Under the pieces are notes generated by a model. That model was given only the letters and a program-made list of their open reading frames with translations. It was not told where the DNA came from and did not search any database. The position numbers and the translations under genes are program-made. From Chloroflexota bacterium (GTDB lineage: Bacteria; Chloroflexota; Limnocylindria; Limnocylindrales; CSP1-4): a stretch of 64,000 nt of DNA. Shown piece after piece: positions 1 through 64,000 of this stretch. Position 1 is the first letter of the stretch. The number at the start of each line of letters is the position of its first letter. The DNA is taken from contig JACCVQ010000133.1 in the NCBI GenBank assembly GCA_013698095.1, positions 2,596 to 66,595 of the forward strand, read 5' to 3'.

Positions 1-1016
1 AATTGAAGGCCGAAGTTTCGCCGGCCGCGGGCGGCGACCGCTCCGACGTCGAAGCCGCGACCGTCGTCGCGGACAGTCAGGACCCAGTCCTCGGGCTCGA
101 TCCCGGTGGCCACCGTGACCGCCGAGGCTGCTCCGTGCTTGCGCACATTCTGCAGTGCTTCCTGCAGGACGCGCAGGACGACCGTCTGCTGGGGACCGGT
201 GAGACGATCCGGCGACGCCTCGAGCTCGGCGCTGATGGCGAGTCCGGTGAGGGCCGTCGTCCGGCCGATCGCGTCCGAGATCGCGCCGTCGAGGCCGAGC
301 TCGTCGAGGACGGGCGGGCGAAGCTGGCTGATGAAGGTCCGGACCGAGCCGAGCTCGCGCCGGAGCAGGTCGCGCAGGAACCGGAGCTCGGTCCGGGCCG
401 CCCGCTCGTCCGTGTCGATCACCCGCTCGATGTACTCGACCTGGAAGATCGCGTTCGACAGGACCTGGGCCGGACCGTCATGGACCTCCTGGGCGAGGCG
501 CGAGCGCTCCGACTCCTGGGCCTCGATGATCCGCATCTGGACATCGGCCGCAATTCCTTCGCCGTCGCTGACCAGGCTGGCGTCGCCGCGCTCCAGGAAG
601 AGCCACGTCGATTCGAGGTTCTTCAGGGCGATCTCGAGCTTGGCCAGCTCGGTCTGCTGCCGGCCCAGCTCCGCGCCGAGCCCATCGACGTCGGTCCGGA
701 GGGACCGGATCCGGGACGCCTCGGCGCCGGCCTCGGCCGCCTCGGCGGCCTGGTTCGCGGGTGCGCTCGCTCCGTCGTCGGCATCGATCGGGCGCCGGGC
801 GTGGGCCTCCGGCCTCCCGCGTTCCACGGCATCGAGCTCGTCACGGAGGGCCTGCCAGCGGTTGAACTCCTCGGCATACGCCGTCCGGTAGCGCTGGCTG
901 ACGGTCCGGAGCGTGTTCGCGCTGTAACCGACCGCCTCGGACGCTTCCGCGCGGAGGCCGTCGATCCGCGCATCGCGGACTGTTCGGATGTCATCGCCGG
1001 ACAACGCAGCGTCCAT
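1..1016 (-). CDS. sensor histidine kinase, HisKA_3 + HATPase_c, cytoplasmic DegS-like (3' end lies outside the window)
   Basis: Not in the supplied ORF track because it has no stop inside the window. The reverse complement from ATG (1016-1014) reads MDAALSGDDIRTVRDARIDGL... It continues through MRIIEAQESERSRLAQEVHDGPAQVLSNAIF (H-box of the HisKA_3 type) to VLRVLQEALQNVRKHGAASAVTVAT and LTVRDDGRGFD (N and G1 boxes). No TM segment is present, and there is a coiled-coil-like N-terminal half. The + ORF 3..1379 is its codon-phase mirror. Confidence 0.8.
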   Translation of the reverse strand, partial: MDAALSGDDIRTVRDARIDGLRAEASEAVGYSANTLRTVSQRYRTAYAEEFNRWQALRDELDAVERGRPEAHARRPIDADDGASAPANQAAEAAEAGAEASRIRSLRTDVDGLGAELGRQQTELAKLEIALKNLESTWLFLERGDASLVSDGEGIAADVQMRIIEAQESERSRLAQEVHDGPAQVLSNAIFQVEYIERVIDTDERAARTELRFLRDLLRRELGSVRTFISQLRPPVLDELGLDGAISDAIGRTTALTGLAISAELEASPDRLTGPQQTVVLRVLQEALQNVRKHGAASAVTVATGIEPEDWVLTVRDDGRGFDVGAVAARGRRNFGLQ

Positions 1017-1039
1017 TCGCCCCGGAGTATACGGGCCAC

Positions 1040-2665
1040 TCACGGACAGACGATGCGGAAGACCCGCGTGTCGACAATGGCCGCGGCGTCGGAGGGGTCC
1101 GTCGGCGTCCCGATGTCCACCGGCTCGAAGCACGCTGCATCGGCCCCGCCGGCCGCGAGGACGCCGGGCCACCCTCCGTGGTCCGTGCTGCTGACGATCA
1201 GCGTTCGGGCGCCGAAGGTTGACGCAAGGTCGACCACGCTGGACGGACTCTCGGCGGGCAGCGCCAGGGAATTCACGCCGGTTGCGGCAGCAAGCCAGAT
1301 CGGAAAGTCGGTGACGATCGGGCCGAGCGTGGCGAGCGGGGTTCCGGCGGCGGTCATCTGCCGTTCGAGCGCCGAATAGCGCGCCTCGACGCTCCGCGAG
1401 TTGCCGCCGAACGACGGGAAGAGCACGGCGCTGAACAGGAGCGCACCGCTGACGGTCAACGCCGGTGCGAGCCAGGCCACCGGATTCGTCCACGCTCGTC
1501 GCAGCCCGATTGCCGCGAGCAGGCGGTCCAGCCCGAGCAACGCCGCGATGACGAGCAGGACATGGACAGGACCCGCGGCGTGAAGGAACGTTCCCCACGT
1601 CGTTGCGACCGGAAAGGCCAGGCTGGTCACGAGGAACGTGATGCCGCCGACCAGCATCACGGCCCGGAGCGACCGCAGACGGACAGCCAGCGGCAGCGCG
1701 ACGAGTCCAACCAGGGACAACGGCGCGCCCGGCAGGAGCAGGACGCTGAACAGGTTGTGGCCGAGTCCTTCGACGCGCATCTCGAGCAGCCGGGCCGGGC
1801 CCACGGCGAGATACCGACTCATCGTGGGTGGGTCCTGCCAGGCGAAGATGTCGAACCCGGTGACCGACAGGGCGTTGGCGAGCGCCTGACCGGGTAGGGG
1901 GTTGCCGAAGACGAGCCAGTCGCGGATCGCCCACGGAGCGAAGATCAGGAGCGCAATCGCACCTGGAACAGCGATCAGGCCGACGCGGGTTGCGCGCGGT
2001 GCGCGGATCCCCGTCGATGCGATGACGGCCCATGCAAGGCCGATCCAGACCGCCTCATTCCGGGTGAGCGCCGCCAGCCCGATCAGGACGCCGAGGCCGA
2101 GAAGTCGTCGATCCACCCATCGGATCGCCTCTCCCGCGGCGCTGAGCCGGGTCATCAACAGGCACGCGCCGAGGGCGAGGGCCGCAAACAGCATCGTCGA
2201 GTCCGGCAGGGTTGAGTGGAGGAGCAGCGGAAGGTAGACGGCGCACGTCAAGCCCGTCCCGATGGCAAGGGTCCGTGCCCTGCCCTTCGGCAGTCCCTTC
2301 TCCGCTGCAACGTCGGCCGCGATGCGCCATGCCAGCACCGGAATGAGGGAGCCGACGATGACCGGCACCAGTTGGGCGACCCTGAAGCTGGTGCCCAGGA
2401 CCAGCATCGGCAACGCGGACAGGAATGTCGGAAGCGGCAGCCAGACCTCGAAGGCGGGCCGCGGGAAGATCAGCGGCGGCGTCTGGTAGCTCCACAGGGC
2501 GTCGGAGACCAGGCCGCGGCCCTCGACCAGCGCCCGTGACGCGGAGACGTAGTAGGCCGTGTCCTCCGGGATCGGAAACACCACGAACGACGCCGTGACT
2601 GTCCGGACAACGACCGAGATGAGAAACAGGCAGACCGCGGCCTGGACGGCCTCGCGACGCGTCAC
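1040..2665 (-). CDS. GT-C fold membrane glycosyltransferase, ArnT/PMT-like (PMT_2 type)
   Basis: ORF 1040..2707. GTG at 2665 overlaps the upstream stop (GTGA, 2662-2665), so 2665 is the preferred start. It has a multi-TM N-terminal body with FPIPEDTAYYVSASRALVEGRG near TM1, followed by a soluble C-terminal domain of about 130 aa. This layout is typical of polyprenyl-P-sugar dependent GT39/GT83-like enzymes. Confidence 0.72.
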   Translation of the reverse strand: MTRREAVQAAVCLFLISVVVRTVTASFVVFPIPEDTAYYVSASRALVEGRGLVSDALWSYQTPPLIFPRPAFEVWLPLPTFLSALPMLVLGTSFRVAQLVPVIVGSLIPVLAWRIAADVAAEKGLPKGRARTLAIGTGLTCAVYLPLLLHSTLPDSTMLFAALALGACLLMTRLSAAGEAIRWVDRRLLGLGVLIGLAALTRNEAVWIGLAWAVIASTGIRAPRATRVGLIAVPGAIALLIFAPWAIRDWLVFGNPLPGQALANALSVTGFDIFAWQDPPTMSRYLAVGPARLLEMRVEGLGHNLFSVLLLPGAPLSLVGLVALPLAVRLRSLRAVMLVGGITFLVTSLAFPVATTWGTFLHAAGPVHVLLVIAALLGLDRLLAAIGLRRAWTNPVAWLAPALTVSGALLFSAVLFPSFGGNSRSVEARYSALERQMTAAGTPLATLGPIVTDFPIWLAAATGVNSLALPAESPSSVVDLASTFGARTLIVSSTDHGGWPGVLAAGGADAACFEPVDIGTPTDPSDAAAIVDTRVFRIVCP

Positions 2666-4323
2666 GGTGTCACGTCGCGGAAGTCCGCGGTCGCGACGAC
2701 CGAGCACCGCCGGTCGGCATCACTCAGGCAGATCGGATAGAGAGCGATACGCGGCGGACCGCCATCAGTTCCGGGAATCGTGAAGACCGGCGCCCCGATC
2801 CATGACGGTCGACTGTCGCCGCGCAGGACGGGGGCCATGGAGGTCGCGATCTCATCGCGCTCGAGGACGAGCCACGCCGTGCGATACGCGGTTGCGATCT
2901 CGCGCTGCGTCTCGATCGAGTCATTGGTCGTGACGACGCCGCCTCGGCCGGTGAGATAGCGATAGCCCGCGGCGTCGATCGTCAGGAGGCGGTCATCGGC
3001 CGCGGCGCCCGCGATGTCGAGGGCGGCCGCCAGCGTCAGGCGTGCCTGACGCTTCTCATTCCAATCGGCATCGACGACCACCGTCCCGACCAACGCCGCG
3101 ACGATTCCGATGGCAACCGTCGCTCCGCTGAAGACATGCGTCGCGTCCTCGCGATTCCACGTCCGACGGCGCGCGGCGATCCACGCGACACCCACGGCGG
3201 TCCCTTCCAGAGCAAGAACGTAGCCATGGGGGACGAGGGCGACAGCCGAGTGGATGAATGTCCCGCCCGGAACGTGAATCGCGGACACGATCGCCGAAAA
3301 CGCGAAGAGCGCGGCTGCGTATCCGAAGAACGGTCCGAAATCCACGGACCGCCGCCGCCGCAATGCGCCGATCAGCATGGGAGGGACGAGCAATCCGGCG
3401 CCGACCAGGGTCGTGAAGATGCCCACCGCCGCCACCAGCCCGCCGACTCGGGTCAGGAGGAGCGGCCCGAGGCCCATCCCCAGGAGATGGTCGAGCGTCG
3501 CGGGTGACGTGATCTGGTTCCACTCCTCGATCGAGCGGATGAAGAGCACTTTGCCCGACGCGGAGGAGGGCGAGATCGAGCCGAACACGACGAGCTGACG
3601 CGCGACCCAGGGCGCCATCACGGCGACGAACAGCCCGGCGCACGCGACCGCCGACCAGACGGGGATGGCCGGACGTCGGGATCCGGACGAGCGCCATGCA
3701 CGCCAGCGATCCCACAGGAAGGCGAGTGCGAGGACGCCGCCCGCCAGGACGCCGTCGTTGCGGGCCAGCGTCGCAAGCCCGACCAGCAGGCCCCCCAGGG
3801 CGAACGATCGAGCATGGCCCTTGAGCCCCCGGGCGCCGAGGAACAGGGCGCCGGCGACGAGCGGCTGGTACAGCGAGAAGTTGTCGGTCTGGACCATGAA
3901 GGGAAAGCTCAAAGCTGGAAACGCGGTCAGGATTCCTGCCCCGACGGACACCACTCGACTCGCGCCCGCTTCGCGACCGATCGCCCACGCGAGAGGAGCG
4001 GCGAGCGCCCCGCTCAACGCGAATGGCACGGCGGCCGCGACCGGGTTCATGCCGAAGATCGTGAGAAACGGCACCTGAACGATCGATGCGAGCGGCATCC
4101 AGTGGGCATTGGATGGGATCGGCAGAACCGGATCGGCAGGAATCCGGCCGCCGACTTCGGCAAAGATCCAGACGAAGTCCACGCTGAATCCGCGGGCCTC
4201 GGCGAGCGATCGGGCGACGTCCGCGTAATAGGCCGAATCGGGGTAGGCCGGATCCGGGTGGAGCCAGATCAGGACAAGTCGGCCGACGAGGGCGAGCAGG
4301 TACAGGGCGAGAGGGGTTCGCAC
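2662..4323 (-). CDS. GT-C fold membrane glycosyltransferase, ArnT/PMT-like
   Basis: ORF 2662..4614 was trimmed to GTG 4323, where the protein-like sequence VRTPLALYLLALVGRLVLIWLHPDPAYPDSAYYADVARSLAEARGF starts. The upstream 97 codons are Arg/Pro/Gln-rich and not protein-like. It is polytopic with a C-terminal soluble domain, the same architecture as the downstream neighbour. Confidence 0.72.
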   Translation of the reverse strand: MRTPLALYLLALVGRLVLIWLHPDPAYPDSAYYADVARSLAEARGFSVDFVWIFAEVGGRIPADPVLPIPSNAHWMPLASIVQVPFLTIFGMNPVAAAVPFALSGALAAPLAWAIGREAGASRVVSVGAGILTAFPALSFPFMVQTDNFSLYQPLVAGALFLGARGLKGHARSFALGGLLVGLATLARNDGVLAGGVLALAFLWDRWRAWRSSGSRRPAIPVWSAVACAGLFVAVMAPWVARQLVVFGSISPSSASGKVLFIRSIEEWNQITSPATLDHLLGMGLGPLLLTRVGGLVAAVGIFTTLVGAGLLVPPMLIGALRRRRSVDFGPFFGYAAALFAFSAIVSAIHVPGGTFIHSAVALVPHGYVLALEGTAVGVAWIAARRRTWNREDATHVFSGATVAIGIVAALVGTVVVDADWNEKRQARLTLAAALDIAGAAADDRLLTIDAAGYRYLTGRGGVVTTNDSIETQREIATAYRTAWLVLERDEIATSMAPVLRGDSRPSWIGAPVFTIPGTDGGPPRIALYPICLSDADRRCSVVATADFRDVTP

Positions 4324-4437
4324 GGCCGGTGCAGCGTAGCACCGGGTGTCCGCCCTTCCGACTGGTACGAAGGGACCATGCAAATCGGACCCGCAGCGGG
4401 CCGCGCCCACTCCTCTGCAGTGCCTAGACTCCGGATC

Positions 4438-5379
4438 ATGGAGCTCGGTCGGCGCTTGTGGCTGGTCCTGCGAGCCATCGCCCCAACGACGGAGCTGCTG
4501 CGCCGAAGCGGCGCGCTGCGCTGGCTGTGGCTCGGCATCGCGGTTCTCTGGGCAGCTGGCGGCATCAGGATGTTCCTCTTCCACATCTCGTACGACCCGT
4601 TCACTGACATCCACGTCTACTACGACGCGGCAGCGCGCCTGAACGCCGGACAGCCGCTCTATCCGCCGGGCGCTCGAATCTATCCGCCGCTCTTCTCGAT
4701 CCTGTTCCGCCCGCTCGCGCTGCTGCCGTTCGAGGTCGCGGCCGCGATCTGGGAAGCGATCCTGGTCGGGGCACTCGGGCTGACGATCTGGCTGATCGGG
4801 ATCCGCAAGCCGGCAACGTGGTGGGCGGTCCTCATCCTCGGCATCGGAATCGGCTGGACCCTTGCGATCGGCCAGGTGGAAGCTCTCGTCGCCCTGCTCC
4901 TCGCCATTGGGAGCCCGTTCACCGTTGCCCTTGCCGCCAACATCAAGATCTTTCCGCTCGCGGTCGGGATCTACTGGGTCGCCCGTGGTGACTGGAAAAA
5001 CGTCGGGCGCCTCGCCGGCTGGACGATGGGCCTCGTCCTCGTCCAGCTCGTCCTCGATCCGGCCAACACCTGGGCCTTCCCCGGCACGCTGGGCCCGGGC
5101 CAGATCGCCTCGGAGGTCGGATCGGAGGGGAACCTCTCGCCGTTCGTCCTGTCACCGATCCTCTGGGCGGTCGTCGTCGCGATCGAGGTCGCGGTCGCGT
5201 TCCGGCTTGGCCGCACTCGTTGGGGATGGCCCGCTGCGGTCGCCCTGGCGGTGCTGTCACCACCGCGAGTCTTCTCCTACAACCTCATGACGCTCCTCGC
5301 CTGCCTGGGCGGCCCGGGCACGACGCGCGTTGAGCGTGACACCGCCGGGCCTGCACCTGCGAGCGGCGAACCTCAATGA
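4438..5379 (+). CDS. DUF2029 / GT87-like membrane glycosyltransferase (short, 313 aa)
   Basis: ORF 3814..5379 was trimmed to ATG 4438 (MELGRRLWLVL...). Diagnostic motifs are FTDIHVYYDAAARLNAGQPLYPP...YPPLF and GQVEALVALLLA...ANIKIFPL, as in PimE-type alpha-mannosyltransferases (family GT87). Confidence 0.68.
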   Translation: MELGRRLWLVLRAIAPTTELLRRSGALRWLWLGIAVLWAAGGIRMFLFHISYDPFTDIHVYYDAAARLNAGQPLYPPGARIYPPLFSILFRPLALLPFEVAAAIWEAILVGALGLTIWLIGIRKPATWWAVLILGIGIGWTLAIGQVEALVALLLAIGSPFTVALAANIKIFPLAVGIYWVARGDWKNVGRLAGWTMGLVLVQLVLDPANTWAFPGTLGPGQIASEVGSEGNLSPFVLSPILWAVVVAIEVAVAFRLGRTRWGWPAAVALAVLSPPRVFSYNLMTLLACLGGPGTTRVERDTAGPAPASGEPQ

Positions 5380-6650
5380 CGACCCTCGATCGCCTCCGCA
5401 AACCGGCGATGGCGCGGATGATCCTCTGGACCGGCGGGCTCTTCGGCTGGATCGCATTCGCGGGCTTGACCTCGCAGATGTACCGGAACACGCCGCCGCG
5501 CGCCGGGTTCGACCTGGAGTTGCTGATCGCGGGCGGGCGCGATGTGGCGGCCGGCATCTCACCCTACGACTCGGCGATGCTCGCCGGCCGGCCCGTGGAC
5601 ATCGCGGACCTCTTCTACGCGTATCCGCCGATCGTGGCCCAGGTGTTCTCGCTGTTCGCGTCCCTCCCGTCGGTCGCGATCTCCGCGATCGCAGTGGCGA
5701 CGGCGACGCTTGCGGCCGTCGTCGTGGGTCGCGCAACGGCTACGGCATTCGGCGGACCTGCGATCGGCCGCGCGGCGATGTTGCCCATGGCGGCGCTGCT
5801 TCCGTTCTGGTTCCCCTACACGGTCGGAATGCTGTTCGGCAACATCGACATCTTCTTCCCCGCGCTCTACGGGCTCATCCTCCTCGCAGTCGTTCGCGGC
5901 CAGGGCGCGGGCTCGGAGCGATGGGTCATCGTGGGCGGACTGGCGCTTGCCCTCGCCTCCATCGTGAAGCTGCATCCGGCCGTCCTCGGCGTGTGGATGC
6001 TCGCGCGCGGGCTCGTCGAGTGGCGCCGCCAGGATCGGGGAGCGCAGCGACAAGCCGTCCCGCGAAGCTGGCGGATCGCAGGCGTGTCGATCGTCGCTGT
6101 GGCCGTGGTCCTCGGGCTCAGCCTCGCGGTCGGCGGTGTTCAGCCGTGGGTCGACTACGTGACCGTGTTGCGGGCGGGGACCTCGGTCGACCTGCTCGAC
6201 ACCCGGAACCTCGGGCCCGGGGTCCAGATCGTGATGCTCCTGGGTCTCGGACCCAGCGCCGTCGGGCCGGTGCAGCTGGTTGTCCTTGTCTCGGCGCTCC
6301 TCGTCGCGATCAGCGCGGCGATGCGCGTCGACGACCCGCTCGAGAGCCTCACCTGGGCGGCAACCGCCTCGTTCATCGTCCTGCCGGTGACCTGGTTCCA
6401 CCACTTCGCGGCGCTCATCCCGTTCGGGATCGCGGCTCTCGCCCGCGGCGCGACCGCCGACCCGGCGTCGCGAAGGCAGCTCTGGATCCTGCTCGGGCTG
6501 ACCTTCGCGATCATAACGGTCGGCTTTGCCGGACCGCCGACTTGGCTGCTCGTCCCCGTGTTCATCGCGGCCATGCGGATCAGCCGGACGCGGTCTGCGC
6601 CGCAACCGTCCCAGGAACCGGAGCCTCGGCTCGCGCAGGTCGGTGGCTGA
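5376..6650 (+). CDS. DUF2029 / GT87-like membrane glycosyltransferase
   Basis: ATGA overlap with the upstream stop (5376-5379). Contains GFDLELLIAGGRDVAAGISPYD...FYAYPPIVAQ, then many TM helices and ASIVKLHPAVL (the K-x-x-P motif region of DUF2029). Confidence 0.7.
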   Translation: MTTLDRLRKPAMARMILWTGGLFGWIAFAGLTSQMYRNTPPRAGFDLELLIAGGRDVAAGISPYDSAMLAGRPVDIADLFYAYPPIVAQVFSLFASLPSVAISAIAVATATLAAVVVGRATATAFGGPAIGRAAMLPMAALLPFWFPYTVGMLFGNIDIFFPALYGLILLAVVRGQGAGSERWVIVGGLALALASIVKLHPAVLGVWMLARGLVEWRRQDRGAQRQAVPRSWRIAGVSIVAVAVVLGLSLAVGGVQPWVDYVTVLRAGTSVDLLDTRNLGPGVQIVMLLGLGPSAVGPVQLVVLVSALLVAISAAMRVDDPLESLTWAATASFIVLPVTWFHHFAALIPFGIAALARGATADPASRRQLWILLGLTFAIITVGFAGPPTWLLVPVFIAAMRISRTRSAPQPSQEPEPRLAQVGG

Positions 6651-6735
6651 CGGCGACGCATCCGAGGAGCTCGCGGCGCACCCCAGGCAGATCGCGGCGG
6701 CGGGGAACTTTCGCGCGCCCGAAGAAGCGTCGAGC

Positions 6736-8409
6736 TCATGGTGCCGGGAGCGCCGGGCAGGCCGGATCCACGGCGCCGTACAGGTACAACGGTTCACTCG
6801 GACCGACCACGAGGTACTGCCGGTACGCAGTCGCGTCAAGGTGGACGAGGTGGTACCCGTCAGCGTCGAGCGGGCTGTTCGACAGCACGGCGCAGGGGCG
6901 GGCCGCCAGAAGGAAATTCCAGTACCACGTCAGGCCACGGGCTGGCGAGTCGGCATTCGCCGGCTCGCCACGGTGGAAGCCCGCCCACTCGTAGCCCGCG
7001 TCCACGGTCTCCGGCGCATAGCCCAGGCCCACGGCGGCTGCACCGGCGCGCCAGCGTGCCGCGTCATAGGCGAACGAGTTGGCGCCGATCACCAGGGCTG
7101 AGGCGCCGAGCCACGCCAGCGCCGCGTGGCCGAGCGGTCGGCTCCACCGCGGGCGGCCCGCCCCCGCGGCTCCGGACGCGAGGAGGATCGCCACAATCGG
7201 AATCATTGGAACCAGGTAGCGGTCGAGCGGGTAGGCAGCCATCGAGATCAGGGCGCCGAGTTCCGCGACGTAGCCGATGGCGAACGCCAGGAGCAGCGCG
7301 GTCGGGGTGTGAGCGATGGAGCCCGCCCGCTTCCATGCGGCCCGGATCGTGCGGACGCCGGCCAACTGCCGCGCGGCCCAGCGGACCACGACGGCTGCCA
7401 GCAGGACGGCCGCGAGCACGGCGAGAGCCTCCGACATGGACCAGGCGATCGGATGGATCAACGGGTCGCGCGTCCCGCTGAGCATGGCGTTGCCGATCAG
7501 CCCCTCGGGCATCCAGAACTGGCCGACCAGCGGCCCGATCGTGGGCACGCTGAACGCGATCGCCACCAGCCCGACGCCCAAGAGCAGGTGCAGCGGGCTG
7601 AACGAGGCGAGACGACGCCCGACCGCCGGAACCAGTGCCGGGAGCAGCCCCGCCGCGAGGGTCGTCAGCGCCGGGCCGAGCAGGATCAGCCGCACGGGTT
7701 CCGGTGGCCGGCCGAGACCACCGTTGATCGCGGCTGAGTCGACAAGCGCGAGGACCGTCGCGACGGCTGCCGCCCCCAGGACCGCCAAGGTCAGAATCAG
7801 GAGGCGCTCGCCGGGTCTGCTCCGGACCAACGAAACGGCAAGCACAGCGACGGGTGCGGCGATCGCGAACTCGCGGATGCTCACCCCAAGGACGCCGACC
7901 AGGATGGACGCGGCCAGGGCTGATCGACGCCCGCTGCGGAGCCATGCCATCCCCAGCCATAGCGACAGCATCTCGAGCGCAAACGCTGGGCCGTCGGTCA
8001 TGAAGCTCGCCGACTCGCGCGCGAACCCGGGGAATGTGATCACCAGGACGGCGGCAAGCACCGCAGCCCGGCGGCCCGCCCCGTATCGCCCGAGCAGGTA
8101 CGTGGCGACGATTCCCAGGGCCGCCATGGCCAGGCCGAATGCCGTGTAGGCCCAGCTGGCACCGCCGGCCAGCCACAGGAGCGGCTGCACGAGCACGATC
8201 TGCCCCACGGCGGCGGCCGTGTGACCCGGTATCGCGATGCTGCCGGTGCGATAGAGGCTGTCGGCGCCGCGGATGTAGACCCAGTCGTCATTGCTCGGGA
8301 CGCCCACCGCGCCAGCGGCTGCGGCGAGCGCCAGCGGCGCCCCGACACCGACCAGCAGCAGCGCGGCAAGGGCCACGGCATCGCCCCGGTCGAGGCGCGA
8401 CTCCGTCAC
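6736..8409 (-). CDS. GT-C fold membrane glycosyltransferase, ArnT/PMT-like (paralogue A of a tandem pair)
   Basis: ORF 6736..9243 was trimmed to GTG 8409, which forms a GTGA overlap with the stop of the upstream paralogue. Motifs include PSNDDWVYIRGADSLYRTG, FMTDGPAFALE and VSIREFAIAAP. The C-terminal soluble domain ends in RPCAVLSNSPLD...PLYLYGA. Confidence 0.75.
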   Translation of the reverse strand: MTESRLDRGDAVALAALLLVGVGAPLALAAAAGAVGVPSNDDWVYIRGADSLYRTGSIAIPGHTAAAVGQIVLVQPLLWLAGGASWAYTAFGLAMAALGIVATYLLGRYGAGRRAAVLAAVLVITFPGFARESASFMTDGPAFALEMLSLWLGMAWLRSGRRSALAASILVGVLGVSIREFAIAAPVAVLAVSLVRSRPGERLLILTLAVLGAAAVATVLALVDSAAINGGLGRPPEPVRLILLGPALTTLAAGLLPALVPAVGRRLASFSPLHLLLGVGLVAIAFSVPTIGPLVGQFWMPEGLIGNAMLSGTRDPLIHPIAWSMSEALAVLAAVLLAAVVVRWAARQLAGVRTIRAAWKRAGSIAHTPTALLLAFAIGYVAELGALISMAAYPLDRYLVPMIPIVAILLASGAAGAGRPRWSRPLGHAALAWLGASALVIGANSFAYDAARWRAGAAAVGLGYAPETVDAGYEWAGFHRGEPANADSPARGLTWYWNFLLAARPCAVLSNSPLDADGYHLVHLDATAYRQYLVVGPSEPLYLYGAVDPACPALPAP

Positions 8410-10250
8410 CCGGGGTCGAGGTGCGGGCCGGGCCCCATGTTGCCCGGGTCCACCAGCGAGGCGCCGGAGCCGAACCCTGTACTCCGTGCCGACGTGTCGG
8501 GGCCGACGGGGTGGGCCTGAGGCGGAGCGCCCTCGAGGGCGGCCTGCGGCGGCGCCGGGCAACCAGGGCCGGTAGCGCCGTACAGGTACAGCGGCTCGCC
8601 CGCCCCGAAGAACAGGTAGTTGCGATAAGCCGCTTCGTCCTCGCGGATCAACTGGAACCCAGGGATGTCCAGTGGGCTGTTGGAAAGGACTGCGCAGGGA
8701 CGGAACGACGGCCACCGGTCGTCGTAGTCCGTCAGGCCGTAGTCGTGGATCCCCGCCGACTGCTGTCCGCTCGCGTGGAACTCGACCCACTCGGGGCCAA
8801 CGTCGATCGTCTGGGCGGCATAGCCGAGGGTGACCGCAGCCTCGCCCGCCCGGTAGCGCGTCGCGTCGTACGCGAAGGAGTTGGCTGCGATGAGGATCGC
8901 GGACAGCGCGAGCCAGGCGAGAGCGGCATGGGAGAACGCTTCGCTCCGGACCTGCCGGGCCTGCGTCCCGAACGGATGGAGGAGGAGAACGGCCGCGGGC
9001 GGGATCAACGGGTAGAGATAGCGGTCGTAGAGGGGGAAGAACGAGCCGAAGACCGCCAGCCCGGCGGCATACGCGAGCAGGAACAGGACGAGCGGCCCCT
9101 CGCGACTGCGCGCGACCTCCATCGCAGCGCCAGCGGCCTTCGGCAGCGTGGCGACACGGGCGAGGCGGCGGCCGCCCCAGCGCAGGATCAGCGCGGCGAA
9201 GAGGACGGATGCGACCAGCGCGAGCTGCTCGGACATCACCCACATGCGGGGCGGGATGACCTGATCGCGGAAGCCGCTCAGCAGCGCGTCGCTCACGGCG
9301 CCGGTGGGAGCCCAGATGTAGCCGATGAAGGGCCCGTCCGGCACCACCACCATCCCGGTGGCGACGAGGCCGGCGCCCGCTACGACGTGCGACGCCTGGA
9401 GGTCCTTGATCCGCCGGCCGACGGCCAGCGCGATGGACGGCAGCAGGGCGGCGGCGAGCGTCATGAACGCCGGCACGCTGTACGCAGACAAGGACAGGCC
9501 GAACGTCGATGGCGCGCCCCGGGCCGGCAGCGAGCTCGCAATCAGGGCAATCGCCACGATCCCGAGGGCGAAGGTGGCAGACACAGCCGCGAGCAGTCGC
9601 CGCTCATCGGCGCGGTTTCGCGCCCACGCGGCGACGAGAATGGCCACGGGGGCCGCGATCGCGAACTCCCGGATGCTCACTGCCAGGAGCCCGACCCCGA
9701 CGGACGCGATCAAGGTGAGGCGTCCGCCAGCTCCCTGGAGCCACCTGACCCCGAGCAGCAGGCATAGCGTGCTGAGCGCGCAGGCGGGCAGATCGGTCAT
9801 GAAGGTGGCCATCTGTCGAGCGAGCCCGGGATAGGCGAGCAGCACCGCCACCGCGAAGACGGCCGAGCCCGCGCCGACGAACCGGCGCGCCAATAAGTAC
9901 GTCGAGACCACGGCGATCAGCCCCATGGCCAGCCCGTACGCCGTGAAGACCCACATGGCGCCACCGGTCAGCCACAGCAGTGGCTGCACCAGCGCAAGCT
10001 GCCCGATGGTCGCGGCCGTGTGCCCTGGCGAGTCGATGGCGCCCGTTCGGAACAGGCTCAGGGCGCCGCGCATGTAGACCCAGTCGTCATTGCTGGGAAA
10101 CCCGATCCCGCCAGCCGCGGCCGACATCCAGAGCGGGATGCCGACGGCGACCAGCCCGAGCCCGGCGAGGGCAACGGCGTCCCGTCGGCCGAGGGGCTCA
10201 GGCACGGAGGCGGTGGTCGTGGGGTCCTCGGACCTGAGCATCTGGAGCAT
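8406..10250 (-). CDS. GT-C fold membrane glycosyltransferase, ArnT/PMT-like (paralogue B of a tandem pair)
   Basis: Full ORF. Colinear with 6736..8409 and shares long identical blocks: PSNDDWVYMRGALSLFRTG, LVQPLLWL, VSIREFAIAAPVA, ANSFAYDA, RPCAVLSNSPLD and EPLYLYGA. Confidence 0.75.
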   Translation of the reverse strand: MLQMLRSEDPTTTASVPEPLGRRDAVALAGLGLVAVGIPLWMSAAAGGIGFPSNDDWVYMRGALSLFRTGAIDSPGHTAATIGQLALVQPLLWLTGGAMWVFTAYGLAMGLIAVVSTYLLARRFVGAGSAVFAVAVLLAYPGLARQMATFMTDLPACALSTLCLLLGVRWLQGAGGRLTLIASVGVGLLAVSIREFAIAAPVAILVAAWARNRADERRLLAAVSATFALGIVAIALIASSLPARGAPSTFGLSLSAYSVPAFMTLAAALLPSIALAVGRRIKDLQASHVVAGAGLVATGMVVVPDGPFIGYIWAPTGAVSDALLSGFRDQVIPPRMWVMSEQLALVASVLFAALILRWGGRRLARVATLPKAAGAAMEVARSREGPLVLFLLAYAAGLAVFGSFFPLYDRYLYPLIPPAAVLLLHPFGTQARQVRSEAFSHAALAWLALSAILIAANSFAYDATRYRAGEAAVTLGYAAQTIDVGPEWVEFHASGQQSAGIHDYGLTDYDDRWPSFRPCAVLSNSPLDIPGFQLIREDEAAYRNYLFFGAGEPLYLYGATGPGCPAPPQAALEGAPPQAHPVGPDTSARSTGFGSGASLVDPGNMGPGPHLDPG

Positions 10251-10469
10251 TATGGACGGGGCAGTGCAGCCACGGTGTCTCCAGGAGCGGCGCCACCCGA
10301 GCTAGAGTGGCGGCGGGAGCCCGAGGGCCACGTCAGCGAGCACGGCAACGCCGACGACCCAGCTCCGATTTGAGCCCGCCAGAGGCGCACGCGTGCGAAA
10401 CGGAGCCATCGTCAGGGTGATGCGATCCAGGGTGGAATCGGCCCAACCGTCGCCCGTAGACTTGCGCGG

Positions 10470-11306
10470 ATGACCCCGACGCTGACCCTGGTCCTGCCGG
10501 CGTTCAACGAGGCCGATCGAATTGGCCCCGCCCTCGATGAGCTGTTCGGGTACCTGCATCGGCGCGGCTCGGAGGCACGGGACGGTGCCCCGGGCTCAGC
10601 GGATCTCCCCGAGCGGATCGAGGTTCTCGTGGTTGACGATGGAAGCGACGACGGCACAGCCGACCTCGTGCGCGCCCGGCCGGAGGCGAAGCCGCCAGCG
10701 GATGGATCGGCGCCCGAGCTCACCGTGATGACCGTCGGCCATGCCGGCAAGGGAGCCGCGGTACGGGCGGGGATGCTGGCTACGACGACGGACCTGATCG
10801 TGTTCGCGGACGCCGACATGGCCACGCCACCGGACATGCTGCCGCTCGTTGTCGGCGCACTCGATGTCCATGACATCGCCCTCGGCAGTCGCATCCAGCC
10901 TGACGGCTCCGACATGCGGAAGAGCCAGCCTGTCTATCGCCGCTGGCTTGGCAAGGTATTCCATCTCCTGGCGTCTGCCTGGGTTGTCGGACCGGTTCAG
11001 GACACCCAGTGCGGTTTCAAGGGCTTCACCCGGAGCGCGGCGCACGACCTGTTTGGCCGTCAGCGAATCACCAGCATCGTGTTCGACGTGGAGCTGATTT
11101 TTCTCGCTCGGCGACGTGGGTACCGGATGAAGGTCGTCCCGATCAGGTGGGCCGACCGGCGCGGCTCGAGAATGCGCGCCCGGCCGAGGCTGGCACTCCG
11201 CGTCGCATGGGACCTCCTCCGAATCCCCCTGATCCATCGGCGCCTTGGAGCGCCGGTCCGGCCGGTCGATACGGCCGACCACACCCATGGCTCTCGCGAC
11301 GCCTGA
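10470..11306 (+). CDS. GT2 polyprenyl-phosphate glycosyltransferase (dolichyl-/decaprenyl-phosphate beta-glycosyltransferase-like, Ppm1/DPM1/ALG5 type)
   Basis: LTLVLPAFNEADRIGPALDEL, VVDDGSDDGT, FADADMATPP, VQDTQCGFKGF and VFDVELIFLARRRGY are the classic GT2 polyprenol-P-sugar synthase motifs. Confidence 0.85.
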   Translation: MTPTLTLVLPAFNEADRIGPALDELFGYLHRRGSEARDGAPGSADLPERIEVLVVDDGSDDGTADLVRARPEAKPPADGSAPELTVMTVGHAGKGAAVRAGMLATTTDLIVFADADMATPPDMLPLVVGALDVHDIALGSRIQPDGSDMRKSQPVYRRWLGKVFHLLASAWVVGPVQDTQCGFKGFTRSAAHDLFGRQRITSIVFDVELIFLARRRGYRMKVVPIRWADRRGSRMRARPRLALRVAWDLLRIPLIHRRLGAPVRPVDTADHTHGSRDA

Positions 11307-12456
11307 GAACGCTGGCCCGGCTGGGCCGGGCGCAACGACGGCGGCAGCGGCTCTCCGCGTGGCGGCCATCCTGTCCATCGTCGTCGTGCCCGGGGTGGTC
11401 ATCCTGTCCGCCGTCGGGGCCGGGACCTTCGGGTACGACTTCCTCGCCTATCACCAGGCCGTCGAACGGGTCGTCGCCGGGGATCGCCTGTACGATCCGT
11501 CGGTCCAGATCACGGGCGGGTTCGGGCTGTTCTACTACCCGCCGCCCTTCGTCCTGCTCCTGCTGCCGCTCGGGCTGCTGCCTTCCGCCATCGCCTCGAA
11601 CCTGTGGCTCGGGACTTCGGCCGTCATGCTCCTCGCTGGGATCGCGATCCTGCCCGTTCGACCGACCGTGCGCTGGGCAATCCTCCTCCTCGCCGGCCTG
11701 TCGTGGCCGGTCGCGTACGCCCTGAAGCTCGGCCAGGTCGGACCACTGCTCCTCCTCCTCTTTGCCGTCGGTTGGCGCTGGCGGGATCGGCCCATCGTGT
11801 TCGGCCTGGCCGGCGCGATCGGCACGATCGTCAAGATCCAGCCGGGGATCGTGCTGGCTTGGGCGGTCCTGACCCGGCGCTGGACGGCGGTCGTCGTGGC
11901 GGCGGCCCTGCTTGTCCTCGCGTCCGTCATCGCGACTGTTGTGGCCGGTGGCCCGTCGATCTGGGCTGACTACCTGACTCTCCTTCGAATTGTCAGCGAT
12001 CCGATCACGACGCCGCACAACTTCACGCCCGGCGCCGTCGCCTACCAGATGGGCGCCCCGGTGGGGATCGCAGCGGGCATCCAGGTGGTCAGCTCGGTCG
12101 CCGCAGTCGCCGCGGTCGTGGTCGCGGCGCTGCGCATGCCCGCGGACGTGTCCCTCCTCGTCGCGATCGTCGCAAGTCAGCTCCTGTCGCCGGTCCTGTG
12201 GGATCACTACGCCTTGCTTCTGCTCCTCCCGGTCGCCTGGCTGCTCGAGCGCGGGCACTGGTGGGCGATCGCAATCCCCCTGTCGACATCTGTGCTGATG
12301 CTTCCGGTGGGACTGCCCGCAATCGTGTTCCCGATCGCCTTCTGGGTGACGATGGCGGCGTTGCTCGCTGTCGGGTCGAACGAGGCGGCCCGAGCCAGGG
12401 TGACGGCGGACGCTTCAGCGCCCGAGGTCCGGCCGCTGTCACAGAGCCTCCAATGA
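11287..12456 (+). CDS. DUF2029 / GT87-like membrane glycosyltransferase
   Basis: ORF 11245..12456, with ATG 11287 preferred. Contains GYDFLAYHQAVERVVAGDRLYDP...FYYPPPFVLLL, LKLGQVGPLLLLLFA and GTIVKIQPGIVLAW. Confidence 0.75.
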   Translation: MALATPENAGPAGPGATTAAAALRVAAILSIVVVPGVVILSAVGAGTFGYDFLAYHQAVERVVAGDRLYDPSVQITGGFGLFYYPPPFVLLLLPLGLLPSAIASNLWLGTSAVMLLAGIAILPVRPTVRWAILLLAGLSWPVAYALKLGQVGPLLLLLFAVGWRWRDRPIVFGLAGAIGTIVKIQPGIVLAWAVLTRRWTAVVVAAALLVLASVIATVVAGGPSIWADYLTLLRIVSDPITTPHNFTPGAVAYQMGAPVGIAAGIQVVSSVAAVAAVVVAALRMPADVSLLVAIVASQLLSPVLWDHYALLLLLPVAWLLERGHWWAIAIPLSTSVLMLPVGLPAIVFPIAFWVTMAALLAVGSNEAARARVTADASAPEVRPLSQSLQ

Positions 12457-13724
12457 GCTCGACGCCCGGGACGCTTGCGCCCGTGACCGCCCGCGCCACG
12501 TTTGCCGAGCGCTTCGACCGCGCGGCCCAGGTCGGCGTCGCCGTCACGATCCTCGCGGCGCTCGTGTACTGGCTGTCGAACCGGATGTTCGACGCGACCC
12601 GGGGCGACTTCTTCTACCTCGCCGACGCGTTCCTCCATGGTCGGGTGTGGCTCGACGTCCGGCTCGGCTACCAGGACGTGATCCTGCAGGACGGCCACCC
12701 CTACGTTCCGTTCGCGCCATTCCCGGCTGTCGCCCTGATGCCGATCGTCGCCCTCGTCGGGCCGGCCGTCGCGGACCAGTGGGAGACCGGGATCAATGCC
12801 GCCCTCGCCGCCGCGTCGGTCGGCCTGGCGTGGTGGTTCACCGGGCGAGCGGGCGTCCGATCGCTGATCGACCGGTTCTGGTTGGTGCTCCTGCTCGGTT
12901 TCTCGACCCAGATCTGGTGGGTCACGACCCGGGGCGGGGTCTGGCACACGGGGCACCTCGTCGCGACGATCCTGACGATGGCCTGCCTCGTCGAGCTGTG
13001 GGGCTCGCGCCGGGCCTGGCTCATCGGCCTGCTGGCGGGGGCAGCGTTCATGACCCGGGCGCCGCTGGCCTTCGCGATCCCGTTCTACGCCCTGCTCCTC
13101 GGCGGCGATCGGATCTGGGAGCCGCGCCGCTGGCCGTGGCGGGCGTGGGTCGAGCTCGCGGCCGGCGTGCTGCCGTCACTCGTATTCTTCTTCTGGTACA
13201 ACGCCGCGCGGTTCGGATCGCCGCTCGAATCGGGCTACGCCCTGGCGCTGCTTCCGGAGTGGCTCGAAAACCAGCGCAAGCTGGGCCTCTTCTCGACCGC
13301 CCACATCGGGATGAATCTCGAGTACCTGTTCGTGAAGATGCCGCGCCAGATCGCGGAATTCCCGTTCTTCCGTCCGGACGGACTCGGCATGTCGATCTTC
13401 ATCACCTCGCCCGGCCTGCTCTACGCGAGCCGCGCACCGTGGCGATCGTCACGGACGTGGTGGCTGGCCGGGGCGGCCCTGCTCGTCCTGATTCCGACGT
13501 TGCTCTACTACGGCGGCGGCTGGCTCCAATACGGCTACCGCTACGCCCTCGACTCGATTCCGTTTGTGTGGGCGCTGTGCGTGCTCGCGGCGGCCGGCGC
13601 GGCCGAGCGACTGGCGAAGCTGGGGGTCGAGCGTCCGGTGATCGGTCTCGGCTGGCGGCTGTTGATCGCCCTCGGCGTCCTCGTCGGCCTGGGCAGCGTC
13701 TACTGGGCCTATAACCTCAAGTGA
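12453..13724 (+). CDS. GT-C fold membrane glycosyltransferase (ArnT/PMT-like, 423 aa)
   Basis: ORF 12198..13724 was trimmed to ATG 12453 (ATGA overlap with the upstream stop). Contains GDFFYLADAFLHGRVWLD...DGHPYVPFAPFPAVALMP followed by about 10 TM helices. Confidence 0.62.
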   Translation: MSSTPGTLAPVTARATFAERFDRAAQVGVAVTILAALVYWLSNRMFDATRGDFFYLADAFLHGRVWLDVRLGYQDVILQDGHPYVPFAPFPAVALMPIVALVGPAVADQWETGINAALAAASVGLAWWFTGRAGVRSLIDRFWLVLLLGFSTQIWWVTTRGGVWHTGHLVATILTMACLVELWGSRRAWLIGLLAGAAFMTRAPLAFAIPFYALLLGGDRIWEPRRWPWRAWVELAAGVLPSLVFFFWYNAARFGSPLESGYALALLPEWLENQRKLGLFSTAHIGMNLEYLFVKMPRQIAEFPFFRPDGLGMSIFITSPGLLYASRAPWRSSRTWWLAGAALLVLIPTLLYYGGGWLQYGYRYALDSIPFVWALCVLAAAGAAERLAKLGVERPVIGLGWRLLIALGVLVGLGSVYWAYNLK

Positions 13725-13791
13725 TGCTCGCGGGGCGGGTTCCCCCCTAGCGTGCAACACTCCCCGGCGAACCCGGCCCAATGGAGGAACC

Positions 13792-16104
13792 GTGCGCCAT
13801 CCCCGCCTCGTCCTTGCGATCTTCATCCTGTCCGGCGCCGCCGGGCTGATGTACGAGGTGGTCTGGTCACGCCAGCTCGTGCTCGTCTTCGGCAACACGA
13901 CCCAGGCCGTCTCGACGATCCTGACGGGGTTCTTCGGCGGCATGGCGGTGGGCTCGTTCCTTGGCGGGCGGCTGGCCGACCGGGTGCGGTCGCCGCTCCG
14001 GCTGTACGGGATCATCGAAGTCGTGCTCGTCGTCGTCGTCCTCCTGACGCCGGTCACGTTCCGCCTCCTCCATGAGCTGTACCGCGGGATCTACCCCGCG
14101 ATCGAGGGCCAGCCGATCGTCCTCGCCCTGCTCCGCTTCGCACTCGCGATCCTGGCGCTCGCCCCGGCGACGGTCCTGATGGGGGCAACGCTGCCCGCGC
14201 TGACCCGCCAGCTCAGCCGAGACAAGCACTTGTCCGCCGCCTTCGGACGGCTGTACGCGGCCAATACATTGGGCGCGATCTTCGGGACGCTCGCGGCCGG
14301 TCTGGTCCTGATCGAACTGGCCGGATTGACGGGCACACTCGTCATCGCCGCCGCCTGCTCCGCGGTCGCCGGGGCGGTCGCTCTTGTCCTCAGCAGGGGT
14401 CCGGGCGCGGTCGATCCGCTACCGACAGTCGCTCGGGCCCAGGAGGCGTTGGCAACAGCGGTCGCTTCCAGCCGACGCCCCACTCTCGCCCTGGTCCTTG
14501 CCTTCGTCTCGGGACTGACATCCCTTGGCTATCAGGTCCTCTGGACGAGGTTGCTGTCGTCGGGCACGGGGAATTCGACGTATGTCTTCACGCTGATCCT
14601 CGCGATGTTCCTGATCGGGATCACGATCGGCGCATTGATCTTCAACGCGAATCGCCGACGAATTCGCCAGCCGGTCGCCCTGATCGCGATGGCTCAGGCG
14701 CTGGTGGCCGCGATCGCCTTCGTGGGCCTCGTGCTCGTGATCGGCAAGCCCGGTCCAATTGACCCGGGCAATGCGTTCGAGTCCGCCCAGGCGATTCTCG
14801 GGCCGATCATTCTCGTCGTCCTGCCCGCAACGATCGTGATGGGCTTCACGTTTCCGGCCGCGTCCACGCTCCTCGGCGACGATCCGGACCGGATCGCCGC
14901 CAATGCCGGTCGCCTGCTGGCCGCCAACACGGCGGGCTCGATCACCGCCACCTTCGCGATCCCGTTCTTCGTGATTCCGGCGGTCGGCTCACCGAACGCC
15001 GTCGCCCTCCTCGCCCTCGTCAACGTTGCGACCGCGATCGCCCTTGTCGCCAGCCGTGCCGGAGCGCGGTCCGTCTCGCCCAATCGTCGCCTCGCGACGG
15101 GGCTCGCCGCCGCCGTCGTCGCTGTCGCGATCGTGGCCGGGCTCGCGAGGCCGGGCACGATCGTCGACCCGAGCGTGGCCCGGATCCACGAACGGAAGGC
15201 GCAGCTGTTCGAGAGCCAGGAGGACGAGATCGCGTCGGTCCAGGCCGGCGCAACGGCGACGCAGCAGCTCTGGGTCACCGGCACCGCGATGACGCTCCTG
15301 ACGGTCGACGCCAAGCTCATGCCGATCCTGCCGCTCGTCCTCCGGCCAGAGTCGCAGAGCGCCGCGACCGTCGCCTTCGGGATGGGCTCGGCGTTCCGGG
15401 GCGCCCTGATCGCCGGCATGAAGACCGAGGGGATCGAGCTCGTCCCGACCGTGCCGAAAATGTTCCACTGGTTCTACCCGGATGCCGGCAAGTTCCTCGC
15501 CGACCCGAATGGCGAGATCATCGTCACCGACGGCCGGAACCACATCGAGCTCACCACCGAGACCTACGACATCATCGTCACCGACCCGCCGCCGCCGATC
15601 TTCAGCTCGGGTGCCTCGGTCATCTCATCGCTCGAGTACTACCAGGCCGGCCACGCCCGCCTCAATCCGGCCGGGATCATGATGCAGTGGGTCCCATACG
15701 GCGCCACGATCGACGAGTTCAAAGCGCACGTCCGGACGTTCAAGAGCGTGTTCCCGCACGTCACGATGCTGTTCGGGCCGGGCGGCTACGGGCTGTACAT
15801 GATGGGCAGCGACCAGCCGATGGCGTTCGACGAGGCGACGACACGCGAAGTCCTGGGCCGGCCCGGCATCCTCGAGGACATCTCGTCGGCGTACGACTCA
15901 CGAGCAACGACGATTGACCAGTGGGTCACCAAGATCGACCAGCTCCGCTGGATCGACGATGCCGCGGTCGATCGGTTCACCGGGTCCGGACCGCTGATCA
16001 CCGACGATCGCCCGTTGCCCGAATACTTCCTCCTGCGCCGGGTGCTCAACCGGGATGTCCCGCTCGCGCACCCGGGCCTGCTGCTCTCCCTGACCCGCGG
16101 CTGA
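13792..16104 (+). CDS. fused polytopic membrane domain / spermidine-synthase-like (class I SAM-fold) protein
   Basis: The N-terminus FILSGAAGLMYEVVWSRQLVLVFGNTTQAVSTILTGFFGGMAVGS and the following TM helices match the fused MFS/spermidine synthase family. The C-terminal part reads VAFGMGSAFRGAL...IIVTDGRNHIE...YDIIVTDPPPP...EYYQAGHARLNPAGIMMQW, an aminopropyltransferase-like fold. Confidence 0.75.
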   Translation: MRHPRLVLAIFILSGAAGLMYEVVWSRQLVLVFGNTTQAVSTILTGFFGGMAVGSFLGGRLADRVRSPLRLYGIIEVVLVVVVLLTPVTFRLLHELYRGIYPAIEGQPIVLALLRFALAILALAPATVLMGATLPALTRQLSRDKHLSAAFGRLYAANTLGAIFGTLAAGLVLIELAGLTGTLVIAAACSAVAGAVALVLSRGPGAVDPLPTVARAQEALATAVASSRRPTLALVLAFVSGLTSLGYQVLWTRLLSSGTGNSTYVFTLILAMFLIGITIGALIFNANRRRIRQPVALIAMAQALVAAIAFVGLVLVIGKPGPIDPGNAFESAQAILGPIILVVLPATIVMGFTFPAASTLLGDDPDRIAANAGRLLAANTAGSITATFAIPFFVIPAVGSPNAVALLALVNVATAIALVASRAGARSVSPNRRLATGLAAAVVAVAIVAGLARPGTIVDPSVARIHERKAQLFESQEDEIASVQAGATATQQLWVTGTAMTLLTVDAKLMPILPLVLRPESQSAATVAFGMGSAFRGALIAGMKTEGIELVPTVPKMFHWFYPDAGKFLADPNGEIIVTDGRNHIELTTETYDIIVTDPPPPIFSSGASVISSLEYYQAGHARLNPAGIMMQWVPYGATIDEFKAHVRTFKSVFPHVTMLFGPGGYGLYMMGSDQPMAFDEATTREVLGRPGILEDISSAYDSRATTIDQWVTKIDQLRWIDDAAVDRFTGSGPLITDDRPLPEYFLLRRVLNRDVPLAHPGLLLSLTRG

Positions 16105-16171
16105 CCGGGCCCGTACTCGGCGCACCGACATTCCTACTTGACCGGGTGCTGCGCGTCGCCACGATGAGGAC

Positions 16172-18499
16172 GTGATCGAACCGGGGGCCGTCACCGACGG
16201 CGCAGATCCGCCCGTCCACGCCCACGCCCACGCCGACACGCGTCGGCGATGGCTGGCCCCGTCGTCGGCCGTCCTCGCCTTCGGCGGGGTCATCGGCTGG
16301 TCGGCGTTCCTGCTGTTCTCGGTCGAGCCGCTGATCGGCCGGCTCGTCCTGCCGGTCTTCGGTGGAACGCCGGCCGTCTGGGCGACGACGCTGTTCTTCT
16401 TCCAGGCTGTCCTGCTGCTCGGCTACCTGTACGGCCATCTCTCGGTGACACGACTCGGGATCCGGCGCGGCGCCGTGCTCCACATCGCGCTCGTCCTGGC
16501 TGCCGGCGCCGCACTCGCCCTCTCGCCGGCGCGCCCAGCGGACCTCCGCGACCCGGCCATTCCGGACGTGCTCAACCTCGTCGGCATGCTGGCCCTGACG
16601 ATCGGGCTGGCGGCGTTCGTCCTGACGACCACGACGCCACTCGTGTCAGCGTGGTACGCGGCCAGCCGGACCGCCACCAGCGACGGCGGCGACGCCTACT
16701 GGCTCTACGCCCTGAGCAACGCGGGGTCCCTGCTCGCCTTGCTCGCCTATCCGTTTCTCATCGAGCCACGGCTGGGGCTGTCGGCCCAGCGTGGGGTGTG
16801 GGCCGTCGGCTTTGTCGTGTTTGCCTTGGCGATCGCCGGGTGCGCCGCATGGGCGAGCGGACGCGCCGGACGGACGTCACCCGCGGCCGGACCGGACGAG
16901 CTCGAGACAACCGGCGCATCCGAGCCGATCGCCGGGCGGCGGCGGGCGACCTGGCTGCTCCTGGCAGCGGTGCCGTCCGGGCTGCTGTCGGCGGTCACCA
17001 CGTTCATCGCCACCGATCTCGTCTCGGCTCCGTTGTTGTGGCTTGTGCCGCTGGCGATCTACCTGCTTACGTTCATCGTCGCGTTCTCGGATCGCGGTCG
17101 TCGCATGGTGCCTGCGGCCGCACTCGTGGCCCCCGCCGCGGTCACCCTGATGTGGGTGCCGTTCGGGTCGGCCGGTGGCTGGCCGATCCTGCCGCTCGTC
17201 GTCCTGATGTACGGCGGCCTAGGTGTCGTCGCCACCGCGATGCACGGCCGGCTCGCCATGGACCGACCGGATCCGGCCCATCTGACCGAGTTCTACCTCG
17301 TGATCTCGATCGGCGGGGCGCTCGCCAGCGCGTTCGTCGCGCTCTTCGCGCCAATCCTGTTTCCGGGCGTTTGGGAGTTCCCGATCCTGCTCGTCCTGGC
17401 CCTCGTCGCCCTCGCCGCGACGGAGCCACGGCGTCGCGGCAGTGGCGTCGCGCGGACCAACCGACCACCGATCAACCTGGCGCCGTTCGTCCGCGGCGCC
17501 CGGAGCCGAGTGCTGCCCTACCTCGCGGTCGCCGCGATCCTTGTCGTGTTCCTGGTGCGCGACACGTCGCTCGGTGCGGAGGCCGGTATCCGCTGGCTGC
17601 TCGTCGGCGGACTGATCCTGCTCGTCGGCGCGCGGCCCGCATTTCTGGCCACATCCACGGCGCTCGTTCTGGCGCTCGCCGTCCTCGTCCTCCAACCGGC
17701 CGCGATCTTCCGCGACCGGAGCTTCTTCGGCGTGACCGAGGTCCTCCGACCGGACGGCGCACCACAGACCACGTTGATGAACGGGACCACGGTCCACGGA
17801 GTCCAGTGGACGGATTCGGCGAAGGCGCAGATGCCGACCGCGTACTACGCGCCGGCCGGCCCGTTCGGCGACGTCTTCGCGGCATTGGAGAGCGATGACC
17901 AACCAAAGGACATCGCGATCGTCGGCCTCGGCGCCGGCGCATTGACGTCGTACCTCCGGCCGAACTGGACGATGACCTACTTCGAGATCGATCCGCTCGT
18001 GGCAGAGGTCGCGTCGGATCCGCGCTTCTTCACGTTCCTGTCGAGCGCGAATCCGCGGCCATCGATCGTCTTGGGCGACGCCCGCCTGTCCCTCTCGGAC
18101 GTTCCGGCTCAACGATTTGACGCGTTGTTCGTCGACGCATTCTCGTCCGATGCCGTGCCCACGCACCTGCTGACCAGCGAGGCCTATGCGCTCTACGCCC
18201 GGCTCGTCAAGCCTGGCGGCCTGGTCGTGACCCACATCCCGAATCGCTATTACGATCTGGCCCCGGCCGTTGCGGGCGCCCAGGCGGCAAATGGCCTGAC
18301 GGCCCTGATCCGAACGTTCCAGCCGACCGAGACCGAGGCGCGTGAGGGCGCGGCGCCCACGATCCTCGCGGTCGCATCGTCGATCGGATCGTCGCTCGCG
18401 GACTTGCGCGACGGCGGCTGGCAGCCGCTCGAACCGACCGTCCCTCCGATGACTGACGACTTCATGGACGCGCTGCGGTTTCTTCGTCCGCTCTGGTAG
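16172..18499 (+). CDS. fused polytopic membrane domain / spermidine-synthase-like protein (second tandem copy)
   Basis: GTG start at 16172. N-terminus reads LLFSVEPLIGRLVLPVFGGTPAVWATTLFFFQAVLLLGYLYGH. C-terminus reads DIAIVGLGAGALTSYL...FEIDPLVAEVA...IVLGDARLSL...FDALFVDAFSSDAVPTHLLT.EAYALYARLVKPGGLVV. Confidence 0.72.
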   Translation: MIEPGAVTDGADPPVHAHAHADTRRRWLAPSSAVLAFGGVIGWSAFLLFSVEPLIGRLVLPVFGGTPAVWATTLFFFQAVLLLGYLYGHLSVTRLGIRRGAVLHIALVLAAGAALALSPARPADLRDPAIPDVLNLVGMLALTIGLAAFVLTTTTPLVSAWYAASRTATSDGGDAYWLYALSNAGSLLALLAYPFLIEPRLGLSAQRGVWAVGFVVFALAIAGCAAWASGRAGRTSPAAGPDELETTGASEPIAGRRRATWLLLAAVPSGLLSAVTTFIATDLVSAPLLWLVPLAIYLLTFIVAFSDRGRRMVPAAALVAPAAVTLMWVPFGSAGGWPILPLVVLMYGGLGVVATAMHGRLAMDRPDPAHLTEFYLVISIGGALASAFVALFAPILFPGVWEFPILLVLALVALAATEPRRRGSGVARTNRPPINLAPFVRGARSRVLPYLAVAAILVVFLVRDTSLGAEAGIRWLLVGGLILLVGARPAFLATSTALVLALAVLVLQPAAIFRDRSFFGVTEVLRPDGAPQTTLMNGTTVHGVQWTDSAKAQMPTAYYAPAGPFGDVFAALESDDQPKDIAIVGLGAGALTSYLRPNWTMTYFEIDPLVAEVASDPRFFTFLSSANPRPSIVLGDARLSLSDVPAQRFDALFVDAFSSDAVPTHLLTSEAYALYARLVKPGGLVVTHIPNRYYDLAPAVAGAQAANGLTALIRTFQPTETEAREGAAPTILAVASSIGSSLADLRDGGWQPLEPTVPPMTDDFMDALRFLRPLW

Positions 18500-18580
18500 C
18501 TGGTGGCTCCGCACGGTCGCTGTTTCCGCGCTCCGTTGCGGCCGCAATCGAATCCGGGGACCCGGTGCTATCCTCGGCCC

Positions 18581-19816
18581 GTGACCACCCACGCTCCCAG
18601 CGCGGAGCCCGCCTGTCCGGGCGCGACCACCCCCGACAGGCCAGCCGACCAACCGGACGCAGCCCTGGATCCGGCCGCCCTGCGCGTTGAGCGACGAGCG
18701 TTCGACGACGTCCCGCGGGCAACCTGGGATCGCCTGGCGGCAGCGAATTCGTGGGCGACGCCATTCTCGTCGTGGGCCTACCAGCGGGCGTGGTGGGATG
18801 CCTACGGCGCGAGCGCTCACGATCAGACGCTCATCGTCGTCCGCGCCGGCGGCGCGCCAACAGAGCCCGTCGCGATCGTGCCCCTCATGCACCGCCACGA
18901 GGTGGAGCCCGGCGATGAGGCAACGGCCTCGAAGATCCGTCACGGCGACCCGGGGAACCTGACTCCCGTCCCGCCGACCGCCAAGGCGATCTTCTTCGGC
19001 GCCTCGTACCACGCCGACTACGCGACGATCCTTGCGGCGCCGGCCGACATGCCCGCGGTCGCCACGGCTCTCGTCGACCACCTTGCCTCGCCCGACGCGG
19101 TCGACCCCGGCCATCCGGAGCCGTGGGACGCGGTCGACCTGCGCCGCCTCCGCTGCGGCGACCCAACCGCCGACGCCCTGGCCAGAGCCTTCGGAGTGCG
19201 CGAGATGGGCGAGCGTTGGACGCTCAATCTGGAGCGCGAAGACGTCTGCCCGGTCGTCACGTTCCCCGAGAACGTCGATTTCGAGGGCTATCTCGCGACC
19301 CTCGACAAGAAATCGCGCCACGAGATCCGGCGCAAGATCCGGCGAGCCGAGGCCTCGGGAGAAGTCCTCCTGGCGCCATCAGCAGACCCCCTCGCCGACC
19401 TGCCCGACTTCATCGACCTCCATCAGCGCCGCTGGGGTGCGGACGGGCTGTTCCCGCCGACGCCGGGCGGTGACGCGTCGCGGGTGTTCATGCGCCGGCT
19501 GTTCGAGGAGAACGGCCCGGACGGCCCCGTCCGGCTGTCGTTCCTGACCGTCGGCGAGCGGCGCGTTGCCGCCGGGATCCATGTCGCGACGGCCGACACC
19601 TGGATGTTCTACAACGCCGGGATCGACCCCGACGCCCGCGAGCTGTCGCCGGGCGTCCTGCTCGCCGCGCGCTACGTGCAGGCGGCGCTCGAGGCCGGCA
19701 TGGGGCGGTTCGATTTCCTGCGCGGTAACGAGCCGTACAAGTACGAGTGGGGCTCCGAGGACGAGCCGATCCAGCGGCTGCTGGTGCGCCGGGACGCCGA
19801 CGGGAGCTCCGCCTGA
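18581..19816 (+). CDS. GNAT-fold acyltransferase, CelD / BioF2-like (FemAB-related) family
   Basis: ORF 18503..19816, with GTG 18581 the likely start. Contains WDRLAAANSWATPFSSWAYQRAWWDAYG, FEGYLATLDKKSRHEIRRKIRRAE, and FLTVGERRVAAGIHVATADTWMFYNAGIDPD...SPGVLLAARYVQAALEAGMGRFDFLRGNEPYKYEWG. Confidence 0.7.
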   Translation: MTTHAPSAEPACPGATTPDRPADQPDAALDPAALRVERRAFDDVPRATWDRLAAANSWATPFSSWAYQRAWWDAYGASAHDQTLIVVRAGGAPTEPVAIVPLMHRHEVEPGDEATASKIRHGDPGNLTPVPPTAKAIFFGASYHADYATILAAPADMPAVATALVDHLASPDAVDPGHPEPWDAVDLRRLRCGDPTADALARAFGVREMGERWTLNLEREDVCPVVTFPENVDFEGYLATLDKKSRHEIRRKIRRAEASGEVLLAPSADPLADLPDFIDLHQRRWGADGLFPPTPGGDASRVFMRRLFEENGPDGPVRLSFLTVGERRVAAGIHVATADTWMFYNAGIDPDARELSPGVLLAARYVQAALEAGMGRFDFLRGNEPYKYEWGSEDEPIQRLLVRRDADGSSA

Positions 19817-21018
19817 TGGGAGCGCCCCCGACCTGGGACCCATGTCTCGTCCCGCTCGAGCACGTTGACCTGCCCGGCCCGCAGCGCGTCCGGGTCGTCG
19901 AGATCCTCGCCACCGGCACCAGCGGCGGCGCACAGGAGCACCTCTTTTCGCTGCTGTCGCGGCTCGACCGCACGTTCTACGAGGCGTCGGTCGTCGCCTT
20001 GTCGGGGGGCAGCGCGGTCCGCAAGCTCCAGCGCCACGGCTTCGATGTCACCGTCATCGACGAAGCCGACGATGCGGCCGCCGTCCGCGCCCTCACCGCC
20101 CACCTGGCGATGGTCCGACCGGACGTCGTCCACACCCACATGTACCGGGCCGACATCGTCGGGACGAAGGCCGTCATCGCCCTCCGCGACAGCGGCCATC
20201 GGGCACCGTACGTCGTCTCGACGGTCCACTCGTCGCGGATCCGCTCGCACGAGGACCGCGACCTCCTCCGCCAGCTCACCCCGTCAATGGACCAGCTGAT
20301 CGCGGTCTCGAAGTCGATCGAGCGCAAGATCGCCGACGAGCACCGGACCGGCGCGCCGGTCCGCCTGATCTACAACGGGGTGGACCTCCAGCGCTACGAC
20401 CACCAGGAGCCGTGCGCCCCGTTCGGCGACCAGTACGGGATCGAGACCGGATCGAAGATCGTCGGGGTCGTCGCCCGGCTCGAGTCGGAGAAGGGTCACC
20501 AGACCCTGATCGAGTCCTGGCCGGCGGTCCTCCGCGAGGTCCCGGACGCGTACCTGTTGATCGTCGGCGAGGGCTCGCGACGCGACGCGCTCGAACAGCT
20601 GGCGTCGGCCCGCAGGGTCGGCCATCGAGTCGTCTTCACCGGGCGTCGCGACGACATCCCGGCCGTCACCGCCGCGCTTGACGTCGCCGTCCTACCCTCG
20701 TGGCGCGAGGCCCAGGGCCTGTCGATCCTCGAGGCGATGGCGTTGTCGCGGCCGGTCGTCGCATCCGATGTCGGCGGGATCCCGGAGATGGTCGAAGACG
20801 GCGTCACGGGCCTGCTCGTGGAGCACGACAACCCGGCTGCCCTGGCCGCTGCGATCGTCCGTCTGCTGAAGGATCGCCCGTTCGCCGCGAGGATCGCCAA
20901 GGCCGGCCACGACCTCGTCCACGACCGCTTCTGCATCGAGTTGATGGTCAAGGCGATCGAGCAGATCTACGACGACGGCGCTCGCGCCGTTCGCCTGGCC
21001 GAGGCCGCGGCGAGCTAG
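19816..21018 (+). CDS. GT4 (GT-B fold) glycosyltransferase
   Basis: ORF 19747..21018 was trimmed to ATG 19816 (TGATG overlap with the upstream stop). Contains GGAQEHLFSLLSRLD, VVARLESEKGHQ, and WREAQGLSILEAMALSRPVVASDVGGIPEMVEDGVTGLLV (the E-x7-E region). Confidence 0.85.
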   Translation: MGAPPTWDPCLVPLEHVDLPGPQRVRVVEILATGTSGGAQEHLFSLLSRLDRTFYEASVVALSGGSAVRKLQRHGFDVTVIDEADDAAAVRALTAHLAMVRPDVVHTHMYRADIVGTKAVIALRDSGHRAPYVVSTVHSSRIRSHEDRDLLRQLTPSMDQLIAVSKSIERKIADEHRTGAPVRLIYNGVDLQRYDHQEPCAPFGDQYGIETGSKIVGVVARLESEKGHQTLIESWPAVLREVPDAYLLIVGEGSRRDALEQLASARRVGHRVVFTGRRDDIPAVTAALDVAVLPSWREAQGLSILEAMALSRPVVASDVGGIPEMVEDGVTGLLVEHDNPAALAAAIVRLLKDRPFAARIAKAGHDLVHDRFCIELMVKAIEQIYDDGARAVRLAEAAAS

Positions 21019-21086
21019 CTCTCGCATCGCCGGTAGGACCATCGTCGTGGTGCGGAGGCGCACCGGGGCGGGCTAGGATCGCCCTT

Positions 21087-21941
21087 GTGAGAGACCGCCT
21101 GCTGCGCGACGGGTTCGTCATCCTTGCCGTCGCCTTCGTCGCGTTGCGTCTCCTCGCGATCAAGCCGTGGGCCGACAGCGTGGATGCGTACGCCTACTGG
21201 ACGACACGCGACGGTGTCTTCTACCAATACGCGACGACGGGGCGGATCGGGGCGTACCTCTATTCGCCGGCGTTCGCCCAGGCCCTTGCGCCATTCGTCT
21301 GGTTGCCGCTGGCGGTCTTCACAGCGCTGTGGACCGCCCTGAACAGCGCTGCGCTGTGGTTCATCCTCCGACGCTGGGCCCTGCCGAGCATTCTCTTCCT
21401 GCCGATCGCCTTCGAGATCGTGTCCGGCAACGTCCACCTCCTGTACGCCGCCGCAATCGTCGTCGGGTTCCGCTGGCCGGCGGCGTGGGCGCTGATGCTC
21501 CTGACGAAGGTCACGCCGGGCGTCGGCATCCTGTGGTTCCTGGTCCGGCGCGAGTGGCGCTCGCTCGCCATCGCGCTCGGCGTGACCGCGGCAATCGCCG
21601 GAGTCTCGTACGCCCTCGACGCGACTCAGTGGGCACGCTGGATCGAGATCCTGCGGGCCGATGCAGGGGGCGCCGGCGAGGGCACTTTCACGACCGTCGG
21701 CGGTTACCTCCCGATCGCGCTCGCGCCGCGCCTGGCGGTGGCCGTGGTCGTGGTCGTCCTCGCCGCGCTGACGGATCGTCGCTGGCTTGTCCCGGTCGCG
21801 GTCGTCCTGGCAATGCCCGTCGTCTGGGTGAACAGCCTCGCCGTCCTCGCCGCCTGCGTTCCACTGTGGCGCGAGCGCCGCGTCCCGGTCGCGCGACCGG
21901 AGACGTTTGGCGGCACGCCGCCGCTCGGGGCACGCCCATGA
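21087..21941 (+). CDS. DUF2029 / GT87-like membrane protein (short, 284 aa)
   Basis: ORF 20700..21941 was trimmed to GTG 21087 (VRDRLLRDGFVILAVAF...). Contains SVDAYAYWTT...YLYSPAFAQALAPF, SGNVHLLYAAAIVVG and LLTKVTPGVGILWFLVRREW. Confidence 0.6.
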   Translation: MRDRLLRDGFVILAVAFVALRLLAIKPWADSVDAYAYWTTRDGVFYQYATTGRIGAYLYSPAFAQALAPFVWLPLAVFTALWTALNSAALWFILRRWALPSILFLPIAFEIVSGNVHLLYAAAIVVGFRWPAAWALMLLTKVTPGVGILWFLVRREWRSLAIALGVTAAIAGVSYALDATQWARWIEILRADAGGAGEGTFTTVGGYLPIALAPRLAVAVVVVVLAALTDRRWLVPVAVVLAMPVVWVNSLAVLAACVPLWRERRVPVARPETFGGTPPLGARP

Positions 21942-23080
21942 GCCGGTCCACGAGCTCGCCCCCGCGGCCCGCGTTCGGCCGACGTCCGGCCGACATCGTG
22001 TCGATCGTCGCCATCGGAGCCGTCATCGTCGCCTACATCGGGTACGGCCTCCTGACCGCCCAGAGCACGCTCGGTTGCGACTTCCTCGCCTACTTCAACG
22101 CGTCCGTCAACTGGGCCCACCACAGGCCGATCTACGACCTCTCCGTCGCCTCGACCGGGACGTGCGGGATCTACCAGTACCCGCCGCCCTTCGTGATGCT
22201 CGCGATCCCGTTTAGCGTCTTCGGGTTCGACATGGGCAACGGCCTGTGGATCGCGTTCCTGCTCGCGTGCTGGGGGATCGGGACGGCGATCCTGCCGGTC
22301 CGGCCGACGACGCGCATCATCATCCTGCTGGTCGGCGCGGTCGGCTGGCCGCTGCTCTACGGCGTCCGGCTCGGCACGGTCGCACCGATCCTCTACGTCC
22401 TGTTCGCGCTGGCCTGGCGGAACCTCGAGCGGCCCGTCTGGCTCGGCGCGAGCGTGGCGATCGGAGCCATGGTCAAGCTCCAACCGGGGCTGATCGCCGT
22501 CTGGCTCCTTGTCCGCCGCGACTGGCGTGCGCTGGCGGCCGCGGCCGTCGTGGGTGCGGTCATCGCCGGGATCGCGGCGGTGGTCGGCCTGTTCGATTGG
22601 CTTGGCCTCCTCACCCTCCTCAGATCGCTCTCGAATGCGGTCGACATCCCGGTCAACATGGCGATCGGGGCGACGCTGCGCAGCCTGGGCATGGATCTCG
22701 AGCTCGCCCGGACCATCCAGACCGTCAACACGATCGTGATCCTGGCGATCGTCGTCGTGACCGGGATCCGGCTACCGCGAACGGCGGGCTTCCTCGTGGC
22801 GGTCGTTGCGAGCCAGCTGATCTCGCCGATCGTGTGGGCCCACTACGCCGTGATATTGCTCCTGCCCGTGGCGTGGCTCCTCGATCGGGGGCAGTGGTGG
22901 GCCATTCTCATCCCGCTCGTCCATCTCTGGGTGCTCCTGCCCTTTGCTCCCAACTGGACCTATGCGGTCGCCTTCCACGCCACGTTGATCGGGTTGATTG
23001 TCGTGGGCTGGCGCGACGGCAGAGAGGCGGAGGAACCGACTTCGGCCGCAGTCCTGGCGGCAAACGAGCCGGCCGCCTGA
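21938..23080 (+). CDS. DUF2029 / GT87-like membrane glycosyltransferase
   Basis: ORF 21167..23080 was trimmed to ATG 21938 (ATGA overlap). Contains GCDFLAYFNASVNWAHHRPIYD...YQYPPPFVMLAIPF, VRLGTVAPILYVLFALA and GAMVKLQPGLIAVWLLVRRDW. Confidence 0.75.
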   Translation: MSRSTSSPPRPAFGRRPADIVSIVAIGAVIVAYIGYGLLTAQSTLGCDFLAYFNASVNWAHHRPIYDLSVASTGTCGIYQYPPPFVMLAIPFSVFGFDMGNGLWIAFLLACWGIGTAILPVRPTTRIIILLVGAVGWPLLYGVRLGTVAPILYVLFALAWRNLERPVWLGASVAIGAMVKLQPGLIAVWLLVRRDWRALAAAAVVGAVIAGIAAVVGLFDWLGLLTLLRSLSNAVDIPVNMAIGATLRSLGMDLELARTIQTVNTIVILAIVVVTGIRLPRTAGFLVAVVASQLISPIVWAHYAVILLLPVAWLLDRGQWWAILIPLVHLWVLLPFAPNWTYAVAFHATLIGLIVVGWRDGREAEEPTSAAVLAANEPAA

Positions 23081-24384
23081 TGCAGTACGGGGTGATCGGG
23101 GCAGGGGTCCTCGGGATGACCGCGGCGCTGCGCCTCCTGGAGCGCGGTCACGAGGTGTCGATCCTCGAGGCCGGCGATGGCGTCGGCGGCCTTGCCGGGA
23201 GCTTCGAGGTCGAGCCCGGCATCTGGCTGGAGAAGTTCTACCACCACATCTTCCGATCGGACCGCCGGATCACCGCCCTGATCGAGGAGCTCGGGCTCGG
23301 GCCGAGCCTGCGCTGGCACGAGCCGGAGACCGCGATGCAGTCAGGCGGCCGAGTCGAGGCATTCGACACGCCGGGCGCCGTCCTGCGCTTCAGCGGCCTG
23401 CCCCTGATCGACCGGGTCCGACTCGGCGCCGGTGTCGCTCTCCTCAAGGCGATGCCGCGATCCGGGCCGATCCAGGATGTCAGCGCCCGGCGCTGGCTCA
23501 CCCGGGTGATGGGCGGCAACGCCTGGCGAGTCGTCTGGGAGCCACTGCTCCGGGGCAAATTCGGGGATGCGGCCGACGACGTCTCGATGGCCTGGCTGTG
23601 GGCCCGGATCCACGATCGAACGCGTCAGCTCGGGTACATCGACGGCGGCTTCCACCAGCTCTACACCCGGATCGCCTCCCGGATCGACGAGCGTGGCGGG
23701 CGGCTCGTCACGGGCTTCCGGGCCGCGGCGATCGAGCCGCAGGGAGCGGAGATTTCGGTCAGGAGCGCCGACGCTCGGGTCGAGACATTCGATCGCCTGA
23801 TCTCGACCCTGCCCGCTCACCTGACGCTCGGGATCACCAAGGACCCGGCGATCGACCCCACGGCCGGGCCGCGCCCGCCGGATGCGCTCGGCGCGCACTG
23901 CCTGATCCTCAGTCTCGATCGACCGCTGACGGGGCGCTACTGGATCGGCGTTGCAGATCGCGGAAGCCCGTTCCTTGCCGTCGTCGAGCACACCGCGATG
24001 CTGGAGCCGGCCGCGTACGGCGGCCGGCACCTTGTCTATCTCGGCAACTACGTGCCCCACGACGACCGGCTGTTCGAGGAGACCCCGGACGAAACCCTCG
24101 CCCGCTACGCACCGGCGATCCGCGGCCTGAACCCGGCCTTCGATCCGTCCTGGGTGGGCAAGCGCTGGGCGTTCGGTGCCCGGTTCGCCCAACCGATCGT
24201 GACCCCGGGCTTTCGGATGCGCATCCCGCCGTTCGAGACCCCGGTCCCGAACCTGTTCGTCGCGAGCATGTTCCAGGTGTTTCCCCACGATCGCGGCCAG
24301 AACTACTCGATCGAGCTGGCCGAGCGGGTGGTCGCCCGCCTCGAGGGCCCGGCGCGCACGACGCCCGCCGGCGCGGGCCGATGA
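23080..24384 (+). CDS. FAD/NAD(P)-binding oxidoreductase, amine-oxidase / protoporphyrinogen-oxidase-like fold
   Basis: ORF 22246..24384 was trimmed to ATG 23080 (TGATG overlap). The N-terminal dinucleotide motif is MQYGVIGAGVLGMTAALRLLERGHEVSILEAGDGVGGLAG. The rest is soluble. Confidence 0.75.
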   Translation: MQYGVIGAGVLGMTAALRLLERGHEVSILEAGDGVGGLAGSFEVEPGIWLEKFYHHIFRSDRRITALIEELGLGPSLRWHEPETAMQSGGRVEAFDTPGAVLRFSGLPLIDRVRLGAGVALLKAMPRSGPIQDVSARRWLTRVMGGNAWRVVWEPLLRGKFGDAADDVSMAWLWARIHDRTRQLGYIDGGFHQLYTRIASRIDERGGRLVTGFRAAAIEPQGAEISVRSADARVETFDRLISTLPAHLTLGITKDPAIDPTAGPRPPDALGAHCLILSLDRPLTGRYWIGVADRGSPFLAVVEHTAMLEPAAYGGRHLVYLGNYVPHDDRLFEETPDETLARYAPAIRGLNPAFDPSWVGKRWAFGARFAQPIVTPGFRMRIPPFETPVPNLFVASMFQVFPHDRGQNYSIELAERVVARLEGPARTTPAGAGR

Positions 24385-25808
24385 GCCTCGCTCGCCTGTG
24401 GGCATTCCTTGCGATCGGGTTGCCGGTACTCGCGGCGCTGATCGCGAACCTGTCGGCGGTCGATCTCGCGTACCACCTGCGGGCCGGCGGGATCGTCCTC
24501 GACACCGGCCGGATCCCGACGACCGATACGTTCACGTTCACCGCCGCCGGCGAGCCGTGGCTCAACCAGCAATGGGGCGCCCAGGTGATCCTCGCGACGG
24601 TCTATCGCGTCGCCGGCTGGACGGGGCTGGCGCTCCTGCGCGCCGTGCTCGTCGGTCTCACGTTCGGACTGTTGTTCGAGGCGTGTCGGCGGCGCGGCTT
24701 CGACCTTCGACGTGCCGCCTGGCTGACGATCGCGGCGTTCGTCGTGACCGCGGTTGCCCTGGCTCTTCGGCCGCAGCTGTTCGGGATGGCGCTGCTGGCG
24801 CTGACGCTCCTGATCGTCGTGGAGCGGCGCGCCCATCCGCGTCTGTTGTGGGCGGTGCCGGTCATCGTCTTCGCCTGGGCCAGCATCCACGGCAGCTTCA
24901 TTCTCGGCCCGGTCGTGCTCGGGCTCGCCTGGCTCGAGGACGTCCACGACCGCGTGCCCGGCCGGCACCGGCTCCTCGGCGTCGCAGTCGTCGCGGCGGC
25001 GGCCGCGCTCGTCAACCCGTTCGGCATTGGCGTGTGGGCCTATGCCGTGGGGCTGTCGACGAACAGCTTCGTGACGAGCCGGATCAGCGAGTGGCAGCCG
25101 ACGACGCTCCGGACGATCCCCGGGATCCTGTTCTTCGGATCGGTCGCGGTGGCCGTCCTCCTCCTCGTTCGGCGTGGCCGGCCGCCCACTTGGCCGGCGC
25201 TCGCCTGGCTGGCGGTCTTCGCCGCGATCGGCACGTATGCGATCCGCGGTGTCGCCTGGTGGCCGCTGGGCTCCGCGGTCGCGATCGCCGGGGTGCTCGC
25301 GGCGCGCGAGACGTCCACGGAGGCCGCGCCTGCCCCGCGGCGTGCCGAGCGCTCGAGCCGCCTCAACGTCGTCTTCGTGGGGTTGATCGTCCTCGTCTGC
25401 GTCGCCCTCGTGCCAGTCTGGCGCCCGATCGACAGCCGCCTCGGCGTCCCGGTGGGGACCGTCGGCGACGCCCCTGGCGGGATCACGCATGCGCTCGGGA
25501 AGGCGGTCCGGCCGGGCGACCGGATCCTCAACCCGCAACCGTGGGGATCGTGGTTCGAGCTGGCCCTGCCGCAGGCCACGGTCGCCCTCGATTCCCGGAT
25601 CGAGGTGTTCCCGGCCGCGGTCTGGGACGACTACGACGCGGTCCACCGCGGGACCGACGGATGGCAGGCCATCCTCGCCCGCTGGGCGCCGACATTCGTC
25701 GTTGCGACCGACGACGAGGACGCGTTCGTCGCGCGCCTGACACTGACGGGCTGGACGGTGCTCTACGCCGACGATGACGGCACGATTCTGCGGCGCCCGG
25801 CCTCGTGA
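24381..25808 (+). CDS. polytopic membrane protein with C-terminal soluble domain, probable GT-C-type glycosyltransferase or glycan polymerase (family unassigned)
   Basis: ORF 22998..25808 was trimmed to ATG 24381 (ATGA overlap). Contains MSLARLWAFLAIGLPVLAAL..., DTFTFTAAGEPWLNQQWGAQ, and many TM helices. The C-terminal part of about 140 aa is hydrophilic. Confidence 0.55.
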   Translation: MSLARLWAFLAIGLPVLAALIANLSAVDLAYHLRAGGIVLDTGRIPTTDTFTFTAAGEPWLNQQWGAQVILATVYRVAGWTGLALLRAVLVGLTFGLLFEACRRRGFDLRRAAWLTIAAFVVTAVALALRPQLFGMALLALTLLIVVERRAHPRLLWAVPVIVFAWASIHGSFILGPVVLGLAWLEDVHDRVPGRHRLLGVAVVAAAAALVNPFGIGVWAYAVGLSTNSFVTSRISEWQPTTLRTIPGILFFGSVAVAVLLLVRRGRPPTWPALAWLAVFAAIGTYAIRGVAWWPLGSAVAIAGVLAARETSTEAAPAPRRAERSSRLNVVFVGLIVLVCVALVPVWRPIDSRLGVPVGTVGDAPGGITHALGKAVRPGDRILNPQPWGSWFELALPQATVALDSRIEVFPAAVWDDYDAVHRGTDGWQAILARWAPTFVVATDDEDAFVARLTLTGWTVLYADDDGTILRRPAS

Positions 25809-25880
25809 GACGCGGTCCGACGTTGCCGGAGGGAGTTCGGCCCATGGCTCCATCCCGCGCCGGACTGGTACGGTCTGCGC

Positions 25881-27077
25881 ATGCCACCTGAACTCGACGT
25901 CGTGGTGCTTGGCGGCGGAGGTCATGTCGGGCTCCCCCTGAGCCTTGCCTTCGCCCGGGCCGGCCTGCGGGTCGGCATTTACGACATCAGCCAGCCCGGC
26001 CTCGACCGGATCGCCGCCGGCAAGATGCCGTTCAAGGAGAACGGGGCCGACGAACTCCTCGCCGAGCTCCTGCCGACCGGCCGTCTCGAGATGAGCACGG
26101 ATGGTGCGATCCTCGCTCGGACCATGCAGGTCGTCGTCGTGATCGGCACCCCGGTCGACGAGTTCCTCGGGCCATCGATGACGGTCTTCGAACGAGCCGT
26201 TGCTCAGATCAGCCCATACCTCCGCGATGGCGCGCTGATCGTGTTGCGGAGCACCGTGTATCCCGGCACGACCGCCTATGTGGCCCAGCACCTTGCCAGG
26301 CGCGGCGCCAATGTCGACGTCGCCTTCTGCCCGGAACGGATCGCCGAGGGCCACGCCCTCGAGGAGCTCCACACCCTGCCCCAGATCGTCGGCGCCGACA
26401 CCGAGCCGGCCGGCGATCGAGCCGAGGCACTCTTCGGCCGCCTTGCCAGGAAGACGATCCGGACGACGTCCAAGGAGGCGGAGCTCGCGAAGCTCTTCAC
26501 GAATACCTGGCGCTACATGAAGTTCGCCGTCGCGAACCAGTTCTTCATGATCGCGGACCAGGCAGGTATCGACTACTCGAACGTCCTCGACGCGATCCGG
26601 ACGGACTATCCGCGCGCGGCGGACCTCCCGTCGCCGGGCTTCGCCGCGGGCCCTTGCCTGTTCAAGGACACGATGCAGCTCGCCGCCTTCACGACCGACC
26701 ACTTCCCGCTCGGACAGGCCGCGATGCAGGTCAACGAGGGTCTGCCGGCGTATATCGTCTCGGCGCTCGAGCGCCGCTACGAGGGGCTCCATGGCAAGAC
26801 GGTCGGGATCCTCGGCATGGCGTTCAAGGCCGAGTCCGATGACGCCCGGGCGTCGCTCAGCTACAAGCTCCGGAAGCTCCTCGCCTGGGCTGGCGCCACT
26901 GTCGTCTGCACGGACCCGTTCGTCCAGGACGACCGGCTCACGACTCTCGAGTGCGTCCTGGAGGAGAGCGACGTGCTCGTGCTCGGCGTGCCGCACAAGG
27001 CGTACCGCAGCCTCGACGTCGGGGGCAAGGACGTCGTCGACGTCTGGGGCGCCCTCGGCGAGGGCATCCGGCTGTGA
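25881..27077 (+). CDS. nucleotide-sugar dehydrogenase (UDP-glucose/GDP-mannose dehydrogenase family)
   Basis: Contains VVVLGGGGHVGLPLSLAFA, VAFCPERIAEG, KEAELAKLFTNTWRYMKFAVANQF, GFAAGPCLFKD and ILGMAFKAESDDARAS. Confidence 0.85.
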   Translation: MPPELDVVVLGGGGHVGLPLSLAFARAGLRVGIYDISQPGLDRIAAGKMPFKENGADELLAELLPTGRLEMSTDGAILARTMQVVVVIGTPVDEFLGPSMTVFERAVAQISPYLRDGALIVLRSTVYPGTTAYVAQHLARRGANVDVAFCPERIAEGHALEELHTLPQIVGADTEPAGDRAEALFGRLARKTIRTTSKEAELAKLFTNTWRYMKFAVANQFFMIADQAGIDYSNVLDAIRTDYPRAADLPSPGFAAGPCLFKDTMQLAAFTTDHFPLGQAAMQVNEGLPAYIVSALERRYEGLHGKTVGILGMAFKAESDDARASLSYKLRKLLAWAGATVVCTDPFVQDDRLTTLECVLEESDVLVLGVPHKAYRSLDVGGKDVVDVWGALGEGIRL

Positions 27078-28096
27078 AGATCCTGATCACCGGCGCCGCC
27101 GGGTTCATCAACGGCTATCTCGTCCCGGAGCTGCTCGAGGCCGGCCACGAGGTCATCGGGCTCGACGACTTCAGCAAATACGGCCGCCTGACGAAGTCGT
27201 ACGACCATCACCCGCGTTACCGCTTCTTCGAGGGCGACGCCAAGGACGTCGGGCTGATGACCGAGCTGGCGGCAGACGTCGACCAGGTCGTGGCCGCCGC
27301 TGCGATGATTGGTGGGATCAGCTACTTCCACGAGTTCGCGTACGACCTGCTGGCCGAGAACGAGCGGATCCTCGCCTCGACGTTCGATGCGGCGATCGCC
27401 GCCCACAAGACCGGCCGGCTGAAGCGGATCATCGTCGTGAGCTCGTCGATGGTCTACGAGTCGGCGACGGTGTTCCCGACCCCGGAAGGCGCCGAGAAGA
27501 CCTCGCCGCCGCCGATCTCGACCTACGGCTTCCAGAAGCTCGCGTCCGAGTATTTCGCGGCCGGTGCCAGGGAGCAGTTCCAGCTGCCGTACACGATCGT
27601 CCGACCGTTCAACTGCGTCGGGATCGGCGAACGCCGGGCCACGCGCGACACCGACATCATGTCCGGCAACGTGAAGCTGGCTCTCTCGCACGTCGTACCG
27701 GATCTCGTGCTCAAGGTGCTCAAGGGCCAGGACCCGCTCCACGTCCTGGGCGACGGGTCGCAGGTCCGCCACTACACGTACGGCGGCGACCTCGCTCATG
27801 GCATCCGCCTTGCGATGGAGTCGCCGGCCGCCGAAAACAACGACTTCAACCTGTCCACGGCCCGCTCGACGACCGTCCTCGAGCTGGCCGAATGCATCTG
27901 GTCGAAGATCCACACCGACGGCCGCCCGTTCAACTACACCTCGGACACGCCGTTCAAGCACGATGTCCAGCTCCGCGTCCCGGACGTCCGGAAGGCGAAG
28001 GAAGTCCTCGGCTATGAGGCGACGACGTCGCTCGAGACGATGCTCGACGAGGTGATCCCGTGGATCCGCGACGAGGTCGCGGCGGGGCGGCTGTGA
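27074..28096 (+). CDS. NAD-dependent epimerase/dehydratase (extended SDR)
   Basis: ORF 26951..28096 was trimmed to GTG 27074 (GTGA overlap). Contains VKILITGAAGFINGYLVPELLEAGHEVIGLD, SSSMVY and YGFQKLASE (Y-x3-K). Confidence 0.85.
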   Translation: MKILITGAAGFINGYLVPELLEAGHEVIGLDDFSKYGRLTKSYDHHPRYRFFEGDAKDVGLMTELAADVDQVVAAAAMIGGISYFHEFAYDLLAENERILASTFDAAIAAHKTGRLKRIIVVSSSMVYESATVFPTPEGAEKTSPPPISTYGFQKLASEYFAAGAREQFQLPYTIVRPFNCVGIGERRATRDTDIMSGNVKLALSHVVPDLVLKVLKGQDPLHVLGDGSQVRHYTYGGDLAHGIRLAMESPAAENNDFNLSTARSTTVLELAECIWSKIHTDGRPFNYTSDTPFKHDVQLRVPDVRKAKEVLGYEATTSLETMLDEVIPWIRDEVAAGRL

Positions 28097-28842
28097 GCGC
28101 GAGCGGCATCCCTCCCGAGCTCTCGATCGTCCTGCCCGTGTACAACGAGGGCGAGGGGGTCGAGCCGGTCCTCCGGGCACTGTCGGCCGGGATCAAGACG
28201 CCCCACGAGCTGGTCGTCGTGTACGACTTCGACGAGGACACCACCGTGCCCGTCGTGGCCCGGCTCGCACACGAGATCCCGAACCTGCGCAGCCTCCGCA
28301 ACGATCTCGGTCGGGGCGTGCTCAATGCGATGAAAGCGGGCATCGCCGGCACGACTGGACCGTTTGTCCTGATCTCGATGGCCGACGGCTCCGACGAGCC
28401 CCACGTCGTCGACCCGATGGTCGCGCTCGCCCGCGACGGTGCCGACATCGTGTCGGCCAGTCGGTACATCAAGGGTGGCCATCAGGTCGGCGGGCCACGC
28501 CTGAAGCGACTGATGAGCCGAGCGGCCGGGCTCAGCCTGCATCACCTCGCCGGCGTCCCGACCCACGACCCGACAAACAACTTCAAGCTCTACCAACGGA
28601 CGTTTCTGGCGACGACTCCGATCGAGAGCAGTGCCGGCTTCGAGCTGGCCCTGGAGCTGACGGTGAAGGCCACCCTCGCCGGCAGCCGCATCGCCGAGAT
28701 CCCCACCACGTGGCGCGACCGGACGGCCGGTCAGAGCAACTTCAAGCTCCGCAAGTGGCTACCGCACTATCTCCACTGGTACCGCGTCGCATTTGCCGGC
28801 CGCATTCGTCGGCTCGCCGGCCGCCGCCCTCGAGCCCGCTGA
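28093..28842 (+). CDS. GT2 polyprenyl-phosphate glycosyltransferase (DPM1 / ArnC-like)
   Basis: ORF 28060..28842 was trimmed to GTG 28093 (GTGA overlap). Contains LSIVLPVYNEGEGV, VVVYDFDEDTT, ISMADGSDEP, ASRY..GG, DPTNNFKLY and ELTVKATLAGSRIAEIPTTWRDR. Confidence 0.85.
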   Translation: MSASGIPPELSIVLPVYNEGEGVEPVLRALSAGIKTPHELVVVYDFDEDTTVPVVARLAHEIPNLRSLRNDLGRGVLNAMKAGIAGTTGPFVLISMADGSDEPHVVDPMVALARDGADIVSASRYIKGGHQVGGPRLKRLMSRAAGLSLHHLAGVPTHDPTNNFKLYQRTFLATTPIESSAGFELALELTVKATLAGSRIAEIPTTWRDRTAGQSNFKLRKWLPHYLHWYRVAFAGRIRRLAGRRPRAR

Positions 28843-30066
28843 CTCGACTGCCTCGGTGCGGAGAATCGCGATCGTCGCCGCGAGGATCGCGAGCATCGCG
28901 AGGGACCCGGCGACTCCGAGCGGACCGCCGACCGGGAGGGTCGCGCCGACCTCCGGAGTCGGCGGCACGGCGGCCAGCAGGTTCAGCGTGAACACGACCC
29001 CGAATACGAGGGCCAGCCAGGCCGCCCGACGATCCGGGAAGGCGAGAGCGAGGAACGCCAGCGCCCCGAAGGCGTAGCGCTCGTGCATCGTCGTCAGCAG
29101 GCAGAACGCGACGAGGACGGACGCAGCGAGGCCATACGCCAGCCCCCGCGCGGAGCGCGCTCGATACGCCAGGCCGAAGACAGCCAGCTCGCCGAGCAGG
29201 GCCAGGCCGTATCCAACGTGGCGCAGGGTCAGCGAGCCGACGACCGCGCCCTGGTCGGATACGAACTGACCGCCCGCGAAAGCCTCCTGGACCAGCCACC
29301 ACGCGTTCCACGCCCGGAGCGAGAGGATCGCGAAGATGTCGCCCTGGTACTCGGCGAGGTTCCGGGCGTAGCCCTGGACCCCGCCGGCCGCGAGGAACGG
29401 CAGCCACAGCAGGACGATGACTGCGGCCCCGACCAGCCCGGCCCGGACGGCGCCAAGCCAGCCGTCGCGGGCCAGGAACCACGCCCCGAATGGCACGAGG
29501 AATGGCAGGGCCTGCGGCTTGGTCATCAGGGCGACCGCCAGCGCCGCAGCGGCCCAGAGCGAATGGCCGCGGACCGCCAGGACGTAGGCGACGGCGCCGC
29601 CGAGCACGTAGATCGACTCGTACTGGCCCCACCACGCGCTGACGTCGATGACGGCCGGGTGAAGCAGGATCGCGGCACCGCCGAGGATCGCCCAGCGCCG
29701 GGTAGCCCGGAGGTGCCAGATGACGACGAGGCCAAGGGCGATGTCGGCCAGGCTGGCCGGCGCCTTCATAATCGCCCGGATCCCGGGCTCGGCCGATGTC
29801 GTCACCGTTCGGAACGCCGGCTCGATGGCCGCGAGGACGCCCCAGATCCAGGCCATGACGGGCGGGAACGACAGGTTCTGGTCGTACGCGTTGCCGAAGG
29901 AGCCAGTCGCGAGGCCGTGAACCCACAGGACGAACTGGTCGAGGTCGCCGGTCAGGCCCGGCGTGGGCCACAGGGCGATCCGAATGGCGATGGCGAGCGC
30001 GACGATCGCGGCGACTGCCCCGATGAACGGGATCCGGGGCGTCGCGTCACGGGTGCGTTCACTCAA
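28759..30066 (-). CDS. GT-C fold membrane glycosyltransferase, Gpi18/PIG-V-related or ALG-like (COG5542-type)
   Basis: ORF 28759..30465 was trimmed to TTG 30066; the start is uncertain. Contains IRIALWPTPGLTGDLDQFVLWVHGL, NLSFPPVMAWIW, SAWWGQYESIY, ALMTKPQALPFL, and TTMHERYAFGALAFLAL near the C-terminus. The 3' end overlaps the convergent GT2 gene by 84 nt. Confidence 0.6.
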   Translation of the reverse strand: MSERTRDATPRIPFIGAVAAIVALAIAIRIALWPTPGLTGDLDQFVLWVHGLATGSFGNAYDQNLSFPPVMAWIWGVLAAIEPAFRTVTTSAEPGIRAIMKAPASLADIALGLVVIWHLRATRRWAILGGAAILLHPAVIDVSAWWGQYESIYVLGGAVAYVLAVRGHSLWAAAALAVALMTKPQALPFLVPFGAWFLARDGWLGAVRAGLVGAAVIVLLWLPFLAAGGVQGYARNLAEYQGDIFAILSLRAWNAWWLVQEAFAGGQFVSDQGAVVGSLTLRHVGYGLALLGELAVFGLAYRARSARGLAYGLAASVLVAFCLLTTMHERYAFGALAFLALAFPDRRAAWLALVFGVVFTLNLLAAVPPTPEVGATLPVGGPLGVAGSLAMLAILAATIAILRTEAVESAGSRAAAGEPTNAAGKCDAVPVEIVR

Positions 30067-30195
30067 GGCGGACCCATCGTAGCGTCGGGGAGGGGGTCGC
30101 TCACCCGCCCGCCTGCGATGTTCGAAAGGCGCGTGCGAGTCGGCGGCCACATCGTGCGACGGCCAGCCCGGCCCCGACCGTGCGACCATGCGCCC

Positions 30196-30450
30196 ATGGA
30201 GAAGCATAACCGCGAACAACGACGGCAGGCGAAGTTCGGCGGCGGCCGAGCCAAGGACCAGGGCGGCTGGCCGACCGGCGAGCCGAATCCGGTCTTCGGC
30301 GGCGGCGAGGCGCCCGAGGAGGCGATCGCCGGCCGACCGGACCAGGATCAGACCAAGCTGACCGGACCGGGAACGGGTGGCGCCACGGAGCAGGACGAGC
30401 GGATGCCGCACCACGAGGGCGTCCACGGGAGCAACAGCGCCAAAGGCTGA
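30196..30450 (+). CDS. hypothetical small hydrophilic Gly-rich protein (84 aa)
   Basis: It lies inside the antisense-looking ORF 29083..30450, in a stretch of about 480 bp that no gene explains. From ATG 30196 it reads MEKHNREQRRQAKFGGGRAKDQGGWPTGEPNPVFGGGEAPEE... Third-codon positions are almost all G/C while second positions are mixed, which is the pattern of genuine genes in this window. No clear SD sequence, and no family recognised. Confidence 0.35.
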   Translation: MEKHNREQRRQAKFGGGRAKDQGGWPTGEPNPVFGGGEAPEEAIAGRPDQDQTKLTGPGTGGATEQDERMPHHEGVHGSNSAKG

Positions 30451-30543
30451 CCCGACGGGTTGCACCCGGCCAGGACTATGCGGCTATTCGAAACGGCGGC
30501 GCGGTCACGTTGGGCCGCCCCGCACGCCCCACCCCGGCGACCG

Positions 30544-31641
30544 CTACGCCTGCGCCGTCGACCAGTAGCGCTCGGCGGCTCCGCCTGACCCGTCGAGCAG
30601 GGCGACCTTCCGGGCATACGCCCGGACCTGTCGAGCCATCTCCTGGGTCCCCTCGAACAGCCGATCGATCTGGCTCTCGTACAGGTTGATGCCGCTGATC
30701 TTGCGCTCGAGCTGATCGCCGATGTCGGCGAATTCGGGACTCAGGTGGACGCCGTCAGGCAGGTCGGCGAAGGCGGTTCGCGGCAAGTCCTCGAGACGCG
30801 AGAAGTCGTTCCACCAGGCGTAGGGGAAGTCCTCGTAGAACGTGACGATTCCGGCGTAATCCGGTCCGGGCATGACCCAGCGCCGGCCCTCGCCCAGGAG
30901 CTTCACTCCCACGTCGCGACAGAGTTGATGGTCGACGTGGTTGCCGACGCCGAGCGGCAGGTACAGTTTCTGCGGCTCGAGCCGGACGATCTCGCGGAGC
31001 AGGATCTCGTACGGCGCGGCGTCGTCGGCGCGCGGCGCATTCAGCAGCTCCTCGTCGTTCTCGTACCCGCGGAACACGGCGTCGGGCAGGTCGAGGAACA
31101 CGATCGAGGCTTCGGCAAAGGCCGCGAACATCTCATCTTCGAGACGCCGTTTCGCCATCAGCTCGCCCGCGGCGGCGGCATCGACCAGCTCGTCGGTCGC
31201 GACCGCGCCCTGCGTGCTGAGCGTGTCCATCACCGGCTGACCGGCCAGCGACTCGGACCGGATGCTCGCCCGGCGGTACCACGACGAGCGCTGCCAGAAG
31301 CGCTTGGCGGCGGCGTCGGCGTCGACCTGGGTGGCCTCGAGCCGGTCGTCGGTGGCCGCCCAAGCCGGAAGCACCTCGGGATCGCCGTAGACCGGGAAGT
31401 CGGCCGCGATGTGGGAGCGGTTGAACGCTTCCGACACCGGCCACATCGTCTTCGTCCCGAAGCCGAGCGCCTCGCGCTGGTAGGTCGTGAGGCCGTCGCC
31501 GTTCTCGCGCTCGGCCCGGCCCGTACCCGAGAACACCGTCAGGATCGTCACGTTCTGGCCGAGCTCGCGGAGGCTCGCGATCAGCCCGCCGCAGGAGAGC
31601 GCAACGTCGTCGGGATGGGGGGCGACGAAGACGTGGGTCAT
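30544..31641 (-). CDS. PIG-L / LmbE family N-acetylglucosaminyl deacetylase with a large internal insertion
   Basis: ORF 30544..31746 was trimmed to ATG 31641 (MTHVFVAPHPDDVALSCGG). The second metal motif GVGNHVDHQ appears only at about residue 245 of 365. Confidence 0.8.
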   Translation of the reverse strand: MTHVFVAPHPDDVALSCGGLIASLRELGQNVTILTVFSGTGRAERENGDGLTTYQREALGFGTKTMWPVSEAFNRSHIAADFPVYGDPEVLPAWAATDDRLEATQVDADAAAKRFWQRSSWYRRASIRSESLAGQPVMDTLSTQGAVATDELVDAAAAGELMAKRRLEDEMFAAFAEASIVFLDLPDAVFRGYENDEELLNAPRADDAAPYEILLREIVRLEPQKLYLPLGVGNHVDHQLCRDVGVKLLGEGRRWVMPGPDYAGIVTFYEDFPYAWWNDFSRLEDLPRTAFADLPDGVHLSPEFADIGDQLERKISGINLYESQIDRLFEGTQEMARQVRAYARKVALLDGSGGAAERYWSTAQA

Positions 31642-31806
31642 GGCCGGGCGAGTATAGCGAGGCGCCTCCCCGCTCCGTGCCCTTGGGTCGGAGCGCCCTC
31701 GCAATTCGACATCCTCAACTGGTATCGTCCCGCGGGGCGAACGCACCGGGATGTGTCGCCCGCCCGTGAACGTCCCGTGCGACAGGTGGAATCGAGGGGA
31801 GAGGCA

Positions 31807-33831
31807 GTGCCGTCGCTTGGGCTCGCCGACGAACTCGCCATCACGATCGCCAACCCGGACAGCCTCCTCGCGATCGGGCTGGCGCTGCTGCTGGGCGCCG
31901 GCTGCTGGCTGCTCGGATTCTGGATTGCCCGGACCGTCGGTCTCTTCCGGCCCGACGCACCTGCAGGCGAGATGCTCGGGGTCGGGCTCGCCTTCGGGTT
32001 GATGGTGGTGACCGCCTGGTGGGCAGCGATCTGGTCCGGCGGACGGAGCTCGTTCGTACCGGTGGCGATCGGCTTCGCCCTGGCGCTCGTTCTGGCGATC
32101 GCGCGACGTCCGCCGGCGCCGGCCGTCGCCGTGTCAGTGTCGGATGCGAGTGACGGCGACGAAGGGACGACCCAATCGCGATCCGCCCGCCGACCGTCCC
32201 TCCCGCTGACGGCCGTCGGGGCAGGCGTCTTCGTGGTCGCCGTCGCCCTTCTGTACGGCTCGACCATGTCGCTGAGCCCCAGAGACGGCGTTCAGCCGGT
32301 CGAGAAGACCGACATCGCCTTCTACGCGGTCCTTGGGCGGGACCTTGTCACCACCGGCACGGAGACGAACACGCTGCCCTCCGGCTTCGACGATCTGGCT
32401 GGGGCCTCGCCGCAGGTCTGGTACCACTGGGGCGAGCTGTGGCTGGCCTCGGCGGTCATCAAGCTCTTCGGAATTGCCCCGCTCGGCGCGCGCTACCTGG
32501 TGGTGCTGCCGTTGTTGCTCCTCGCGACGGCGGCCATGACCGGAACCTTCGTCCGTCGCCTGGCGGGGACCTCGTCTCCCGCCGCCTATCTGTTCGGCTT
32601 CGTCGTCTGCCTGCTCCTCGCGCCCGTGCCGCTCCTGGCCGGCCCGTTCTTCAGCGTCTGGGCGGCCGGCATGATCTACGGCATCGCCGTGTTCGGCCTC
32701 GCGGCGGTCGCCGTCCTGTGCGTGATCCATGCCCTCGCGATCCAGAGCACGCTCCAACCCTCCTGGACCCTCGCCGTATTCCTGGGGAGCGCGGTCGCCT
32801 TCGTCCTGCCAGCGCACATCATCGTCGCGCTGCTCGGGCTGGTCGGGCTCGGGGTCCCCGTCGCCATCCGGATCGGCGGGTCCCTCGTCGCGACGCGTCG
32901 GCCGCCCAGCGCCTCTCCGCTCTGGTGGCGAACGCTGATCGCGGCCGCGGCCGCTGTCCTGTCCACCGTCGCCTGGGGCGCGATCACCGATCACGGTCTC
33001 GGAGAGGGCGGACCTCTTGTCGGGATCACGCCGTTCAACGACGCCTGGCGCGACACGGTCCTCGTTGTGACGCTTGGCGCGGGCCTGCTGCTGGCAATCC
33101 CGATCGCGGGGATTCTCTCTCACCGGGGCAATCGCCTGCTCTTCGACGCCTGCGTCGGCACGGTCGCGATGGTGGTCGCGGGCGCGTTGCTGTGGGGCTG
33201 GCGAGTGGCCGCCTTCAACACGTTCTACCTCTTCTTTGCCGCCATCGCCGTCTTTGCGACGCCGATCGCCGCCGCGGGGGCCTGGTGGCTGATGCAACGG
33301 CTTTGGGCCGCCCGGCGTCGCGGATTGGCGATCGGCATCGCCACGCTCTGCTTCCTCCAGCTGGAGTTCGGCTTGCTGATCAGTCTCAGCCGGCTCCACG
33401 GACAAGACTCCGTGTACGAGCCGATTCCGGTCGCCGTCCTCGCGGCCATCGAGCGCCTGCCACCGGACGCAAAGCTCGCGTATGCCTGCCAGTCGTTCGA
33501 GGAGATCTCGTTCGTCAATTCGAAGCTGCTCAGCATCGACGCCCACACGGCGCGGCGGATCGTACCGATGTGCTTCCAGGCGGATGTCAACGGCCCGCTC
33601 TTGGGCGCGGAGGTCGACGATGCGGTCCCGGACGCCGGGTTCGTGTTCGCGCCTCAGGCGGCCCTCTATCCCGACTCAAGCACCCGCCCATCGTCGGCGG
33701 CCGTGGCGGCTTTCCTCAGGGCCCACGGCATCGAATACATCTATGCCGACGCTGGGCACCCGAATACTCTCGTCACCGGGGCAATTCCGGTCGAGACCGT
33801 CGGCAGGTTCGAGCTGCTTCAGGTCCCCTGA
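31807..33831 (+). CDS. large polytopic membrane protein with C-terminal soluble domain (unassigned; candidate GT-C glycosyltransferase or polymerase)
   Basis: ORF 30745..33831 was trimmed to GTG 31807, which is preceded by GGGGAGAGG. About 14 hydrophobic helices follow. An extracytoplasmic-looking loop reads SPRDGVQPVEKTDIAFYAVLGRDL...QVWYHWGELW, and the C-terminal 150 aa are hydrophilic. Confidence 0.55.
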   Translation: MPSLGLADELAITIANPDSLLAIGLALLLGAGCWLLGFWIARTVGLFRPDAPAGEMLGVGLAFGLMVVTAWWAAIWSGGRSSFVPVAIGFALALVLAIARRPPAPAVAVSVSDASDGDEGTTQSRSARRPSLPLTAVGAGVFVVAVALLYGSTMSLSPRDGVQPVEKTDIAFYAVLGRDLVTTGTETNTLPSGFDDLAGASPQVWYHWGELWLASAVIKLFGIAPLGARYLVVLPLLLLATAAMTGTFVRRLAGTSSPAAYLFGFVVCLLLAPVPLLAGPFFSVWAAGMIYGIAVFGLAAVAVLCVIHALAIQSTLQPSWTLAVFLGSAVAFVLPAHIIVALLGLVGLGVPVAIRIGGSLVATRRPPSASPLWWRTLIAAAAAVLSTVAWGAITDHGLGEGGPLVGITPFNDAWRDTVLVVTLGAGLLLAIPIAGILSHRGNRLLFDACVGTVAMVVAGALLWGWRVAAFNTFYLFFAAIAVFATPIAAAGAWWLMQRLWAARRRGLAIGIATLCFLQLEFGLLISLSRLHGQDSVYEPIPVAVLAAIERLPPDAKLAYACQSFEEISFVNSKLLSIDAHTARRIVPMCFQADVNGPLLGAEVDDAVPDAGFVFAPQAALYPDSSTRPSSAAVAAFLRAHGIEYIYADAGHPNTLVTGAIPVETVGRFELLQVP

Positions 33832-33946
33832 TGGCGACGATCGTCCTGCTCGTTGCCGGACGGTTGTGGAGATCCACCGGCTCACCGACCCCCGGTACAC
33901 TGGCCGCCATGGTTCAGGCCTCGTCCCGTCACGAGTCGGGCTCCTC

Positions 33947-34747
33947 GTGAAGGTCGTCATCCTCGCCGGCGGTCTCGGGACCCGGCTGTCCGAGGAGACC
34001 GCCTCGCGACCCAAGCCGATGGTCGAGATCGGCGAGCGGCCGATCCTCTGGCACATCATGAAGAGCTACAGCCATCACGGCTTCAACGACTTCGTCGTGT
34101 GCCTGGGCTACAAGGGCTACATGATCAAGGAGTACTTCTCGAACTACTTCCTGCACATGTCCGACGTGACCTTCGACATGCGCGACAACGCGATGACCGT
34201 CCACCAGAACGCGGCGGAGCCGTGGCGGGTGACCCTCGTCGACACGGGGGCAGAGACGCAGACCGGGGGCCGGATCAAGCGAGTCGCCGAGTACATCGGC
34301 GACGAGACGTTCATGCTGACGTACGGCGACGGCGTCGCGGACATCGACCTGGCGAAGCAGCTGGAGTTCCACCGATCCCACGGGAAGGCGGCGACCATCA
34401 CGGCCGTGCAGCCCCTGGGACGCTTCGGATCCCTCGAGATCGATGAGGACGCGACCGTTGGTGGGGTCATCGCGCCCGGGGTGCGGGCATTCCAGGAGAA
34501 GCCAGTCGGCGACGGCGCCTGGGTGAACGGCGGCTTCTTCGTTCTCGAGCCGACGGTCCTCGAGCGGATCGCCGGTGACGACATGCTGTTCGAGCGCGAG
34601 CCGCTGGAGAGCCTGGCCGCCGACGGCGAACTCGTCGCATACCGGCATCGCGGGTTCTGGCAGCCGATGGACGCCCTGCGCGATCTGCGCGTCCTGCAGT
34701 CGTTGTGGGAATCGGGGACAGCACCGTGGGTCGTATGGACGACGTAA
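33947..34747 (+). CDS. rfbF: glucose-1-phosphate cytidylyltransferase
   Basis: ORF 33482..34747 was trimmed to GTG 33947. Contains VKVVILAGGLGTRLSEETASRPKPMVEIGERPILWHIMKSYSHHGFNDFVVCLGYKGYMIKEYFSNYFLH and WVNGGFFVLEP...FWQPMDALRD. It is colinear with RfbF/DdhA. Confidence 0.9.
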   Translation: MKVVILAGGLGTRLSEETASRPKPMVEIGERPILWHIMKSYSHHGFNDFVVCLGYKGYMIKEYFSNYFLHMSDVTFDMRDNAMTVHQNAAEPWRVTLVDTGAETQTGGRIKRVAEYIGDETFMLTYGDGVADIDLAKQLEFHRSHGKAATITAVQPLGRFGSLEIDEDATVGGVIAPGVRAFQEKPVGDGAWVNGGFFVLEPTVLERIAGDDMLFEREPLESLAADGELVAYRHRGFWQPMDALRDLRVLQSLWESGTAPWVVWTT

Positions 34748-35961
34748 CCGGAGTCGCGTCGCGGGCGTCGGCGCTGGCCGTCGAACGACCGATCCGGCCA
34801 TGCCCGGTCTGTGGCTCCGGAATCCACGACGTCCTGTACGAGCAGCGGTTCGAGGACTTCGCGGCCGGAAGCATCACGGACGCCTATGACGTCGTCGCAT
34901 GCCGGAGCTGCGGCATGTGCTTCGCGTCGGGGCTGCCGGAACATGGGCGTTTCGCCGAGTACTACGGGCAATCGTCCAAGTACGACATGGGCGCGGCCGG
35001 CGCCGAGGTGTCGCGTTTCGATGCACAGCGGTATCGGGACGAGGCGGCATTCATTGCTGCCCATGTTGCCGACCGCAGCCGCTCGGTCCTCGACATCGGA
35101 ACTGCAACCGGAGACCTGCTGGTGGCGCTCCGTGACCTCGGTTTCACGAATCTGCACGGGGTCGAACCGTCGGCAGAAGCCGCGCGCAAGGCAAGAGAAC
35201 TCCATGGCCTGGATGTAATCCCTGGCGACATCCGAACAGCTAAAGAGCTTGCCGAGGAATTCGACCTCGTCAGTCTGGTTGCCGTTCTCGAGCACCTCGT
35301 GGATCCCGCCTCGGCTCTTCGTGAGGTCGCTGCACTGCTCAGCACGACCGGAATCCTCTATCTCCTCGTTCCCGACGCGACAAGCTTCAGTGAACACGTC
35401 AACGCGCCTTACCAGGAGTTCAGCGTCGAGCACATCAACTACTTCACTAGTGCATCACTGTCGAACCTGCTCGCGATGGTGGGCTTGCATGTGTCCGTGC
35501 AGCAACGAACCGTTCTTGAACAGAGCGAGGACTCCGAAGGTGGTGCCTTGGAAGTGCTCTGTCAGCGAAGTACTGCTCCCGCGGAGATCCAATTCGACGC
35601 GGCCGGACTCCATGCCCTTCGTGCCTACGTCGACCTCAGTGCGAGGAAGGAAGCTGGCGTAGTAGCGAAGATCAACGAGTTGGCCGAGAGCCAGAGCCCG
35701 ATCTTTGTTTGGGGCACGGGAACTAACACGCTGCACCTTCTGATTGCCTCGCGCCTGGCAGAGTGCAACATCGTGGCCTTCCTGGACTCAAACCCCCACT
35801 ACGCGGGCCGCGAGCTGGCCGGCCGGCCGGTGATGATTCCGACAGCCGTCGCCAACCCGGACGCGCCGATTCTGGTGGCGTCCGCGATCAGCCAGACGGC
35901 GATCGCGACGGCGGCGCGGACCCTTTTCGGCCAGGACGTCCCGCTCATCCTGCTGTACTGA
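34735..35961 (+). CDS. class I SAM-dependent methyltransferase with N-terminal Cys4 zinc-ribbon and C-terminal Rossmann-like module (sugar C- or O-methyltransferase type)
   Basis: Contains CPVCGS...CRSCGMCF, VLDIGTATGDLLVALRDLG, and LVSLVAVLEHLVDP. The C-terminal module reads PIFVWGTGTNTLHLL...VAFLDSNPHYAGRELAGRPV...ILVAS. GC is visibly lower from about 35200 to 35760. Confidence 0.8.
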   Translation: MDDVTGVASRASALAVERPIRPCPVCGSGIHDVLYEQRFEDFAAGSITDAYDVVACRSCGMCFASGLPEHGRFAEYYGQSSKYDMGAAGAEVSRFDAQRYRDEAAFIAAHVADRSRSVLDIGTATGDLLVALRDLGFTNLHGVEPSAEAARKARELHGLDVIPGDIRTAKELAEEFDLVSLVAVLEHLVDPASALREVAALLSTTGILYLLVPDATSFSEHVNAPYQEFSVEHINYFTSASLSNLLAMVGLHVSVQQRTVLEQSEDSEGGALEVLCQRSTAPAEIQFDAAGLHALRAYVDLSARKEAGVVAKINELAESQSPIFVWGTGTNTLHLLIASRLAECNIVAFLDSNPHYAGRELAGRPVMIPTAVANPDAPILVASAISQTAIATAARTLFGQDVPLILLY

Positions 35962-37076
35962 TGTCGAGCCTCAAGGACGCCTATCTCGGGCGCCGCGCCT
36001 TCGTGACCGGTCATACTGGGTTCAAGGGCGCTTGGCTCGCGGAGTGGCTCCGGACGCTGGGCGCCGAGGTCACCGGGTATGCGCTGGATCCGCCGACCCA
36101 GCCGAGTCTCTTCGACGCCCTGGACCTCGGAAGCCGGATGAAGCATGTGATCGCGGACGTCCGTGATCACGAGCGACTCCGGACCCAAGTCCAGGACGCA
36201 CGGCCCGACGTGATCTTCCATCTCGCCGCTCGGGCCCTGGTCCGGCGCGCCTACGAGGAACCGCGCGACACCTTCGAGACCAACGTGATGGGCACGGTCA
36301 ACGTGCTCGAGGCGGCCCGAGCCTGCCCCTCCGTGCGCGCGATCATCATCGTGACGAGCGACAAGTCCTACGAGAATCTCGAGACGGGCCGACCGTTCGT
36401 CGAAGCCGATCCCATGGGTAGCCGCGATCCGTACGGCGCGAGCAAGGCGGCCGCAGAGCTCGTCACGGCCGCCTATCGCGAGAGCTTCTTCGCCGACGGA
36501 GCGGCGGTCGCCAGCGTCCGCGCCGGCAACGTCCTCGGGGGCGGTGACTGGGCGCCGGATCGGATCATCCCGGACTCGGTGCGCGCGCTCGTCGCCGACC
36601 AGCCGGTGGTGGTCCGGAACCCCGAGGCGGTCCGGCCCTGGCAGCACGTCCTAGAGCCGCTGTCCGGCTACCTCCAGCTCGGCGCGCTCCTGTTGGACCA
36701 TGGGCGTCGTTATGAGGGTGCGTGGAACTTCGGGCCAACCGTCCAGGGCTCAGAGCGGCCGGTCCGCTGGGTGGTCGAGCGGTTTCTCGCCGAGTGGGGC
36801 TCGGGCTCCTGGACGACGCCGGCTTCGACCGCCGGCCAGCCCCGGGAAGCCCACCTCCTGAGCCTCGACAGCACCAAGGCCCACGAGCAGCTCGGATGGG
36901 CCCACGTCTGGGAAGCGCCCACGGCCATCCGCCGGACGGCCTCGTGGTATCGCGAGTACTACCGAGATCCGGGCGCCACTCGCGCGCTGGTCGCCGACGA
37001 GCTCCGGGCCTACCAGGACGACGCCGCCGAGGCCGGACGGTCGTGGGCCGGCGTGGCCCGAAGGTCAGCCACGTGA
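35961..37076 (+). CDS. rfbG: CDP-glucose 4,6-dehydratase
   Basis: ORF 35763..37076 was trimmed to ATG 35961 (TGATG overlap). Contains GRRAFVTGHTGFKGAWLAEWL, TSDKSYEN, DPYGASKAAAE, RAGNVLGGGDWAPDRIIPD and RPWQHVLEPLSGYL. Confidence 0.9.
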   Translation: MSSLKDAYLGRRAFVTGHTGFKGAWLAEWLRTLGAEVTGYALDPPTQPSLFDALDLGSRMKHVIADVRDHERLRTQVQDARPDVIFHLAARALVRRAYEEPRDTFETNVMGTVNVLEAARACPSVRAIIIVTSDKSYENLETGRPFVEADPMGSRDPYGASKAAAELVTAAYRESFFADGAAVASVRAGNVLGGGDWAPDRIIPDSVRALVADQPVVVRNPEAVRPWQHVLEPLSGYLQLGALLLDHGRRYEGAWNFGPTVQGSERPVRWVVERFLAEWGSGSWTTPASTAGQPREAHLLSLDSTKAHEQLGWAHVWEAPTAIRRTASWYREYYRDPGATRALVADELRAYQDDAAEAGRSWAGVARRSAT

Positions 37077-38449
37077 CTGCCCCGCGCGAGGGCGCCCCCG
37101 GCACACGCGACGACATCCTCGCGTTGGTCGGCCGCTACTACCGCGAGCGCCACACGCCTCCGTCGTTCGACCCCGCCCGCGACCCGGTGCGCTATGCGGG
37201 CCGCGTTTTCGGCGAGGAGGAGATGCGCCTGCTGGTCGACTCGAGTCTCGACTTCTACCTGACCGCCAGCCGCTTCACCGAGGAGTTCGAGTCGAGCTTC
37301 GCCGAGCGTCTCGGCCTGTCCGACGCCCTCTTCGTGAACTCCGGATCGTCGGCGAACCTCGTCGCCCTCACGACGCTGACGTCGCCGAAGCTCGGCGACC
37401 GCCGCCTCGTCGCCGGAGACGAAGTGATCACGGTGGCGGCGGGCTTCCCGAGCACCGTCACTCCGATCGTCCAGAACGGCCTCGTGCCGGTCTTCGTCGA
37501 TGTCCGGCTTGGCGACTACAACGCGGATCCGGAGCAGTTGCGGGCGGCGATGTCGCCGCGGACGCGAGCCATCATGCTCGCCCACACCCTCGGCGTCCCG
37601 TTCGACCTCGACACGGTCATGGACCTCGTGAAGACCCACGACCTGTGGTTCGTCGAGGACAACTGCGACGCCCTCGGCGCGACGCACCGTGGCCGGCTGA
37701 CCGGGACGTTCGGTCACCTGGCGACGTCGTCCTTCTATCCGGCGCATCACATCACGACCGGCGAGGGCGGGATGGTCGTCACCGCTGACGAGCGGCTCGC
37801 CCGCACCGCCCAATCCATCCGCGACTGGGGCCGTGATTGCTACTGCGCCGGGGGCGAGAACAACACCTGCGGCAAGCGGTTCAGCCAGCAGTTCGGCAGC
37901 CTGCCGTACGGCTACGACCACAAGTACGTATACAGCCAGCTCGGCTACAACCTGAAGGCAACGGACATGCAGGCGGCGATCGGCTGCGCCCAGCTGAAGC
38001 GGCTCGACGAGTTCGTTGCCGCCCGCCGGCACAACCACGGCCGGCTGCTGGATGCGCTCCGGCCGTTCGAGGACCGGCTCATCCTGCCGGTCACGCCGCC
38101 GAACACGGATCCGTCGTGGTTCGCGTTCGTGATCACGGTCCGCGAGGACGCCGGCTTCACGAGGGCCGACCTGACCGGCTACCTCGAGGCCAACCGGATC
38201 GAGACGCGCGGCCTGTTCAGCGGGAACCTGCTCCGACACCCGGCATTCGAGTCGATCGAGCGCCGGGTCGTCGGCGACCTGGCAGCCACCGATGTGGTCA
38301 TGAATCGGACGTTTTTCGTGGGCGTGTACCCGGGGATCGACGATGCGCGCCTCGACTACATGGTCGACGCGTTCGAGCGCTTCATGGCGGGCGATCGCAC
38401 GAGCCGCACACCCGCGGGCCGGCTCACGCCCGCGCCCGCGGATCGCTGA
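37073..38449 (+). CDS. rfbH: CDP-6-deoxy-L-threo-D-glycero-4-hexulose-3-dehydrase (E1; PMP and [2Fe-2S] dependent), RfbH/DdhC
   Basis: ORF 36722..38449 was trimmed to GTG 37073 (GTGA overlap). This is a DegT/DnrJ-fold protein with SSFYPAHHITTGEGG, meaning His replaces the usual PLP lysine, which is the E1 hallmark. The cysteine cluster is RDWGRDCYCAGGENNTCGKRF. Confidence 0.9.
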   Translation: MTAPREGAPGTRDDILALVGRYYRERHTPPSFDPARDPVRYAGRVFGEEEMRLLVDSSLDFYLTASRFTEEFESSFAERLGLSDALFVNSGSSANLVALTTLTSPKLGDRRLVAGDEVITVAAGFPSTVTPIVQNGLVPVFVDVRLGDYNADPEQLRAAMSPRTRAIMLAHTLGVPFDLDTVMDLVKTHDLWFVEDNCDALGATHRGRLTGTFGHLATSSFYPAHHITTGEGGMVVTADERLARTAQSIRDWGRDCYCAGGENNTCGKRFSQQFGSLPYGYDHKYVYSQLGYNLKATDMQAAIGCAQLKRLDEFVAARRHNHGRLLDALRPFEDRLILPVTPPNTDPSWFAFVITVREDAGFTRADLTGYLEANRIETRGLFSGNLLRHPAFESIERRVVGDLAATDVVMNRTFFVGVYPGIDDARLDYMVDAFERFMAGDRTSRTPAGRLTPAPADR

Positions 38450-38457
38450 GCGGGGCG

Positions 38458-39150
38458 GTGGCCGTCGTCCGCAGGATCTCATGCGCGGTGCGCGCGATCG
38501 TCGATCACGGCGAGCGCGTCTACACGGTGGAGCTCGAGCCCTCGACCCGCGTGCCGCTCTTCAAGCCGGGCCAGTTTCTGCACCTGGCGATCGATCCGTT
38601 CGATGGAGCGGGTTTCTGGCCTGAGTCGCGGGTGTTCTCGATCGCGAGCTCGCCCCACGAACGGGTTCGGCTGACGATCACCTATGCCGTCAAGGGCGCC
38701 TTCACGACGCGGATGGAGCGCGAGCTGGCGCCCGGCGCCACCGTCTGGGTCAAGCTCCCGTACGGTGAGTTCGTGGTGGACGCGACGAACGACGCGGTGC
38801 TGTTCGCGGGCGGTACCGGCGTGACGGCTTTCACCGCGTTCCTCCAATCGCTCACGCCCGACCTGACCTCGCGCGTCCTGCTTTTCTACGGCGCCCGGAC
38901 GGCGGATCTCTTCGTCTACGGTCCGCTCGTCCAGGCGTGTGCTCGGGAGGTCCCGTCGTTGACCTGCCACCTGGTCAACGAGGAGACGCAGGGCCGCCTC
39001 GAGGTCGACGCCGCGTGGCCGGCCATCAGCCCCCTCCACGACCCGGTCTTCTATCTCAGCGGCCCGCCGCAGATGCTGGACGCCCTCGCGGCACAGCTCC
39101 GAGGACGCGATGTCCCCGCCGAAGGGATCCGGACGGATGCCTGGGAGTGA
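38458..39150 (+). CDS. FNR-type FAD/NAD(P)H oxidoreductase, E3 (CDP-6-deoxy-delta-3,4-glucoseen reductase)-like but lacking the ferredoxin domain
   Basis: ORF 37837..39150 was trimmed to GTG 38458. Contains FKPGQFLHLAI, RVFSIASSP (the R-x-Y-S type FAD motif), and VLFAGGTGVTAF (the NAD(P) motif). It is only about 230 aa and has no N-terminal Cys-x4-Cys-x2-Cys segment. Confidence 0.7.
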   Translation: MAVVRRISCAVRAIVDHGERVYTVELEPSTRVPLFKPGQFLHLAIDPFDGAGFWPESRVFSIASSPHERVRLTITYAVKGAFTTRMERELAPGATVWVKLPYGEFVVDATNDAVLFAGGTGVTAFTAFLQSLTPDLTSRVLLFYGARTADLFVYGPLVQACAREVPSLTCHLVNEETQGRLEVDAAWPAISPLHDPVFYLSGPPQMLDALAAQLRGRDVPAEGIRTDAWE

Positions 39151-40198
39151 CGCGCGCCCGCTGCCGGTGCAAGACCTGGAGCACATCCTCGAGCACACCG
39201 AGGCCCTCTGGCAGGACCTCCGTGGCGCTCGACTGTTCGTGACCGGCGGAACGGCCTTCTTTGGTCGGTGGATGCTGGAGAGCTTCCTCAAGGCGAACGA
39301 CGACCTTGGGCTGGGCGCCGAGGCCACAGTGCTGACGCGCGATCCAGCCCGGTTCGCCGCGGCGGCGCCACACGTCGCGGAGCACGCGGCCGTGACCTTG
39401 CACCGCGGCGACGTCAAGTCGTTCGAATTCCCGACATCCGACTGTAGCCACGTGCTACATATGGCCACGGAGGCTGGTCCGGGAATGTCTCAGCGCGCCT
39501 CGTTCCAGACGGCCACCGCGGGCACCGAACGCGTGCTGGCCTATGCCGCCCTGCGTGGGTCGCACAAGCTATTGCTCACCAGCTCCGGGGCCGTGTACGG
39601 CAAGCAGCCGCCCGACTGTGACCGCCTCTCCGAGGAGTACGCCGGGGCGCCACAGCCGGAAGACGCGAACGCTGGCTACAGTTTCGGAAAGCGGGCGGCC
39701 GAGTCCCTTTGCTTGGCCGTAGCGGCGGAGTCCGGCGTCGAGGTCAAGATTGCGCGCTGCTTCGCGTTCGTCGGTCCGCTCCTGCCGCTGGACCAGGATT
39801 ACGCCATCGGCAACTTCTTCGGCGACGCGTTGGATCGCGATCACATCGAGATCAAGGGCGACGGCACCGCGCGCCGCTCCTATCTCTACGCGTCCGACCT
39901 TGCCATCTGGCTCTGGACGATCCTGGTGCGGGGCGAATCGGGCCGGCCATACAACGTCGGCTCGGAGCAGGATCTGAGCATCGCCGAGCTGGCAGGAAAG
40001 GTCGCCGGCGCGGTCAGGCCGGGCATCCCGGTTCGCATCGCCCAGACGCCGACCGGTGCCGCTCCCTCGCGTTACATCCCGTCCACCGCCCGGGCCAAGG
40101 GCGAGCTGGGCCTCCAGGCGCATGTCATGCTGGACGAAGCGGTGCGTCGGACGGCGCAGTGGCACCGCGACGGACCAGCGCCCGCAGGCGCAGGCTAG
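39137..40198 (+). CDS. NAD(P)-dependent epimerase/dehydratase-family protein (extended SDR), candidate 4-keto or branch-carbonyl reductase (YerF/RfbS-like role)
   Basis: ORF 39110..40198, with ATG 39137 preferred. Contains RLFVTGGTAFFGRWMLESFL, LLTSSGAVYG and YSFGKRAAE (Y-x3-K). Confidence 0.8.
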   Translation: MPGSDARPLPVQDLEHILEHTEALWQDLRGARLFVTGGTAFFGRWMLESFLKANDDLGLGAEATVLTRDPARFAAAAPHVAEHAAVTLHRGDVKSFEFPTSDCSHVLHMATEAGPGMSQRASFQTATAGTERVLAYAALRGSHKLLLTSSGAVYGKQPPDCDRLSEEYAGAPQPEDANAGYSFGKRAAESLCLAVAAESGVEVKIARCFAFVGPLLPLDQDYAIGNFFGDALDRDHIEIKGDGTARRSYLYASDLAIWLWTILVRGESGRPYNVGSEQDLSIAELAGKVAGAVRPGIPVRIAQTPTGAAPSRYIPSTARAKGELGLQAHVMLDEAVRRTAQWHRDGPAPAGAG

Positions 40199-40287
40199 GC
40201 TTGATGGACACCGATCGGACCGACAGAGTTGTCGCGGGCGCCCCACGCGCTGATTCGCTCCACTAGAACCGCCGGGAGACGCACTTG

Positions 40288-41154
40288 ATGGAAGTTCAAC
40301 TGGGGGGACGGCCCGTCGGGGACGGACAGCCCTGCTACGTGTTGGCCGAGATCGGGATCAACCACAACGGCGACGCGCAAATCGCACGGAAACTGATCGA
40401 TGTCGCCGAGTTCGCGGGCTGTGAAGGGGTCAAGTTCCAAAAGCGAACGGTCGACGTCGTCTACACCGCCGAGGAGCTGGCCAAGCCGCGCGAGAGCCCG
40501 TTCGGCGAGACGAACGGCGATCTGAAACGCGCGCTGGAGTTCGGCCAGGCAGAGTACGAACAGATCGACGCCTACTGCCGGACCAAGCCCATCTCATGGA
40601 CGGCTTCGCCCTGGGACGAAGCCTCCGTCGACTTCATCGACCAGTTCGACCCGCCGTTCTTCAAGGTCGCCTCGGCATCGCTGACCGACGACGGGCTGCT
40701 CCGCCACATCCGCTCGAAGGGCAAGCCGATCGTGCTGTCGACCGGGATGAGCACGCTCGAGCAGATCGACCACGCCGTCGACGTCCTCGGCAAGGAAGAT
40801 CTGATCCTCCTCCATTGCTGCAGCGCCTACCCCTCCCAGTACGCGGAGCTGAACCTCCGTGCAATTCCGGTCCTGCGCGAGCGCTACGGCATTCCGATCG
40901 GGTATTCGGGGCATGAGACCGGCATCGCATCGTCGGTCGCCGCCGCGGTCCTTGGGGCGTGCATCGTCGAGCGCCATATCACGCTGGACCGGTCGATGTG
41001 GGGATCGGACCAGGCCGCCTCGCTCGAGCCGAACGGGATCATGCGGGTGGTTCGCGACATCCGGCTCGTGGAAACGGCGATGGGCGACGGTGAGAAGACC
41101 GTCCTCCCGTCCGAGGTTCCCATCATGCAGAAGCTTCGGCGGGTCGGGCTCTGA
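40288..41154 (+). CDS. NeuB-family PEP-condensing ulosonic-acid (sialic-acid-type) synthase, TIM-barrel only, no SAF/AFP domain
   Basis: Contains CYVLAEIGINHNGDAQIARKLIDVA...GVKFQKR, FFKVASASLTD, IVLSTGMST, LLHCCSAYPS, IGYSGHETG, and VERHITLDRSMWGSDQAASLEP. The protein ends after 288 aa, where canonical NeuB continues with a SAF domain of about 60 aa. Confidence 0.85.
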   Translation: MEVQLGGRPVGDGQPCYVLAEIGINHNGDAQIARKLIDVAEFAGCEGVKFQKRTVDVVYTAEELAKPRESPFGETNGDLKRALEFGQAEYEQIDAYCRTKPISWTASPWDEASVDFIDQFDPPFFKVASASLTDDGLLRHIRSKGKPIVLSTGMSTLEQIDHAVDVLGKEDLILLHCCSAYPSQYAELNLRAIPVLRERYGIPIGYSGHETGIASSVAAAVLGACIVERHITLDRSMWGSDQAASLEPNGIMRVVRDIRLVETAMGDGEKTVLPSEVPIMQKLRRVGL

Positions 41155-41156
41155 GC

Positions 41157-41633
41157 GTGACGATCAAGGCCGTCGCGATGGACGTCGACGGCGTCCTTAC
41201 CGACGGGACGGTCTGGCTCGACGAGAACGGTGGCGAAGGGAAGGCCGTCTCGTTCGCCGACATCATGGGCGTCTCGCTGGGCCGCCGCGCTGGCCTGCTC
41301 TTCGCGTTCGTTTCGGGAGAGGGCGGACCGTGCCTCGATCGGATCGCGGCGAAGTTCGGCGTCGGCGACGTGTACCGCGACTGCAAGGACAAAGCTGGCG
41401 CGGTCCGCGACTTCGCCTCCCGCTACGACCTCGACCTCGCCGAGGTCTGCTTCATCGGCGATGACGTCAACGACGTGCCGGCCCTCGAGATCTGCGGCCT
41501 CGCCGTCGCACCCGCCAACGCCCAGGGGCCCGCGGCGGCGGCGGCGTCGATCGTGACGACGAGACCGGGTGGGGGCGGTGCCGTGCGAGAGGTCATCGAC
41601 GACCTTCTGCGCGCCCGCGAGGTTGCGCAGTGA
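41157..41633 (+). CDS. HAD-IIIA phosphatase, KdsC/YrbI family (ulosonate-phosphate phosphatase)
   Basis: Contains AMDVDGVLTDG, KDKAGAVRDF, FIGDDVNDVPAL and GGGGAVREV. It has a GTG start 3 nt after the neuB-like stop. Confidence 0.85.
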   Translation: MTIKAVAMDVDGVLTDGTVWLDENGGEGKAVSFADIMGVSLGRRAGLLFAFVSGEGGPCLDRIAAKFGVGDVYRDCKDKAGAVRDFASRYDLDLAEVCFIGDDVNDVPALEICGLAVAPANAQGPAAAAASIVTTRPGGGGAVREVIDDLLRAREVAQ

Positions 41634-43426
41634 GGCTCGCCGACTACGTCATGCAACGGGTCGCGGACGCCGGCGTCGGGCATGTCTTCATGGTCCCGGG
41701 CGGCGGCGCGATGCACCTGAACGATGCGCTGGGCCTGTGCAAGGACCTCGAGTTCGTGTCCACCCTGCACGAACAGGCTGCAGCGATCGCGGCCGAGGCC
41801 TATGCCCGCGTCACGAACAACCTGGGAGTCGCGCTCGTCACGACCGGACCGGGTGGCACGAATGCGATCACCGGCGTAGCCGGCGCCTGGTTGGAGTCGA
41901 CCCCGTGCCTGATCCTGTCCGGCCAGGTCAAGCGTGCGGATCTGAAGGGTGTCCTCGGCGTCCGCCAGCTTGGCCCGCAAGAGGTCGACATCGTCTCGAT
42001 CGTCACGCCGATTACCAAGTACGCGGTCACGGTGATGGATCCGCTGGCGATCGGCTTCGAGCTGGACAAGGCGCTCCACCTAGCCCGGACGGGCAGGCCA
42101 GGCCCGGTCTGGCTCGACATTCCCCTGGACGTCCAGGGTGCGCAGATCGACCCGGCCGTGCTGGAGCGCTACGACCCAGGGTCCGCGGAATCGATTCCCG
42201 TCGATGTCGCCGGCCAGATCGAGCGAACGATCGAATTACTGAACGCCGCCAAACGACCCGTCCTGCTCGTGGGCAATGGGGTCCGGCTCGCTGGCGCCGG
42301 CAACGCCTTGCTCCATTTCGTCGATGCCCTGGACATCCCGGTCCTCGCGACGTGGATGGGCGCGGACCTGCTGTGGGAGACGCACCCGCGGTACTTTGGC
42401 AAGCCCGGGACCGTAGCTTCGCGAGGTGCCAACTACACCCTCCAGAACGCCGATCTCCTCCTGTCGATCGGAGCCCGGCTCGATGTTCCCGTCACGGGCT
42501 TCGATCGCACCCAATTCGCTCGCGCGGCCCAGGTCATCGTCGTGGACATCGACCCGACTGAGATTAACAAGCTGGGCGCCGTCGTCGATCTCCCGGTGTG
42601 TGCCGACGCAGGGACGTTCATCTCGGGCGTTCTCGAGCGTTCCCGAACGATCGCCGCCGTGGACCGATCGGCCTGGCTCGAACGCTGTACCGAGTGGAAG
42701 AGCCGCTATCCCGTGATCCTGCCCGAGTACTGGGAGCGGGCCGACTTCGTCAACACCTATGCCTTCTCCAGCGTGCTGGCTGACGAGCTCGACGGCGACG
42801 ACCTGATCATCCCAGGCAGCTCCGGGGTCGGGATCGATACGTTCTGGCTCGCGTTCGCCGTGAAGCAGGGGCAGCGACTGTTCAGCACTGGCGGCCTCGG
42901 TGCGATGGGCTTCGGCCTGCCGGCCAGCATCGGCGGATGCCTCGCGAGCGGTCGCAAGCGGACGATCAGCGTCGATGGGGATGGCGGCTTCCAGCTGAAC
43001 ATCCAGGAGCTGGAAACGGTCGTACGCCTCGACTTGCCGATCAAGTTCTTCGTCATCAACAACGACGGCTACGCCTCGATCCGGGCGAGCCAGAACAACC
43101 ACTTTCACGGGAATCTGGTCGGCTCCGACGCATCGAGCGGCTTGACCCTGCCCGACCTGATGAAGATCGGCGCGGCCTACGGCATCGCCACGGAACGCAT
43201 CACCGAGAACGCGGGCCTCAAGGCCAGCATACGCGCAGTGCTGGATCGACCCGGACCCGTGCTCTGCGAGGTCGTAGTCGCGCCGGACCAGGCGATCGGG
43301 CCGCGCGTTTCGTCGGTACTCCGGCCGGATGGCACCATCGTAAGCCGACCGCTCGAGGACCTGTGGCCGTTCTTAGAACGTGACGAGCTTCGCTCGAACA
43401 TGCTGATTCCGACCCTCGATGAGTAA
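41630..43426 (+). CDS. thiamine-diphosphate-dependent enzyme, acetolactate-synthase large-subunit-like (YerE-like candidate)
   Basis: GTGA overlap with the upstream stop. Contains GVGHVFMVPGGGAMHLNDAL, HEQAAAIAAEAYARV, VTTGPGGTNAITGVAGAWLESTPCLILSGQV, GLGAMGFGLPASIG and DGDGGFQLNIQELET...NNDGY. Confidence 0.85.
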   Translation: MRLADYVMQRVADAGVGHVFMVPGGGAMHLNDALGLCKDLEFVSTLHEQAAAIAAEAYARVTNNLGVALVTTGPGGTNAITGVAGAWLESTPCLILSGQVKRADLKGVLGVRQLGPQEVDIVSIVTPITKYAVTVMDPLAIGFELDKALHLARTGRPGPVWLDIPLDVQGAQIDPAVLERYDPGSAESIPVDVAGQIERTIELLNAAKRPVLLVGNGVRLAGAGNALLHFVDALDIPVLATWMGADLLWETHPRYFGKPGTVASRGANYTLQNADLLLSIGARLDVPVTGFDRTQFARAAQVIVVDIDPTEINKLGAVVDLPVCADAGTFISGVLERSRTIAAVDRSAWLERCTEWKSRYPVILPEYWERADFVNTYAFSSVLADELDGDDLIIPGSSGVGIDTFWLAFAVKQGQRLFSTGGLGAMGFGLPASIGGCLASGRKRTISVDGDGGFQLNIQELETVVRLDLPIKFFVINNDGYASIRASQNNHFHGNLVGSDASSGLTLPDLMKIGAAYGIATERITENAGLKASIRAVLDRPGPVLCEVVVAPDQAIGPRVSSVLRPDGTIVSRPLEDLWPFLERDELRSNMLIPTLDE

Positions 43427-43444
43427 CCTTGGCAACGAACGAGC

Positions 43445-44290
43445 ATGACCAGGATCGGCATCATGCAGGGACGACTCGTGCCCCCGCTGGGCGGCCGCTT
43501 CCAGTGCTTTCCGCGCGATGGCTGGGCCGGCGAGTTCGCGTTCGCGGCCGCTGCGGGAGTGGACACGATCGAATGGATCTACGACGAGTTCGGGGCGGAC
43601 GTCAACCCAATCGCAAACGACGACGGGATCGACGCGATGCAACAGCTCTCGGATCGCCATGGCGTCCGGGTCGTGTCGCTCTGCGCCGACGTCTTCATGG
43701 ATCGCCCGCTCGTTCGAGCTAGCCAACCCCAGCTGGAGGAGCGGATCGGCGTCCTGATCTGGCTGATCGATCGCGCCCGACAGGTCGGCATCGGGCGGAT
43801 CGTGCTGCCCTTCGTCGACATTTCGAGCATCGAGACCGATCCCGAGTTCGAGCAGGTCGTCGATACGATCCTGGGCGTCGTGCCCCGGGCACAGGAGGCT
43901 GACGTCGAGCTCCATCTCGAGACGTCCCTCGGCCCGGACCGGTTCGCCGCGCTCCTGGCGCGACTGCCTCCGGGGGTCGTCAAGGTCAACTACGACATCG
44001 GCAACAGCGCTTCGCTCGGGTACGACCCGCTCGAGGAGCTGGCGGCGTACGGCGATCGCGTCGGGAGCGTCCACGTCAAGGATCGGGTCCGAGGCGGAAG
44101 CACCGTCCCGCTCGGGTCAGGCGACGCTGATCTGCCAGCGGTCTTCGATCGCCTGCGAGAGTTGCAGTACGCAGGCGACTACGTCCTGCAGGTCGCGCGT
44201 GGGGAGCCCGGCGACGAGGTCCGCTGGGCCCAGCGAAATCGCGAGCTCGTCCAGCAGTATCTGGCGGCTCCGGGGGCGAGCGGCCCATGA
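43445..44290 (+). CDS. xylose-isomerase-like TIM-barrel protein (sugar-phosphate isomerase/epimerase family)
   Basis: Contains RIGIMQGRL, AGVDTIEW, VVSLCADVFM, LHLET, NYDIGN and SVHVKD, the motif spacing typical of the AP_endonuc_2 family. Confidence 0.72.
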   Translation: MTRIGIMQGRLVPPLGGRFQCFPRDGWAGEFAFAAAAGVDTIEWIYDEFGADVNPIANDDGIDAMQQLSDRHGVRVVSLCADVFMDRPLVRASQPQLEERIGVLIWLIDRARQVGIGRIVLPFVDISSIETDPEFEQVVDTILGVVPRAQEADVELHLETSLGPDRFAALLARLPPGVVKVNYDIGNSASLGYDPLEELAAYGDRVGSVHVKDRVRGGSTVPLGSGDADLPAVFDRLRELQYAGDYVLQVARGEPGDEVRWAQRNRELVQQYLAAPGASGP

Positions 44291-45336
44291 AGCTTCTGGT
44301 GGCCGGTCTCGGCGGCATCGGCCAACGCCACGTCCGGAACCTGCGGACGCTGTTGGGCCCCGAAGCCGAGATCCTCGCCTATCGCGTGCGACGGGACTCG
44401 CCGACGCTCACCGACAGCCTCGGTGTCGAGCCCGGCGCTGAGGTGGACGAGAAGTACGGCCTCAAGGTCATCACCGACCTGGACGCCGCGCTCGGTGAAG
44501 GGCCGGATGCGGTGCTCATCTGCAATCCGAGCAGCCTTCACCTGTCCATCGCGCTGAAGGCCGCCCATGCCGGCGCGGCGATGTTTGTGGAAAAGCCCCT
44601 CTCCAACGACCTCGCCGGGGTCGCGGAGCTCGTCGACCTGGTCGAGAGCAGGCGGCTGGTCGGCCTCGTCGGGTACCAGATGCGGTTTCACCCGGGTCTG
44701 CGCCGCGCCCACGAGCTCCTCGAGGCCGGGGCGATCGGCCGCGTCGTCGCCGTCAGGATCGAGGTCGGCGAATACCTGCCGGGATGGCACACGTATGAGG
44801 ATTACCGCCAGATGTACGCCTCGCGGGCAGACCTCGGCGGGGGCGTCGTCCTGTCCCAGATCCACGAGCTGGATTACGTCTACTGGCTGTTCGGGATGCC
44901 ACGCCGGGTCTTCGCTCTCGGCGGTCATCTCACGCGGCTGGAGGTGGACGTCGAGGACACGGCCAGCATCCTGCTGGAGTGCACCGTCGATGGGCGGGCC
45001 ATCCCGGTCCACGTCCACCAGGACTACATTCAGCGGCCTCCGAGCCGGACCTGCGAGATCATCGGCGATGCGGGCAAGATTCTGATCGACCTTCGCCAGG
45101 TGACACTGACCGTGTTCGGCGTAGAAGGGACCATGACGGAGTCGACGGCCAACCCGGACTTTGCACGAAACCAGCTCTTCCTCGACGAGATGACCCACTT
45201 CCTTGCTTGCCTCGAGGGCCGGGAGACGCCGAGCGTCACGATTCGCGACGGGGCGCGGAGCCTTGCGATCGCCCTGGCGGCCAAGGAGTCCATCGCGACG
45301 GGACAGGTCGTTGAACTCTCGCAGGCCGGCCTGTGA
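44287..45336 (+). CDS. Gfo/Idh/MocA family NAD(P)-dependent oxidoreductase
   Basis: ATGA overlap. Contains MKLLVAGLGGIGQRHVRNL, VLICNPSSLHLSIALKAAHAGAAMFVEKPL, GYQMRFHP and SQIHELDYVYWLFG. Confidence 0.85.
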   Translation: MKLLVAGLGGIGQRHVRNLRTLLGPEAEILAYRVRRDSPTLTDSLGVEPGAEVDEKYGLKVITDLDAALGEGPDAVLICNPSSLHLSIALKAAHAGAAMFVEKPLSNDLAGVAELVDLVESRRLVGLVGYQMRFHPGLRRAHELLEAGAIGRVVAVRIEVGEYLPGWHTYEDYRQMYASRADLGGGVVLSQIHELDYVYWLFGMPRRVFALGGHLTRLEVDVEDTASILLECTVDGRAIPVHVHQDYIQRPPSRTCEIIGDAGKILIDLRQVTLTVFGVEGTMTESTANPDFARNQLFLDEMTHFLACLEGRETPSVTIRDGARSLAIALAAKESIATGQVVELSQAGL

Positions 45337-46163
45337 TGCGACCAAACGATCTCTTCGACCTGTCGGGCAGGGTCGTGGTCGTCACGGGAGGCGCCGGGTT
45401 GCTCGGTCAGCGGCACGGGGAGGCGGTCGCCGGCGCGGGCGGCATCCCCGTTCTGGCCGACCTTCGAACGGATCGGCTCGACCCCGCCCACGCGGGCTTC
45501 GCTGCGCGGTTCGGGCCACAGGCCTCGGTCGTCGGCGTCGACATCACCGATCCGCGGAGTGTCGAGTCGCTGCTCCAGACCGTCCTGGGCACATATGGTC
45601 GAGTCGACGTCCTGATCAACAACGCGGCGAACAATCCGAAGATGGAGCCTGGGTCGGACGTCGAGTTCTCCCGCCTCGAGTCCTTCCCGTTGGCGCAGTG
45701 GCAGGCGGACATCGCCGTCGGTCTCACGGGATCGTTCCTGTGCAGCCGAGAAATCGGTGCTGAGATGGCGAAGCGGGGGCGCGGTGTCATCGTCAACGTC
45801 GCTTCCGATCTTGCGCTGATCGGCCCCGACCAACGGCTGTACCGGAAGGACGGGCTCGCCGAGGACCTGCAGCCGGTCAAGCCCGTAACGTACTCCGTCG
45901 TCAAGTCGGGGCTCATCGGCCTGACGCGCTACCTCGCAACGTACTGGGCGAGCGCAGGCGTTCGCGTGAACGCGATCTCGCCAGGCGGCGTCTACACCGA
46001 CCAGACGGAGGACTTCGTCCAGCGTCTCTCGAGCCTCATCCCTATGGGGCGCATGGCCAACGTCGACGAGTACGCAGGAGCGATTCTGTTCCTTTGCTCC
46101 GACGCCTCGTCGTACATGACCGGCGCCAACCTCGTCGTGGATGGGGGCCGGACCGCCTGGTGA
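45333..46163 (+). CDS. classical short-chain dehydrogenase/reductase
   Basis: Contains VVVVTGGAGLLGQ, INNAANN, VNVASDLALIG, YSVVKSG (Y-x3-K), and RVNAISPGGV. Confidence 0.85.
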   Translation: MMRPNDLFDLSGRVVVVTGGAGLLGQRHGEAVAGAGGIPVLADLRTDRLDPAHAGFAARFGPQASVVGVDITDPRSVESLLQTVLGTYGRVDVLINNAANNPKMEPGSDVEFSRLESFPLAQWQADIAVGLTGSFLCSREIGAEMAKRGRGVIVNVASDLALIGPDQRLYRKDGLAEDLQPVKPVTYSVVKSGLIGLTRYLATYWASAGVRVNAISPGGVYTDQTEDFVQRLSSLIPMGRMANVDEYAGAILFLCSDASSYMTGANLVVDGGRTAW

Positions 46164-46193
46164 AGACCCGGACCACCTCTTGGTGTCGCTCCC

Positions 46194-47420
46194 GTGAGTG
46201 ACGTCGGGCCTACCCCCTCCTCTCGAGGCCCGGCCGGAACCAGCGATTCCCTGGCGGCTCTGCTCGACCACGATCCGGAGGACTGGCGCTCGGCGCTGGA
46301 CCGGCGCTACGCAGTCCTCGACGACGTCCTGGACGGCCGACGGAGTGCGATCGTCTACCCGGCCGCCCGGCTCGGCAGGGACGTGGTGCCTCAGTTGACG
46401 GCGCTCGGGGTGCTGGTCGCGGCGTACGGCGACCGCGACCCGAGCGTGCATGGCGGCGCGGTCGACGGGCTGCCGGTTCTCTCGCCGGCGCGGGTCGCGG
46501 TTCGCCACCAGGCGGACGTCATTCTCGTGGCGAGCACGATGTACGACTCGGCGATTCGTGAAGACCTCGAGTCGCGGGGATGCCAGCATGTGATCCCATT
46601 TGGCTACCTCAACCTGCGTCTGCCGCACATCTTCCGGACGCGCGAGTACGACGGCGCTTGGAAAGGCGCGCTCGACCCGACCAATCGACCCGACATCGAG
46701 GCGGCGCATGCGCTGCTCGGCGACCTGGAGTCGCGAACGGTGTTCGAAGGAAAGCTCGGGTACTACCTGGCCCGCGACAAGGCGAACATCGACGGCATCC
46801 GATCGACCAACACGATCTATTTCGACCGCAGCGTCCACGCCCTGAACCCCGAGGAGGTCGTCGTCGACGGCGGCGCCTTCGTCGGGGACACGTTGTCGTC
46901 CTTCGTGGGCGAGAGCGCAGGCCGCTTTCGCGCCTACTACGCCTTCGAACCGGATCCTGTGAGCTTCGATCGCCTCGAAGTGGAGGCGGCACGCGACCCG
47001 GCGCGAGTCACGGCCGTCCGGGCAGGTCTGGCCCGCCAGACCTCCAGCGCCCGTCTGCTGAGCACGCATGGGGCCGACGCACGCTTCCTGGGCGCCGAGG
47101 AATCCGGCGGAGACGAGGTCCCGGTCGTCGGCCTCGACGAGTACTTCGCAAAACGGCGTCCCCCAACGCTGATCAAGATGGACATCGAGGGCGCTGAGGC
47201 GGATGCGCTGCACGGAGCGGCGCGCATCATCGCGGCGGTTCGGCCGAAGCTCGCGATCTCCGCCTACCATTATCCGACCGATCTCTGGCGGATCCCGCTT
47301 CTCCTGCAGCGGCTGATGCCCGATAGCCGACTCTACCTCCGCCACTACACGCGGGAGGTCGACGACACCGTGTGCTATGCGATCCCGGGGGACAAGTCCT
47401 TTCAGCCACTGGTGGGGTGA
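46194..47420 (+). CDS. FkbM-family SAM-dependent methyltransferase with N-terminal Rossmann-like module
   Basis: GTG start. The C-terminal half reads [12 protein letters not shown]...AFEPDPVSF...[14 protein letters not shown]...PKLAISAYH, which are FkbM motifs. The N-terminal module reads [17 protein letters not shown]...[24 protein letters not shown]...ILVAS. Confidence 0.8.
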
Positions 47421-47990
47421 TGGGTATCGAAGACGAACTGGCTACGCATGTGGCCGCGGTCCAGGGGATGGTCGCGAGGTCGTCGAACGTGATCGCCGAG
47501 ATCGTGGCTCGTCTCTGTCCTGCTTCGAGCACGGCGGCAAGCTCCTGATCTGCGGCAACGGCGGAAGCGCGGCAGACGCACTGCACTTCGCGGCCGAGTT
47601 CATGACCGATTCCGGATCGACCGCCAGCCATGGCCGGCGATCGCACTCTCGACCGATACGTCGGTGCTGACCTCGATCGCGAACGACGCTGCCTTTGACG
47701 ACGTGTTCGGCCGGCAGGTTCAGGCTCTCGGGCGCCCCGGTTACGTGCTGATCGGCTTGTCGACGAGCGCACGGTCAGCGAATGTCCTCGCCGCGCTGCG
47801 AGCGGGCCGCGAGCGCGGCCTGGTGATGATCGGCTTCACCGGCGAGGCACGATCGGAGGCGATGTCCGGAACCTGCGATCTCCTCCTCGCGGTGCCCTCC
47901 GAAGACACGGCCGGGATCCAGGAGTGCCACGAGTTCGTGTACCACGTGGTCGCCGGAATGGTCGAAGCGCGGCTTCATGGGCGCCCATGA
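47420..47990 (+). pseudogene. gmhA: SIS-domain phosphoheptose-isomerase-like gene (GmhA/DiaA type) interrupted by two frameshifts
   Basis: Frame 1 runs from ATG 47420 (TGATG overlap with the fkbM stop): [32 protein letters not shown], then stops at about 47545. Frame 2 (ORF 47377..47670) carries [27 protein letters not shown]. Frame 3 (ORF 47664..47990) carries [58 protein letters not shown]...GFTG...IQECHEFVYHVV. Together the three pieces reconstitute a colinear GmhA-like protein of about 190 aa. Confidence 0.7.
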
Positions 47991-48021
47991 TCGATCGGCT
48001 CTGGGGGGTCGACCACGGGAA

Positions 48022-48990
48022 TCAGTCGAAGTTGATCCGTTCCTTCTCTACGACGAGGGGTCGTTTGTGGACCTGGGTGTGGATGGCGCCGATGTACTCG
48101 CCGAGCATGCCGATGAAAAAGAGTTGCACGGCACCGAAGAAGTAGATCCCGATCAGAAGTGGTGCCAATCCCAATTGAAGGTCATCCCAAAACAGCAACT
48201 TCGCCACGAGGTAGCCGAGCGCGATGATCAGGCTCAACACGGAAATGGCGAAGCCCGCCATGGTGGCCAGCCTTAGTGGCACCTTGGAGTGATTCGTCAC
48301 ACCGAGCATCGCGACGTCATAGAGACTGAAGAAGTCGTTCTTCGTCCTGCCACTGTGACGGGCCGGCTGGGCGTAGGAGACTTCAGCTCGCTCGTATCCG
48401 AAATCGCTGACGAGGCCCCGGAAGTAGGGATATTGCTCTTCGGTTCCACGGAACTTCTCGATAACGTCGCGGTCGTAGAGACCGAACCCAGTGAAGTTGT
48501 GGACGAGTTCGACGTCTGAAGAGAGCCGGCCGACGAGCCAGTAGTAGAACTTCCGCGTTCGCAGCATCAGCCACGAGTCCTTCGTGCCCTGCTTCACACC
48601 GATAACGACCCTGTACCCCTCCTGCCACTTCTGGACGAACTGGGGGATGAGTTCAGGAGGATCCTGCAAGTCCGCGACGCAGCTCATGACAGCATCGCCG
48701 CGGGCCTGAAGGAATGCGTGGTACGGCGAGCGAATGTGGCCGAAGTTGCGGGTGTTGACAATGACCTTGACGTGATGGTCGGTCGCCGCCAGTTCGCGCA
48801 GGATCTCGACTGTCTTGTCGGTCGAGGCATTGTCGATGAACAGGTGGTCGTAGTCGTAGCCGGGGATGGTCTGCATCGCGGCTTTGACCTGCCGATGGAC
48901 CTCGCGGACGTTCCCTTCTTCGTTGTAGCAGGGCGTGAGGATCGTCAGCAGGGGCACGGCGGTTCCTCTCGGGCCTTGGGCATGCGTCAA
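48022..48990 (-). CDS. GT2 polyprenyl-phosphate glycosyltransferase with C-terminal TM pair (GtrB / ArnC-like)
   Basis: ORF 48022..49296 was trimmed. The start is TTG 48990 (TTGA overlap with the gtrA-like stop) or GTG 48957 (preceded by GAGAGGAA). Contains LLTILTPCYNEEGNV, FIDNASTDKT, SCVADLQDPPELI and GFGLYDR. The C-terminus has two TM helices, ending in GMLGEYIGAIH. GC is visibly lower than in the flanks. Confidence 0.85.
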   Translation of the reverse strand: MTHAQGPRGTAVPLLTILTPCYNEEGNVREVHRQVKAAMQTIPGYDYDHLFIDNASTDKTVEILRELAATDHHVKVIVNTRNFGHIRSPYHAFLQARGDAVMSCVADLQDPPELIPQFVQKWQEGYRVVIGVKQGTKDSWLMLRTRKFYYWLVGRLSSDVELVHNFTGFGLYDRDVIEKFRGTEEQYPYFRGLVSDFGYERAEVSYAQPARHSGRTKNDFFSLYDVAMLGVTNHSKVPLRLATMAGFAISVLSLIIALGYLVAKLLFWDDLQLGLAPLLIGIYFFGAVQLFFIGMLGEYIGAIHTQVHKRPLVVEKERINFD

Positions 48991-49532
48991 TCCTCCGACA
49001 CGGCAGGGGGATCGTAGAAGGGCGTCGCGGGTTCGTCCCTGTGACGAGCGCCACCGAAGCTGTAGTACCGATGGGTCAGATAGCTCGCGACGATCACGAC
49101 CACTGTGAGAAGCGCCTGGACGACGTAGATGCTGAACGGCAGCACCGCCAGAAGGATCGGCAGCGCGACGAGGCCGACGATGAGACTCGTGACGTACACG
49201 AGCGAGAAACGCGGGAGCTCTCGCAGGATCGAGCCGCGGCTTCGGAAGACCAGGTAGCGGTACCCAAGGTACGCGTTGAGCACTGCGATCGGCCAAGCGA
49301 TCACCACGATCACGAGGTAGTGGAGGCGCTCGCCGAGGAGGAACTGGAGCAGGGCCCAGACCCCATACCCGAAGGCCGTGTTCCAGCCGCCGACGACGAG
49401 ATACAGCAGCTGCTCGCGGCGGCGGAGGTAGAAACGAACGGGTAGCCCGAGCGCACGATGGCCCCTGAGTCCATCGAGGCGTTTGTCGATCCGGCTCGGC
49501 GTCCCGGGCGCTGTGGGCTGCACGGCCACCAT
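48987..49532 (-). CDS. GtrA-family small membrane protein (lipid-linked sugar translocase-like)
   Basis: ORF 48987..49763 was trimmed to ATG 49532. It has four hydrophobic helices, with LLYLVVGGWNTAFGYGVWALLQFLL and YLGYRYLVFRS. It lies immediately upstream of the GtrB-like gene. Confidence 0.78.
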   Translation of the reverse strand: MVAVQPTAPGTPSRIDKRLDGLRGHRALGLPVRFYLRRREQLLYLVVGGWNTAFGYGVWALLQFLLGERLHYLVIVVIAWPIAVLNAYLGYRYLVFRSRGSILRELPRFSLVYVTSLIVGLVALPILLAVLPFSIYVVQALLTVVVIVASYLTHRYYSFGGARHRDEPATPFYDPPAVSED

Positions 49533-49546
49533 CCTACGCGCAGCGG

Positions 49547-50251
49547 TCAGGTCGGGAACCCCGCCGCGCCGATGAGCGGCACGAACATCACCGGGCCATC
49601 TGAGGTCTCGGTCCAGCGATCGCCGTCGCGCGCAACCACGATCAGCTGCTGGCGATCCCGGCCGCCGACAGGCAGCACGAGCCGACCGCCATCCGGATGG
49701 AGCTGGTCGCGCAGGGCCGCGGGGATCCATGGTGCTGCCGCCGCGACGAGGATCCCGCGCCACGGGGCGCCCTCGCGCAGGCCGAGCGACCCGTCTCCGA
49801 CCCGGATATCGACGAGCTCGGCGTAGCCGAGTCGCTCCAGCCGCGCCCGGGCCGTGCTCGCCAGCTCTTCGTGCCGCTCAACGCTGACCACCCGACACCC
49901 GAGCTCGGCGAGCACGGCGGCCTGGTAGCCGGACCCGGTCCCGATCTCCAGGACACGATCACCCGGGCCGACCCGCAGCAGCTCGGTCATCCGGGCGACG
50001 ATGTACGGCTGGCTGATCGTCTGGCCGGCTTCGATCGGCAGGGCGTCGTCGGCATACGCGGACCGCCGCTGTGCCTCGCCGATGAACGCCTCGCGCGGGA
50101 CGGCGCCGATCGCCACGAGCACCCGCTCATCGGCGACTCCGCGGCTCCGGAGCTGGGTTTCGACCATCCGGGCCCGCTCCGCGGCAGCGCCGGTGTCAGC
50201 GCCCGCCTCAGCGTCGGGCGGCGGGCGATCCGGACCGGTCCCGCCGTCCAC
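49547..50251 (-). CDS. pcm: protein-L-isoaspartate O-methyltransferase
   Basis: Contains MVETQLRSRGV.DERVL.A...VPREAF, YADDALPIEAGQTISQPYIVARMTELL, VLEIGTGSGYQAAVLA and RLVLPVG. An alternative start is ATG 50167. Confidence 0.9.
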   Translation of the reverse strand: MDGGTGPDRPPPDAEAGADTGAAAERARMVETQLRSRGVADERVLVAIGAVPREAFIGEAQRRSAYADDALPIEAGQTISQPYIVARMTELLRVGPGDRVLEIGTGSGYQAAVLAELGCRVVSVERHEELASTARARLERLGYAELVDIRVGDGSLGLREGAPWRGILVAAAAPWIPAALRDQLHPDGGRLVLPVGGRDRQQLIVVARDGDRWTETSDGPVMFVPLIGAAGFPT

Positions 50252-50257
50252 GGCCGA

Positions 50258-51331
50258 TCAGGACGGGGCGGGCGAGCCCGATGCGGCCGGTGAGGTCGAC
50301 GGGGCGACCGATGCGGACGGGACAGCCGAGCCCGAAGCAGCCGGCGAGCCCGACGGGGCAACCGAACCGGACGCGGCCGGTGAGCCCGACGGGGCGATCG
50401 AGACCGACGGGGTCGGCGTGGCGATCGGCGTTGGTGACGGGCTGGGCGAGACGTATGGCGTCAGGATTCCGCCGGTCCCGAGGAAGATCCCGTTGAGGAA
50501 GATCAGGCCGAACACCGCGAACGTGGCGATCACGAAGATCTTGGATGCCCGATCCTGGACCCGGATCGCGGGGTCGACCACGACCTTCTCGGCCTTGACC
50601 GGCTTGCCCTCGCGAGCGGCCCGAGCTCGGGCGGCCGCGGACATGGCGCGACCGGTCCCGGCAGCGGCGGGCACGGCCGGGAGCTCCTCGTCGGCGGCGA
50701 CCTCCTCGTCCGCGGCGAGCTCCTCGGCGACGTCGGCGTCCTCAGCCGCGAGCTCGTCGTCGACATCGGCCTCTTCGGCCTCGAGCTCTGCCTCGACCTC
50801 GTCATCCGTCGCTTCGTCGACGACCGCGGCGGTCTCCACGACGGGCTCGGGCGCCGCGACGGCGACCGGCTCGGGCGCAGCTTCCGGCTCAACCGCCGCC
50901 GCCACGACCGGCTCGGGCTCGGGCTCGTGCACCACCTCGGGCTCGGGCTCGTGCACCGCCTCGGGCTCGGGCCGGGGAGCCGGCTCGGGCTCGGCCTCAG
51001 GCTCACGTTCAGCGGCCGCGACAACCTCGACCGCCACGGGCTCGACCGGCGCAGCCTCGGCCGGCGGAAGCTCCTCGACCGCGATGGCCTGCGTCTCGTC
51101 CGAAGGGGCGTCAGCGGGGCCGTCGGCTGCCGCATCGCCCTCCTCGTCCTCGGCCCCGAGCTCGTCAGCCGCGGCAGCCATCGCCTCGGCCTCAGCCCTG
51201 CTTGCGTCGGCCGCGTCCGTCCGCCCAGCGTCAGCGCTCGTTCCGGCGGCCGATTCATCGCCCGTCGTCGGCGTTGCGAGCGACTCGGACGCGTCGGAGG
51301 CGTCGGACGCGGTGTCCCTCGGTTCGGTCAT
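50258..51331 (-). CDS. single-pass membrane protein with long acidic Ala/Glu/Pro-rich N-terminal region and Ser/Pro-rich repeat tail (no family recognised)
   Basis: Third-codon positions are G/C-rich throughout. One clear TM segment is IFVIATFAVFGLIFLNGIFLG, preceded by KPVKAEKVVVDP. The tail reads PSPSPTPIATPTPSVSIAPSGSPAASGSVAPSGSPAASGSAVPSASVAPSTSPAASGSPAPS. The overlapping + ORFs are low-complexity shadows. Confidence 0.55.
   Translation of the reverse strand: MTEPRDTASDASDASESLATPTTGDESAAGTSADAGRTDAADASRAEAEAMAAAADELGAEDEEGDAAADGPADAPSDETQAIAVEELPPAEAAPVEPVAVEVVAAAEREPEAEPEPAPRPEPEAVHEPEPEVVHEPEPEPVVAAAVEPEAAPEPVAVAAPEPVVETAAVVDEATDDEVEAELEAEEADVDDELAAEDADVAEELAADEEVAADEELPAVPAAAGTGRAMSAAARARAAREGKPVKAEKVVVDPAIRVQDRASKIFVIATFAVFGLIFLNGIFLGTGGILTPYVSPSPSPTPIATPTPSVSIAPSGSPAASGSVAPSGSPAASGSAVPSASVAPSTSPAASGSPAPS
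50261..50420. repeat. imperfect tandem repeats of about 36 nt inside the coding sequence (Ser/Pro-rich tail)
   Basis: The cores gagcccgacgggg and gaggtcgacgggg recur at about 50292, 50347 and 50383. They encode APSGSPAASGS-type units on the minus strand. Confidence 0.55.
50913..50972. repeat. 24-nt in-frame tandem repeat, about 2.5 copies
   Basis: The units are tcgggctcgggctcgtgcaccacc, tcgggctcgggctcgtgcaccgcc and the partial tcgggctcgggc. On the minus strand they encode EPEPE(V/A)VH units. Confidence 0.75.
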
Positions 51332-51433
51332 CCGGTCGTGTCTCTCCTGTGGTGGACGCTCGGCGGCTCGCGCCGTGCATGTCGGCGTGACGACGCGCGG
51401 CGGCGCCCGGTGCGGCCGCCAGTGTACCGAAGG

Positions 51434-53734
51434 TCAGGCGTCGCGCATCTCCGGGACGAGCAGACCGGCCAGTCCGGCAAGAACCGTGACGATGCCGCTG
51501 AACACGAGCACCGGCACGACCCCGATCGTCTGGCCGAGGATTCCACCCACGGCCATTGCCAACGTCATCGACCCGAAGACCAGGGCGAACCGGAACCCGA
51601 TCACCCGTCCGATCAGCTCGGGCGGCGTCCGCTGCTGGAAGAGCGTCTGGCTCGGGATCACGAAGATCATGTTCGCGACGCCCGCCCCGAACAGGATCCC
51701 GAAGTCGAGCGCGAGGTTGCCGCTCAGCGCGAACGCGATCAGGAACAGCCCCCACAGGACGTACCCGCCGATCACCATCCGGCCCTTGGCGAGGCGCATC
51801 CCGATCAGGCCGATCACGAAGCCACCGATGAGGTTGCCGACGCCGATCGAGGTCTCCAGGAAGGCATATGCGGCTTTCGGGTCGACCCCGTTGGCGGGTC
51901 CCAGGATGTCTTGCGCGAAGATCGGGGTCAGGGCGGTCAGCGACCCGATCGCGAACTGGGCGAATGCCGCCTGGATCGTGTTCGCGAACAGGACGGGCTC
52001 GCTCCTGAGGAACCGATAGCCCTCCTTCATCTCCTCGACGACACCGGTGCGGGCGGGTTCGCTGATCGCCGGCTCGGCGGCCTGGGCGCCGGGCGACGCA
52101 GCCTGTTCGATCCTGCCAGCCGCGCGCGTCGGGTCGATCGCCTCATCGGCGACCTCGTCGACGACCTCGCCGACGGTCGCCATTTCCGGCCGCGCCCGAC
52201 GCTGGATCGCCGGGACCGCGATCGTCGCGATCAGGAGCGCCGAGGCGGCGTACGTCGCGGAATCGACCCAGAAGGCGAGGGCGATCGCGGGCCCGAGGAA
52301 GCCCACGAAGATGCCGGCCAGAGGGTAGCCGATGACGTCGGCGAAGGTCTCGCCGGCCCACAGCGCCGAGTTGGCGGTCAGGAGCTCGTCGTCCCGAACG
52401 ATCCGGGGCAGGATCGCCACCCGGGCCGGACGGAAGAAGATCGAGATCGAGGTGATCAGGAAGATCAGCGGATAGACGAGCACGACCGAGGTGACCGCGA
52501 CAATCGGCATGACCAGGACCACCGCGGCCCGGAGAAGATCGCTGACGATCATCACGTCGCGCTGATTCCAGCGATCGACATAGGCGCCGGCGAGGGGCGA
52601 CAGGAGCAGGTTGGGGATCGTGGCCGCAACGAAGACAAAGGCGACCGCGACCGCGTTGTTCGTCAGGCCGAGGACCAGGAACGCGATCGCGATCTGGTGG
52701 ATCCGGTCGCCGAACATGCTGATCATCTGGCCCGCCCAGAGGGCCGAGAACGAGGGGTTGAGGGCGAGCCGGACGTAGGGATGGCGGCGGACCCGATCCT
52801 GGACGTCGACCCGTGGCCGGCCGGGCAGGGCGATCGCCCCGTCGTCGTCCGCGGCGGCGCTCGTGGCAGACGGGACCGGGGCGAGCGCGATCCCGCGATC
52901 GGTCGGGTAGTGCGGCGCCCACACGTCGGCGACCCGGCCGTCGGCGCCGCGCACGCGGTCCACGACCTCGCGCGCACTCGGTCCCGCCAGCCCCATGCCG
53001 CGACCGCCGAGGACGAGCGGGCGGTCGAGGGACGCGGTCTCGGCGAACCCGGTCGTGAGCCCGGTCCCGGGGCGGACACGTTGCTGGCCGAGGGCGGCCC
53101 CGATGCCGCGCGGCAACCGGGTCGTGCCCGCCAGGCCGGTCAGCGGTCCGTCGTGGTCCGATGTCGCGGTCTCGTGGTCCTCGTCGCCGGGGTTTCGAAC
53201 CACCGTCGCGAACAGGAAGAAGGCGAGCCCGATGGTCAGGAAGACATCGCCGATCGAGGCGACGTTTCGAACGAACGGGAGCGGGATCGGCAGGATGTCG
53301 GCGAGCGGCCCAGCGTGCAAGAAGAAGTTCGCATTGAGCTCGGCATCGAGCGGAACGTGGAACGCCGAGGTCAGGTCCTGGAGCCGGAATCCGGCGGGCT
53401 CGAGGCTCGGGATCCAGATCGGCATGTGGCCGCCGTTGGCGATGATCGCGATCGTGTTCGAGAGGATGCCGACGAACGCGAGACGCATGCCCGGCTGGTT
53501 CCGATTGACCCACAGCGCGGCCAGGAGGAGGACAAACGCCAGGAAGAACAGCGGCAGCCGGACCGCCTCGATGAAGCCGTTGCCGCGGTTGAGGAACCAC
53601 TCGGTCCCGAAGCGCAGGATGACCGCGATCATCAGGACCCCGACCCAGCGCAGGCGGACCGCGGCGAGGTTGGCGAGGGACCCGCCGGCGAGGAGGCCCA
53701 GGACAAGACCGAAGGCGATGCCGCCGATCAGCAC
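51434..53734 (-). CDS. fusion protein: N-terminal DUF5317-like membrane domain + low-complexity linker + C-terminal MFS transporter (MFS_3/EntS-like)
   Basis: The N-terminal 190 aa read MLIGGIAFGLVLGLLAGGSLANLAAVRLRW...IIANGGHMPIW...ASIGDVFLTIGLAFFLF, which matches my recollection of the DUF5317 family. A linker of about 150 aa follows. From RHPYVRLALNPSFSALWAGQMISMFGD onward there is a 12-TM MFS with a long central loop. Confidence 0.72.
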   Translation of the reverse strand: MLIGGIAFGLVLGLLAGGSLANLAAVRLRWVGVLMIAVILRFGTEWFLNRGNGFIEAVRLPLFFLAFVLLLAALWVNRNQPGMRLAFVGILSNTIAIIANGGHMPIWIPSLEPAGFRLQDLTSAFHVPLDAELNANFFLHAGPLADILPIPLPFVRNVASIGDVFLTIGLAFFLFATVVRNPGDEDHETATSDHDGPLTGLAGTTRLPRGIGAALGQQRVRPGTGLTTGFAETASLDRPLVLGGRGMGLAGPSAREVVDRVRGADGRVADVWAPHYPTDRGIALAPVPSATSAAADDDGAIALPGRPRVDVQDRVRRHPYVRLALNPSFSALWAGQMISMFGDRIHQIAIAFLVLGLTNNAVAVAFVFVAATIPNLLLSPLAGAYVDRWNQRDVMIVSDLLRAAVVLVMPIVAVTSVVLVYPLIFLITSISIFFRPARVAILPRIVRDDELLTANSALWAGETFADVIGYPLAGIFVGFLGPAIALAFWVDSATYAASALLIATIAVPAIQRRARPEMATVGEVVDEVADEAIDPTRAAGRIEQAASPGAQAAEPAISEPARTGVVEEMKEGYRFLRSEPVLFANTIQAAFAQFAIGSLTALTPIFAQDILGPANGVDPKAAYAFLETSIGVGNLIGGFVIGLIGMRLAKGRMVIGGYVLWGLFLIAFALSGNLALDFGILFGAGVANMIFVIPSQTLFQQRTPPELIGRVIGFRFALVFGSMTLAMAVGGILGQTIGVVPVLVFSGIVTVLAGLAGLLVPEMRDA

Positions 53735-53872
53735 GGGGTCTCGTCCCCGGCACGCTGGTGGATCGTCATCGTCGACGAATCATGGCGGTTTGAGAAAACG
53801 GGCGGGCTTCGATCGCGTCGCGCTGGCAGTCGTGACGGGCGCGAGGGCCCCGAATAACGCAGTCCTGCCGGC

Positions 53873-55303
53873 TCAGGCCTGGTCGGCCGATGCCGAGGAG
53901 GAGGCCGAACCACTGGCGATCCCGCGCGACGCGGTGGCCTGCGTCATCCGATTGGCCGCCTGGCCGATCAGCGGAATCTGGCGCGGCTCCTCGCGCCGGC
54001 CCGGATCAGACACGCCCTGGACCCACGGCGTGCGCACGAATGCATCGACGACGACCGGATCGAACTGGATCCCGGCGAACTTGCGGAGCTCGTTGAGGGC
54101 CTGCTCCGCGGTCAGCGGCGTCATCCGATACGGCCGCTGGGCGGTCATCGCCTCGAAGGCGTCCGCCACGTGCAGGATCCGGGCGAGCTTCGGGATCTCG
54201 TCACCGATCAGGCGATCCGGGTAGCCCGAGCCGTTGTACCACTCGTGGTGATGGCGAATGATCGGCAGCTCCGGGGCAAGCTTCGTGACCGGCGCGATGA
54301 TCTGGGCACCGAGCACCGGATGGGCGTTCATCTGCATCCGTTCTTCGCGCGTCAGGCGGTCGCTCTTGAGCAGGACGCTGTCTGGCACGCCGATCTTGCC
54401 GACGTCGTGGAGCAGGCCGCCCCACTCGAGCGCTTCGAGCTCAGAGGCACTGACCCGCATCTCCCGCCCGATGTCAACGGCGATCAGCTTCACGTTCTGG
54501 CTGTGCTTGCTGGTGAACGGATCGCGCTTGTCCACGGCCTCGGCCAGTGCCCCGATCGTCTGCGTGAACATGTCCCGCATCTCAACGAACCGGTTGTACG
54601 CCACCCGAGTCGTGTAGAGGGGCAGGGCAAAGAGGAGGGATGCCCACCAACCAACTGAGTACATTTGAGCCATCAGCCACGCCAAGGGAGCCAACGCCAA
54701 CGAGTTGACATATGTACCCTGAAAGTCGCCAAGGGCAACCAGAGCAAACGACTGCCCACTTCTCATCGCGACGATTAGCGACGTAGCACCGGTATTGAGC
54801 AGGTAGAACGCGGCCGCTCCAACAATGGTCGAAACGAAGACGACCCACTCTTCCTGCGAGCCACCCCGAAGGAGTTCCGTGATCAGTCCGCCGACGACGG
54901 CGGGCAGGACGAGACCGGCGTGATTGGCTGCTGTGCCGTACCAAGGGATCCGACCGCGAAGCTCGCGGACCTCCGTTGAGCCAACGAGCGCAACAATCCC
55001 TCCCGCGACGGGACCTCCGAGCGAGAAGGCCGCGATGATCGGCGCCATCGACACCGACACAAGACTCCCACGAGGCATCTTCACTGGTAGGGCACCGGCG
55101 AATAACGTCAACAAAGTCCAGAAGCCGATGCCCAGCCAGAGGTCGATCGGCGCCTTGGAGCCTTCGACGATCGAGATCGAGGAGCGGATTCCCGCGACGA
55201 AGTCGCTGTCAGTTCGCGAGGCAAACACAAAGCTCGTGAGGATCAGCGCAAAGACGCTGACGCTCACGAGCCCGGTGATATAGAGCTTTAGGGACCTGGA
55301 CAT
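53873..55303 (-). CDS. membrane-anchored HD-GYP domain protein (putative c-di-GMP phosphodiesterase)
   Basis: The N-terminal 230 aa or so are polytopic (about 7 helices). They are followed by DKRDPFTSKHSQNV, GGLLHDVGKIGVPDSVL, HPVLGAQI, and HHHEWYNGSGYPDRL, the HD and GYP signatures. Confidence 0.85.
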   Translation of the reverse strand: MSRSLKLYITGLVSVSVFALILTSFVFASRTDSDFVAGIRSSISIVEGSKAPIDLWLGIGFWTLLTLFAGALPVKMPRGSLVSVSMAPIIAAFSLGGPVAGGIVALVGSTEVRELRGRIPWYGTAANHAGLVLPAVVGGLITELLRGGSQEEWVVFVSTIVGAAAFYLLNTGATSLIVAMRSGQSFALVALGDFQGTYVNSLALAPLAWLMAQMYSVGWWASLLFALPLYTTRVAYNRFVEMRDMFTQTIGALAEAVDKRDPFTSKHSQNVKLIAVDIGREMRVSASELEALEWGGLLHDVGKIGVPDSVLLKSDRLTREERMQMNAHPVLGAQIIAPVTKLAPELPIIRHHHEWYNGSGYPDRLIGDEIPKLARILHVADAFEAMTAQRPYRMTPLTAEQALNELRKFAGIQFDPVVVDAFVRTPWVQGVSDPGRREEPRQIPLIGQAANRMTQATASRGIASGSASSSASADQA

Positions 55304-55375
55304 CGGTTCCCCGTACGTGGCTTCCGATCTATGACTCTAATCCACCCGAGCCACAATCGGTCTGTGCCAAACGTA

Positions 55376-55465
55376 CTAGAAGCCCTTGAGCGACGCGCCT
55401 CCCGCGATCGCCATGGCCGCGACGGCTCCCGCCGCGGTAAAGAGCCGGATCAATCGATCTTTCAT
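55376..55465 (-). CDS. possible 29-aa hydrophobic small protein
   Basis: ATG 55465 is preceded by AGGAG at a spacing of 8 nt. It encodes MKDRLIRLFTAAGAVAAMAIAGGASLKGF. It lies 72 nt upstream of the HD-GYP gene on the same strand. The longer ORF 55376..55588 has an implausible N-terminus. Confidence 0.3.
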   Translation of the reverse strand: MKDRLIRLFTAAGAVAAMAIAGGASLKGF

Positions 55466-55658
55466 CGATGAGGCTCCTGCTACCAGCCCTTGCTGCCGAA
55501 GGTGGGTTCCACGCTCGTTCCTCCTTACGGCCTCCGCGTCCCATAGGAACACGAAAACCGACCTGACACGATGGTCGGTCGGTTGCACTACTCGCTCGGC
55601 TCCACCCTAAGTGCCCATTTCAGGTGGAGCTTCGGCGCGTCCGAGCGTATTAACTTTG

Positions 55659-55684
55659 CTTCCTAGTACCTCCGTACTGGGAAG
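55659..55684 (-). terminator. hairpin downstream of the STAND regulator gene (possible terminator, no U-tract)
   Basis: The arms cttcctagtac and gtactgggaag form an 11-bp stem with one G-U or mismatch position and the loop ctcc. A second hairpin, gctccacc-N16-ggtggagc, lies at 55599-55630. Confidence 0.2.
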
Positions 55685-55741
55685 TAGGCCGGACTATAGG
55701 GAGACGTGAGTGACCCGGTCAATACGTCATCCTACCTATCT

Positions 55742-58700
55742 TCACAGACTCTCTATGGGTGGCGCCTCAAGCCCAAGCTCGCGTTTCAGAAGGTCGGAGT
55801 AGTAGGCATACTGCTCTGCAGCCGCCGAGTGGGCGCCGGAACTTCGAAGCAGTCGAAGCAGCGCCAAGGCCAGGTCCTCATTCCCTGGGTCGACTTCGAC
55901 GGCTCGTCGAGCGAGCTGGATAGCCTCCTCGAGCCTTCGAGCATCAACATGACTTCGAACCTGGCGGTCGATGACCCTCAGGTACGAGACGTGTAGCCAC
56001 TCTCGATAGTCGCTGCTCCATTCCTCGTACGAGAAATCGAGCGCGAACTTCGCCGCGTAGTTTCCGCTCAGCTGGCGAGCGATAGTGGGTCCAGGATCTC
56101 GTTCGAATCTGGCGACTAGCCTCGCGCACATCTGACTGCGCGAGTCGACAAGGTCGCTGTCGAGCCAGATCAGGTCAGAATCCTGATGCACGTACCCGGC
56201 CGAGGTGTCCTCGCTGTACTCGGGTTCGAAGATGCGGCGCAGGAAGTACACCGACTGGTTGAGCGAGTTGATCGCTGCGGAGGGTTCAATGTCGGGCCAC
56301 ATTGCATCCATGACCTCCTCGCGAGTGGCCGAGAACCGAGGGCGAGAAGCCAGGAAACACAACAGCGCGAGCACCTTGCGCCGGACCTCGTGGCCACCGA
56401 CCAGTTCCGTGCCCACGGTGATTGACAATCGTGCTAGGTCCTCGATCACTACTTGGGGAGCTAGCCGCCTGGCAAGCACCTTCCCCAGGTGTCGTTCAGT
56501 TCCGGATAGGCGACGGTCCTTGGCAGCCGAATTCAGCAGGGCGACGACCTCGTGGGACCCAACACGTGCAAGCAGTCTTGCGACGGCTGGCACCTGCGGT
56601 CGAGCAGCACGTGAAATTTCTACCCTAAGCGCAGGCAGCCATCGGCTTGGCCTCCGGATTGCTTCCTCTGCCACTCGATCGAGACTGGCCTCTGACAGCT
56701 TCTCGAGATTCATGACCAAGAGTTCGGTGACAATCGATAGCACGAACTGCAGGCGCGCCGGCAGCCCGAGCACCGCTCCGTCCAACTGGTCGAGGGTTCC
56801 GGCGAGGCAAATTGACGCGACCTCCCGCCATAGCCCGGCATTCTGGCGGTCTGCAAACGCGAGGGCTTCGCGAGCGACATTCGCTGCCTCGGGCGACCGC
56901 TGAAGGGTCGCGACGACCGCCGCGGTTGCCCTGACGCGACTTACATGGCCGCTATAGTTCGACGGACTATCAGGCCTCAGATTTTCGAGGACCGTGAGGG
57001 CGCCGCCAAGGTCTCCAGCCCGAATTGCCAAGCCGACCCTAACGAGGTGTAACGCTTGAGCCATCGAATGAGTCACGGTCAGGTCGACTTCAGCGATCAG
57101 GCGTTGGGCCGCCTGCGCGTCCCCGACCTGGGTCTCGAAGTCAGCAAACTCTCCCAGAAACTCGGCGCGAGCGCCGTGGCGCAGAGTCCTCCCAGCTTCA
57201 ACGAATAGGGCCCGGGCCGTGTCCATTTCACCGCTGTATCCGATCAGCGAAGCCTTGAGAAAGCACGCGGACGCCCACTCAGATCCCGAAGAACTATTAG
57301 CCAAACAGTCGATGGCCATCGACGCATTTGCGAGGGCTCGATCCATGGCTCCTTGGGATCTCAACGTCAAACCCGCATTCAAAAGGCTCACGCCCTCGTA
57401 GTGCGCCAAGCCTTCCCGACGCGATCGTTCAGCAAGAGCCGTAAACGCTTGCTCGGCCAATACCAAGTCCATATCGACGGATGCCCTGATTAGCGCAGAG
57501 GTTGCAGCCGCGACCTGACGCAGTAGATCCGACTTCGCTGACGCCATGAAGTTCTCAGTCATCGTCAAGGCGTCCGCGAATCGGCCTGAAGTTAGGAGGC
57601 CCGTGATCAGGTTCGCCTTTGCGGCGTCGTTTCCGGGGTCTATCTCAGTCGCTCTTAACGCGTGCTCGACGACGCGAGCGATGTCGCCCTCGACGCTGGC
57701 CTGGCGCGACGCGATGACTTCGATCGCTGCCGATCGCGGCGCCTCAGGAAACATGCGGACGAAGTCCGCGGCTGCTGAGAAGGCACCCGACGCGACGATC
57801 CGTTCGAGGTGCAGCTCCAGGACGCGCAGCAGGTCGAGCCAGCGGGTCGCCGACGCGTAGTGATGGGCGGCAGTTCGCCAGTCGGAGCTCTCAGCCCAGG
57901 CAGCCACGGCGACGTGAAGCGCATCGACGCCGGTTCCGCCCACGTCGCGCGTCAGCCGCTCCTCGAGGAACTCGCGGACGAGCGGGTGGTAGCGCTGTTC
58001 GGAGGCCCGCCGGTTGGCCCGACGACCGAGCATGCCGAGGCGCTCGGCATCGCCGATCATCGACTGGACCTCGACCGCGGACAAGCCCGACGCAACCTGG
58101 GCGAGCTCCGGCGTCACTCGCTGGAGGATCGAGGTCCGCATGAGGAACTGTTGTTGGATGGTCGGCAGATCGCCCACGACTTCCTCCGCGAGGTAGTCGT
58201 GGAGCTCGTCGCGAGCGCCCGACAGGCCACGCACGAACGCCCGCGTCTCCGCCGGCGTCCGCTCGCGCAACGCGGCCTGGACCAGGGTCAGCGACGCCGC
58301 CCAGCCTTCCGTCCGCTTGGCGAGCTCGACGAGCACGTCTGGCTCGAGCGGCCGCCCGTACGTCTCGCGGAAGAGCTGCTCCATCTCGATATCCGAGAAC
58401 CGGAGGTCCGCGATACCGATCTCGGCGAGCTCCCCGAGCGAGCGCAGCTTCGCGACCGGCACTGACGGAACGCGCCGGCTGGCGAACACGATCGACAGGC
58501 GCTCCGGCCCCTTGGCCACGATCTCGCGGGCGATCTGGCGGATGTCGGCTACCTCGTCGGCCAGGTGGAAGTCGTCGAGGATCAGGGCCGCCCCATCGCC
58601 GGTGATCGACGGCAGCTCCTCGAGGAATGTCTCGATGGCGTCCTCGCGGGTGGGTCCTCCAGGTTCGAGCGAGCGGAGAATCGAGGCCGTCCGCGGCGCG

Positions 58701-59170
58701 AAATCCGGCTCGAACTCGCGGCCGGCTGCGATCAGATGGGACAGGAACCCGATCCAGTCCCGGTCCTCCTCGTCGAGCCGATACCAGATCGTGCGCAGGC
58801 GGGTCCGCCGTGAGAAGTCGGCCAGGAGCGTGGTCTTGCCGTAGCCGGCGTCGGCGATGACGAAGATGACCCGGCTGTGGATCTTAACGTCGAGCCAGGC
58901 GAGGAGGCGTGTCCGCGCGAGCGTCTCGTCGCGCAGCCCCGGCGCCGCGATCTTGCCCGGTTGAATGGGATAGGACACGCCGCCCCCAGGGTCGGCACGG
59001 TCGCGGTCGGATGCCGCGATCGCCGCGCGGCCCGGGCCGACCGCGATTGGCGCACGCGTGGGTGCCTTCCCTCGTGAGCCGAGCGTGACCGGATCGAGCG
59101 GCGCGAACGATACGGATGCGGTTCGGGCCGTGTCAACGACGCGGACGGGCTGATCGGGCATGCAGCGCAT
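55742..59170 (-). CDS. large STAND-type regulator: MalT-like N-terminal ATPase + helical/TPR-like sensor region + C-terminal OmpR-type winged helix and BTAD (SARP-type) module
   Basis: The N-terminus is KIAAPGLRDETLARTRLLAWLD...VIFVIADAGYGKTTLLADF (Walker A). Further MalT-colinear blocks are LILDDFH (Walker B), TEGWAASLTLVQAAL, DYLAEEVVGDLP...FLMRTSIL and YHPLVREFLEERL. The C-terminus is RRKVLALLCFLASRP.FSATREEVMDAMWPD...AINSLNQSVYFLRR (wHTH) followed by a BTAD-like region, YREWLHVSYLRVIDRQVR...AIQLARRAVEVDPGNEDLALALLRLL. An alternative GTG start is at 58978. GC is lower than in the flanks. Confidence 0.8.
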   Translation of the reverse strand: MRCMPDQPVRVVDTARTASVSFAPLDPVTLGSRGKAPTRAPIAVGPGRAAIAASDRDRADPGGGVSYPIQPGKIAAPGLRDETLARTRLLAWLDVKIHSRVIFVIADAGYGKTTLLADFSRRTRLRTIWYRLDEEDRDWIGFLSHLIAAGREFEPDFAPRTASILRSLEPGGPTREDAIETFLEELPSITGDGAALILDDFHLADEVADIRQIAREIVAKGPERLSIVFASRRVPSVPVAKLRSLGELAEIGIADLRFSDIEMEQLFRETYGRPLEPDVLVELAKRTEGWAASLTLVQAALRERTPAETRAFVRGLSGARDELHDYLAEEVVGDLPTIQQQFLMRTSILQRVTPELAQVASGLSAVEVQSMIGDAERLGMLGRRANRRASEQRYHPLVREFLEERLTRDVGGTGVDALHVAVAAWAESSDWRTAAHHYASATRWLDLLRVLELHLERIVASGAFSAAADFVRMFPEAPRSAAIEVIASRQASVEGDIARVVEHALRATEIDPGNDAAKANLITGLLTSGRFADALTMTENFMASAKSDLLRQVAAATSALIRASVDMDLVLAEQAFTALAERSRREGLAHYEGVSLLNAGLTLRSQGAMDRALANASMAIDCLANSSSGSEWASACFLKASLIGYSGEMDTARALFVEAGRTLRHGARAEFLGEFADFETQVGDAQAAQRLIAEVDLTVTHSMAQALHLVRVGLAIRAGDLGGALTVLENLRPDSPSNYSGHVSRVRATAAVVATLQRSPEAANVAREALAFADRQNAGLWREVASICLAGTLDQLDGAVLGLPARLQFVLSIVTELLVMNLEKLSEASLDRVAEEAIRRPSRWLPALRVEISRAARPQVPAVARLLARVGSHEVVALLNSAAKDRRLSGTERHLGKVLARRLAPQVVIEDLARLSITVGTELVGGHEVRRKVLALLCFLASRPRFSATREEVMDAMWPDIEPSAAINSLNQSVYFLRRIFEPEYSEDTSAGYVHQDSDLIWLDSDLVDSRSQMCARLVARFERDPGPTIARQLSGNYAAKFALDFSYEEWSSDYREWLHVSYLRVIDRQVRSHVDARRLEEAIQLARRAVEVDPGNEDLALALLRLLRSSGAHSAAAEQYAYYSDLLKRELGLEAPPIESL

Positions 59171-59245
59171 GGTGCCGGTCGAGACTCACCGGCCGCTTAG
59201 CTGCGAGTCCATTGGCTCGTTGCCGCGGCGCCGCCTGCGGCTCGC

Positions 59246-60199
59246 CTACTCCGTCTCGTCGACCAGGAGCGGCCGGAGGATGAACGTGGAGAGCTTGCCG
59301 TCCGGGCCCTTGAGGACTGGCCCCTGGAGGCCGCCCGCGACATCGGTCAGCTTCAAGGCTGCGATCTCGTTTGCGGTCATCTCTCGGTGCGGAAACGCCG
59401 AACCGCCGGTGCCATCTCCGGGACCCTTCTTGAAGTCTGTCACCGCGATGGCCGGCCACGGCCAGGCGATCGGCTTGAGCTCGGGAGCCGGCTCACGCTC
59501 CAAGATCATGCCGCGGTATCGCTCGGGGACGTAGACATCGGAGTCGATCGTGCCGCCGCGGTCGAAGTCCTTCAGGCGCTGGGAAAGTTTGAAGAACGCC
59601 GCTCGGGCGACCTGGTCGGGACCAGGCTGCGGGATCTCGAACAGGGCGGCGACCTCGACGGTCTTGTCGAGGCCCCCGGCGCGAACGGTGAAGTAGGAGG
59701 TCGGCGCGTCCATGGTCGTGTCGTCGAGGTACTTGTCCCGCGCGCCACCGAGGCCACCGGCGCCCAGGGCAAAGTCGAGGAGCTCCTGGATCTGGTCCTC
59801 GGCGAGCTTGGCGGTGCGCCACGGGGCCGAGTGGACGACGCCGCCCGCATCCGGCTCGGGGAACGTCGCCACGATTCGTTTGAACACGATCACGCCGTCG
59901 CCGAAGAGGGTGAAATCGGGTGCCTGGCTCGCGTTGAACTCGATCGGGACGAACCCGCCGCCCTCTTCGAGCCGGAGGATCACGTCTGTTGATCCGGTCT
60001 TGTGGTCGATCTCGCCGACGCTGGCGCCCGGTGGGACGCTCGGGCCGGAGGTGGGCGGCGAACCGCTCGAACCGCTTGATCCGGGGGGGCTGCTGGGGGT
60101 CGGCGAGGCCGTCACGCCGCCGCACGCGGCGGCGACGATCGTGAGGACGACGAGAGCGACAGGCCGCGAGATGGGCAGGGCAAACGACAACTTCGGCAT
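59246..60199 (-). CDS. putative lipoprotein with Ser/Pro-rich linker (function unknown)
   Basis: ORF 59246..60253, with the second ATG (60199) preferred. It reads MPKLSFALPISRPVALVVLTIVAAACGG, a signal peptide plus lipobox, then TASPTPSSPPGSSGSSGSPPTSGPSVPPGAS, then a globular domain of about 260 aa. Confidence 0.62.
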   Translation of the reverse strand: MPKLSFALPISRPVALVVLTIVAAACGGVTASPTPSSPPGSSGSSGSPPTSGPSVPPGASVGEIDHKTGSTDVILRLEEGGGFVPIEFNASQAPDFTLFGDGVIVFKRIVATFPEPDAGGVVHSAPWRTAKLAEDQIQELLDFALGAGGLGGARDKYLDDTTMDAPTSYFTVRAGGLDKTVEVAALFEIPQPGPDQVARAAFFKLSQRLKDFDRGGTIDSDVYVPERYRGMILEREPAPELKPIAWPWPAIAVTDFKKGPGDGTGGSAFPHREMTANEIAALKLTDVAGGLQGPVLKGPDGKLSTFILRPLLVDETE

Positions 60200-60480
60200 G
60201 GCGCTCCTGACGCCGGTACCGGCGATCGAGTTCCCGTGACGAAGCTTCGGCATGGACCCGATCCTGCGATCGTCGTTGTCCGGCGGGCGCTGTCCGAAGC
60301 GGTCCGAGCTGATTTGCCGCTTGACACCACCGCTACTGTCCGTTCATGAGTCCGGGTCCGATCTCGGCTCGATCCACTTGGGCGTACCGAGCTGTCAGCC
60401 CATTTGGACCGACCCGAAATCGAGCGGGGGGCCGCGACCGTTGCCGGGGCGACCGCGTTCTACAGGAGGAACGGGCAAGC

Positions 60481-60786
60481 GTGTTCCAGGACCGGACTCT
60501 CACCTGCCGCGACTGCGCAGGTGAATTCACGTTTTCCAGCGGCGAGCAGACGTTCTTTGCGAGCAAGGGCCTGCTCAACGACCCCCAGCGATGCCCGGCC
60601 TGTCGGGCTGTCGCCAAGCGCGCCCGGACCGTCGGTGCCCCGCGCGAGTTCCATGCTGCGATCTGCGGCAGTTGCGCCGGTCAGGCGATGGTCCCGTTCG
60701 CTCCGCGCAACGACCGGCCCGTCTACTGCAGCACGTGCTTCGACAAGGTCAAGGCTGCGACCCAACCGGTGACCGTCACGGCTTGA
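60481..60786 (+). CDS. zinc-ribbon domain protein (two CxxC pairs, duplicated F-x-F...EQ.FF..KG motif)
   Basis: ORF 60346..60786 was trimmed to GTG 60481, preceded by AGGAGG. Contains LTCRDCAGEFTFSSGEQTFFASKGLLNDPQRCPACR, and a second half-site CGSCAGQAMVPF.PRNDRPVYCSTCF. Confidence 0.68.
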   Translation: MFQDRTLTCRDCAGEFTFSSGEQTFFASKGLLNDPQRCPACRAVAKRARTVGAPREFHAAICGSCAGQAMVPFAPRNDRPVYCSTCFDKVKAATQPVTVTA

Positions 60787-60821
60787 GCCATTCGCGCACT
60801 GCGCGCCCGTCACGGCCAGTG

Positions 60822-60848
60822 GAGGCCGGCCCGATCGGGGTCGGCCTC
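60822..60848 (+). terminator. GC-rich hairpin after the zinc-ribbon gene
   Basis: The arms gaggccggccc and ggggtcggcctc pair with one bulge, one G-U pair and the loop gatc. The hairpin lies 36 nt after the stop, and the downstream T content is weak. Confidence 0.35.
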
Positions 60849-60901
60849 ATCGATTCCAGGGCTAGACTCGTGACCTGAGCACGCAGGAGGAGATCGATCG
60901 C

Positions 60902-61105
60902 ATGGGCGTCATCATCATCCGCGAGATGGTCGGCCGGAGCCCGACCTCATGGAGCGACGCCGCCCGCCGGGCGGTCGAGACCGCGTCGAAGACGGTCCGC
61001 AACATCCAGACCATCGAGGTTGTTCGCTCGACCGCCGAGGTCCGCGACGGCGAGATCGTCGAGTACCGCGTCGACGTGAAAATCGGCTTCGAATACGAGG
61101 GTTAG
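60902..61105 (+). CDS. dodecin-family small flavin-binding protein
   Basis: The 67-aa product reads IIIREMVGRSPTSWSDAARRAVETASKTVRNIQTIEVVRSTAEVRDGEIVEYRVDVKIGFEY, which matches the dodecin consensus. An AGGAGGAG SD sequence lies upstream. Confidence 0.8.
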   Translation: MGVIIIREMVGRSPTSWSDAARRAVETASKTVRNIQTIEVVRSTAEVRDGEIVEYRVDVKIGFEYEG

Positions 61106-61140
61106 GGCCGATTGCATTCGTCGCTCGTTGAGTGCGATCC

Positions 61141-62496
61141 TTACCCGGCTTCGGCGTAGCGTTCGCCGGCGTAACTGACGAAGCGGGTCTGCTTCTTCTT
61201 GAACCAGAGCTGGATCTCGCCGGTTGGGCCGTTGCGGTGCTTGGCGAGCTTCAGGTTGATCACCTCGCCGTCCTGATCCTGGTCGTCGGCGCCGCGTTCC
61301 TTCTCGCGCCAGAGGAAGCAGACGAGATCGGCGTCCTGCTCGATGGCGCCCGATTCGCGAAGGTCCGACAACCGCGGCTCCTTCGACTCGCGCATCTCCG
61401 GCTGGCGGCTGAGCTGGGAAAGCGCGATGACGGGGACGCTCAGCTCGCGGGCGAGCGCCTTGAGGCCGCGTGAGATCTCCGACACCTCCTGGACGCGGTT
61501 GGCGTCGCGCGTGGTCGTGCTCGACTGCATCAGCTGGAGATAGTCGACGATGACGAGGTCGAGGCCGGCCTCGGCCTGAAGGCGGCGGGCCTTCGTGCGG
61601 AGCTCCATCGTGCTGATGTTCGGCGTGTCGTCGATATAGACCGGCGCCTCGGACAGGGAGTTCATGGCGGGTGCGATCCGGGCGAAGTCCATTTCCTCGA
61701 GAAAGCCGGTCCGGAGGCGCTGGCTGTCGATGTTGGCGACGCTCGAAAGCAGCCGCAGGACGAGCTGCTCCTTGCTCATCTCCAGACTGAAGATGCCGAC
61801 GCTCTTCTTCTCGCGAACGGCGGCGTGCTCGGCGATGTTCAGCGCGAAGCTCGTCTTGCCGACGCTCGGCCGGGCGGCGAGCACGATCAGGTCGCTCTTC
61901 TGGAGGCCCGCCGTGAGCGCATCGAGGTCCGTGAAGCCCGATCGGACGCCGCTGATCTCGCCGCGGTGGGCATGGAGGTAGTCGAGCCGGTCGTATGCCG
62001 AGTGAAGCAGCGAGTCCAGCTTCGAGAAGCCGACATCGATCCGCTTCTGGCTGACGGCAAAGAGCTCCGCCTCCGCGCGATCGATGGCCTCCTGGATCTC
62101 GGCCGGGTCCTCGTAGCCGATCCCCGCGATCCGGCCGGCTGCTCCGATCAGGCCGCGAAGGACCGCCTTGCGCTCGACAATTCGTGCGTACTGGACCGCG
62201 TGCACCGCGGTGGGCGTGGAGTTCGAGAGGCTCGACAGGTATGACCGACCGCCGATCGCGTCGAGCTCACCCGCCCGCTCGAGCGCCTCCGCGACGGTGA
62301 CGATGTCGATCGGCTCGCGCTTCTCGAACAGCTCGAGGACCGCTTCGAAGATCTTGCCGTTCGCCTGGCGATAGAAGTCTGTCGGCCGCAGGAACTCGGC
62401 AACCTCGACGACCGCGTCACGGTCGATGAGGATGGCGCCAAGCACCGATTGCTCGGCCTCGAGACTCTGGGGCGGCAGACGATCGATCACGGGCAC
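61141..62496 (-). CDS. dnaB: replicative DNA helicase
   Basis: Contains PPQSLEAEQSVLGAILID, GFTDLDALTAGLQKSDLIVLAARPSVGKTSFALN (Walker A), LVIVDYLQLM, and ALSQLSR...RPRLSDLRESGAIEQDADLV. GTG start, no intein. Confidence 0.95.
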   Translation of the reverse strand: MPVIDRLPPQSLEAEQSVLGAILIDRDAVVEVAEFLRPTDFYRQANGKIFEAVLELFEKREPIDIVTVAEALERAGELDAIGGRSYLSSLSNSTPTAVHAVQYARIVERKAVLRGLIGAAGRIAGIGYEDPAEIQEAIDRAEAELFAVSQKRIDVGFSKLDSLLHSAYDRLDYLHAHRGEISGVRSGFTDLDALTAGLQKSDLIVLAARPSVGKTSFALNIAEHAAVREKKSVGIFSLEMSKEQLVLRLLSSVANIDSQRLRTGFLEEMDFARIAPAMNSLSEAPVYIDDTPNISTMELRTKARRLQAEAGLDLVIVDYLQLMQSSTTTRDANRVQEVSEISRGLKALARELSVPVIALSQLSRQPEMRESKEPRLSDLRESGAIEQDADLVCFLWREKERGADDQDQDGEVINLKLAKHRNGPTGEIQLWFKKKQTRFVSYAGERYAEAG

Positions 62497-62751
62497 CTCG
62501 AAAAGTAATGGCTGGCTGTGTCACCTCCAGTGTCACGGCCAGCCCCGAGTGCCCTCTAGGGAGTTATCCCCCAAACCCATCCACGAAGTCGCCGGGAGCG
62601 TGGTTTCGTGTGGACGGACTGTGGGAAACAGGGCGACCTCAGGTGGCGTCAGCGCAAGGCGCCGACGAGCACGCGATCGAGGGCACCGCAGTGCCTGAGT
62701 GAGCGCGCGCAGGAGGCAACGCCGCGATGGGGCCGCATGAGGCCGTCCCGA

Positions 62752-63402
62752 TCAGTCGAGGCGGCGGATGACGCCGATCAGCTTCCCCTGGATCCGGACG
62801 TCGTCGTAGAACATCGGCGGATAGGCGGGGTTGGCCGGTTGCAGGCGGACGCGGTCCTTCTCCTTGAAGAAACGCTTGAGCGTGACCGCGTTCTCCTCGA
62901 CCTGGGCGACGACGATGTCGCCATTGCGGGCCGTGTTCTGCGGCCGGATCAGCACGAAGTCCCCATCCGCGATGTGCGCCTCGATCATCGAATCGCCGCG
63001 GACCTTGAGGACGTACGCGTCGCCCGAGGGAGCGAGCATGTCCGGGACGCCGATGGTTTCCGATGCGTCGGCGTAGGCCTCGATCGGACCGCCGGCGGCG
63101 ATCTCGCCGATCACCGGCAAAACGTGGGCTTCCATGGTCACCGACTGCGGCACGAGCTCCGCGGCCAGGCCGAGACGCATCGCTGCGAACGGCGTCAGGC
63201 GGATTGCCCGCGACTGTGCGGCACCGCGCTCGAGATAGCCGTCCCGCTCCAGGATCTGAAGGTGGTGGTGAACGGCAGACGTCGAAGCCAGCCCGACCGC
63301 CTTCGCGATCTCGCGGACGGACGGCGGGAAGCCCCGCGAGCGCAGGGTCGCTGCGATGAAATCGAGGATCCGGACCTTGCGGTCGGCATCGTGCTTGGTC
63401 AC
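62752..63402 (-). CDS. lexA: LexA repressor
   Basis: ORF 62752..63540 was trimmed to GTG 63402, preceded by AAGGAGG. Contains ILDFIAATLRSRGFPPSVREIAKAVGLASTSAVHHHLQILERDGYL, the cleavage site EIAAGGP, VRGDSM (catalytic Ser), and VTLKRF (catalytic Lys). Confidence 0.92.
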   Translation of the reverse strand: MTKHDADRKVRILDFIAATLRSRGFPPSVREIAKAVGLASTSAVHHHLQILERDGYLERGAAQSRAIRLTPFAAMRLGLAAELVPQSVTMEAHVLPVIGEIAAGGPIEAYADASETIGVPDMLAPSGDAYVLKVRGDSMIEAHIADGDFVLIRPQNTARNGDIVVAQVEENAVTLKRFFKEKDRVRLQPANPAYPPMFYDDVRIQGKLIGVIRRLD

Positions 63403-63429
63403 CTGCGCCTCCTTGTCGATGCATGATAC

Positions 63430-63443
63430 CGAACGGACGTTCG
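63430..63443. promoter_or_regulatory. candidate LexA operator (SOS box), CGAAC-N4-GTTCG palindrome
   Basis: cGAACggacGTTCg lies 28 nt upstream of the lexA start and 109 nt upstream of the divergent DUF1232 gene. It matches the Gram-positive/actinobacterial Cheo-type core GAAC-N4-GTTC. Confidence 0.6.
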
Positions 63444-63551
63444 ATGTCAAGGCGAGCGGGGCGGCCGATGCGGCCGAGGCTGATAGACTCCCGGTCCCCG
63501 ATGGCTCGGCAGTGCGCGTGCGCGTCCGCGTCGGTGGCAAGAAGGGATCGC

Positions 63552-64000
63552 ATGGCGCGCGAATCGAAGGGCAAGGACAGGAGTCGACGGTCGAGCACGC
63601 TCGGCCGGGCGCTCGGGCTGATGGCGTTCATGCCGCTGGCCAGCCGGGCGCCGCTGTACGCGCGACTGATGCTGGCCCTGATCCTCGACGAGCGGACGCC
63701 GGCGTCGCGCAAGGCGATGCTCGCCGGGGCGGCCGGCTACATGCTCGTCGGCCGCGATCTGGTCCCCGACGACATCCCGCTCCTGGGCGGCCTCGATGAC
63801 CTCGTCATCGTCGTCCTCGCCCTCGACTTGTTCCTCGACGGCGTCCCTCAGGATCTGATCGACGAAAAGCTCGTCGAGCTCGAGATCGATCGCACCGCTT
63901 TCAACGAGGACCTCGCCCGGATCCGGCGGTTGACGCCGGGCCCGGTTCGCAAGACGATCCGCCGGATCCCGGATCTGCTCGGCCAGGCCGGCGCAGCATT
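63552..64000 (+). CDS. DUF1232 (YkvA-like) membrane protein (3' end lies outside the window)
   Basis: Not in the ORF track because it has no stop in the window. From ATG 63552 it reads MARESKGKDRSRRSS...AGYMLVGRDLVPDDIPLLGGLDDLVIVVLALDLFL, the D-x-I-P-x-x-G-x-x-DD signature of DUF1232. Confidence 0.7.
   Translation, partial: MARESKGKDRSRRSSTLGRALGLMAFMPLASRAPLYARLMLALILDERTPASRKAMLAGAAGYMLVGRDLVPDDIPLLGGLDDLVIVVLALDLFLDGVPQDLIDEKLVELEIDRTAFNEDLARIRRLTPGPVRKTIRRIPDLLGQAGAA

Follow-up and report, generated by a model that had tools for sequence, protein, structure and literature searches.

What does a bacterium build with a conserved island of about 49 kb that encodes about 13 membrane-embedded sugar-adding enzymes together with suppliers of lipid-linked sugars? 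The island lies in a DNA stretch of 64,000 nucleotides (the window) from an uncultured soil and freshwater bacterium of the Chloroflexota, class Ca. Limnocylindria, as judged by homologues and synteny. The MAG GCA_020063865.1 matched the window, and locus L001 was a copy of it.

Organization and Conservation of the Island

Gene calling by codon-position GC gave the same coordinates as the original prediction, with uncertain start codons in g01 (1040-2665 or 1040-2707) and g20 (28060 or 28093). As shown in Table 1, the predicted crowding of about 13 large polytopic membrane proteins into 33 kb was reproduced: 13 were encoded between positions 1040 and 33831, where they occupied 18,267 of 32,792 bp (56%). 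The island reached to about 49.5 kb, including the CDP-3,6-dideoxyhexose/ulosonic-acid block and the GtrB/GtrA genes. The synteny comparison proposed with the prediction showed that the island recurred as a unit in other Limnocylindria genomes, with the same flanking genes on either side and a variable gene content. Tandem paralogue expansions were found in related genomes, with two to four copies of g23 and three to seven of GT87 genes. Except for the neighbouring CDP-3,6-dideoxyhexose block, no island enzyme reached an NCBIfam equivalog cut-off, and a literature search found no paper describing the locus.

Table 1. Features of the island, their positions in the window and the evidence for their assignment.
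Gene	Position	Strand	Assignment	Evidence
g01	1040-2707	-	PMT_2/ArnT-like GT-C (by transitivity), ~13 TM	27% identity to g02, E = 1.7e-15
g02	2662-4323	-	PMT_2-family GT-C	PF13231, 29.1 bits, above gathering threshold
g03	4438-5379	+	Short-form GT87	PF09594, 59 bits
g04	5376-6650	+	GT87	PF09594, 54 bits; weak PIG-U match PF06728, 24.8 bits
g05	6736-8409	-	PMT_2-family GT-C	PF13231, 27.5 bits, above threshold
g06	8406-10250	-	PMT_2-like GT-C, g05 paralogue	50% identity to g05, E = 4e-151
g07	10470-11306	+	GT2 polyprenyl-phosphate-sugar synthase-like, no TM helix	PF00535
g08	11287-12456	+	GT87	PF09594, 82 bits; 41% identical to g15
g09	12453-13724	+	Highly conserved unclassified polytopic protein, tentatively GT-C	
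g10	13792-16104	+	Fused MFS/spermidine-synthase-like membrane protein	PF07690; NF037959, 95.7 bits, above cut-off
g11	16172-18499	+	Second fused membrane/spermidine-synthase-like protein	NF037959, 50.5 bits, above cut-off; ~15 TM helices
g12	18581-19816	+	Acetyltransf_6 (FemAB-like GNAT)	PF13480, 100 bits
g13	19747-21018	+	Cytoplasmic GT4 glycosyltransferase	PF00534, PF13692
g14	21087-21941	+	Short-form GT87	PF09594, 46 bits
g15	21938-23080	+	GT87	PF09594, 66.5 bits
g16	23080-24384	+	FAD oxidoreductase (PRK07233 type), accessory	PF01593; NF005560, 421 bits
g17	24381-25808	+	Unclassified, 8+ TM, C-terminal soluble domain, tentatively GT-C	
g18	25881-27077	+	NDP-sugar 6-dehydrogenase	TIGR03026, 281 bits, above cut-off
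g19	27074-28096	+	SDR nucleotide-sugar epimerase or decarboxylase	PF01370
g20	28060-28842	+	GT2 polyprenyl-phosphate-sugar synthase-like, no TM helix	
g21	28759-30066	-	GT87/Gpi18-like GT-C, very conserved	Homologues with PF09594 or PF03155 (Alg6_Alg8)
g22	30544-31746	-	Divergent PIG-L/LmbE-type deacetylase	PF02585, 55 bits, N-terminal motif only
g23	31807-33831	+	Pfam-less 13-TM predicted GT-C, ~150-aa periplasmic C-terminal domain	AlphaFold and Foldseek
Sugar block	33866-47990	+	Variable nucleotide-sugar block	CDP-3,6-dideoxyhexose pathway, NeuB/KdsC-like pair, TPP enzyme, methyltransferases
g37, g38	48022-49532	-	GtrB/PgfS/ArnC-like GT2 with 2 C-terminal TM helices; GtrA-family flippase candidate	

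Assignment of the Polytopic Membrane Proteins

All five genes predicted to belong to GT87 (g03, g04, g08, g14 and g15) exceeded the gathering threshold of Pfam PF09594, by which the family was assigned. To our knowledge, every characterised GT87 enzyme transfers mannose from polyprenyl-P-mannose to acceptors of the PIM/LM/LAM type. In the alignment (g08 numbering), D51 and K183 were kept in five of five proteins and Y55 in four, and g03 had D, Y and K at all three columns. This pattern agrees with D58, Y62 and K195, the essential residues of PimE (PMC12041525). Homologues of g14 in L003, L005 and L020 were 279-311 aa long. The predicted Gpi18/ALG-like protein g21, which carries a GDLDQF motif, had no significant Pfam match itself, and its placement was supported by its homologues. 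More than 1,200 were found; the 120 listed were 66-86% identical, many of them matched one of the two families given in Table 1, and their JGI name was 'Gpi18-like mannosyltransferase'.

Among the five proteins predicted to be ArnT/PMT-like, g01, g02, g05 and g06 were retained by PF13231 or paralogy, while this label was not supported for g09, which had no sequence match. No Pfam match was obtained for g01, and g06 scored 20.6 bits against PF13231, below the threshold of 26.1 bits. The motifs were EDTAY after TM1 in g01, D29-S-A-Y in g02 and DDWVY in g05, and L022 and L028 contained g02 homologues with 60% identity.

g09 matched nothing in Pfam, in NCBIfam or by sequence in the PDB. It had more than 1,700 homologues, and the 120 listed were 71-87% identical, none with a Pfam match. 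An invariant RGDFFYLAD motif followed TM1, and the best folds for its weak AF2 model (pLDDT 56) were ALG12, PimE and AftD. For g17, 18,167 representative clusters were obtained with no Pfam family, and one of 31 family members matched PMT_2. It carries a D28-L-A-Y motif, and hhalign against a PMT_2-like profile gave a weak match (38% probability, E = 3e-4 over 207 columns). Neither g09 nor g17 matched a transporter family. g17 and g23 had both been left unclassified; g17 is still tentative, whereas g23 is now predicted from its structural model to have a GT-C fold. This AF2 model (pLDDT 81, pTM 0.85) matched AglB, PglB, AftA (TM ~0.5) and DPY19 in Foldseek with E <= 6e-5, and E166, D169, Y173 and WYHWGE were invariant.

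In total, 11 of the 13 proteins were firmly GT-C (five GT87, four PMT_2/ArnT-like, one GT87/Gpi18-like and the Pfam-less g23), and g09 and g17 are tentatively included. An acidic and aromatic motif after a TM helix was present in all 13. Because none of the 13 was a transporter and neither an NCBIfam equivalog model nor a paper in the searched library matched the locus, the prediction of a glycosyltransferase locus unlike any recognised one was upheld.

Lipid-Linked Sugar Synthases and Accessory Genes

The two predicted GT2 polyprenyl-P-sugar synthases, g07 and g20, were by sequence closest to ArnC and DPM synthase. The best PDB matches of g07 were ArnC (1.7e-9) and DPM synthase, and its best NCBIfam match, dolichyl-phosphate hexose transferase, was far below the cut-off. 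g20 best matched Pyrococcus DPM synthase 5mlz (2.6e-19), followed by ArnC and GtrB. Because both lack TM helices and scored far below every equivalog cut-off, polyprenyl phosphate is given as their putative acceptor. The GtrB-like GT2 enzyme predicted at 48 kb was confirmed as g37, with PgfS (NF047588, 188 bits, full length) as best NCBIfam match and ArnC at 126 bits; it adjoins g38, which matched PF04138 (GtrA).

The 770-aa polytopic fusions g10 and g11 were absent from the original prediction. g10 is a candidate flippase or modifier, and in L035 and L036 an MFS_1 protein (PF07690) of 781-784 aa occupied the corresponding site close to the g09 homologue. g12 was kept in L009, L018, L020, L035 and L036; among the fetched loci, g16 was found only in L001. 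The candidate primer enzyme g13 reached no NCBIfam equivalog. PDB matches of g18 to UDP-ManNAc and UDP-Glc dehydrogenases were about equal, and those of g19 included both 4-epimerases and UDP-GlcA decarboxylase. The coordinates of g18, g19 and g20 overlap or abut, suggesting translational coupling. g22 adjoined the g21 homologue in L037 and occurred with g21 in L006, L008, L015, L021 and L027. The sugar block, in which TIGR02623, TIGR02622 and NF011936 (RfbH) all matched above cut-off, was missing from L006, L008, L009, L021 and L037. On the flank, g40 has one TM helix and a C-terminal (A/S)PS-repeat tail, with a like protein at the same position in seven of nine related loci, and g44 is lipoprotein-like with an S/P/T-rich linker. 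Within the window, Pfam showed no Wzx/Wzy, ABC exporter or phosphoglycosyl-transferase initiator, and no genes for phosphatidylinositol or lipid-anchor synthesis, an LCP ligase or backbone synthesis were seen.

Comparison with Known Systems

As in the mycobacterial and corynebacterial assembly of PIM/LM/LAM and arabinogalactan (Ppm1, PimE/GT87, Emb/Aft), a DPM-type synthase stands beside multiple GT87 and other extracytoplasmic GT-C enzymes, and priming by a cytoplasmic GT4 is possible. The catalytic Asp/Tyr/Lys pattern of GT87 is kept, and AftA, together with oligosaccharyltransferases, has the fold closest to the g23 model. However, Chloroflexota are another phylum, the mycobacterial genes are dispersed and not gathered in one compact island, and the window contains no decaprenyl-P-arabinose pathway (UbiA, DprE1/2), Emb/AftD sequence homologues or PI-related genes. 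Furthermore, the island adds the Pfam-less g09, g17 and g23, the MFS/spermidine-synthase fusions and a PIG-L-type deacetylase.

The three-component scheme (PMC11127046; Citrobacter GT136 system), with a lipid-P-sugar donor, a flippase and a GT-C, is also present, with g37, g38 and GT-C enzymes as in GtrA/GtrB/Gtr* and CsbB/GtcA/YfhO. However, the island has 13 GT-C enzymes for three synthases, two of them without TM helices, and only one GtrA, and it is conserved in the lineage in long operons, whereas those systems are mobile or serotype-specific cassettes. The g18-g22 neighbourhood resembles the Arn (L-Ara4N) and Bordetella Lgm (GlcN) lipid A modification systems, in that a sugar dehydrogenase, SDR, ArnC-like GT2, de-N-acylase and ArnT/PMT_2-like GT-C occur together. 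However, the island lacks a formyltransferase domain, ArnB in its core, an ArnD-type enzyme and ArnE/F, its deacetylase is PIG-L-type, and all scores were far below equivalog cut-offs. We know of no lipid A synthesis in Chloroflexota. Actinobacterial Ppm1/Pmt and streptococcal Pgf systems of protein O-glycosylation share a PMT_2-like GT-C, a PgfS-like synthase and adjoining Ser/Pro-rich extracytoplasmic tails, but the island has no GT39 PMT domain (PF02366) or MIR domain and many more GT-C enzymes.

Proposed Function of the Island

With polyprenyl-phosphate sugars as donors, the enzymes of the island probably build or extend a glycoconjugate of the cell envelope on the outer side of the cytoplasmic membrane. 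This reading builds on protein families or folds, motifs, synteny and lineage, from which we infer donor sugars, flippases, acceptor and product. Nucleotide sugars would come from the cytoplasmic enzymes g18 and g19 and, in this genome, from the CDP-3,6-dideoxyhexose/ulosonic-acid block. g07, g20 and g37 would place single sugars on polyprenyl phosphate, like DPM synthase, ArnC and GtrB, and g38, perhaps also g10 and g11, may flip the lipid-linked sugars. Outside the membrane, up to 13 GT-C enzymes would each attach a sugar, through a defined linkage, to an acceptor. This acceptor is most likely a glycan that is anchored in the membrane or linked to the wall and is primed in the cytoplasm, with g13 as a possible primer enzyme. 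The product would then be a hexose-rich, perhaps mannose-rich, lipoglycan or wall polysaccharide, by analogy with mycobacterial LM/LAM/arabinogalactan. The lack of Wzx/Wzy, an ABC exporter and an initiator in the window fits stepwise extracytoplasmic building and not a classical O-antigen or capsule pathway.

The variable gene content is as compatible with decoration modules as with a single pathway. Semi-independent modules of three components (GT2 synthase, flippase and GT-C) would attach side-chain sugars to a backbone glycan whose synthesis is encoded elsewhere in the genome. As in Gtr-type seroconversion, they would diversify the cell surface under pressure from phages or predators. The three GT2 enzymes with a GtrA gene, the paralogue expansions, the presence or absence of the sugar block and the window without backbone-synthesis genes favour such modules. 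However, g09 and g21 showed unusual conservation, with 66-87% identity among hundreds of sequences from metagenomes, which argues for core and not diversifying roles, and the 13:3 ratio of GT-C to GT2, the single GtrA and the long co-directional operons suggest a pathway, so that we consider these modules possible but doubtful. The conserved Ser/Pro-rich membrane proteins beside the island suggest protein acceptors instead, and the streptococcal Pgf system is a precedent (PMC12041528). The GT-C enzymes, the PMT_2-like ones among them, would then mainly draw on polyprenyl-P-sugars and O-glycosylate Ser/Thr/Pro-rich disordered extracytoplasmic regions of membrane proteins and lipoproteins, a reading consistent with four PMT_2-like genes, the PgfS match of g37, the tail of g40 with its counterparts and the linker of g44. 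It is unlikely, because PMT_2 (PF13231) is a family distinct from PMT/GT39, Pfam found no MIR domains, 13 GT-C enzymes far exceed the need of any known such system, and g40 is tied to the island by position only. The six GT87/Gpi18-like enzymes also argue against it; we know of no protein-glycosylating members of these families.

A GPI-like anchor, in which a PIG-A/PimA-like GT4 adds HexNAc to a lipid, a PIG-L-type enzyme de-N-acetylates it and DPM-dependent GT-C mannosyltransferases (Gpi18/PIG-V-like, GT87) extend it, would explain g13, the PIG-L domain of g22 as companion of g21 in related loci, the DPM-synthase-like g20, the weak PIG-U match of g04 and the JGI name of g21 homologues. However, g13 matched no PIG-A, PimA or MshA equivalog, g22 resembles PIG-L at its N-terminal motif only and lies 10 kb from g13 in a different operon, and the window encodes no inositol-lipid synthesis, ethanolamine-phosphate transferase or transamidase catalytic subunit, which makes such an anchor very unlikely. 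It is still more improbable that the GT-C density is inflated because the unclassified polytopic proteins are mostly transporters or other non-glycosyltransferases. The MFS-type g10 and g11, the poor g09 model and the lack of a significant family match for g09 or g17 would fit, but Pfam, the annotation of homologues or structure placed 11 of 13 in GT-C, transporter families matched neither g09 nor g17, GT-C folds ranked first even with the poor g09 model, and both proteins kept a first-loop Asp-x-x-Tyr motif. This alternative is largely refuted, and at most two of 13 (g09 and g17) could drop out.

Assembly of an envelope glycoconjugate outside the cytoplasmic membrane is thus preferred. In our best reading, the machinery follows the logic of mycobacterial LM/LAM/arabinogalactan assembly and of Gtr-type three-component systems but is orthologous to neither, and the island points to an undescribed envelope glycan.

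Gene content and GT-C assignments

The window has a GC content of about 70%, and genes were called by their codon-position GC signature, with GC1, GC2 and GC3 of about 0.70, 0.50 and 0.87, respectively, in real genes. The calls, numbered g01 onwards along the window, reproduced the gene coordinates of the original prediction, with 23 genes in the GT-C region listed in the table. The 13 polytopic proteins proposed there as GT-C glycosyltransferases (g01–g06, g08, g09, g14, g15, g17, g21 and g23) cover 18,267 of its 32,792 bp (56%). This observation is confirmed: Pfam, homology and AlphaFold/Foldseek gave 11 firm and two tentative (g09 and g17) GT-C assignments, and one family label was corrected. 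Two large membrane proteins, g10 and g11, had been missed from the list.

Positions of the features discussed (in the window, except for the last row)
Feature	Position	Strand	Description
Left end	3 to about 1000	−	HisKA_3 histidine kinase
GT-C region	1040–33831		13 polytopic proteins and accessory genes
g07	10470		GT2 synthase-like
g10	13792–16104	+	About 770 aa
g11	16172–18499	+	About 770 aa
Stretch shared with L001	21807–43831		22 kb
g16	23080–24384	+	PRK07233-type FAD oxidoreductase, 421 bits
g17	24381–25808	+	Unmodelled, widespread membrane-protein family
g20	About 28 kb		GT2 synthase-like
Sugar block (g24–g36)	33866–47990	+	Variable insert
g37	48 kb		GT2 synthase-like
g40	50258–51331	−	One-TM protein
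Right-hand regulator	55742–59161	−	1,139-aa AAA/BTAD/TPR regulator
g44	59246–60253	−	Lipoprotein-like
Insert in L036	14887–19569 of L036		1,560-aa secreted S8 peptidase (Fn3, Big_7)

By hydropathy scan, the 13 proteins have 5–13 TM helices each (5–8 in two short GT87 forms), the GT-C criterion being 7–13. A D/E-x-x-Y/F-type motif follows TM1 in 12 of them and TM4 in g23. Its acidic and aromatic residues are invariant across family alignments A1, A2, A4, A5, A6 and A7, and the place of the acidic motif relative to the fold was confirmed for the g23 model only. Folds were modelled for g23 and g09, and apart from g17 the other proteins are placed by Pfam.

The five predicted GT87 genes were borne out by Pfam, as g03, g04, g08, g14 and g15 scored 59, 54, 82, 46 and 66 bits, respectively, against PF09594 (gathering threshold 25). 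The essential residues of PimE are D58, Y62 and K195, namely the catalytic Asp, a Tyr four positions later that forms a hydrogen bond, and a Lys that binds phosphate (PMC12041525). The GT87 proteins of the window mirror this arrangement: the columns of D51, Y55 and K183 of g08 hold D in 5/5, Y in 4/5 and K in 5/5, a pattern match to the published residues and not a direct alignment with the PimE sequence. The g21 protein is linked to GT87 through its homologues only. Its family has more than 1,200 matches (66–86% identical among the 120 listed), many of which carry precomputed GT87 or Alg6_Alg8 matches and are called "Gpi18-like mannosyltransferase" by JGI, and the Gpi18-like label it had been given is therefore reasonable.

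The PMT/ArnT-like set held in part. Against PMT_2 (PF13231, COG1807; threshold 26.1), g02 and g05 scored above the threshold with 29.1 and 27.5 bits, respectively, and g06 below it with 20.6. Two are placed here through their relatives: g06 is 50% identical to g05, and g01, which has no Pfam match, is 27% identical to g02 (E = 1.7e-15). The fifth member, g09, found no support. Searches of PDB sequences with the alignment profiles of g17, g21, g09 and the PMT_2-like proteins returned nothing useful, the PMT_2-like profile (A5) finding no PDB sequence. Comparison of the in-window families by hhalign gave low probabilities throughout: 35% for g21 with GT87, 38% for g17 with the PMT_2-like profile, and about 3% or less for all g09 comparisons and for g17 with GT87 and g23.

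Candidate new GT-C families

No Pfam or CAZy-type model currently covers the families of g09, g17 and g23, three candidate new GT-C families. For g23, more than 265 full-length homologues were found, and none of the 120 listed had an informative Pfam match or name. The AlphaFold model of g23 (31-sequence alignment, pLDDT 81, pTM 0.85) resembled AglB, PglB, AftA (TM about 0.5), DPY19 and Pmt4 in Foldseek, with probability 1.0 for AglB, PglB, AftA and DPY19. On this basis g23 is assigned to the GT-C enzymes, its last 150 or so residues forming a C-terminal domain in the periplasm. A regex search found no WWDYG-like motif, as in GT66 PglB/AglB/STT3, in this domain; its sole match in g23 was WYHWG at residue 205, in a loop of the membrane domain. 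The likeness to AftA is one of fold only, at 13% identity. Genes of this family stand as two to four tandem paralogues in several Limnocylindria MAGs (loci L004, L013, L015, L032 and, on one contig, L010/L026/L031), and the window has one.

The label "ArnT-like" for g09 was not upheld, as no Pfam, NCBIfam or PDB sequence match was found. The family is large. Because the usable alignment was 71–87% identical (among the matches listed), the AlphaFold model was poor (pLDDT 56), and its top Foldseek results, ALG12 (E = 0.02), a GPI-transamidase subunit, PimE and AftD, are therefore taken as a hint only. Tentatively, g09 may be a GT-C protein, though not an ArnT-like one. The g17 family comprises 18,167 representative clusters (50% identity, E ≤ 1e-3), or 8,353 at E ≤ 1e-10; it has no Pfam model, and no significant Pfam match was found in 31 diverse members. 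The only links to PMT_2 were the hhalign result, over 207 N-terminal columns, and one weak match of a member, and g17 is tentatively placed in GT-C.

Donor supply and accessory genes

The three predicted GT2 synthase-like genes, including the GtrB-like one at g37, were recovered as g07, g20 and g37 by PDB or NCBIfam likeness. The closest match of g20 was Pyrococcus dolichol-P-mannose synthase (2.6e-19), followed by ArnC and GtrB, and g07 was closest to ArnC and DPM synthase. Neither has TM helices, and human DPM1 and the catalytic domain of mycobacterial Ppm1 likewise lack them. In NCBIfam, g37 matched PgfS (188 bits) and ArnC (126 bits) over the full length, below the equivalog cut-offs. It has two C-terminal TM helices and adjoins g38, which scored 56.7 bits against PF04138 (GtrA), above threshold. 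A single feature, co-location with these synthases, suggests that the GT-C enzymes would use lipid-phosphate-linked sugar donors.

Directly upstream of g20, and overlapping, are g18, an NDP-sugar 6-dehydrogenase matching both UDP-Glc and UDP-ManNAc dehydrogenase, and g19, an SDR protein matching both UDP-GlcA decarboxylase and 4-epimerase. The g22 protein is probably a divergent PIG-L-type deacetylase; it matched PF02585 with 55 bits over profile positions 1–44 only, and its PDB matches were confined to the N-terminal motif. Its homologue is adjacent to that of g21 in L037, and the two co-occur in several other loci. No enzyme of the 1–33 kb region reached an NCBIfam equivalog cut-off, so that the locus corresponds to no pathway named by NCBI.

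Both g10 and g11 passed the NF037959 cut-off as MFS/spermidine-synthase-like fusions. They sit midway along the GT-C operon and are mutually dissimilar by BLAST; candidate roles are that of a flippase or an aminopropyl or methyl modification. An MFS_1 protein of 781–784 aa takes the corresponding place, close to the g09 homologue, in L035 and L036. The g16 gene is translationally coupled between the GT87 gene g15 and g17. Of the loci fetched, only L001, the copy of the window, has this gene. By analogy with DprE1, and as pure speculation, g16 could oxidise a lipid-linked sugar.

The sugar block

In the sugar block, g24, g26 and g27 scored above the equivalog cut-offs for glucose-1-phosphate cytidylyltransferase, CDP-glucose 4,6-dehydratase and RfbH, respectively. 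After these come genes for a flavin-reductase-like protein (E3-like reductase), an SDR, a NeuB-like synthase, a KdsC-like phosphatase, an acetolactate-synthase-like TPP enzyme, oxidoreductases, an FkbM methyltransferase and a SIS-domain protein. The block encodes a complete CDP-3,6-dideoxyhexose entry pathway and an ulosonic-acid branch, a combination unusual outside Gram-negative O-antigen loci. The TPP enzyme could add a two-carbon branch in the manner of YerE. NeuB and DegT had suggested a pseudaminic or legionaminic acid cluster (33.9–48 kb), which was rejected when NCBIfam identified the CDP-3,6-dideoxyhexose pathway and the NeuB/KdsC-like pair. Related genomes differ in whether they carry the block. 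In several of them, g23 or g22 stands directly before the g37/PCMT/DUF5317-MFS/HD genes, and g24–g36 are therefore a variable insert.

Conservation and flanking genes

A synteny comparison across related genomes, proposed as a check in the original prediction, showed that the island recurs with varying numbers of paralogues. A 22-kb stretch of the window is 99.995% identical to part of JAITZE010000109.1 of MAG GCA_020063865.1 (L001). When the g23 profile was run against GTDB species representatives, 31 loci were recovered, 30 of them from MAGs that bear the labels Ca. Limnocylindria, Ca. Limnocylindrales, Chloroflexota or "uncultured Chloroflexia", and named homologues of g09 and g21 were also labelled Limnocylindrales. 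Within Chloroflexota, Ca. Limnocylindria ranks as a class; its median genome measures 2.39 Mb at 68.9% GC (PMC10608941).

The tblastn synteny table showed a recurrent core from g17 to g23. The left half is kept in L035 and L036, with a GT2 gene, at least one GT87 gene, a g09 homologue, a hypothetical gene and an MFS_1 gene (781–784 aa), and a GNAT gene further on. In ERZ25039492, about 4 kb separate the two halves on contig_1147, where the same flanking genes adjoin them, and the island has thus been inherited as a unit with differing paralogue number; related genomes hold up to seven GT87 copies and two to four g23 copies. An assembly artefact was rejected, as the same order was found in an NCBI MAG, a Logan assembly and related MAG contigs of up to 2.9 Mb. 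In L036 the secreted S8 peptidase gene lies between an MFS fusion and a GT87 gene, and a fragmented version is present in L035.

Two regulators, the histidine kinase on the left and the AAA/BTAD/TPR protein on the right, bracket the island, and homologues of both flank it in L022, L028, L029, L030, L033 and L037. The g40 protein begins with an acidic region rich in Ala, Glu and Pro, has a single TM helix and ends in a tail of about 70 aa with (A/S)-P-S repeats. In seven of nine related loci, a one-TM protein with a tail of 58–91 aa (53–62% Ser+Thr+Pro) stands in the place of g40, between the PCMT and DUF5317-MFS genes. Such proteins are candidate O-glycosylation substrates or wall-spanning stalks. 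The g44 protein, which has no Pfam match, looks like a lipoprotein, with a signal peptide ending in AAAC and then a Ser/Pro/Thr/Gly-rich linker, and is possibly another glycosylation target.

Proposed function and comparison with known systems

The predicted extracytoplasmic glycan assembly is supported at a general level, with homology and gene context as the whole basis for the function proposed. The best-supported model is polyprenyl-phosphate-sugar-dependent extracytoplasmic glycosylation, following the three-component logic defined in PMC11127046. Mycobacterial PIM/LM/LAM and arabinan assembly follow this logic too. The GT2 synthases would charge a lipid carrier with sugars, GtrA and possibly also the MFS fusions would flip the charged carrier across the membrane, and the GT-C enzymes would attach the sugars singly outside it.

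For the acceptor, a lipid- or wall-anchored glycan is favoured because six enzymes are GT87/Gpi18-like, because the cytoplasmic GT4 protein g13 is a possible primer, and because no Wzx/Wzy, ABC exporter or phosphoglycosyl-transferase initiator was found in the window. Protein O-glycosylation, at least by the PMT_2-like enzymes, is a serious rival, given the repeat-tailed g40 beside the island, its counterparts in related loci, and the best match of g37 to PgfS, a streptococcal protein-glycosylation synthase (PMC12041528). The paralogue expansions and variable content also fit a modular "decoration" system. The GT4, PIG-L and Gpi18-like genes point weakly to a GPI-like pathway, whose other components are missing.

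The island would work like the mycobacterial PIM/LM/LAM-arabinan and Gtr-type systems without being orthologous to either. The Gtr-type pair, a GT2 protein with C-terminal TM helices (g37) and a GtrA protein (g38), was found, but no GT-C gene adjoins it, the nearest being g23, 14 kb away. Of the mycobacterial arabinan machinery, Pfam and NCBIfam found no UbiA-type DPPR synthase, DprE1/DprE2 or Emb/Aft sequence homologue in the window. The Arn set is incomplete: with cut-offs of 777 for ArnA and 529 for ArnC, g19 and g20 scored 34.9 and 29.6 bits, respectively, and no formyltransferase, ArnD or ArnE/F is present in the window. Neither GT39 PMT nor the GT66 motif was found in the island, and the literature searches yielded no account of a locus of this kind in Chloroflexota.

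Significance

The cell-envelope architecture of Chloroflexota is poorly understood, and we know of no cultured, biochemically studied member of Ca. Limnocylindria. Actinobacteria have so far provided the best-documented cases of extracytoplasmic lipid-phosphate-sugar chemistry, and 3,6-dideoxyhexoses are otherwise typical of Gram-negative O antigens. It is possible, with the chances somewhat against it, that Ca. Limnocylindria and perhaps other Chloroflexota have a lineage-defining major envelope polymer built almost entirely outside the membrane by at least 13 GT-C enzymes, including the g09, g17 and g23 families, as an independent, non-actinobacterial counterpart of LM/LAM/arabinogalactan with 3,6-dideoxyhexose-type sugars.

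The island of about 49 kb is roughly 2% of the class median genome of about 2.4 Mb (PMC10608941), and a single conserved island with 13 GT-C genes, in an uncultured, small-genome Chloroflexota class, would surprise a glycobiologist. Three large protein families (g09, g17 and g23; g17 alone with about 18,000 clusters at 50% identity) are put forward for classification as new glycosyltransferases. Candidate substrates are the Ser/Pro-rich tails of g40-like proteins, and the gene set is testable by heterologous expression. Class-wide conservation and the dominance of GT-C enzymes suggest that such chemistry makes a major glycoconjugate of the envelope outside the cytoplasm, from lipid-phosphate sugars, and the island offers a concrete handle on the question of the Chloroflexota envelope.

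Follow-up and report, generated by a model that had tools for sequence, protein, structure and literature searches.

We describe two adjacent genes, here termed A and B, each of which encodes a many-helix membrane domain followed by a C-terminal domain with the fold of spermidine synthase (SpeE). To judge from the residues they carry, neither product looks like an aminopropyltransferase: the features of that class appear to have been lost, and the public name "spermidine synthase" is probably wrong for this branch. The best explanation for the whole, put forward tentatively, is that A and B both belong to a membrane-embedded SpeE-fold superfamily, within which they diverged long ago. The role that we favor, with a confidence somewhat short of even, is that of a transporter-fed module on the outer face of the cytoplasmic membrane, acting on a lipid-linked or exported glycan.

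Architecture and fold of the two proteins

The window, i.e., the whole stretch of 64,000 nucleotides that was analyzed, comes from the genome of an uncultured soil member of the Chloroflexota (Limnocylindria). Both A and B are real genes, with GC3 values of 0.89 and 0.87, respectively, and hundreds of full-length homologues. Among sequencing runs, the region occurred in soil-metagenome DNA runs only, and no RNA run contained it.

Gene A (positions 13792..16104, + strand) encodes 770 residues comprising a 12-helix MFS domain, a 13th transmembrane helix (TM13; 15079..15147, +; residues 430-452 of the AlphaFold2 model), and a SpeE-fold domain (aa 453-770; 15148..16101, +), the last identified by Foldseek and by HMMER alignment to 1uir, 3o4f, and 1inl. 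Pfam MFS_1 (PF07690) covers residues 13-385 (4.4e-11, 42.7 bits against a threshold of 33.4), and the MFS "motif A" GGRLADRVRSPLR was confirmed in the sequence of the TM2-TM3 loop (13963..14001, +). Spermine_synth (PF01564) reaches 17.3 bits on residues 569-632, under its gathering score of 22.9, and the NCBIfam model NF037959 ("fused MFS/spermidine synthase") matches three stretches with 95.7 bits against a cut-off of 40. In the AlphaFold2 model (pLDDT 79), 13 membrane helices precede the soluble domain, whose top PDB match by Foldseek is the SpeE structure 1uir (2e-7, TM-score 0.59); pLDDT falls below 50 in two loops around the active site (477-501 and 600-610). By sequence, the membrane domain matched nothing in the PDB, including any solved MFS protein.

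Gene B (16172..18499, +) encodes 775 residues, in which a 15-helix membrane domain (aa 33-505; 16268..17686, +; helices from AlphaFold2), matching no Pfam family and nothing in a PDB sequence search, precedes a SpeE-fold domain (aa 506-775; 17687..18496, +) identified by Foldseek and by HMMER alignment to AtSPDS. Two Pfam models match weakly within residues 571-688, namely Spermine_synth (PF01564; 16.6 bits, gathering score 22.9) and the MnmC-type Methyltransf_30 (7e-5), while NF037959 scores 50.5 bits against its cut-off of 40 on the C-terminal part only (residues 509-696). The AlphaFold2 model (pLDDT 85.5) has 15 membrane helices followed by the soluble domain, for which Foldseek returned the SpeE structure 3gjy as the top PDB match (1.5e-7, TM-score 0.61).

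AlphaFold2, Foldseek, and Pfam/NCBIfam thus bear out the fusion architecture that a first-pass annotation of this DNA had described for both genes. It had also called them tandem, which is right in that they are adjacent; an origin as recent tandem duplicates is ruled out (BLASTP E=0.006, hhalign probability 2%). The only feature common to the two membrane domains is a TM1 signature, E-x4-R-x5-F-G-x-T. Among the closest named relatives are the models NF037959 and PRK03612 (membrane-bound SpeE), whose N-terminal 6-helix unit is shared with A. A and B both exceed the cut-off of NF037959, but this model spans 480 positions, whereas A and B have about 770 residues with 13 and 15 helices; the MFS domain is matched in A, and no family is matched by the membrane part of B. 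In the literature searched, no function has been demonstrated for the fused MFS/spermidine synthase family.

Active-site residues

Like SpeE (PF01564, TIGR00417; PDB 1uir, 1inl, 3o4f, 6o65), the soluble parts of A and B consist of an N-terminal beta-hairpin domain and a Rossmann domain, and they share with it the ribose-binding Glu, the adenine-binding Asp-Gly, and the first Asp of motif IV. Unlike SpeE, they lack the Asp of the GGGDG motif, show DPPPP in place of D-x-x-D (A) or a two-residue insertion in this motif (B), and are fused to 13-15 membrane helices that are predicted to place them outside the cytoplasm. The corresponding elements in A are motif I FGMGSA (15376-15393), E549 (15436-15438), D580 (15529-15531), DPPPP (15583-15597), and a C-terminal TDD (16000-16008), and those in B are GLGAG (17924-17938), EID (17984-17992), GD (18074-18079), DAFSSD (18134-18151), and TDD (18452-18460), all on the + strand.

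HMMER alignments to SpeE structures place "IIVTDPPPP" of A and "FVDAFSSD" of B on the D-x-x-D of motif IV, in agreement with the first-pass annotation, which had assigned both to the polyamine-binding acidic motif. Within it, the first Asp (the proton acceptor) is kept as D598 in A and D655 in B, each invariant in its family; the second, polyamine-binding Asp is replaced by P601 in A, and its counterpart in B may be D660, which follows the insertion (D-AF-SSD) and is of uncertain equivalence. The position of the GGGDG Asp is occupied by G532 in A and A588 in B, while the adenosyl-binding residues (motif I glycines, ribose-binding Glu, and adenine-binding Asp) are kept in both. Among 47 A-family members with 25-61% identity, G530, G532, D580, D598, P601, and P602 never vary, and at least 90% have kept E549. 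Hence, of the dcSAM-binding and proton-acceptor residues on which the annotation had made its proposal depend, the proton acceptor and the adenosyl-binding residues are present and the GGGDG Asp is not. A pure scaffold is not indicated, because the cofactor-binding scaffold is largely retained in A and B.

In characterized enzymes, the missing Asp contacts the amine of the aminopropyl group of dcSAM and keeps SAM out: its exchange in Datura SPDS (D103I) abolished aminopropyl transfer and conferred SAM-dependent methyl transfer, and the equivalent D101I exchange in the T. maritima enzyme lowered kcat about 2000-fold (PMC3725402). Its absence from both A and B disfavors aminopropylation. Plant putrescine N-methyltransferase, a SAM-using derivative of SpeE, is likewise non-acidic at this position (PMC3725402); it is a soluble enzyme that keeps the putrescine-binding Asp, whereas A and B are membrane proteins, with SpeE ancestry common to all. 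The combination of a non-acidic residue here with retained adenosyl-binding residues is compatible with methyl transfer of this kind, without proving it. Profile scores also fall well short of the family thresholds, with 30.9 bits (A) and 15.9 bits (B) for TIGR00417 (cut-off 249.55), and 92.7 and 24.5 bits, respectively, for PRK03612 (NF002956; equivalog cut-off 472).

The glycosyltransferase operon and its conservation

A and B lie in a same-strand run of genes that was compared with 48 related species-level loci, all 19 kb or longer. Its first gene encodes a GT2 resembling polyprenyl-phosphate-sugar synthases (10470..11306, +; present in 37 of the 48 loci) and is followed by a GT87 gene of the GT-C, PimE-like mannosyltransferase family (11245..12456, +; PF09594, 7.9e-23; 38 loci) and by a conserved polytopic membrane protein gene that adjoins A (12453..13724, +; 40 loci). 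The first-pass annotation had taken this last gene for a GT-C, a label that found no support: it gave no Pfam, NCBIfam, or PDB match and no profile-profile match to GT87 or PMT_2, its own profile found nothing in the PDB, and GT87 lies one gene further upstream. When this gene and a second conserved polytopic membrane protein gene of no assigned family (24381..25808, +; 33 loci) were aligned by hhalign with the window's GT87 and PMT_2 genes, probabilities were no higher than about 1%. The one hint of GT-C character in the gene adjoining A is an Asp-containing motif in the first loop.

Downstream of B, the CelD-like acyltransferase and GT4 that had been annotated were both recovered, the former as a GNAT acyltransferase (Acetyltransf_6, CelD/FemAB-like; 18503..19816, +; PF13480, 1.5e-28; 41 loci) and the latter at 19747..21018 (+; 40 loci). 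They are followed by two more GT87 genes (21087-21941 and 21938-23080, +; frame analysis and Pfam) and, beyond the second polytopic protein gene, by genes for a nucleotide-sugar dehydrogenase, an epimerase/dehydratase, and a second GT2 (25881..28842, +), with which the run ends. A FAD amine-oxidase-fold gene at 23080-24384 has PRK07233 as its best family and a weaker match to HpnE (desaturase); as a link to polyamines it is ruled out, being found in one of the 48 loci. Soluble methyltransferases are present in the operon region, and the operon itself includes ArnC-like GT2 genes; immediately upstream, the opposite strand carries PMT_2 genes that are ArnT-like. None of the genes found in the operon (10.4-28.8 kb) was a flippase gene of the Wzx, ABC, or GtrA type.

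In about 40 of the 48 loci, gene A forms part of a conserved cluster (GT2, GT87, membrane protein, A, GNAT, GT4), of which it is a core member; the loci belong to one class and are not each independent evidence. B is an accessory gene, present in 7-8 of the 48 and not a constant partner of A. The cluster is absent from seven of these Chloroflexota loci, although one of the seven has PMT-type and TMEM260-like GT-C genes in its neighborhood. A homologue with 54% identity to A occurs in another arrangement (GT2, the A-like gene, PMT_2, and then four GT87 genes); one B homologue lies amid GT87 genes together with two genes of a third architecture, type C, and another has an unrelated context. Among A homologues with 33-53% identity, by contrast, no glycosyltransferase context was seen at any of the six loci examined (an Ignavibacteriae MAG, Actinomycetes MAGs, and metagenome contigs), and of the more distant homologues examined, the majority stand alone. 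The co-occurrence with glycosylation genes that the first-pass annotation had set as a test is thus lineage-specific, being strong in Chloroflexota and absent from the more distant A-family loci. As for type C, a gene on the Novosphingobium plasmid pLA5 is near a GT2 gene, a VTT/DedA gene, and a gene for a protein with an ArnT-like motif; a universal tie of type C to glycan genes is ruled out, as such neighbors are lacking in Streptomyces and Nonomuraea.

Membrane orientation, competing explanations, and a proposed mechanism

Predicted helix numbers (13 in A, 15 in B, and 7+7 in type C, where the domain sits between TM7 and TM8), taken together with the positive-inside rule, suggest that the SpeE-like domain lies outside the cytoplasmic membrane. 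MFS motif A in the TM2-TM3 loop marks the cytoplasmic face; A has the canonical motif there plus an odd 13th helix, which would bring the domain behind it to the external face. Family-wide counts of Lys and Arg in loops point the same way: A has 17.5 on the inner and 3.0 on the outer side, B has 20.8 and 2.8 (the final two helices of B are only 17 residues each, a caveat on its topology), and type C proteins from three phyla have 22.1 and 3.7. In A, conservation reaches 0.49-0.67 in the short outward loops and 0.66 in the C-terminal TDD tail, compared to 0.15-0.42 in the inward loops. Homologues of 885-959 aa say nothing on the side of the domain, because their additional part is N-terminal and hydrophobic. 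An outside location is in tension with SAM dependence, since the kept GxG, Glu, Asp, and Asp resemble a SAM-binding Rossmann site and, to our knowledge, neither SAM nor dcSAM is supplied outside the cytoplasmic membrane. Both this and the loss of the GGGDG Asp speak against the aminopropylation suggested by the first-pass annotation; its broader idea of a membrane-bound or exported substrate agrees with the glycan operon around A and the predicted outer face.

The tension would vanish if A and B were cytoplasm-facing SAM-dependent alkyltransferases, most likely methyltransferases, whose membrane domain would hold the substrate, a lipid-linked glycan or a lipid intermediate, at the inner leaflet. 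SAM is found only in the cytoplasm, and such a role would account for the conserved motif I glycines, ribose-binding Glu, adenine-binding Asp, and motif IV Asp, for the Methyltransf_30 match of B, and for a loss of the GGGDG Asp that repeats the route of plant putrescine N-methyltransferase from SpeE (PMC3725402). It would require, however, that the topology prediction be wrong: the 12+1, 15, and 7 + domain + 7 arrangements all reach the domain through an odd number of extra helices, the strong Lys/Arg bias puts the domain outside in all three architectures, TM13 would be needless for a cytoplasmic domain on an MFS protein, and the operon region already has soluble methyltransferases. We regard this explanation as unlikely, if by no means negligible.

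The predicted location, where SAM chemistry has no precedent, could instead mean that the domain is not catalytic. It would then serve a transporter as an extracytoplasmic binding domain, for the uptake or sensing of a captured ligand (an adenosyl compound, a polyamine, or a sugar phosphate), or serve the GT-C enzymes as a scaffold or chaperone. The stand-alone position of most of the more distant homologues examined and the poorly modeled loops around the active site of A would fit this proposal. Catalysis and not mere binding is suggested, however, by the invariance of the motif IV Asp and of the DPPPP loop over more than 40 distant homologues, and the gene sits firmly within a biosynthetic operon; we consider the proposal distinctly unlikely. 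Least probable, and in our view very doubtful, is a true polyamine synthase fused to a polyamine exporter that delivers spermidine or a relative to the cell surface, its place in the operon being incidental. The public annotations ("spermidine synthase", "fused MFS/spermidine synthase") and the SpeE fold agree with it, as do an acidic residue in TM1 of A, a feature of cation-exporting MFS proteins, and the retention of both motif IV Asp residues in B, if D660 is equivalent. Against it stand the absent GGGDG Asp in both proteins and the absent second motif IV Asp in A, the TIGR00417 and PRK03612 scores, the predicted outside location, and the conserved synteny with glycan genes. The first-pass view that A and B are not ordinary soluble polyamine synthases is supported.

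Under the favored transporter-fed reading, the operon would produce an envelope glycoconjugate from polyprenyl-phosphate sugars, with the GT-C enzymes working on the outer face of the cytoplasmic membrane. GT2, GT4, and GNAT, to go by their families, would build lipid-linked intermediates on the cytoplasmic face, and the transporter-like domain of A (in some genomes, that of B or type C) would move cargo to the outer face, perhaps the lipid-linked intermediate as such, perhaps a small cationic co-substrate. There, the SpeE-fold domain may dock onto the transporter's conserved outward loops, bind the cargo in the acidic pocket that it has kept (E549, D580, D598, and TDD in A; E605, D636, D655, D660, and TDD in B), and either modify it or pass it to the GT87/GT-C enzymes. 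Should the domain use a SAM-type cofactor for catalysis, SAM-dependent methyl transfer would be likelier than aminopropyl transfer from dcSAM.

Parts of this scheme have parallels. MFS lipid and glycolipid transporters include the glycolipid flippase LtaA, LplT, and MFSD2A, and Rv1410 with LprG is a precedent for an MFS protein with an extracytoplasmic partner. A shares the MFS fold with them, and its pathway needs lipid-linked sugars moved across the membrane; they lack a SpeE-like domain, however, and A has no detected sequence similarity to any solved MFS protein, so that flipping of lipid-linked sugars by A is something we purely infer. Outer-face decoration systems, such as L-Ara4N addition by ArnC/ArnT, D-alanylation by DltB/DltD, and acetylation by OatA/OafA, follow the logic proposed for A and B (a cytoplasmic donor, membrane passage, and an extracytoplasmic modifying domain) with entirely different folds, and we know of no SAM-type donor used in envelope decoration fed across the membrane. 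A bolder extension, which we rate as a long shot, is that types A, B, and C form a new class of transporter-coupled extracytoplasmic enzymes, in which an MFS-like domain directly feeds an outward Rossmann-fold domain and glycans are then modified or the substrate is passed on; the cargo could be a SAM-type alkyl donor or a polyprenyl-phosphate sugar. In the latter case, A, B, and C would be candidates for the missing lipid-linked sugar flippase, whereas with a SAM-derived donor, SAM chemistry would for the first time be known to take place outside the cytoplasmic membrane.

These possibilities concern an uncultured soil lineage, Limnocylindria, that carries a conserved, lipomannan-style GT87 gene cluster, and a very large family (11,188 clusters at 50% identity match the soluble domain of A alone) publicly named "spermidine synthase". 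If the outward orientation is right, this family would place a Rossmann-type, cofactor-like pocket on a side of the membrane for which no supply of a nucleotide cofactor is known, implying either a new feeding route for an envelope-modifying enzyme or a new use of the fold.

Architecture and fold of the two fused proteins

Genes A (13792-16104, +, 770 aa) and B (16172-18499, +, 775 aa) each encode a membrane domain followed by a C-terminal domain resembling spermidine synthase (SpeE), as the first-pass annotation had observed and as NCBIfam scores, AlphaFold2 models, and Foldseek searches confirm, together with Pfam in the case of A. Residues 13-385 of A match Pfam MFS_1, and A scores 95.7 bits (cut-off 40) against NCBIfam NF037959 ("fused MFS/spermidine synthase"). 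The membrane part of B could be assigned to no Pfam or NCBIfam family, and B exceeds the NF037959 cut-off via its C-terminal part alone. By score, both are members of NF037959, but neither qualifies as canonical SpeE or as the membrane-bound SpeE equivalog PRK03612. AlphaFold2 models, built from 55-sequence alignments, are confident for A (pLDDT 79, pTM 0.78) and B (pLDDT 85.5, pTM 0.88). The model of A comprises 13 helices, the last of which precedes the soluble domain, and that of B 15 helices, after which come beta-hairpin and Rossmann domains; the top Foldseek matches of both are exclusively SpeE structures. The two genes are adjacent, as described for a tandem pair, but are not duplicates of one another: they have in common the fold, a TM1 signature (E-x4-R-x5-F-G-x-T), a TDD motif just past the soluble domain, and nothing more. 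The family is very large, with 11,188 clusters at 50% identity matching the soluble domain of A and an architecture of roughly 770 aa common to most full-length matches, and no function of the fused MFS/spermidine synthase family was found described in the literature searched. A second unusual MFS fusion in the window is a 766-aa DUF5317-MFS protein (51434-53734, -; PF17248 + PF07690 + MFS_3).

A third architecture, designated type C (about 700 aa), consists of seven helices, a SpeE-like domain, and seven more helices. Type C proteins occur in related clusters (12 of 48 loci) and, at 40-44% identity, in Novosphingobium, Streptomyces, and Nonomuraea; their genes include L009:12312-14441, L001:14890-17097(-), L091:7929-10010, and L085:13243-15333(-) and 17191-19437(-).

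Cofactor site and membrane orientation

Residues were mapped onto SpeE from E. coli, T. maritima, T. thermophilus, and A. thaliana. TDPPPP in A and VDAFSSD in B align with motif IV (HMMER), as originally proposed, with D598 and P601 of A at the two Asp positions; in B the first is D655, and the second is tentatively D660, which is preceded by a two-residue insertion. The alignment suggested as a check of the dcSAM site gives a divided answer: the ribose-binding acid (E549 in A, E605 in B), the adenine-binding Asp (D580-G581, G635-D636), and the first motif IV Asp are kept, but the Asp of motif I (GGGDG) is lost, its position being occupied by G532 of FGMGS in A and A588 of GLGAG in B. Because G530, G532, D580, D598, P601, and P602 are invariant across 47 A-family members at only 25-61% identity, with E549 kept in at least 90% of them, sequence conservation indicates that the A-family pocket is under selection. 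Datura SPDS carrying D103I no longer transferred the aminopropyl group and gained SAM-dependent methyl transfer, and kcat of the T. maritima enzyme fell about 2000-fold with the corresponding D101I substitution (PMC3725402). Together with the missing GGGDG Asp, these results make aminopropyl transfer from dcSAM unlikely for both proteins, contrary to the aminopropylation initially envisaged. If A and B use any SAM-type cofactor at all, SAM would be the better candidate. The type C site has a canonical-looking GAGSG/EID but A-L-P-D-S at motif IV.

The MFS "motif A" of A (GGRLADRVRSPLR) sits in the TM2-TM3 loop, which is cytoplasmic in MFS proteins. In family alignments, Lys+Arg counts are 17.5 in loops assigned inside versus 3.0 outside for A and 20.8 versus 2.8 for B; the corresponding counts for type C (22.1 versus 3.7; seven sequences, three phyla) place its SpeE-like domain outside. 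Among distant A homologues, moreover, conservation is higher in the C-terminal TDD tail and in the short loops facing outward than in the inward loops. The SpeE-like domain is thus predicted to sit atop the transporter, on the outer side of the membrane.

Operon and gene neighbourhood

The window has about 70% G+C, the nearest relatives of both A and B come from Chloroflexota metagenome-assembled genomes (MAGs), mostly Candidatus Limnocylindrales, and nearly the whole region was found in one sequencing run only, from a soil metagenome. Codon-position G+C delimits 14 same-strand genes (10470-28842) separated by no more than about 70 bases: GT2, GT87, a polytopic membrane protein without assigned family (12453-13724, +), A, B, a GNAT of the Acetyltransf_6 family, GT4, two GT87 genes, an FAD oxidoreductase (23080-24384, +), a second such membrane protein (24381-25808, +), a nucleotide-sugar dehydrogenase, an epimerase/dehydratase, and a second GT2. 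The gene directly upstream of A had been read as a GT-C gene, yet its product shows no detectable kinship to any GT-C family and no Pfam, NCBIfam, or PDB match; the second membrane protein has no Pfam or NCBIfam match. Both conserved proteins may be unrecognised GT-C-like enzymes. The FAD oxidoreductase has an amine-oxidase fold (PF01593, 2.5e-34; NCBIfam PRK07233, 421 bits; weaker HpnE match) and, since a homologue turns up in just one of the 48 related loci (L019), is a recent insertion outside the core cluster.

The 47 kb around the operon include three PMT_2 genes, two GT87 genes beyond those of the operon, and genes for the synthesis of nucleotide sugars, amino sugars, and NeuB-type sugars. 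Positions 1-47500 form a very large envelope-glycan region with three PMT_2 and six GT87 genes in all, along with a PIG-L deacetylase, a nucleotidyltransferase, a DegT aminotransferase, a NeuB-type synthase, a TPP enzyme, and FkbM-type and other methyltransferases. The far end encodes a large BTAD/AAA/TPR regulator (55742-59170, -) and the replicative helicase DnaB (61141-62496, -), unrelated to A and B.

A scan of species-representative genomes yielded 322 relatives, of which 80 were kept, nearly all labelled Chloroflexota, with a few short contigs under other bin labels. Among the 48 loci that span 19 kb or more (L001 and 47 found in the scan), A is accompanied by GNAT in 41, GT4 in 40, the upstream membrane protein in 40, GT87 in 38, GT2 in 37, and the other unassigned membrane protein in 33, whereas B is present in 7-8. 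A 54% identical A homologue lies in another arrangement of GT2/PMT_2/GT87, one B homologue amid GT87 genes and two type C genes, and another B homologue in an unrelated context. None of the six more distant A-family loci examined (33-53% identity to A; an Ignavibacteriae MAG, Actinomycetes MAGs, and metagenome contigs) has a glycosyltransferase context. The proposed association with glycosylation genes therefore holds, strong and old, within Chloroflexota, yet is no property of the whole family. In another Chloroflexota genome (L020), an A-like paralogue lies between phage-tail-like (eCIS) sheath and core genes rather than glycan genes (5917-9918 and 15514-18450).

A VTT/DedA gene lies directly upstream of an A-like gene in two related Actinomycetes loci (L083:9093-9794, L089:6385-7086). 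On Novosphingobium plasmid pLA5, the type C gene adjoins a VTT/DedA gene (L091:11568-12176, one gene away), a GT2, and a protein with an ArnT-like first-loop motif; the Streptomyces and Nonomuraea type C loci are without comparable glycan-gene context. DedA proteins have been linked to the flipping of polyprenyl phosphate, and this neighbourhood may be a cross-phylum link.

Proposed role and alternatives

The reading we favour, tentatively and at somewhat short of even odds, is that A is a core and B an accessory component, in this Chloroflexota lineage, of a pathway assembling an envelope glycoconjugate on the membrane's outer face from polyprenyl-phosphate sugars. The transporter-like domain would deliver a molecule from the cytoplasm to the external SpeE-fold domain, which would bind it and then modify it or hand it on. 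No other flippase gene was found in the operon, which leaves room for a purely conjectural part of these proteins in moving lipid-linked sugars. The main difficulty for this reading is that the well-conserved SAM-like pocket would lie on a side of the membrane where SAM is not known to occur. A cytoplasm-facing, SAM-dependent methyltransferase acting on a lipid-linked intermediate is unlikely and would require an error in the predicted topology; a domain that only binds or serves as a scaffold, without catalysis, is rather less probable still, and a true polyamine synthase-exporter is very improbable.

To what is described for this family, the analysis adds that the Asp specific for dcSAM is lost, that DPPPP and TDD serve as signatures, that an outward orientation is predicted in three architectures, and that the gene cluster is conserved in Limnocylindria. 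The chemistry of A and B is directly testable.

Follow-up and report, generated by a model that had tools for sequence, protein, structure and literature searches.

Gene content of the locus

The 64,000-nucleotide stretch of DNA analyzed here (hereafter, the window) comes from an uncultured soil bacterium of the Chloroflexota, a Limnocylindria MAG as judged by its closest relatives, and includes a gene cluster for surface sugars. Genes were called by third-position GC and start-codon inspection, followed by Pfam and NCBIfam scans, and the enzyme genes of the cluster are real. The relevant features are as follows:

1040-4200, minus strand: pair of PMT_2-like GT-C genes (PF13231)
13792-18499, plus strand: two fused membrane proteins of MFS/spermidine-synthase-like type, first in the plus-strand operon (PF07690 and PF01564)
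18503-19816, plus strand: FemAB/CelD-like GNAT (Acetyltransf_6; PF13480, E 1.5e-28)
19816-21018, plus strand: retaining GT4 glycosyltransferase (PF00534/PF13692, E about 1e-42)
21087-21941, plus strand: GT87 (PimE-family) GT-C (PF09594, E 5e-12)
21938-23080, plus strand: GT87 (PimE-family) GT-C (PF09594, E 4e-18)
23080-24384, plus strand: FAD-dependent amine-oxidase-family oxidoreductase (PF01593, E 2.5e-34; NCBIfam PRK07233, 421 bits)
24381-25808, plus strand: polytopic membrane protein with about 11 hydrophobic segments and a soluble C-terminal domain
25881-27077, plus strand: nucleotide-sugar 6-dehydrogenase (TIGR03026, 281 bits)
27074-28096, plus strand: SDR epimerase/dehydratase (PF01370)
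28093-28842, plus strand: soluble DPM1-like GT2, a polyprenol-phosphate sugar synthase (PF00535, E 1e-17)
28759-30066, minus strand: GT-C with predicted ALG6/PIG-M/PimE fold (AlphaFold model), lying downstream of PIG-L in the same orientation
30544-31641, minus strand: PIG-L/LmbE-family de-N-acetylase (PF02585, 55.5 bits; cut-off, 28.2)
31807-49500, plus strand: island of sugar genes, variable and about 17 kb long (Pfam content), an insertion that separates PIG-L from PCMT, its usual upstream neighbor
49547-50257, minus strand: PCMT (Pfam), like the next three an ancestral upstream neighbor of PIG-L
50258-51433, minus strand: gene without assigned family
51434-53779, minus strand: DUF5317-MFS (Pfam)
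53873-55303, minus strand: HD-domain protein (Pfam)

Start/stop overlaps join the plus-strand genes: a TGATG overlap couples the GNAT translationally to the GT4, an ATGA overlap joins the two GT87 genes, and GTGA overlaps link the genes in the 25881-28096 region. These overlaps, together with recurrence in dozens of related loci, show that the genes are not grouped by chance. No transmembrane segments are predicted in the GT4, GNAT, PIG-L or GT2 proteins, and both the GT4 and PIG-L are predicted to be cytoplasmic.

Pfam, NCBIfam and fold comparisons bear out the GT4, two GT87 proteins, DPM1-like GT2, GT-C and PIG-L listed in an initial annotation, but not its description of 21087-25808 as GT-C throughout. 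The protein at 23080-24384 is excluded as a GT-C by its match to the FAD amine-oxidase family; it is specific to the window's variant of the locus, with no homologue in 41 related loci. That at 24381-25808 matches no Pfam or NCBIfam family and shows no profile similarity to the GT-C at 28759-30066, which likewise removes it from the class. It is found in 24 of 41 loci, often beside the GT4 in relatives. The GNAT, missing from the initial annotation, proved to be a core partner.

The GT2/GT-C cassette

The GT-C at 28759-30066, for which 30066, 30189 and 30414 are candidate starts, has no Pfam match even at E<=10, including PF05007 and PF04188. Its AlphaFold model (pLDDT 84) retrieves 6snh, 9wno and 9dm5 in Foldseek (E about 6e-6) and matches ALG6, Gpi14/PIG-M (9wno, E 6.7e-6) and PimE equally well. 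The first loop carries an invariant residue, D41, and homologues give marginal GT87/ALG6 matches; some are labeled 'Gpi18-like mannosyltransferase' by JGI. By its model the protein shares the ALG6/PIG-M/PimE fold, but it is a member of no specific family. Among solved structures the GT2 is closest to the Pyrococcus Dol-P-Man synthase (5mlz, E 2.5e-19), and its NCBIfam matches are polyprenol-phosphate sugar synthases throughout (PgfS, Dol-P-hexose transferase, AglJ, ArnC and PpgS).

The dehydrogenase, epimerase, GT2 and GT-C form an optional cassette confined to one subclade. Among 47 related loci with at least 8 kb of sequence downstream of PIG-L, the GT2/GT-C cassette occurs in 25, all with PIG-L of at least 65% identity, and in no locus below 65%; the dehydrogenase and epimerase co-occur with the GT2 in loci of this subclade.

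One alternative would draw the deacetylase into this cassette. As in Arn/Lgm/PpgS-type lipid-carrier routes, the GT2 would make a polyprenol-phosphate-HexNAc (or a uronic-acid form), PIG-L would deacetylate it at the cytoplasmic face, and the GT-C would transfer the amino sugar to an envelope acceptor. PIG-L and the GT-C do share a strand in the window, convergent with the dehydrogenase, epimerase and GT2, and many of the 25 cassette-bearing loci have the same arrangement. The GT2 weakly matches ArnC and PpgS, and several related loci carry an MprF/UPF0104-type flippase-like gene in the cassette region. However, Dol-P-Man synthase matches the GT2 far better than ArnC does (2.5e-19 versus 2e-7), and the four genes would suffice alone as a uronic-acid decoration cassette, resembling the rhizobial Rgt/LpsL system. 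Moreover, PIG-L is present in all deep-branching loci without the cassette and this route therefore cannot be its ancestral role; we consider it quite unlikely.

The deacetylase and its conserved neighbors

The PIG-L protein (365 amino acids; model pLDDT 79.5) carries a poorly modeled acidic insert of about 100 residues (43-160). In 44 relatives the motifs for metal binding and catalysis, P-H9-P-D11-D12 and H235-V-D237-H238, do not vary, and the gene is conserved across 80 loci from Limnocylindria (41-90% identity). By both sequence and fold, its nearest relatives are Dbv21/Orf2* (E 1e-6 and 1e-13), with MshB far weaker (2e-4), in a comparison of solved structures that leaves eukaryotic PIG-L aside and in which identity to Dbv21/Orf2* is 16-20%. 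NCBIfam returns the BshB N-terminal motif only (BshB1, 30 against a cut-off of 182.5). Placement thus leans toward antibiotic-tailoring deacetylases and away from MshB, in the direction of an outcome that the initial annotation named as counting against its own model, but at an identity too low for firm clustering.

Across the 47 loci, the deepest conserved partners of the deacetylase are the convergent GT4, the FemAB/CelD-like GNAT and the PMT_2-like GT-C genes. Of the 22 cassette-free loci, 17 have the GT4 and GNAT within 10 kb of PIG-L. The distance from GT4 to PIG-L falls to 1.0-1.2 kb, and in four loci (L048, L054, L060 and L082) the GT4 and GNAT directly adjoin it. The GT4 is also convergent with PIG-L in deep-branching loci. 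In 13 cassette-bearing loci the GT4 is not seen, within a flank that ends while still inside the operon. Deep-branching loci retain the PMT_2-like pair, with orthologues 2.4-8.6 kb from PIG-L in minimal loci; in tblastn, the L061 genes are 41-42% identical to the window and 30-59% identical to deep-branching loci.

The upstream side offers a different reading, in which PIG-L is part of a housekeeping unit (HD-MFS-PCMT-PIG-L) beside an insertion hot spot for glycan genes, and its substrate is unrelated to the GT4, GT2 or GT-C. The most constant neighbors of PIG-L are indeed PCMT, MFS and HD: 36 of 41 loci have HD and MFS genes upstream of it in the same orientation, and PCMT lies within about 1 kb upstream in most of 54 PCMT-bearing related loci (18.8 kb in the window). 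The modules inserted on both sides are freely variable, the GT4 and GNAT occupy the opposite strand, and shorter relatives of the deacetylase are located among housekeeping genes. Nevertheless, a same-strand GT-C gene follows PIG-L in about 23 of the 47 loci, starting 5 bp past its stop codon in L002; GT4-GNAT adjacency is retained at 41% PIG-L identity (L082); and the enzyme classes are chemically complementary. We therefore regard the absence of a functional unit as unlikely.

The nearest PDB entries to the GT4 are BshA structures (2jjm, 3mbo and 5d00; E 6.5e-29 to 2e-25), followed by MshA (3e-20); matches to PimB' (9e-19) and PimA (1e-14) are weaker. Equivalog scores fall far below cut-off (BshA, 135 versus 273.7; MshA, 96.6 versus 462.5), as does the top NCBIfam match, a generic exopolysaccharide GT4 (stp2). 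The donor is probably UDP-GlcNAc. The GNAT accompanies the GT4 in related loci and gave no match in NCBIfam or PDB searches.

These affinities invite the idea that the trio of GT4, deacetylase and GNAT makes a soluble GlcN conjugate resembling bacillithiol or mycothiol, with the FemAB-like enzyme replacing BshC/MshC and the glycan genes nearby incidentally. The BshB motif and the housekeeping setting of short-form deacetylases fit this idea, as does survival of the trio beside an MFS transporter in a streamlined 2.4-Mb genome. We nonetheless find it very unlikely: BshA, MshA and BshB1 equivalog scores are all far under cut-off, in the window the GNAT-GT4 pair is translationally coupled into an operon that also includes GT87 and membrane-protein genes, about half of the loci have a co-oriented GT-C directly after PIG-L, and in minimal loci the trio occurs together with PMT_2-like GT-C genes.

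A proposed glucosamine core and its known counterparts

We lean toward and away from one interpretation about equally: that this is a Limnocylindria-specific cell-envelope glycoconjugate locus with two layers, a conserved cytoplasmic core and extracytoplasmic GT-C decoration. Its product is most likely a GlcN-containing envelope glycoconjugate, re-N-acylated and then extended by GT-C enzymes outside the membrane. In this scheme, the BshA/MshA-like GT4 would transfer a HexNAc to an acceptor, most likely GlcNAc donated by UDP-GlcNAc. The soluble zinc deacetylase, assigned by family and intact active site, would then strip the N-acetyl group from this probable substrate and expose an amine. The GNAT, a putative N-(amino)acyl transferase, may re-acylate or aminoacylate that amine, a step proposed by analogy because the GNAT lacks a characterized close relative. 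PMT_2-like, GT87 and ALG6/PimE-fold GT-C enzymes could draw on polyprenol-phosphate sugars to lengthen or decorate the product once it is exported. The cassette would supply one decoration, and the island at 31.8-49.5 kb unusual nucleotide sugars. Several observations weigh against the core model: the GT4-GNAT pair and PIG-L are convergent and not co-transcribed, synteny shared by members of one class may reflect common descent with no functional coupling, and the tightest neighbor of PIG-L is the housekeeping-type PCMT gene.

The initial annotation had proposed a GlcN-containing glycolipid anchor akin to a GPI core. The conserved, predicted cytoplasmic GT4/PIG-L pair and the presence of GT-C and DPM1-like enzymes make its logic of GlcN formation inside and extension outside reasonable; the pair is kept class-wide, but the GT2/GT-C cassette is optional and nothing indicates phosphatidylinositol or GPI homology. 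A true GPI-type core would have the GT4 place GlcNAc on phosphatidylinositol and PIG-L convert it to GlcN-PI; extension outside would fall to GT-C mannosyltransferases supplied by the DPM1-like GT2. Certain Chloroflexota, Chloroflexus and Thermomicrobium among them, have phosphatidylinositol-type lipids, which would suit this scheme, as would the enzyme classes, the predicted topology, the conserved pair and the GT-C model's match to Gpi14/PIG-M. Yet the Pfam scan finds no PIG-A domain in the GT4, which is nearer to BshA/MshA than to PimB'/PimA; the deacetylase is nearest to Orf2*/Dbv21; and the GT-C, without PF05007 or PF04188 matches, is equally near to ALG6 and PimE. The window and 82 related loci, which together span 1.28 Mb, contain no CDP-alcohol phosphatidyltransferase (phosphatidylinositol synthase) motif, and Pfam scans reveal no ethanolamine-phosphate transferase or transamidase-type gene. 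With the cassette optional as well, we judge this core highly improbable. The novelty claimed for it is also tempered, since bacterial routes to GlcN lipids combining a glycosyltransferase, deacetylase and flippase have been described, namely GpgSDF (PMC12713373) and HexSDF (PMC10128005).

The evidence instead points to a lineage-specific core that adds, deacetylates and re-acylates glucosamine, ringed by swappable sugar-decoration cassettes. The window resembles the eukaryotic GPI pathway in enzyme classes and membrane topology, not by homology, and implies no inositol lipid. BshA and MshA, the nearest solved relatives of its GT4, are themselves partners of LmbE-family deacetylases. By sequence and modeled fold, its deacetylase appears closer to the teicoplanin-type antibiotic-tailoring enzymes Orf2*/Dbv21 than to MshB, and their pathway proceeds from GlcNAc transfer through deacetylation to N-acylation.

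Gene content of the locus

Because the window has a G+C content of about 70%, genes were called by third-position GC and inspection of start codons, followed by Pfam and NCBIfam scans. The major feature is a long plus-strand operon (13792-28842), in which the start codons of many genes overlap the preceding stop codons (TGATG, ATGA, GTGA). Two minus-strand genes, encoding a PIG-L/LmbE-family deacetylase (PIG-L) and a GT-C glycosyltransferase (GT-C), converge on it.

Genes of the operon and of the convergent pair
13792-18499, plus strand: two fused MFS/spermidine-synthase-like proteins
18503-19816, plus strand: FemAB/CelD-like GNAT (PF13480)
19816-21018, plus strand: GT4 glycosyltransferase
21087-21941, plus strand: GT87 glycosyltransferase
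21938-23080, plus strand: GT87 glycosyltransferase
23080-24384, plus strand: FAD amine-oxidase-family oxidoreductase (PRK07233, 421 bits)
24381-25808, plus strand: polytopic membrane protein, unclassified
25881-27077, plus strand: nucleotide-sugar dehydrogenase
27074-28096, plus strand: SDR epimerase
28093-28842, plus strand: soluble GT2 glycosyltransferase
28759-30066, minus strand (alternative starts 30189, 30414): GT-C, downstream of PIG-L
30544-31641, minus strand: PIG-L/LmbE deacetylase, 365 aa, no TM segment

The initial annotation, which read 19816-31641 as a set of GPI-anchor-like enzymes, had the gene list essentially right. Its exceptions are the product of 23080-24384, which is not a GT-C protein, that of 24381-25808, which is not demonstrable as one, and the GNAT gene coupled to GT4, which was overlooked. 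Neither the 24381-25808 protein nor the GT87 protein designated GT87b gave a significant alignment to the GT-C profile (hhalign), and the GNAT had no matches in NCBIfam or the PDB. GT4, GNAT, PIG-L, and GT2 have no TM segment and are thus predicted to be cytoplasmic. The oxidoreductase gene is translationally coupled, lies between those for a GT87 protein and the membrane protein, and has no homologue in 41 related loci; it may oxidize a lipid-linked sugar. GT2 and GT-C, being convergent, share 84 bp at their 3' ends (28759-28842), and the C-terminal tail of GT-C encoded there is unconserved among its homologues. A scan for promoters and terminators at 28.5-32 kb found none. The closest homologues of the deacetylase and GT-C derive from soil and freshwater MAGs labeled Candidatus Limnocylindrales, Limnocylindrus, or Chloroflexota, and an identical deacetylase protein is encoded on an NCBI MAG contig of GCA_020063865.1.

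Identities of the core enzymes

PIG-L matches PF02585 with 55.5 bits (cut-off 28.2), in keeping with its initial designation as a PIG-L/LmbE deacetylase. Its metal and catalytic residues H9, D11, D12, H235, D237, and H238 (motifs PHPDD and HVDH) are invariant in 44 sequences, and its predicted active site is intact. Comparison with MshB, BshB, and antibiotic deacetylases, suggested in the initial annotation, was based on profile scores and on the fold ranking of solved relatives. By sequence, the best of these are the teicoplanin/A40926 pseudoaglycone deacetylases Dbv21 and Orf2* (phmmer E 1e-6), and Foldseek searches with the deacetylase model returned the same enzymes (E 1e-13 to 1e-11, target TM 0.72-0.80) ahead of BshB-type enzymes (1e-7 to 1e-5) and MshB (2e-4). 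The BshB1/2 NCBIfam models align to the N-terminal motif only (BshB1, 30 bits versus a cut-off of 182.5), and those for MshB and Mca gave no match. Profiles and modeled fold together point to Dbv21/Orf2* as the nearest neighbors, but at 16-20% identity this does not amount to firm clustering. PplD, considered as a PIG-L-family precedent, was dropped: its paper does not describe it as such, and PplD is extracellular and TM-anchored.

Between PHPDD and HVDH lies an acidic, ~100-aa insert (residues 43-160, pLDDT ~32-65). It is carried by all long-form Limnocylindria orthologues and is missing from 260-290-aa relatives, as well as from a 41%-identity orthologue in L082, one of the related loci described below. 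We examined the gene context of the short-form relatives in 80 metagenome loci (L083-L162). Their genes are consistently preceded by one for an HhH-GPD DNA glycosylase, often followed by fused HPPK/FolE2 and RsfS, and a Ser/Thr kinase is another neighbor. This is a housekeeping neighborhood, unlike that in the window, and says nothing about deacetylase function.

The GT4 had been proposed as a counterpart of PIG-A/GPI3, which transfers GlcNAc to phosphatidylinositol. Its Pfam matches are to generic GT4 domains, the PIGA domain PF08288 is absent, and its closest solved structures are BshA (2jjm, 3mbo, 5d00; E 6.5e-29 to 2e-25) and then MshA (3e-20), with PimB' (9e-19) and PimA (1e-14) behind both. 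All of its NCBIfam equivalog scores fall well under cut-off, including those for BshA (135 bits; cut-off 273.7), MshA (96.6; 462.5), and the GlcNAc-PG synthase GlcN_PG_synth (58; 480).

GT2 has as its best solved match the Pyrococcus Dol-P-Man synthase 5mlz (E 2.5e-19; residues 9-241, the whole catalytic domain), with ArnC and GtrB matching only at ~1e-7. Its NCBIfam matches all belong to the polyprenol-phosphate sugar synthase class, every one below equivalog cut-off, and from these sequence comparisons we predict a DPM1/Ppm1-type enzyme.

GT-C, by contrast with its first description as a Gpi18-related protein, has no Pfam match to PIG-M (PF05007) or PIG-V/Gpi18 (PF04188) mannosyltransferases even at E<=10. 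Indeed, neither Pfam at that threshold nor a PDB sequence search returned anything usable. Its structure model (pLDDT 84, pTM 0.88) matches ALG6 (6snh), GPI mannosyltransferase I (Gpi14, 9wno), and PimE (9dm5), all with E ~6e-6; the value for Gpi14 (6.7e-6) is no better than the others. Because the model matches all three, we assign GT-C, at the level of modeled fold, to the polyprenol-phosphate-hexose-dependent GT-C class, not specifically to the GPI enzymes. An Asp in its first loop (D41 in the 435-aa form) is invariant.

Further GPI-related functions were sought in the surrounding sequence. No CDP-alcohol phosphatidyltransferase motif was found in the window or in the neighborhoods of 82 related loci (1.28 Mb, neighborhoods only), and no EtN-P transferase or GPI transamidase gene among the window ORFs scanned (all but those at ~38.5-39.1, 40.3-41.6, 43.4-44.3, and 45.3-46.2 kb). 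The GT87 protein encoded at 5340-6650 narrowly passes the cut-off for PIG-U, a subunit of the GPI transamidase (24.7 versus 24.5 bits); PIG-U itself has a GT-C fold, and this borderline match most likely reflects the shared fold rather than GPI function. A GPI-type core built on phosphatidylinositol is unsupported, and we regard it as very improbable: the PIG-A domain, PIG-M/PIG-V membership, EtN-P transferase, transamidase, and CDP-alcohol phosphatidyltransferase motif are all missing from the regions scanned. None of the features particular to GPI could be demonstrated, and the evidence does not establish the existence of a GPI analogue in this bacterium.

Conservation across related loci

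Using the deacetylase profile, we collected 80 loci from species-representative genomes, nearly all Limnocylindria (41-90% deacetylase identity), and mapped all window proteins onto them by tblastn. Of the 54 loci with a PCMT gene, most have it about 0.9 kb (within ~1 kb) upstream of PIG-L on the same strand, and DUF5317-MFS and HD-domain genes are likewise found upstream in 36 of 41 loci. The PCMT, MFS, and HD genes of the window lie at 49.5-55.3 kb; therefore, a sugar-gene island of ~17 kb has been inserted between PCMT and PIG-L. This island (31807-49500) contains sugar-nucleotide and membrane-protein genes, including a CDP-hexose-type pathway, a ThDP enzyme, an FkbM methyltransferase, a SIS domain, and a GtrA-like gene, and looks like strain-specific glycan diversification. 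The constancy of the PCMT, MFS, and HD neighbors, together with the housekeeping contexts of the shorter deacetylase relatives, supports an alternative that we nonetheless consider unlikely, in which PIG-L is a housekeeping neighbor bordering a glycan-gene hot spot and there is no functional link at all.

Downstream of PIG-L, we compared the 47 loci whose flank extended for at least 8 kb. A block of GT-C, GT2, epimerase, and dehydrogenase genes is present in 25 of them, in all of which PIG-L identity is at least 65%, and is missing from every locus below that value. In 17 of the 22 block-free loci, paired GT4 and GNAT genes lie no more than 10 kb from PIG-L and convergent with it. On the deepest branches (L048, L054, L060, and L082), GT4 abuts PIG-L at 1.0-1.2 kb. 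Where block-bearing loci show no GT4, the fetched flank stops while still inside the operon. Minimal loci keep two PMT_2-like GT-C genes orthologous to those at window positions 1040-4200, and a same-strand GT-C gene, either of the window type or GT87, follows PIG-L in ~23 of the 47 loci, beginning in one (L002) 5 bp past the PIG-L stop codon. From this synteny, the ancestral set is PIG-L, GT4, GNAT, and GT-C genes; the DPM1-like GT2/GT-C cassette and other modules are later, swappable insertions. A gene for a small, soluble spermidine-synthase-like protein overlaps the PIG-L end in two loci only (L061, 11031-11858, on the 2.43-Mb Limnocylindria chromosome OY969885.1); its domain is the one fused to the MFS proteins at window 13792-18499.

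These distributions bear on our own initial hypothesis, in which GT2, PIG-L, and GT-C form an Arn/Lgm-like unit with PIG-L acting on polyprenol-P-HexNAc. The three genes lie side by side in the window, and they do so in many of the 25 cassette-bearing loci as well. We demoted it to an improbable alternative because PIG-L persists without GT2 and GT-C, as it does in all deep-branching loci, and because GT2 is nearer to DPMS than to ArnC. The dehydrogenase, epimerase, GT2, and GT-C cassette is self-sufficient as a route for decoration via a lipid carrier and need not involve PIG-L; the sugar it supplies is possibly a uronic acid.

Possible pathway and comparison with known systems

The operon coupling and conserved synteny of these genes are direct observations, and we propose the following sequence of reactions. 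GT4 would add GlcNAc to an acceptor, PIG-L would remove the acetyl group, and the FemAB/CelD-like GNAT would re-acylate or aminoacylate the freed amine. Once exported, the product, presumably lipid-linked, would be elongated or decorated by GT-C enzymes, with polyprenol-phosphate sugars as donors. Addition, deacetylation, and reacylation follow one another in this order in teicoplanin biosynthesis, where the nearest relatives of the deacetylase act, and the BshA/BshB and MshA/MshB pairs work on the same principle. We speculate that in Limnocylindria, uncultured Chloroflexota not known to make LPS, a surface glycan particular to the lineage is anchored on a membrane lipid bearing N-(amino)acylated glucosamine, made by GT4, PIG-L, and the GNAT and extended outside by GT-C enzymes. 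Such an anchor, whose lipid would be phosphatidylinositol only in the narrowest version, would be a bacterial counterpart of GPI and LAM in design that evolved independently, although taken as a whole we judge this proposal unlikely.

Soils and lakes harbor Limnocylindria in abundance, but no member is known in culture. A class-wide core for adding, deacetylating, and re-acylating glucosamine, combined with GT-C enzymes and fast-swapped sugar cassettes, offers a concrete, testable entry point that could reveal their major surface glycoconjugate and how it diversifies. It would also place PIG-L-family deacetylases in envelope-type loci, beyond their known thiol, antibiotic, and GPI contexts. 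Literature searches found no description of a system combining GT4, LmbE, FemAB-like, and GT-C proteins and nothing relevant on Limnocylindria envelope or inositol biology.

In bacillithiol and mycothiol synthesis (BshA/BshB/BshC; MshA/MshB/MshC/MshD), a retaining GT4 is likewise paired with an LmbE-family deacetylase, and the freed amine is acylated after these two steps. A soluble product resembling these thiols is quite improbable here: equivalog-level matches are lacking, and the genes are embedded among those for GT-C and membrane proteins. A FemAB/CelD-like GNAT takes the place of a BshC/MshC-type ligase. In teicoplanin tailoring, GlcNAc transfer is followed by deacetylation (Orf2*/Dbv21) and N-acyl transfer. 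The window deacetylase has in common with Orf2*/Dbv21 the C-terminal (Y)ED(F/L)PYA and Y..SQ motifs; unlike them, it contains the ~100-aa insert, the sugar transferase is GT4 instead of GT1, and the setting is an envelope-glycan locus rather than a glycopeptide cluster.

The dehydrogenase-epimerase-GT2 genes convergent with GT-C recall three-component extracytoplasmic glycosylation systems (ArnC/ArnT, GtrA/B/V, PpgS/Rv3779, Ppm1/PimE), and some related loci also carry a flippase-like gene in this cassette. This gene, LPG_synthase_TM (MprF/UPF0104-type), lies within ~5 kb of PIG-L and near GT2/epimerase genes in L002/L006 (12549-13595) and in L033, L037, L050, L079, L059, and L060. The window cassette differs from these systems in being optional within the class, and we know of no PIG-L-family enzyme that forms part of a polyprenol-P GT2, flippase, and GT-C system. 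The GT87 genes and the weak matches of GT4 to PimB'/PimA recall mycobacterial PIM/LM synthesis; no PatA-type acyltransferase was seen at the locus, and because the organism is not an actinobacterium, we treat this likeness as analogy only.

Routes to GlcN lipids that combine a glycosyltransferase and a deacetylase have already been described in bacteria. In GpgSDF of P. aeruginosa (PMC12713373) and HexSDF of C. difficile (PMC10128005), a membrane lipid receives HexNAc from a glycosyltransferase, and the amine is then freed by a deacetylase. GpgS, a cytoplasmic GT4, modifies phosphatidylglycerol (PMC12713373), and HexS, annotated as an MGDG-synthase-type transferase, uses hexosyl-diradylglycerol (PMC10128005). 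The deacetylases of these operons differ in family from PIG-L (COG3233 in one, an annotated polysaccharide deacetylase in the other), and both operons use an MprF-type flippase (PMC12713373, PMC10128005). The window contains no LPG_synthase_TM or MprF-type flippase homologue, whereas those operons lack a re-acylation step and GT-C extension.

The eukaryotic GPI core (PIG-A, PIG-L, DPM1, PIG-M/V/B) differs in that the window deacetylase is nearest to Orf2*/Dbv21 and the GT2/GT-C part is optional. In the initial interpretation, homology to GPI or PI pathways is accordingly not shown, and part of the neighborhood proves to be an optional cassette, but the GT4/PIG-L pairing and the inside/outside logic remain plausible. 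What the locus shares with the GPI core is a set of enzyme classes (GT4, a PF02585 deacetylase with its zinc site intact, a DPM1-like GT2, and a GT-C with the ALG6/PIG-M/PimE fold) arranged in the same inside-then-outside topology.
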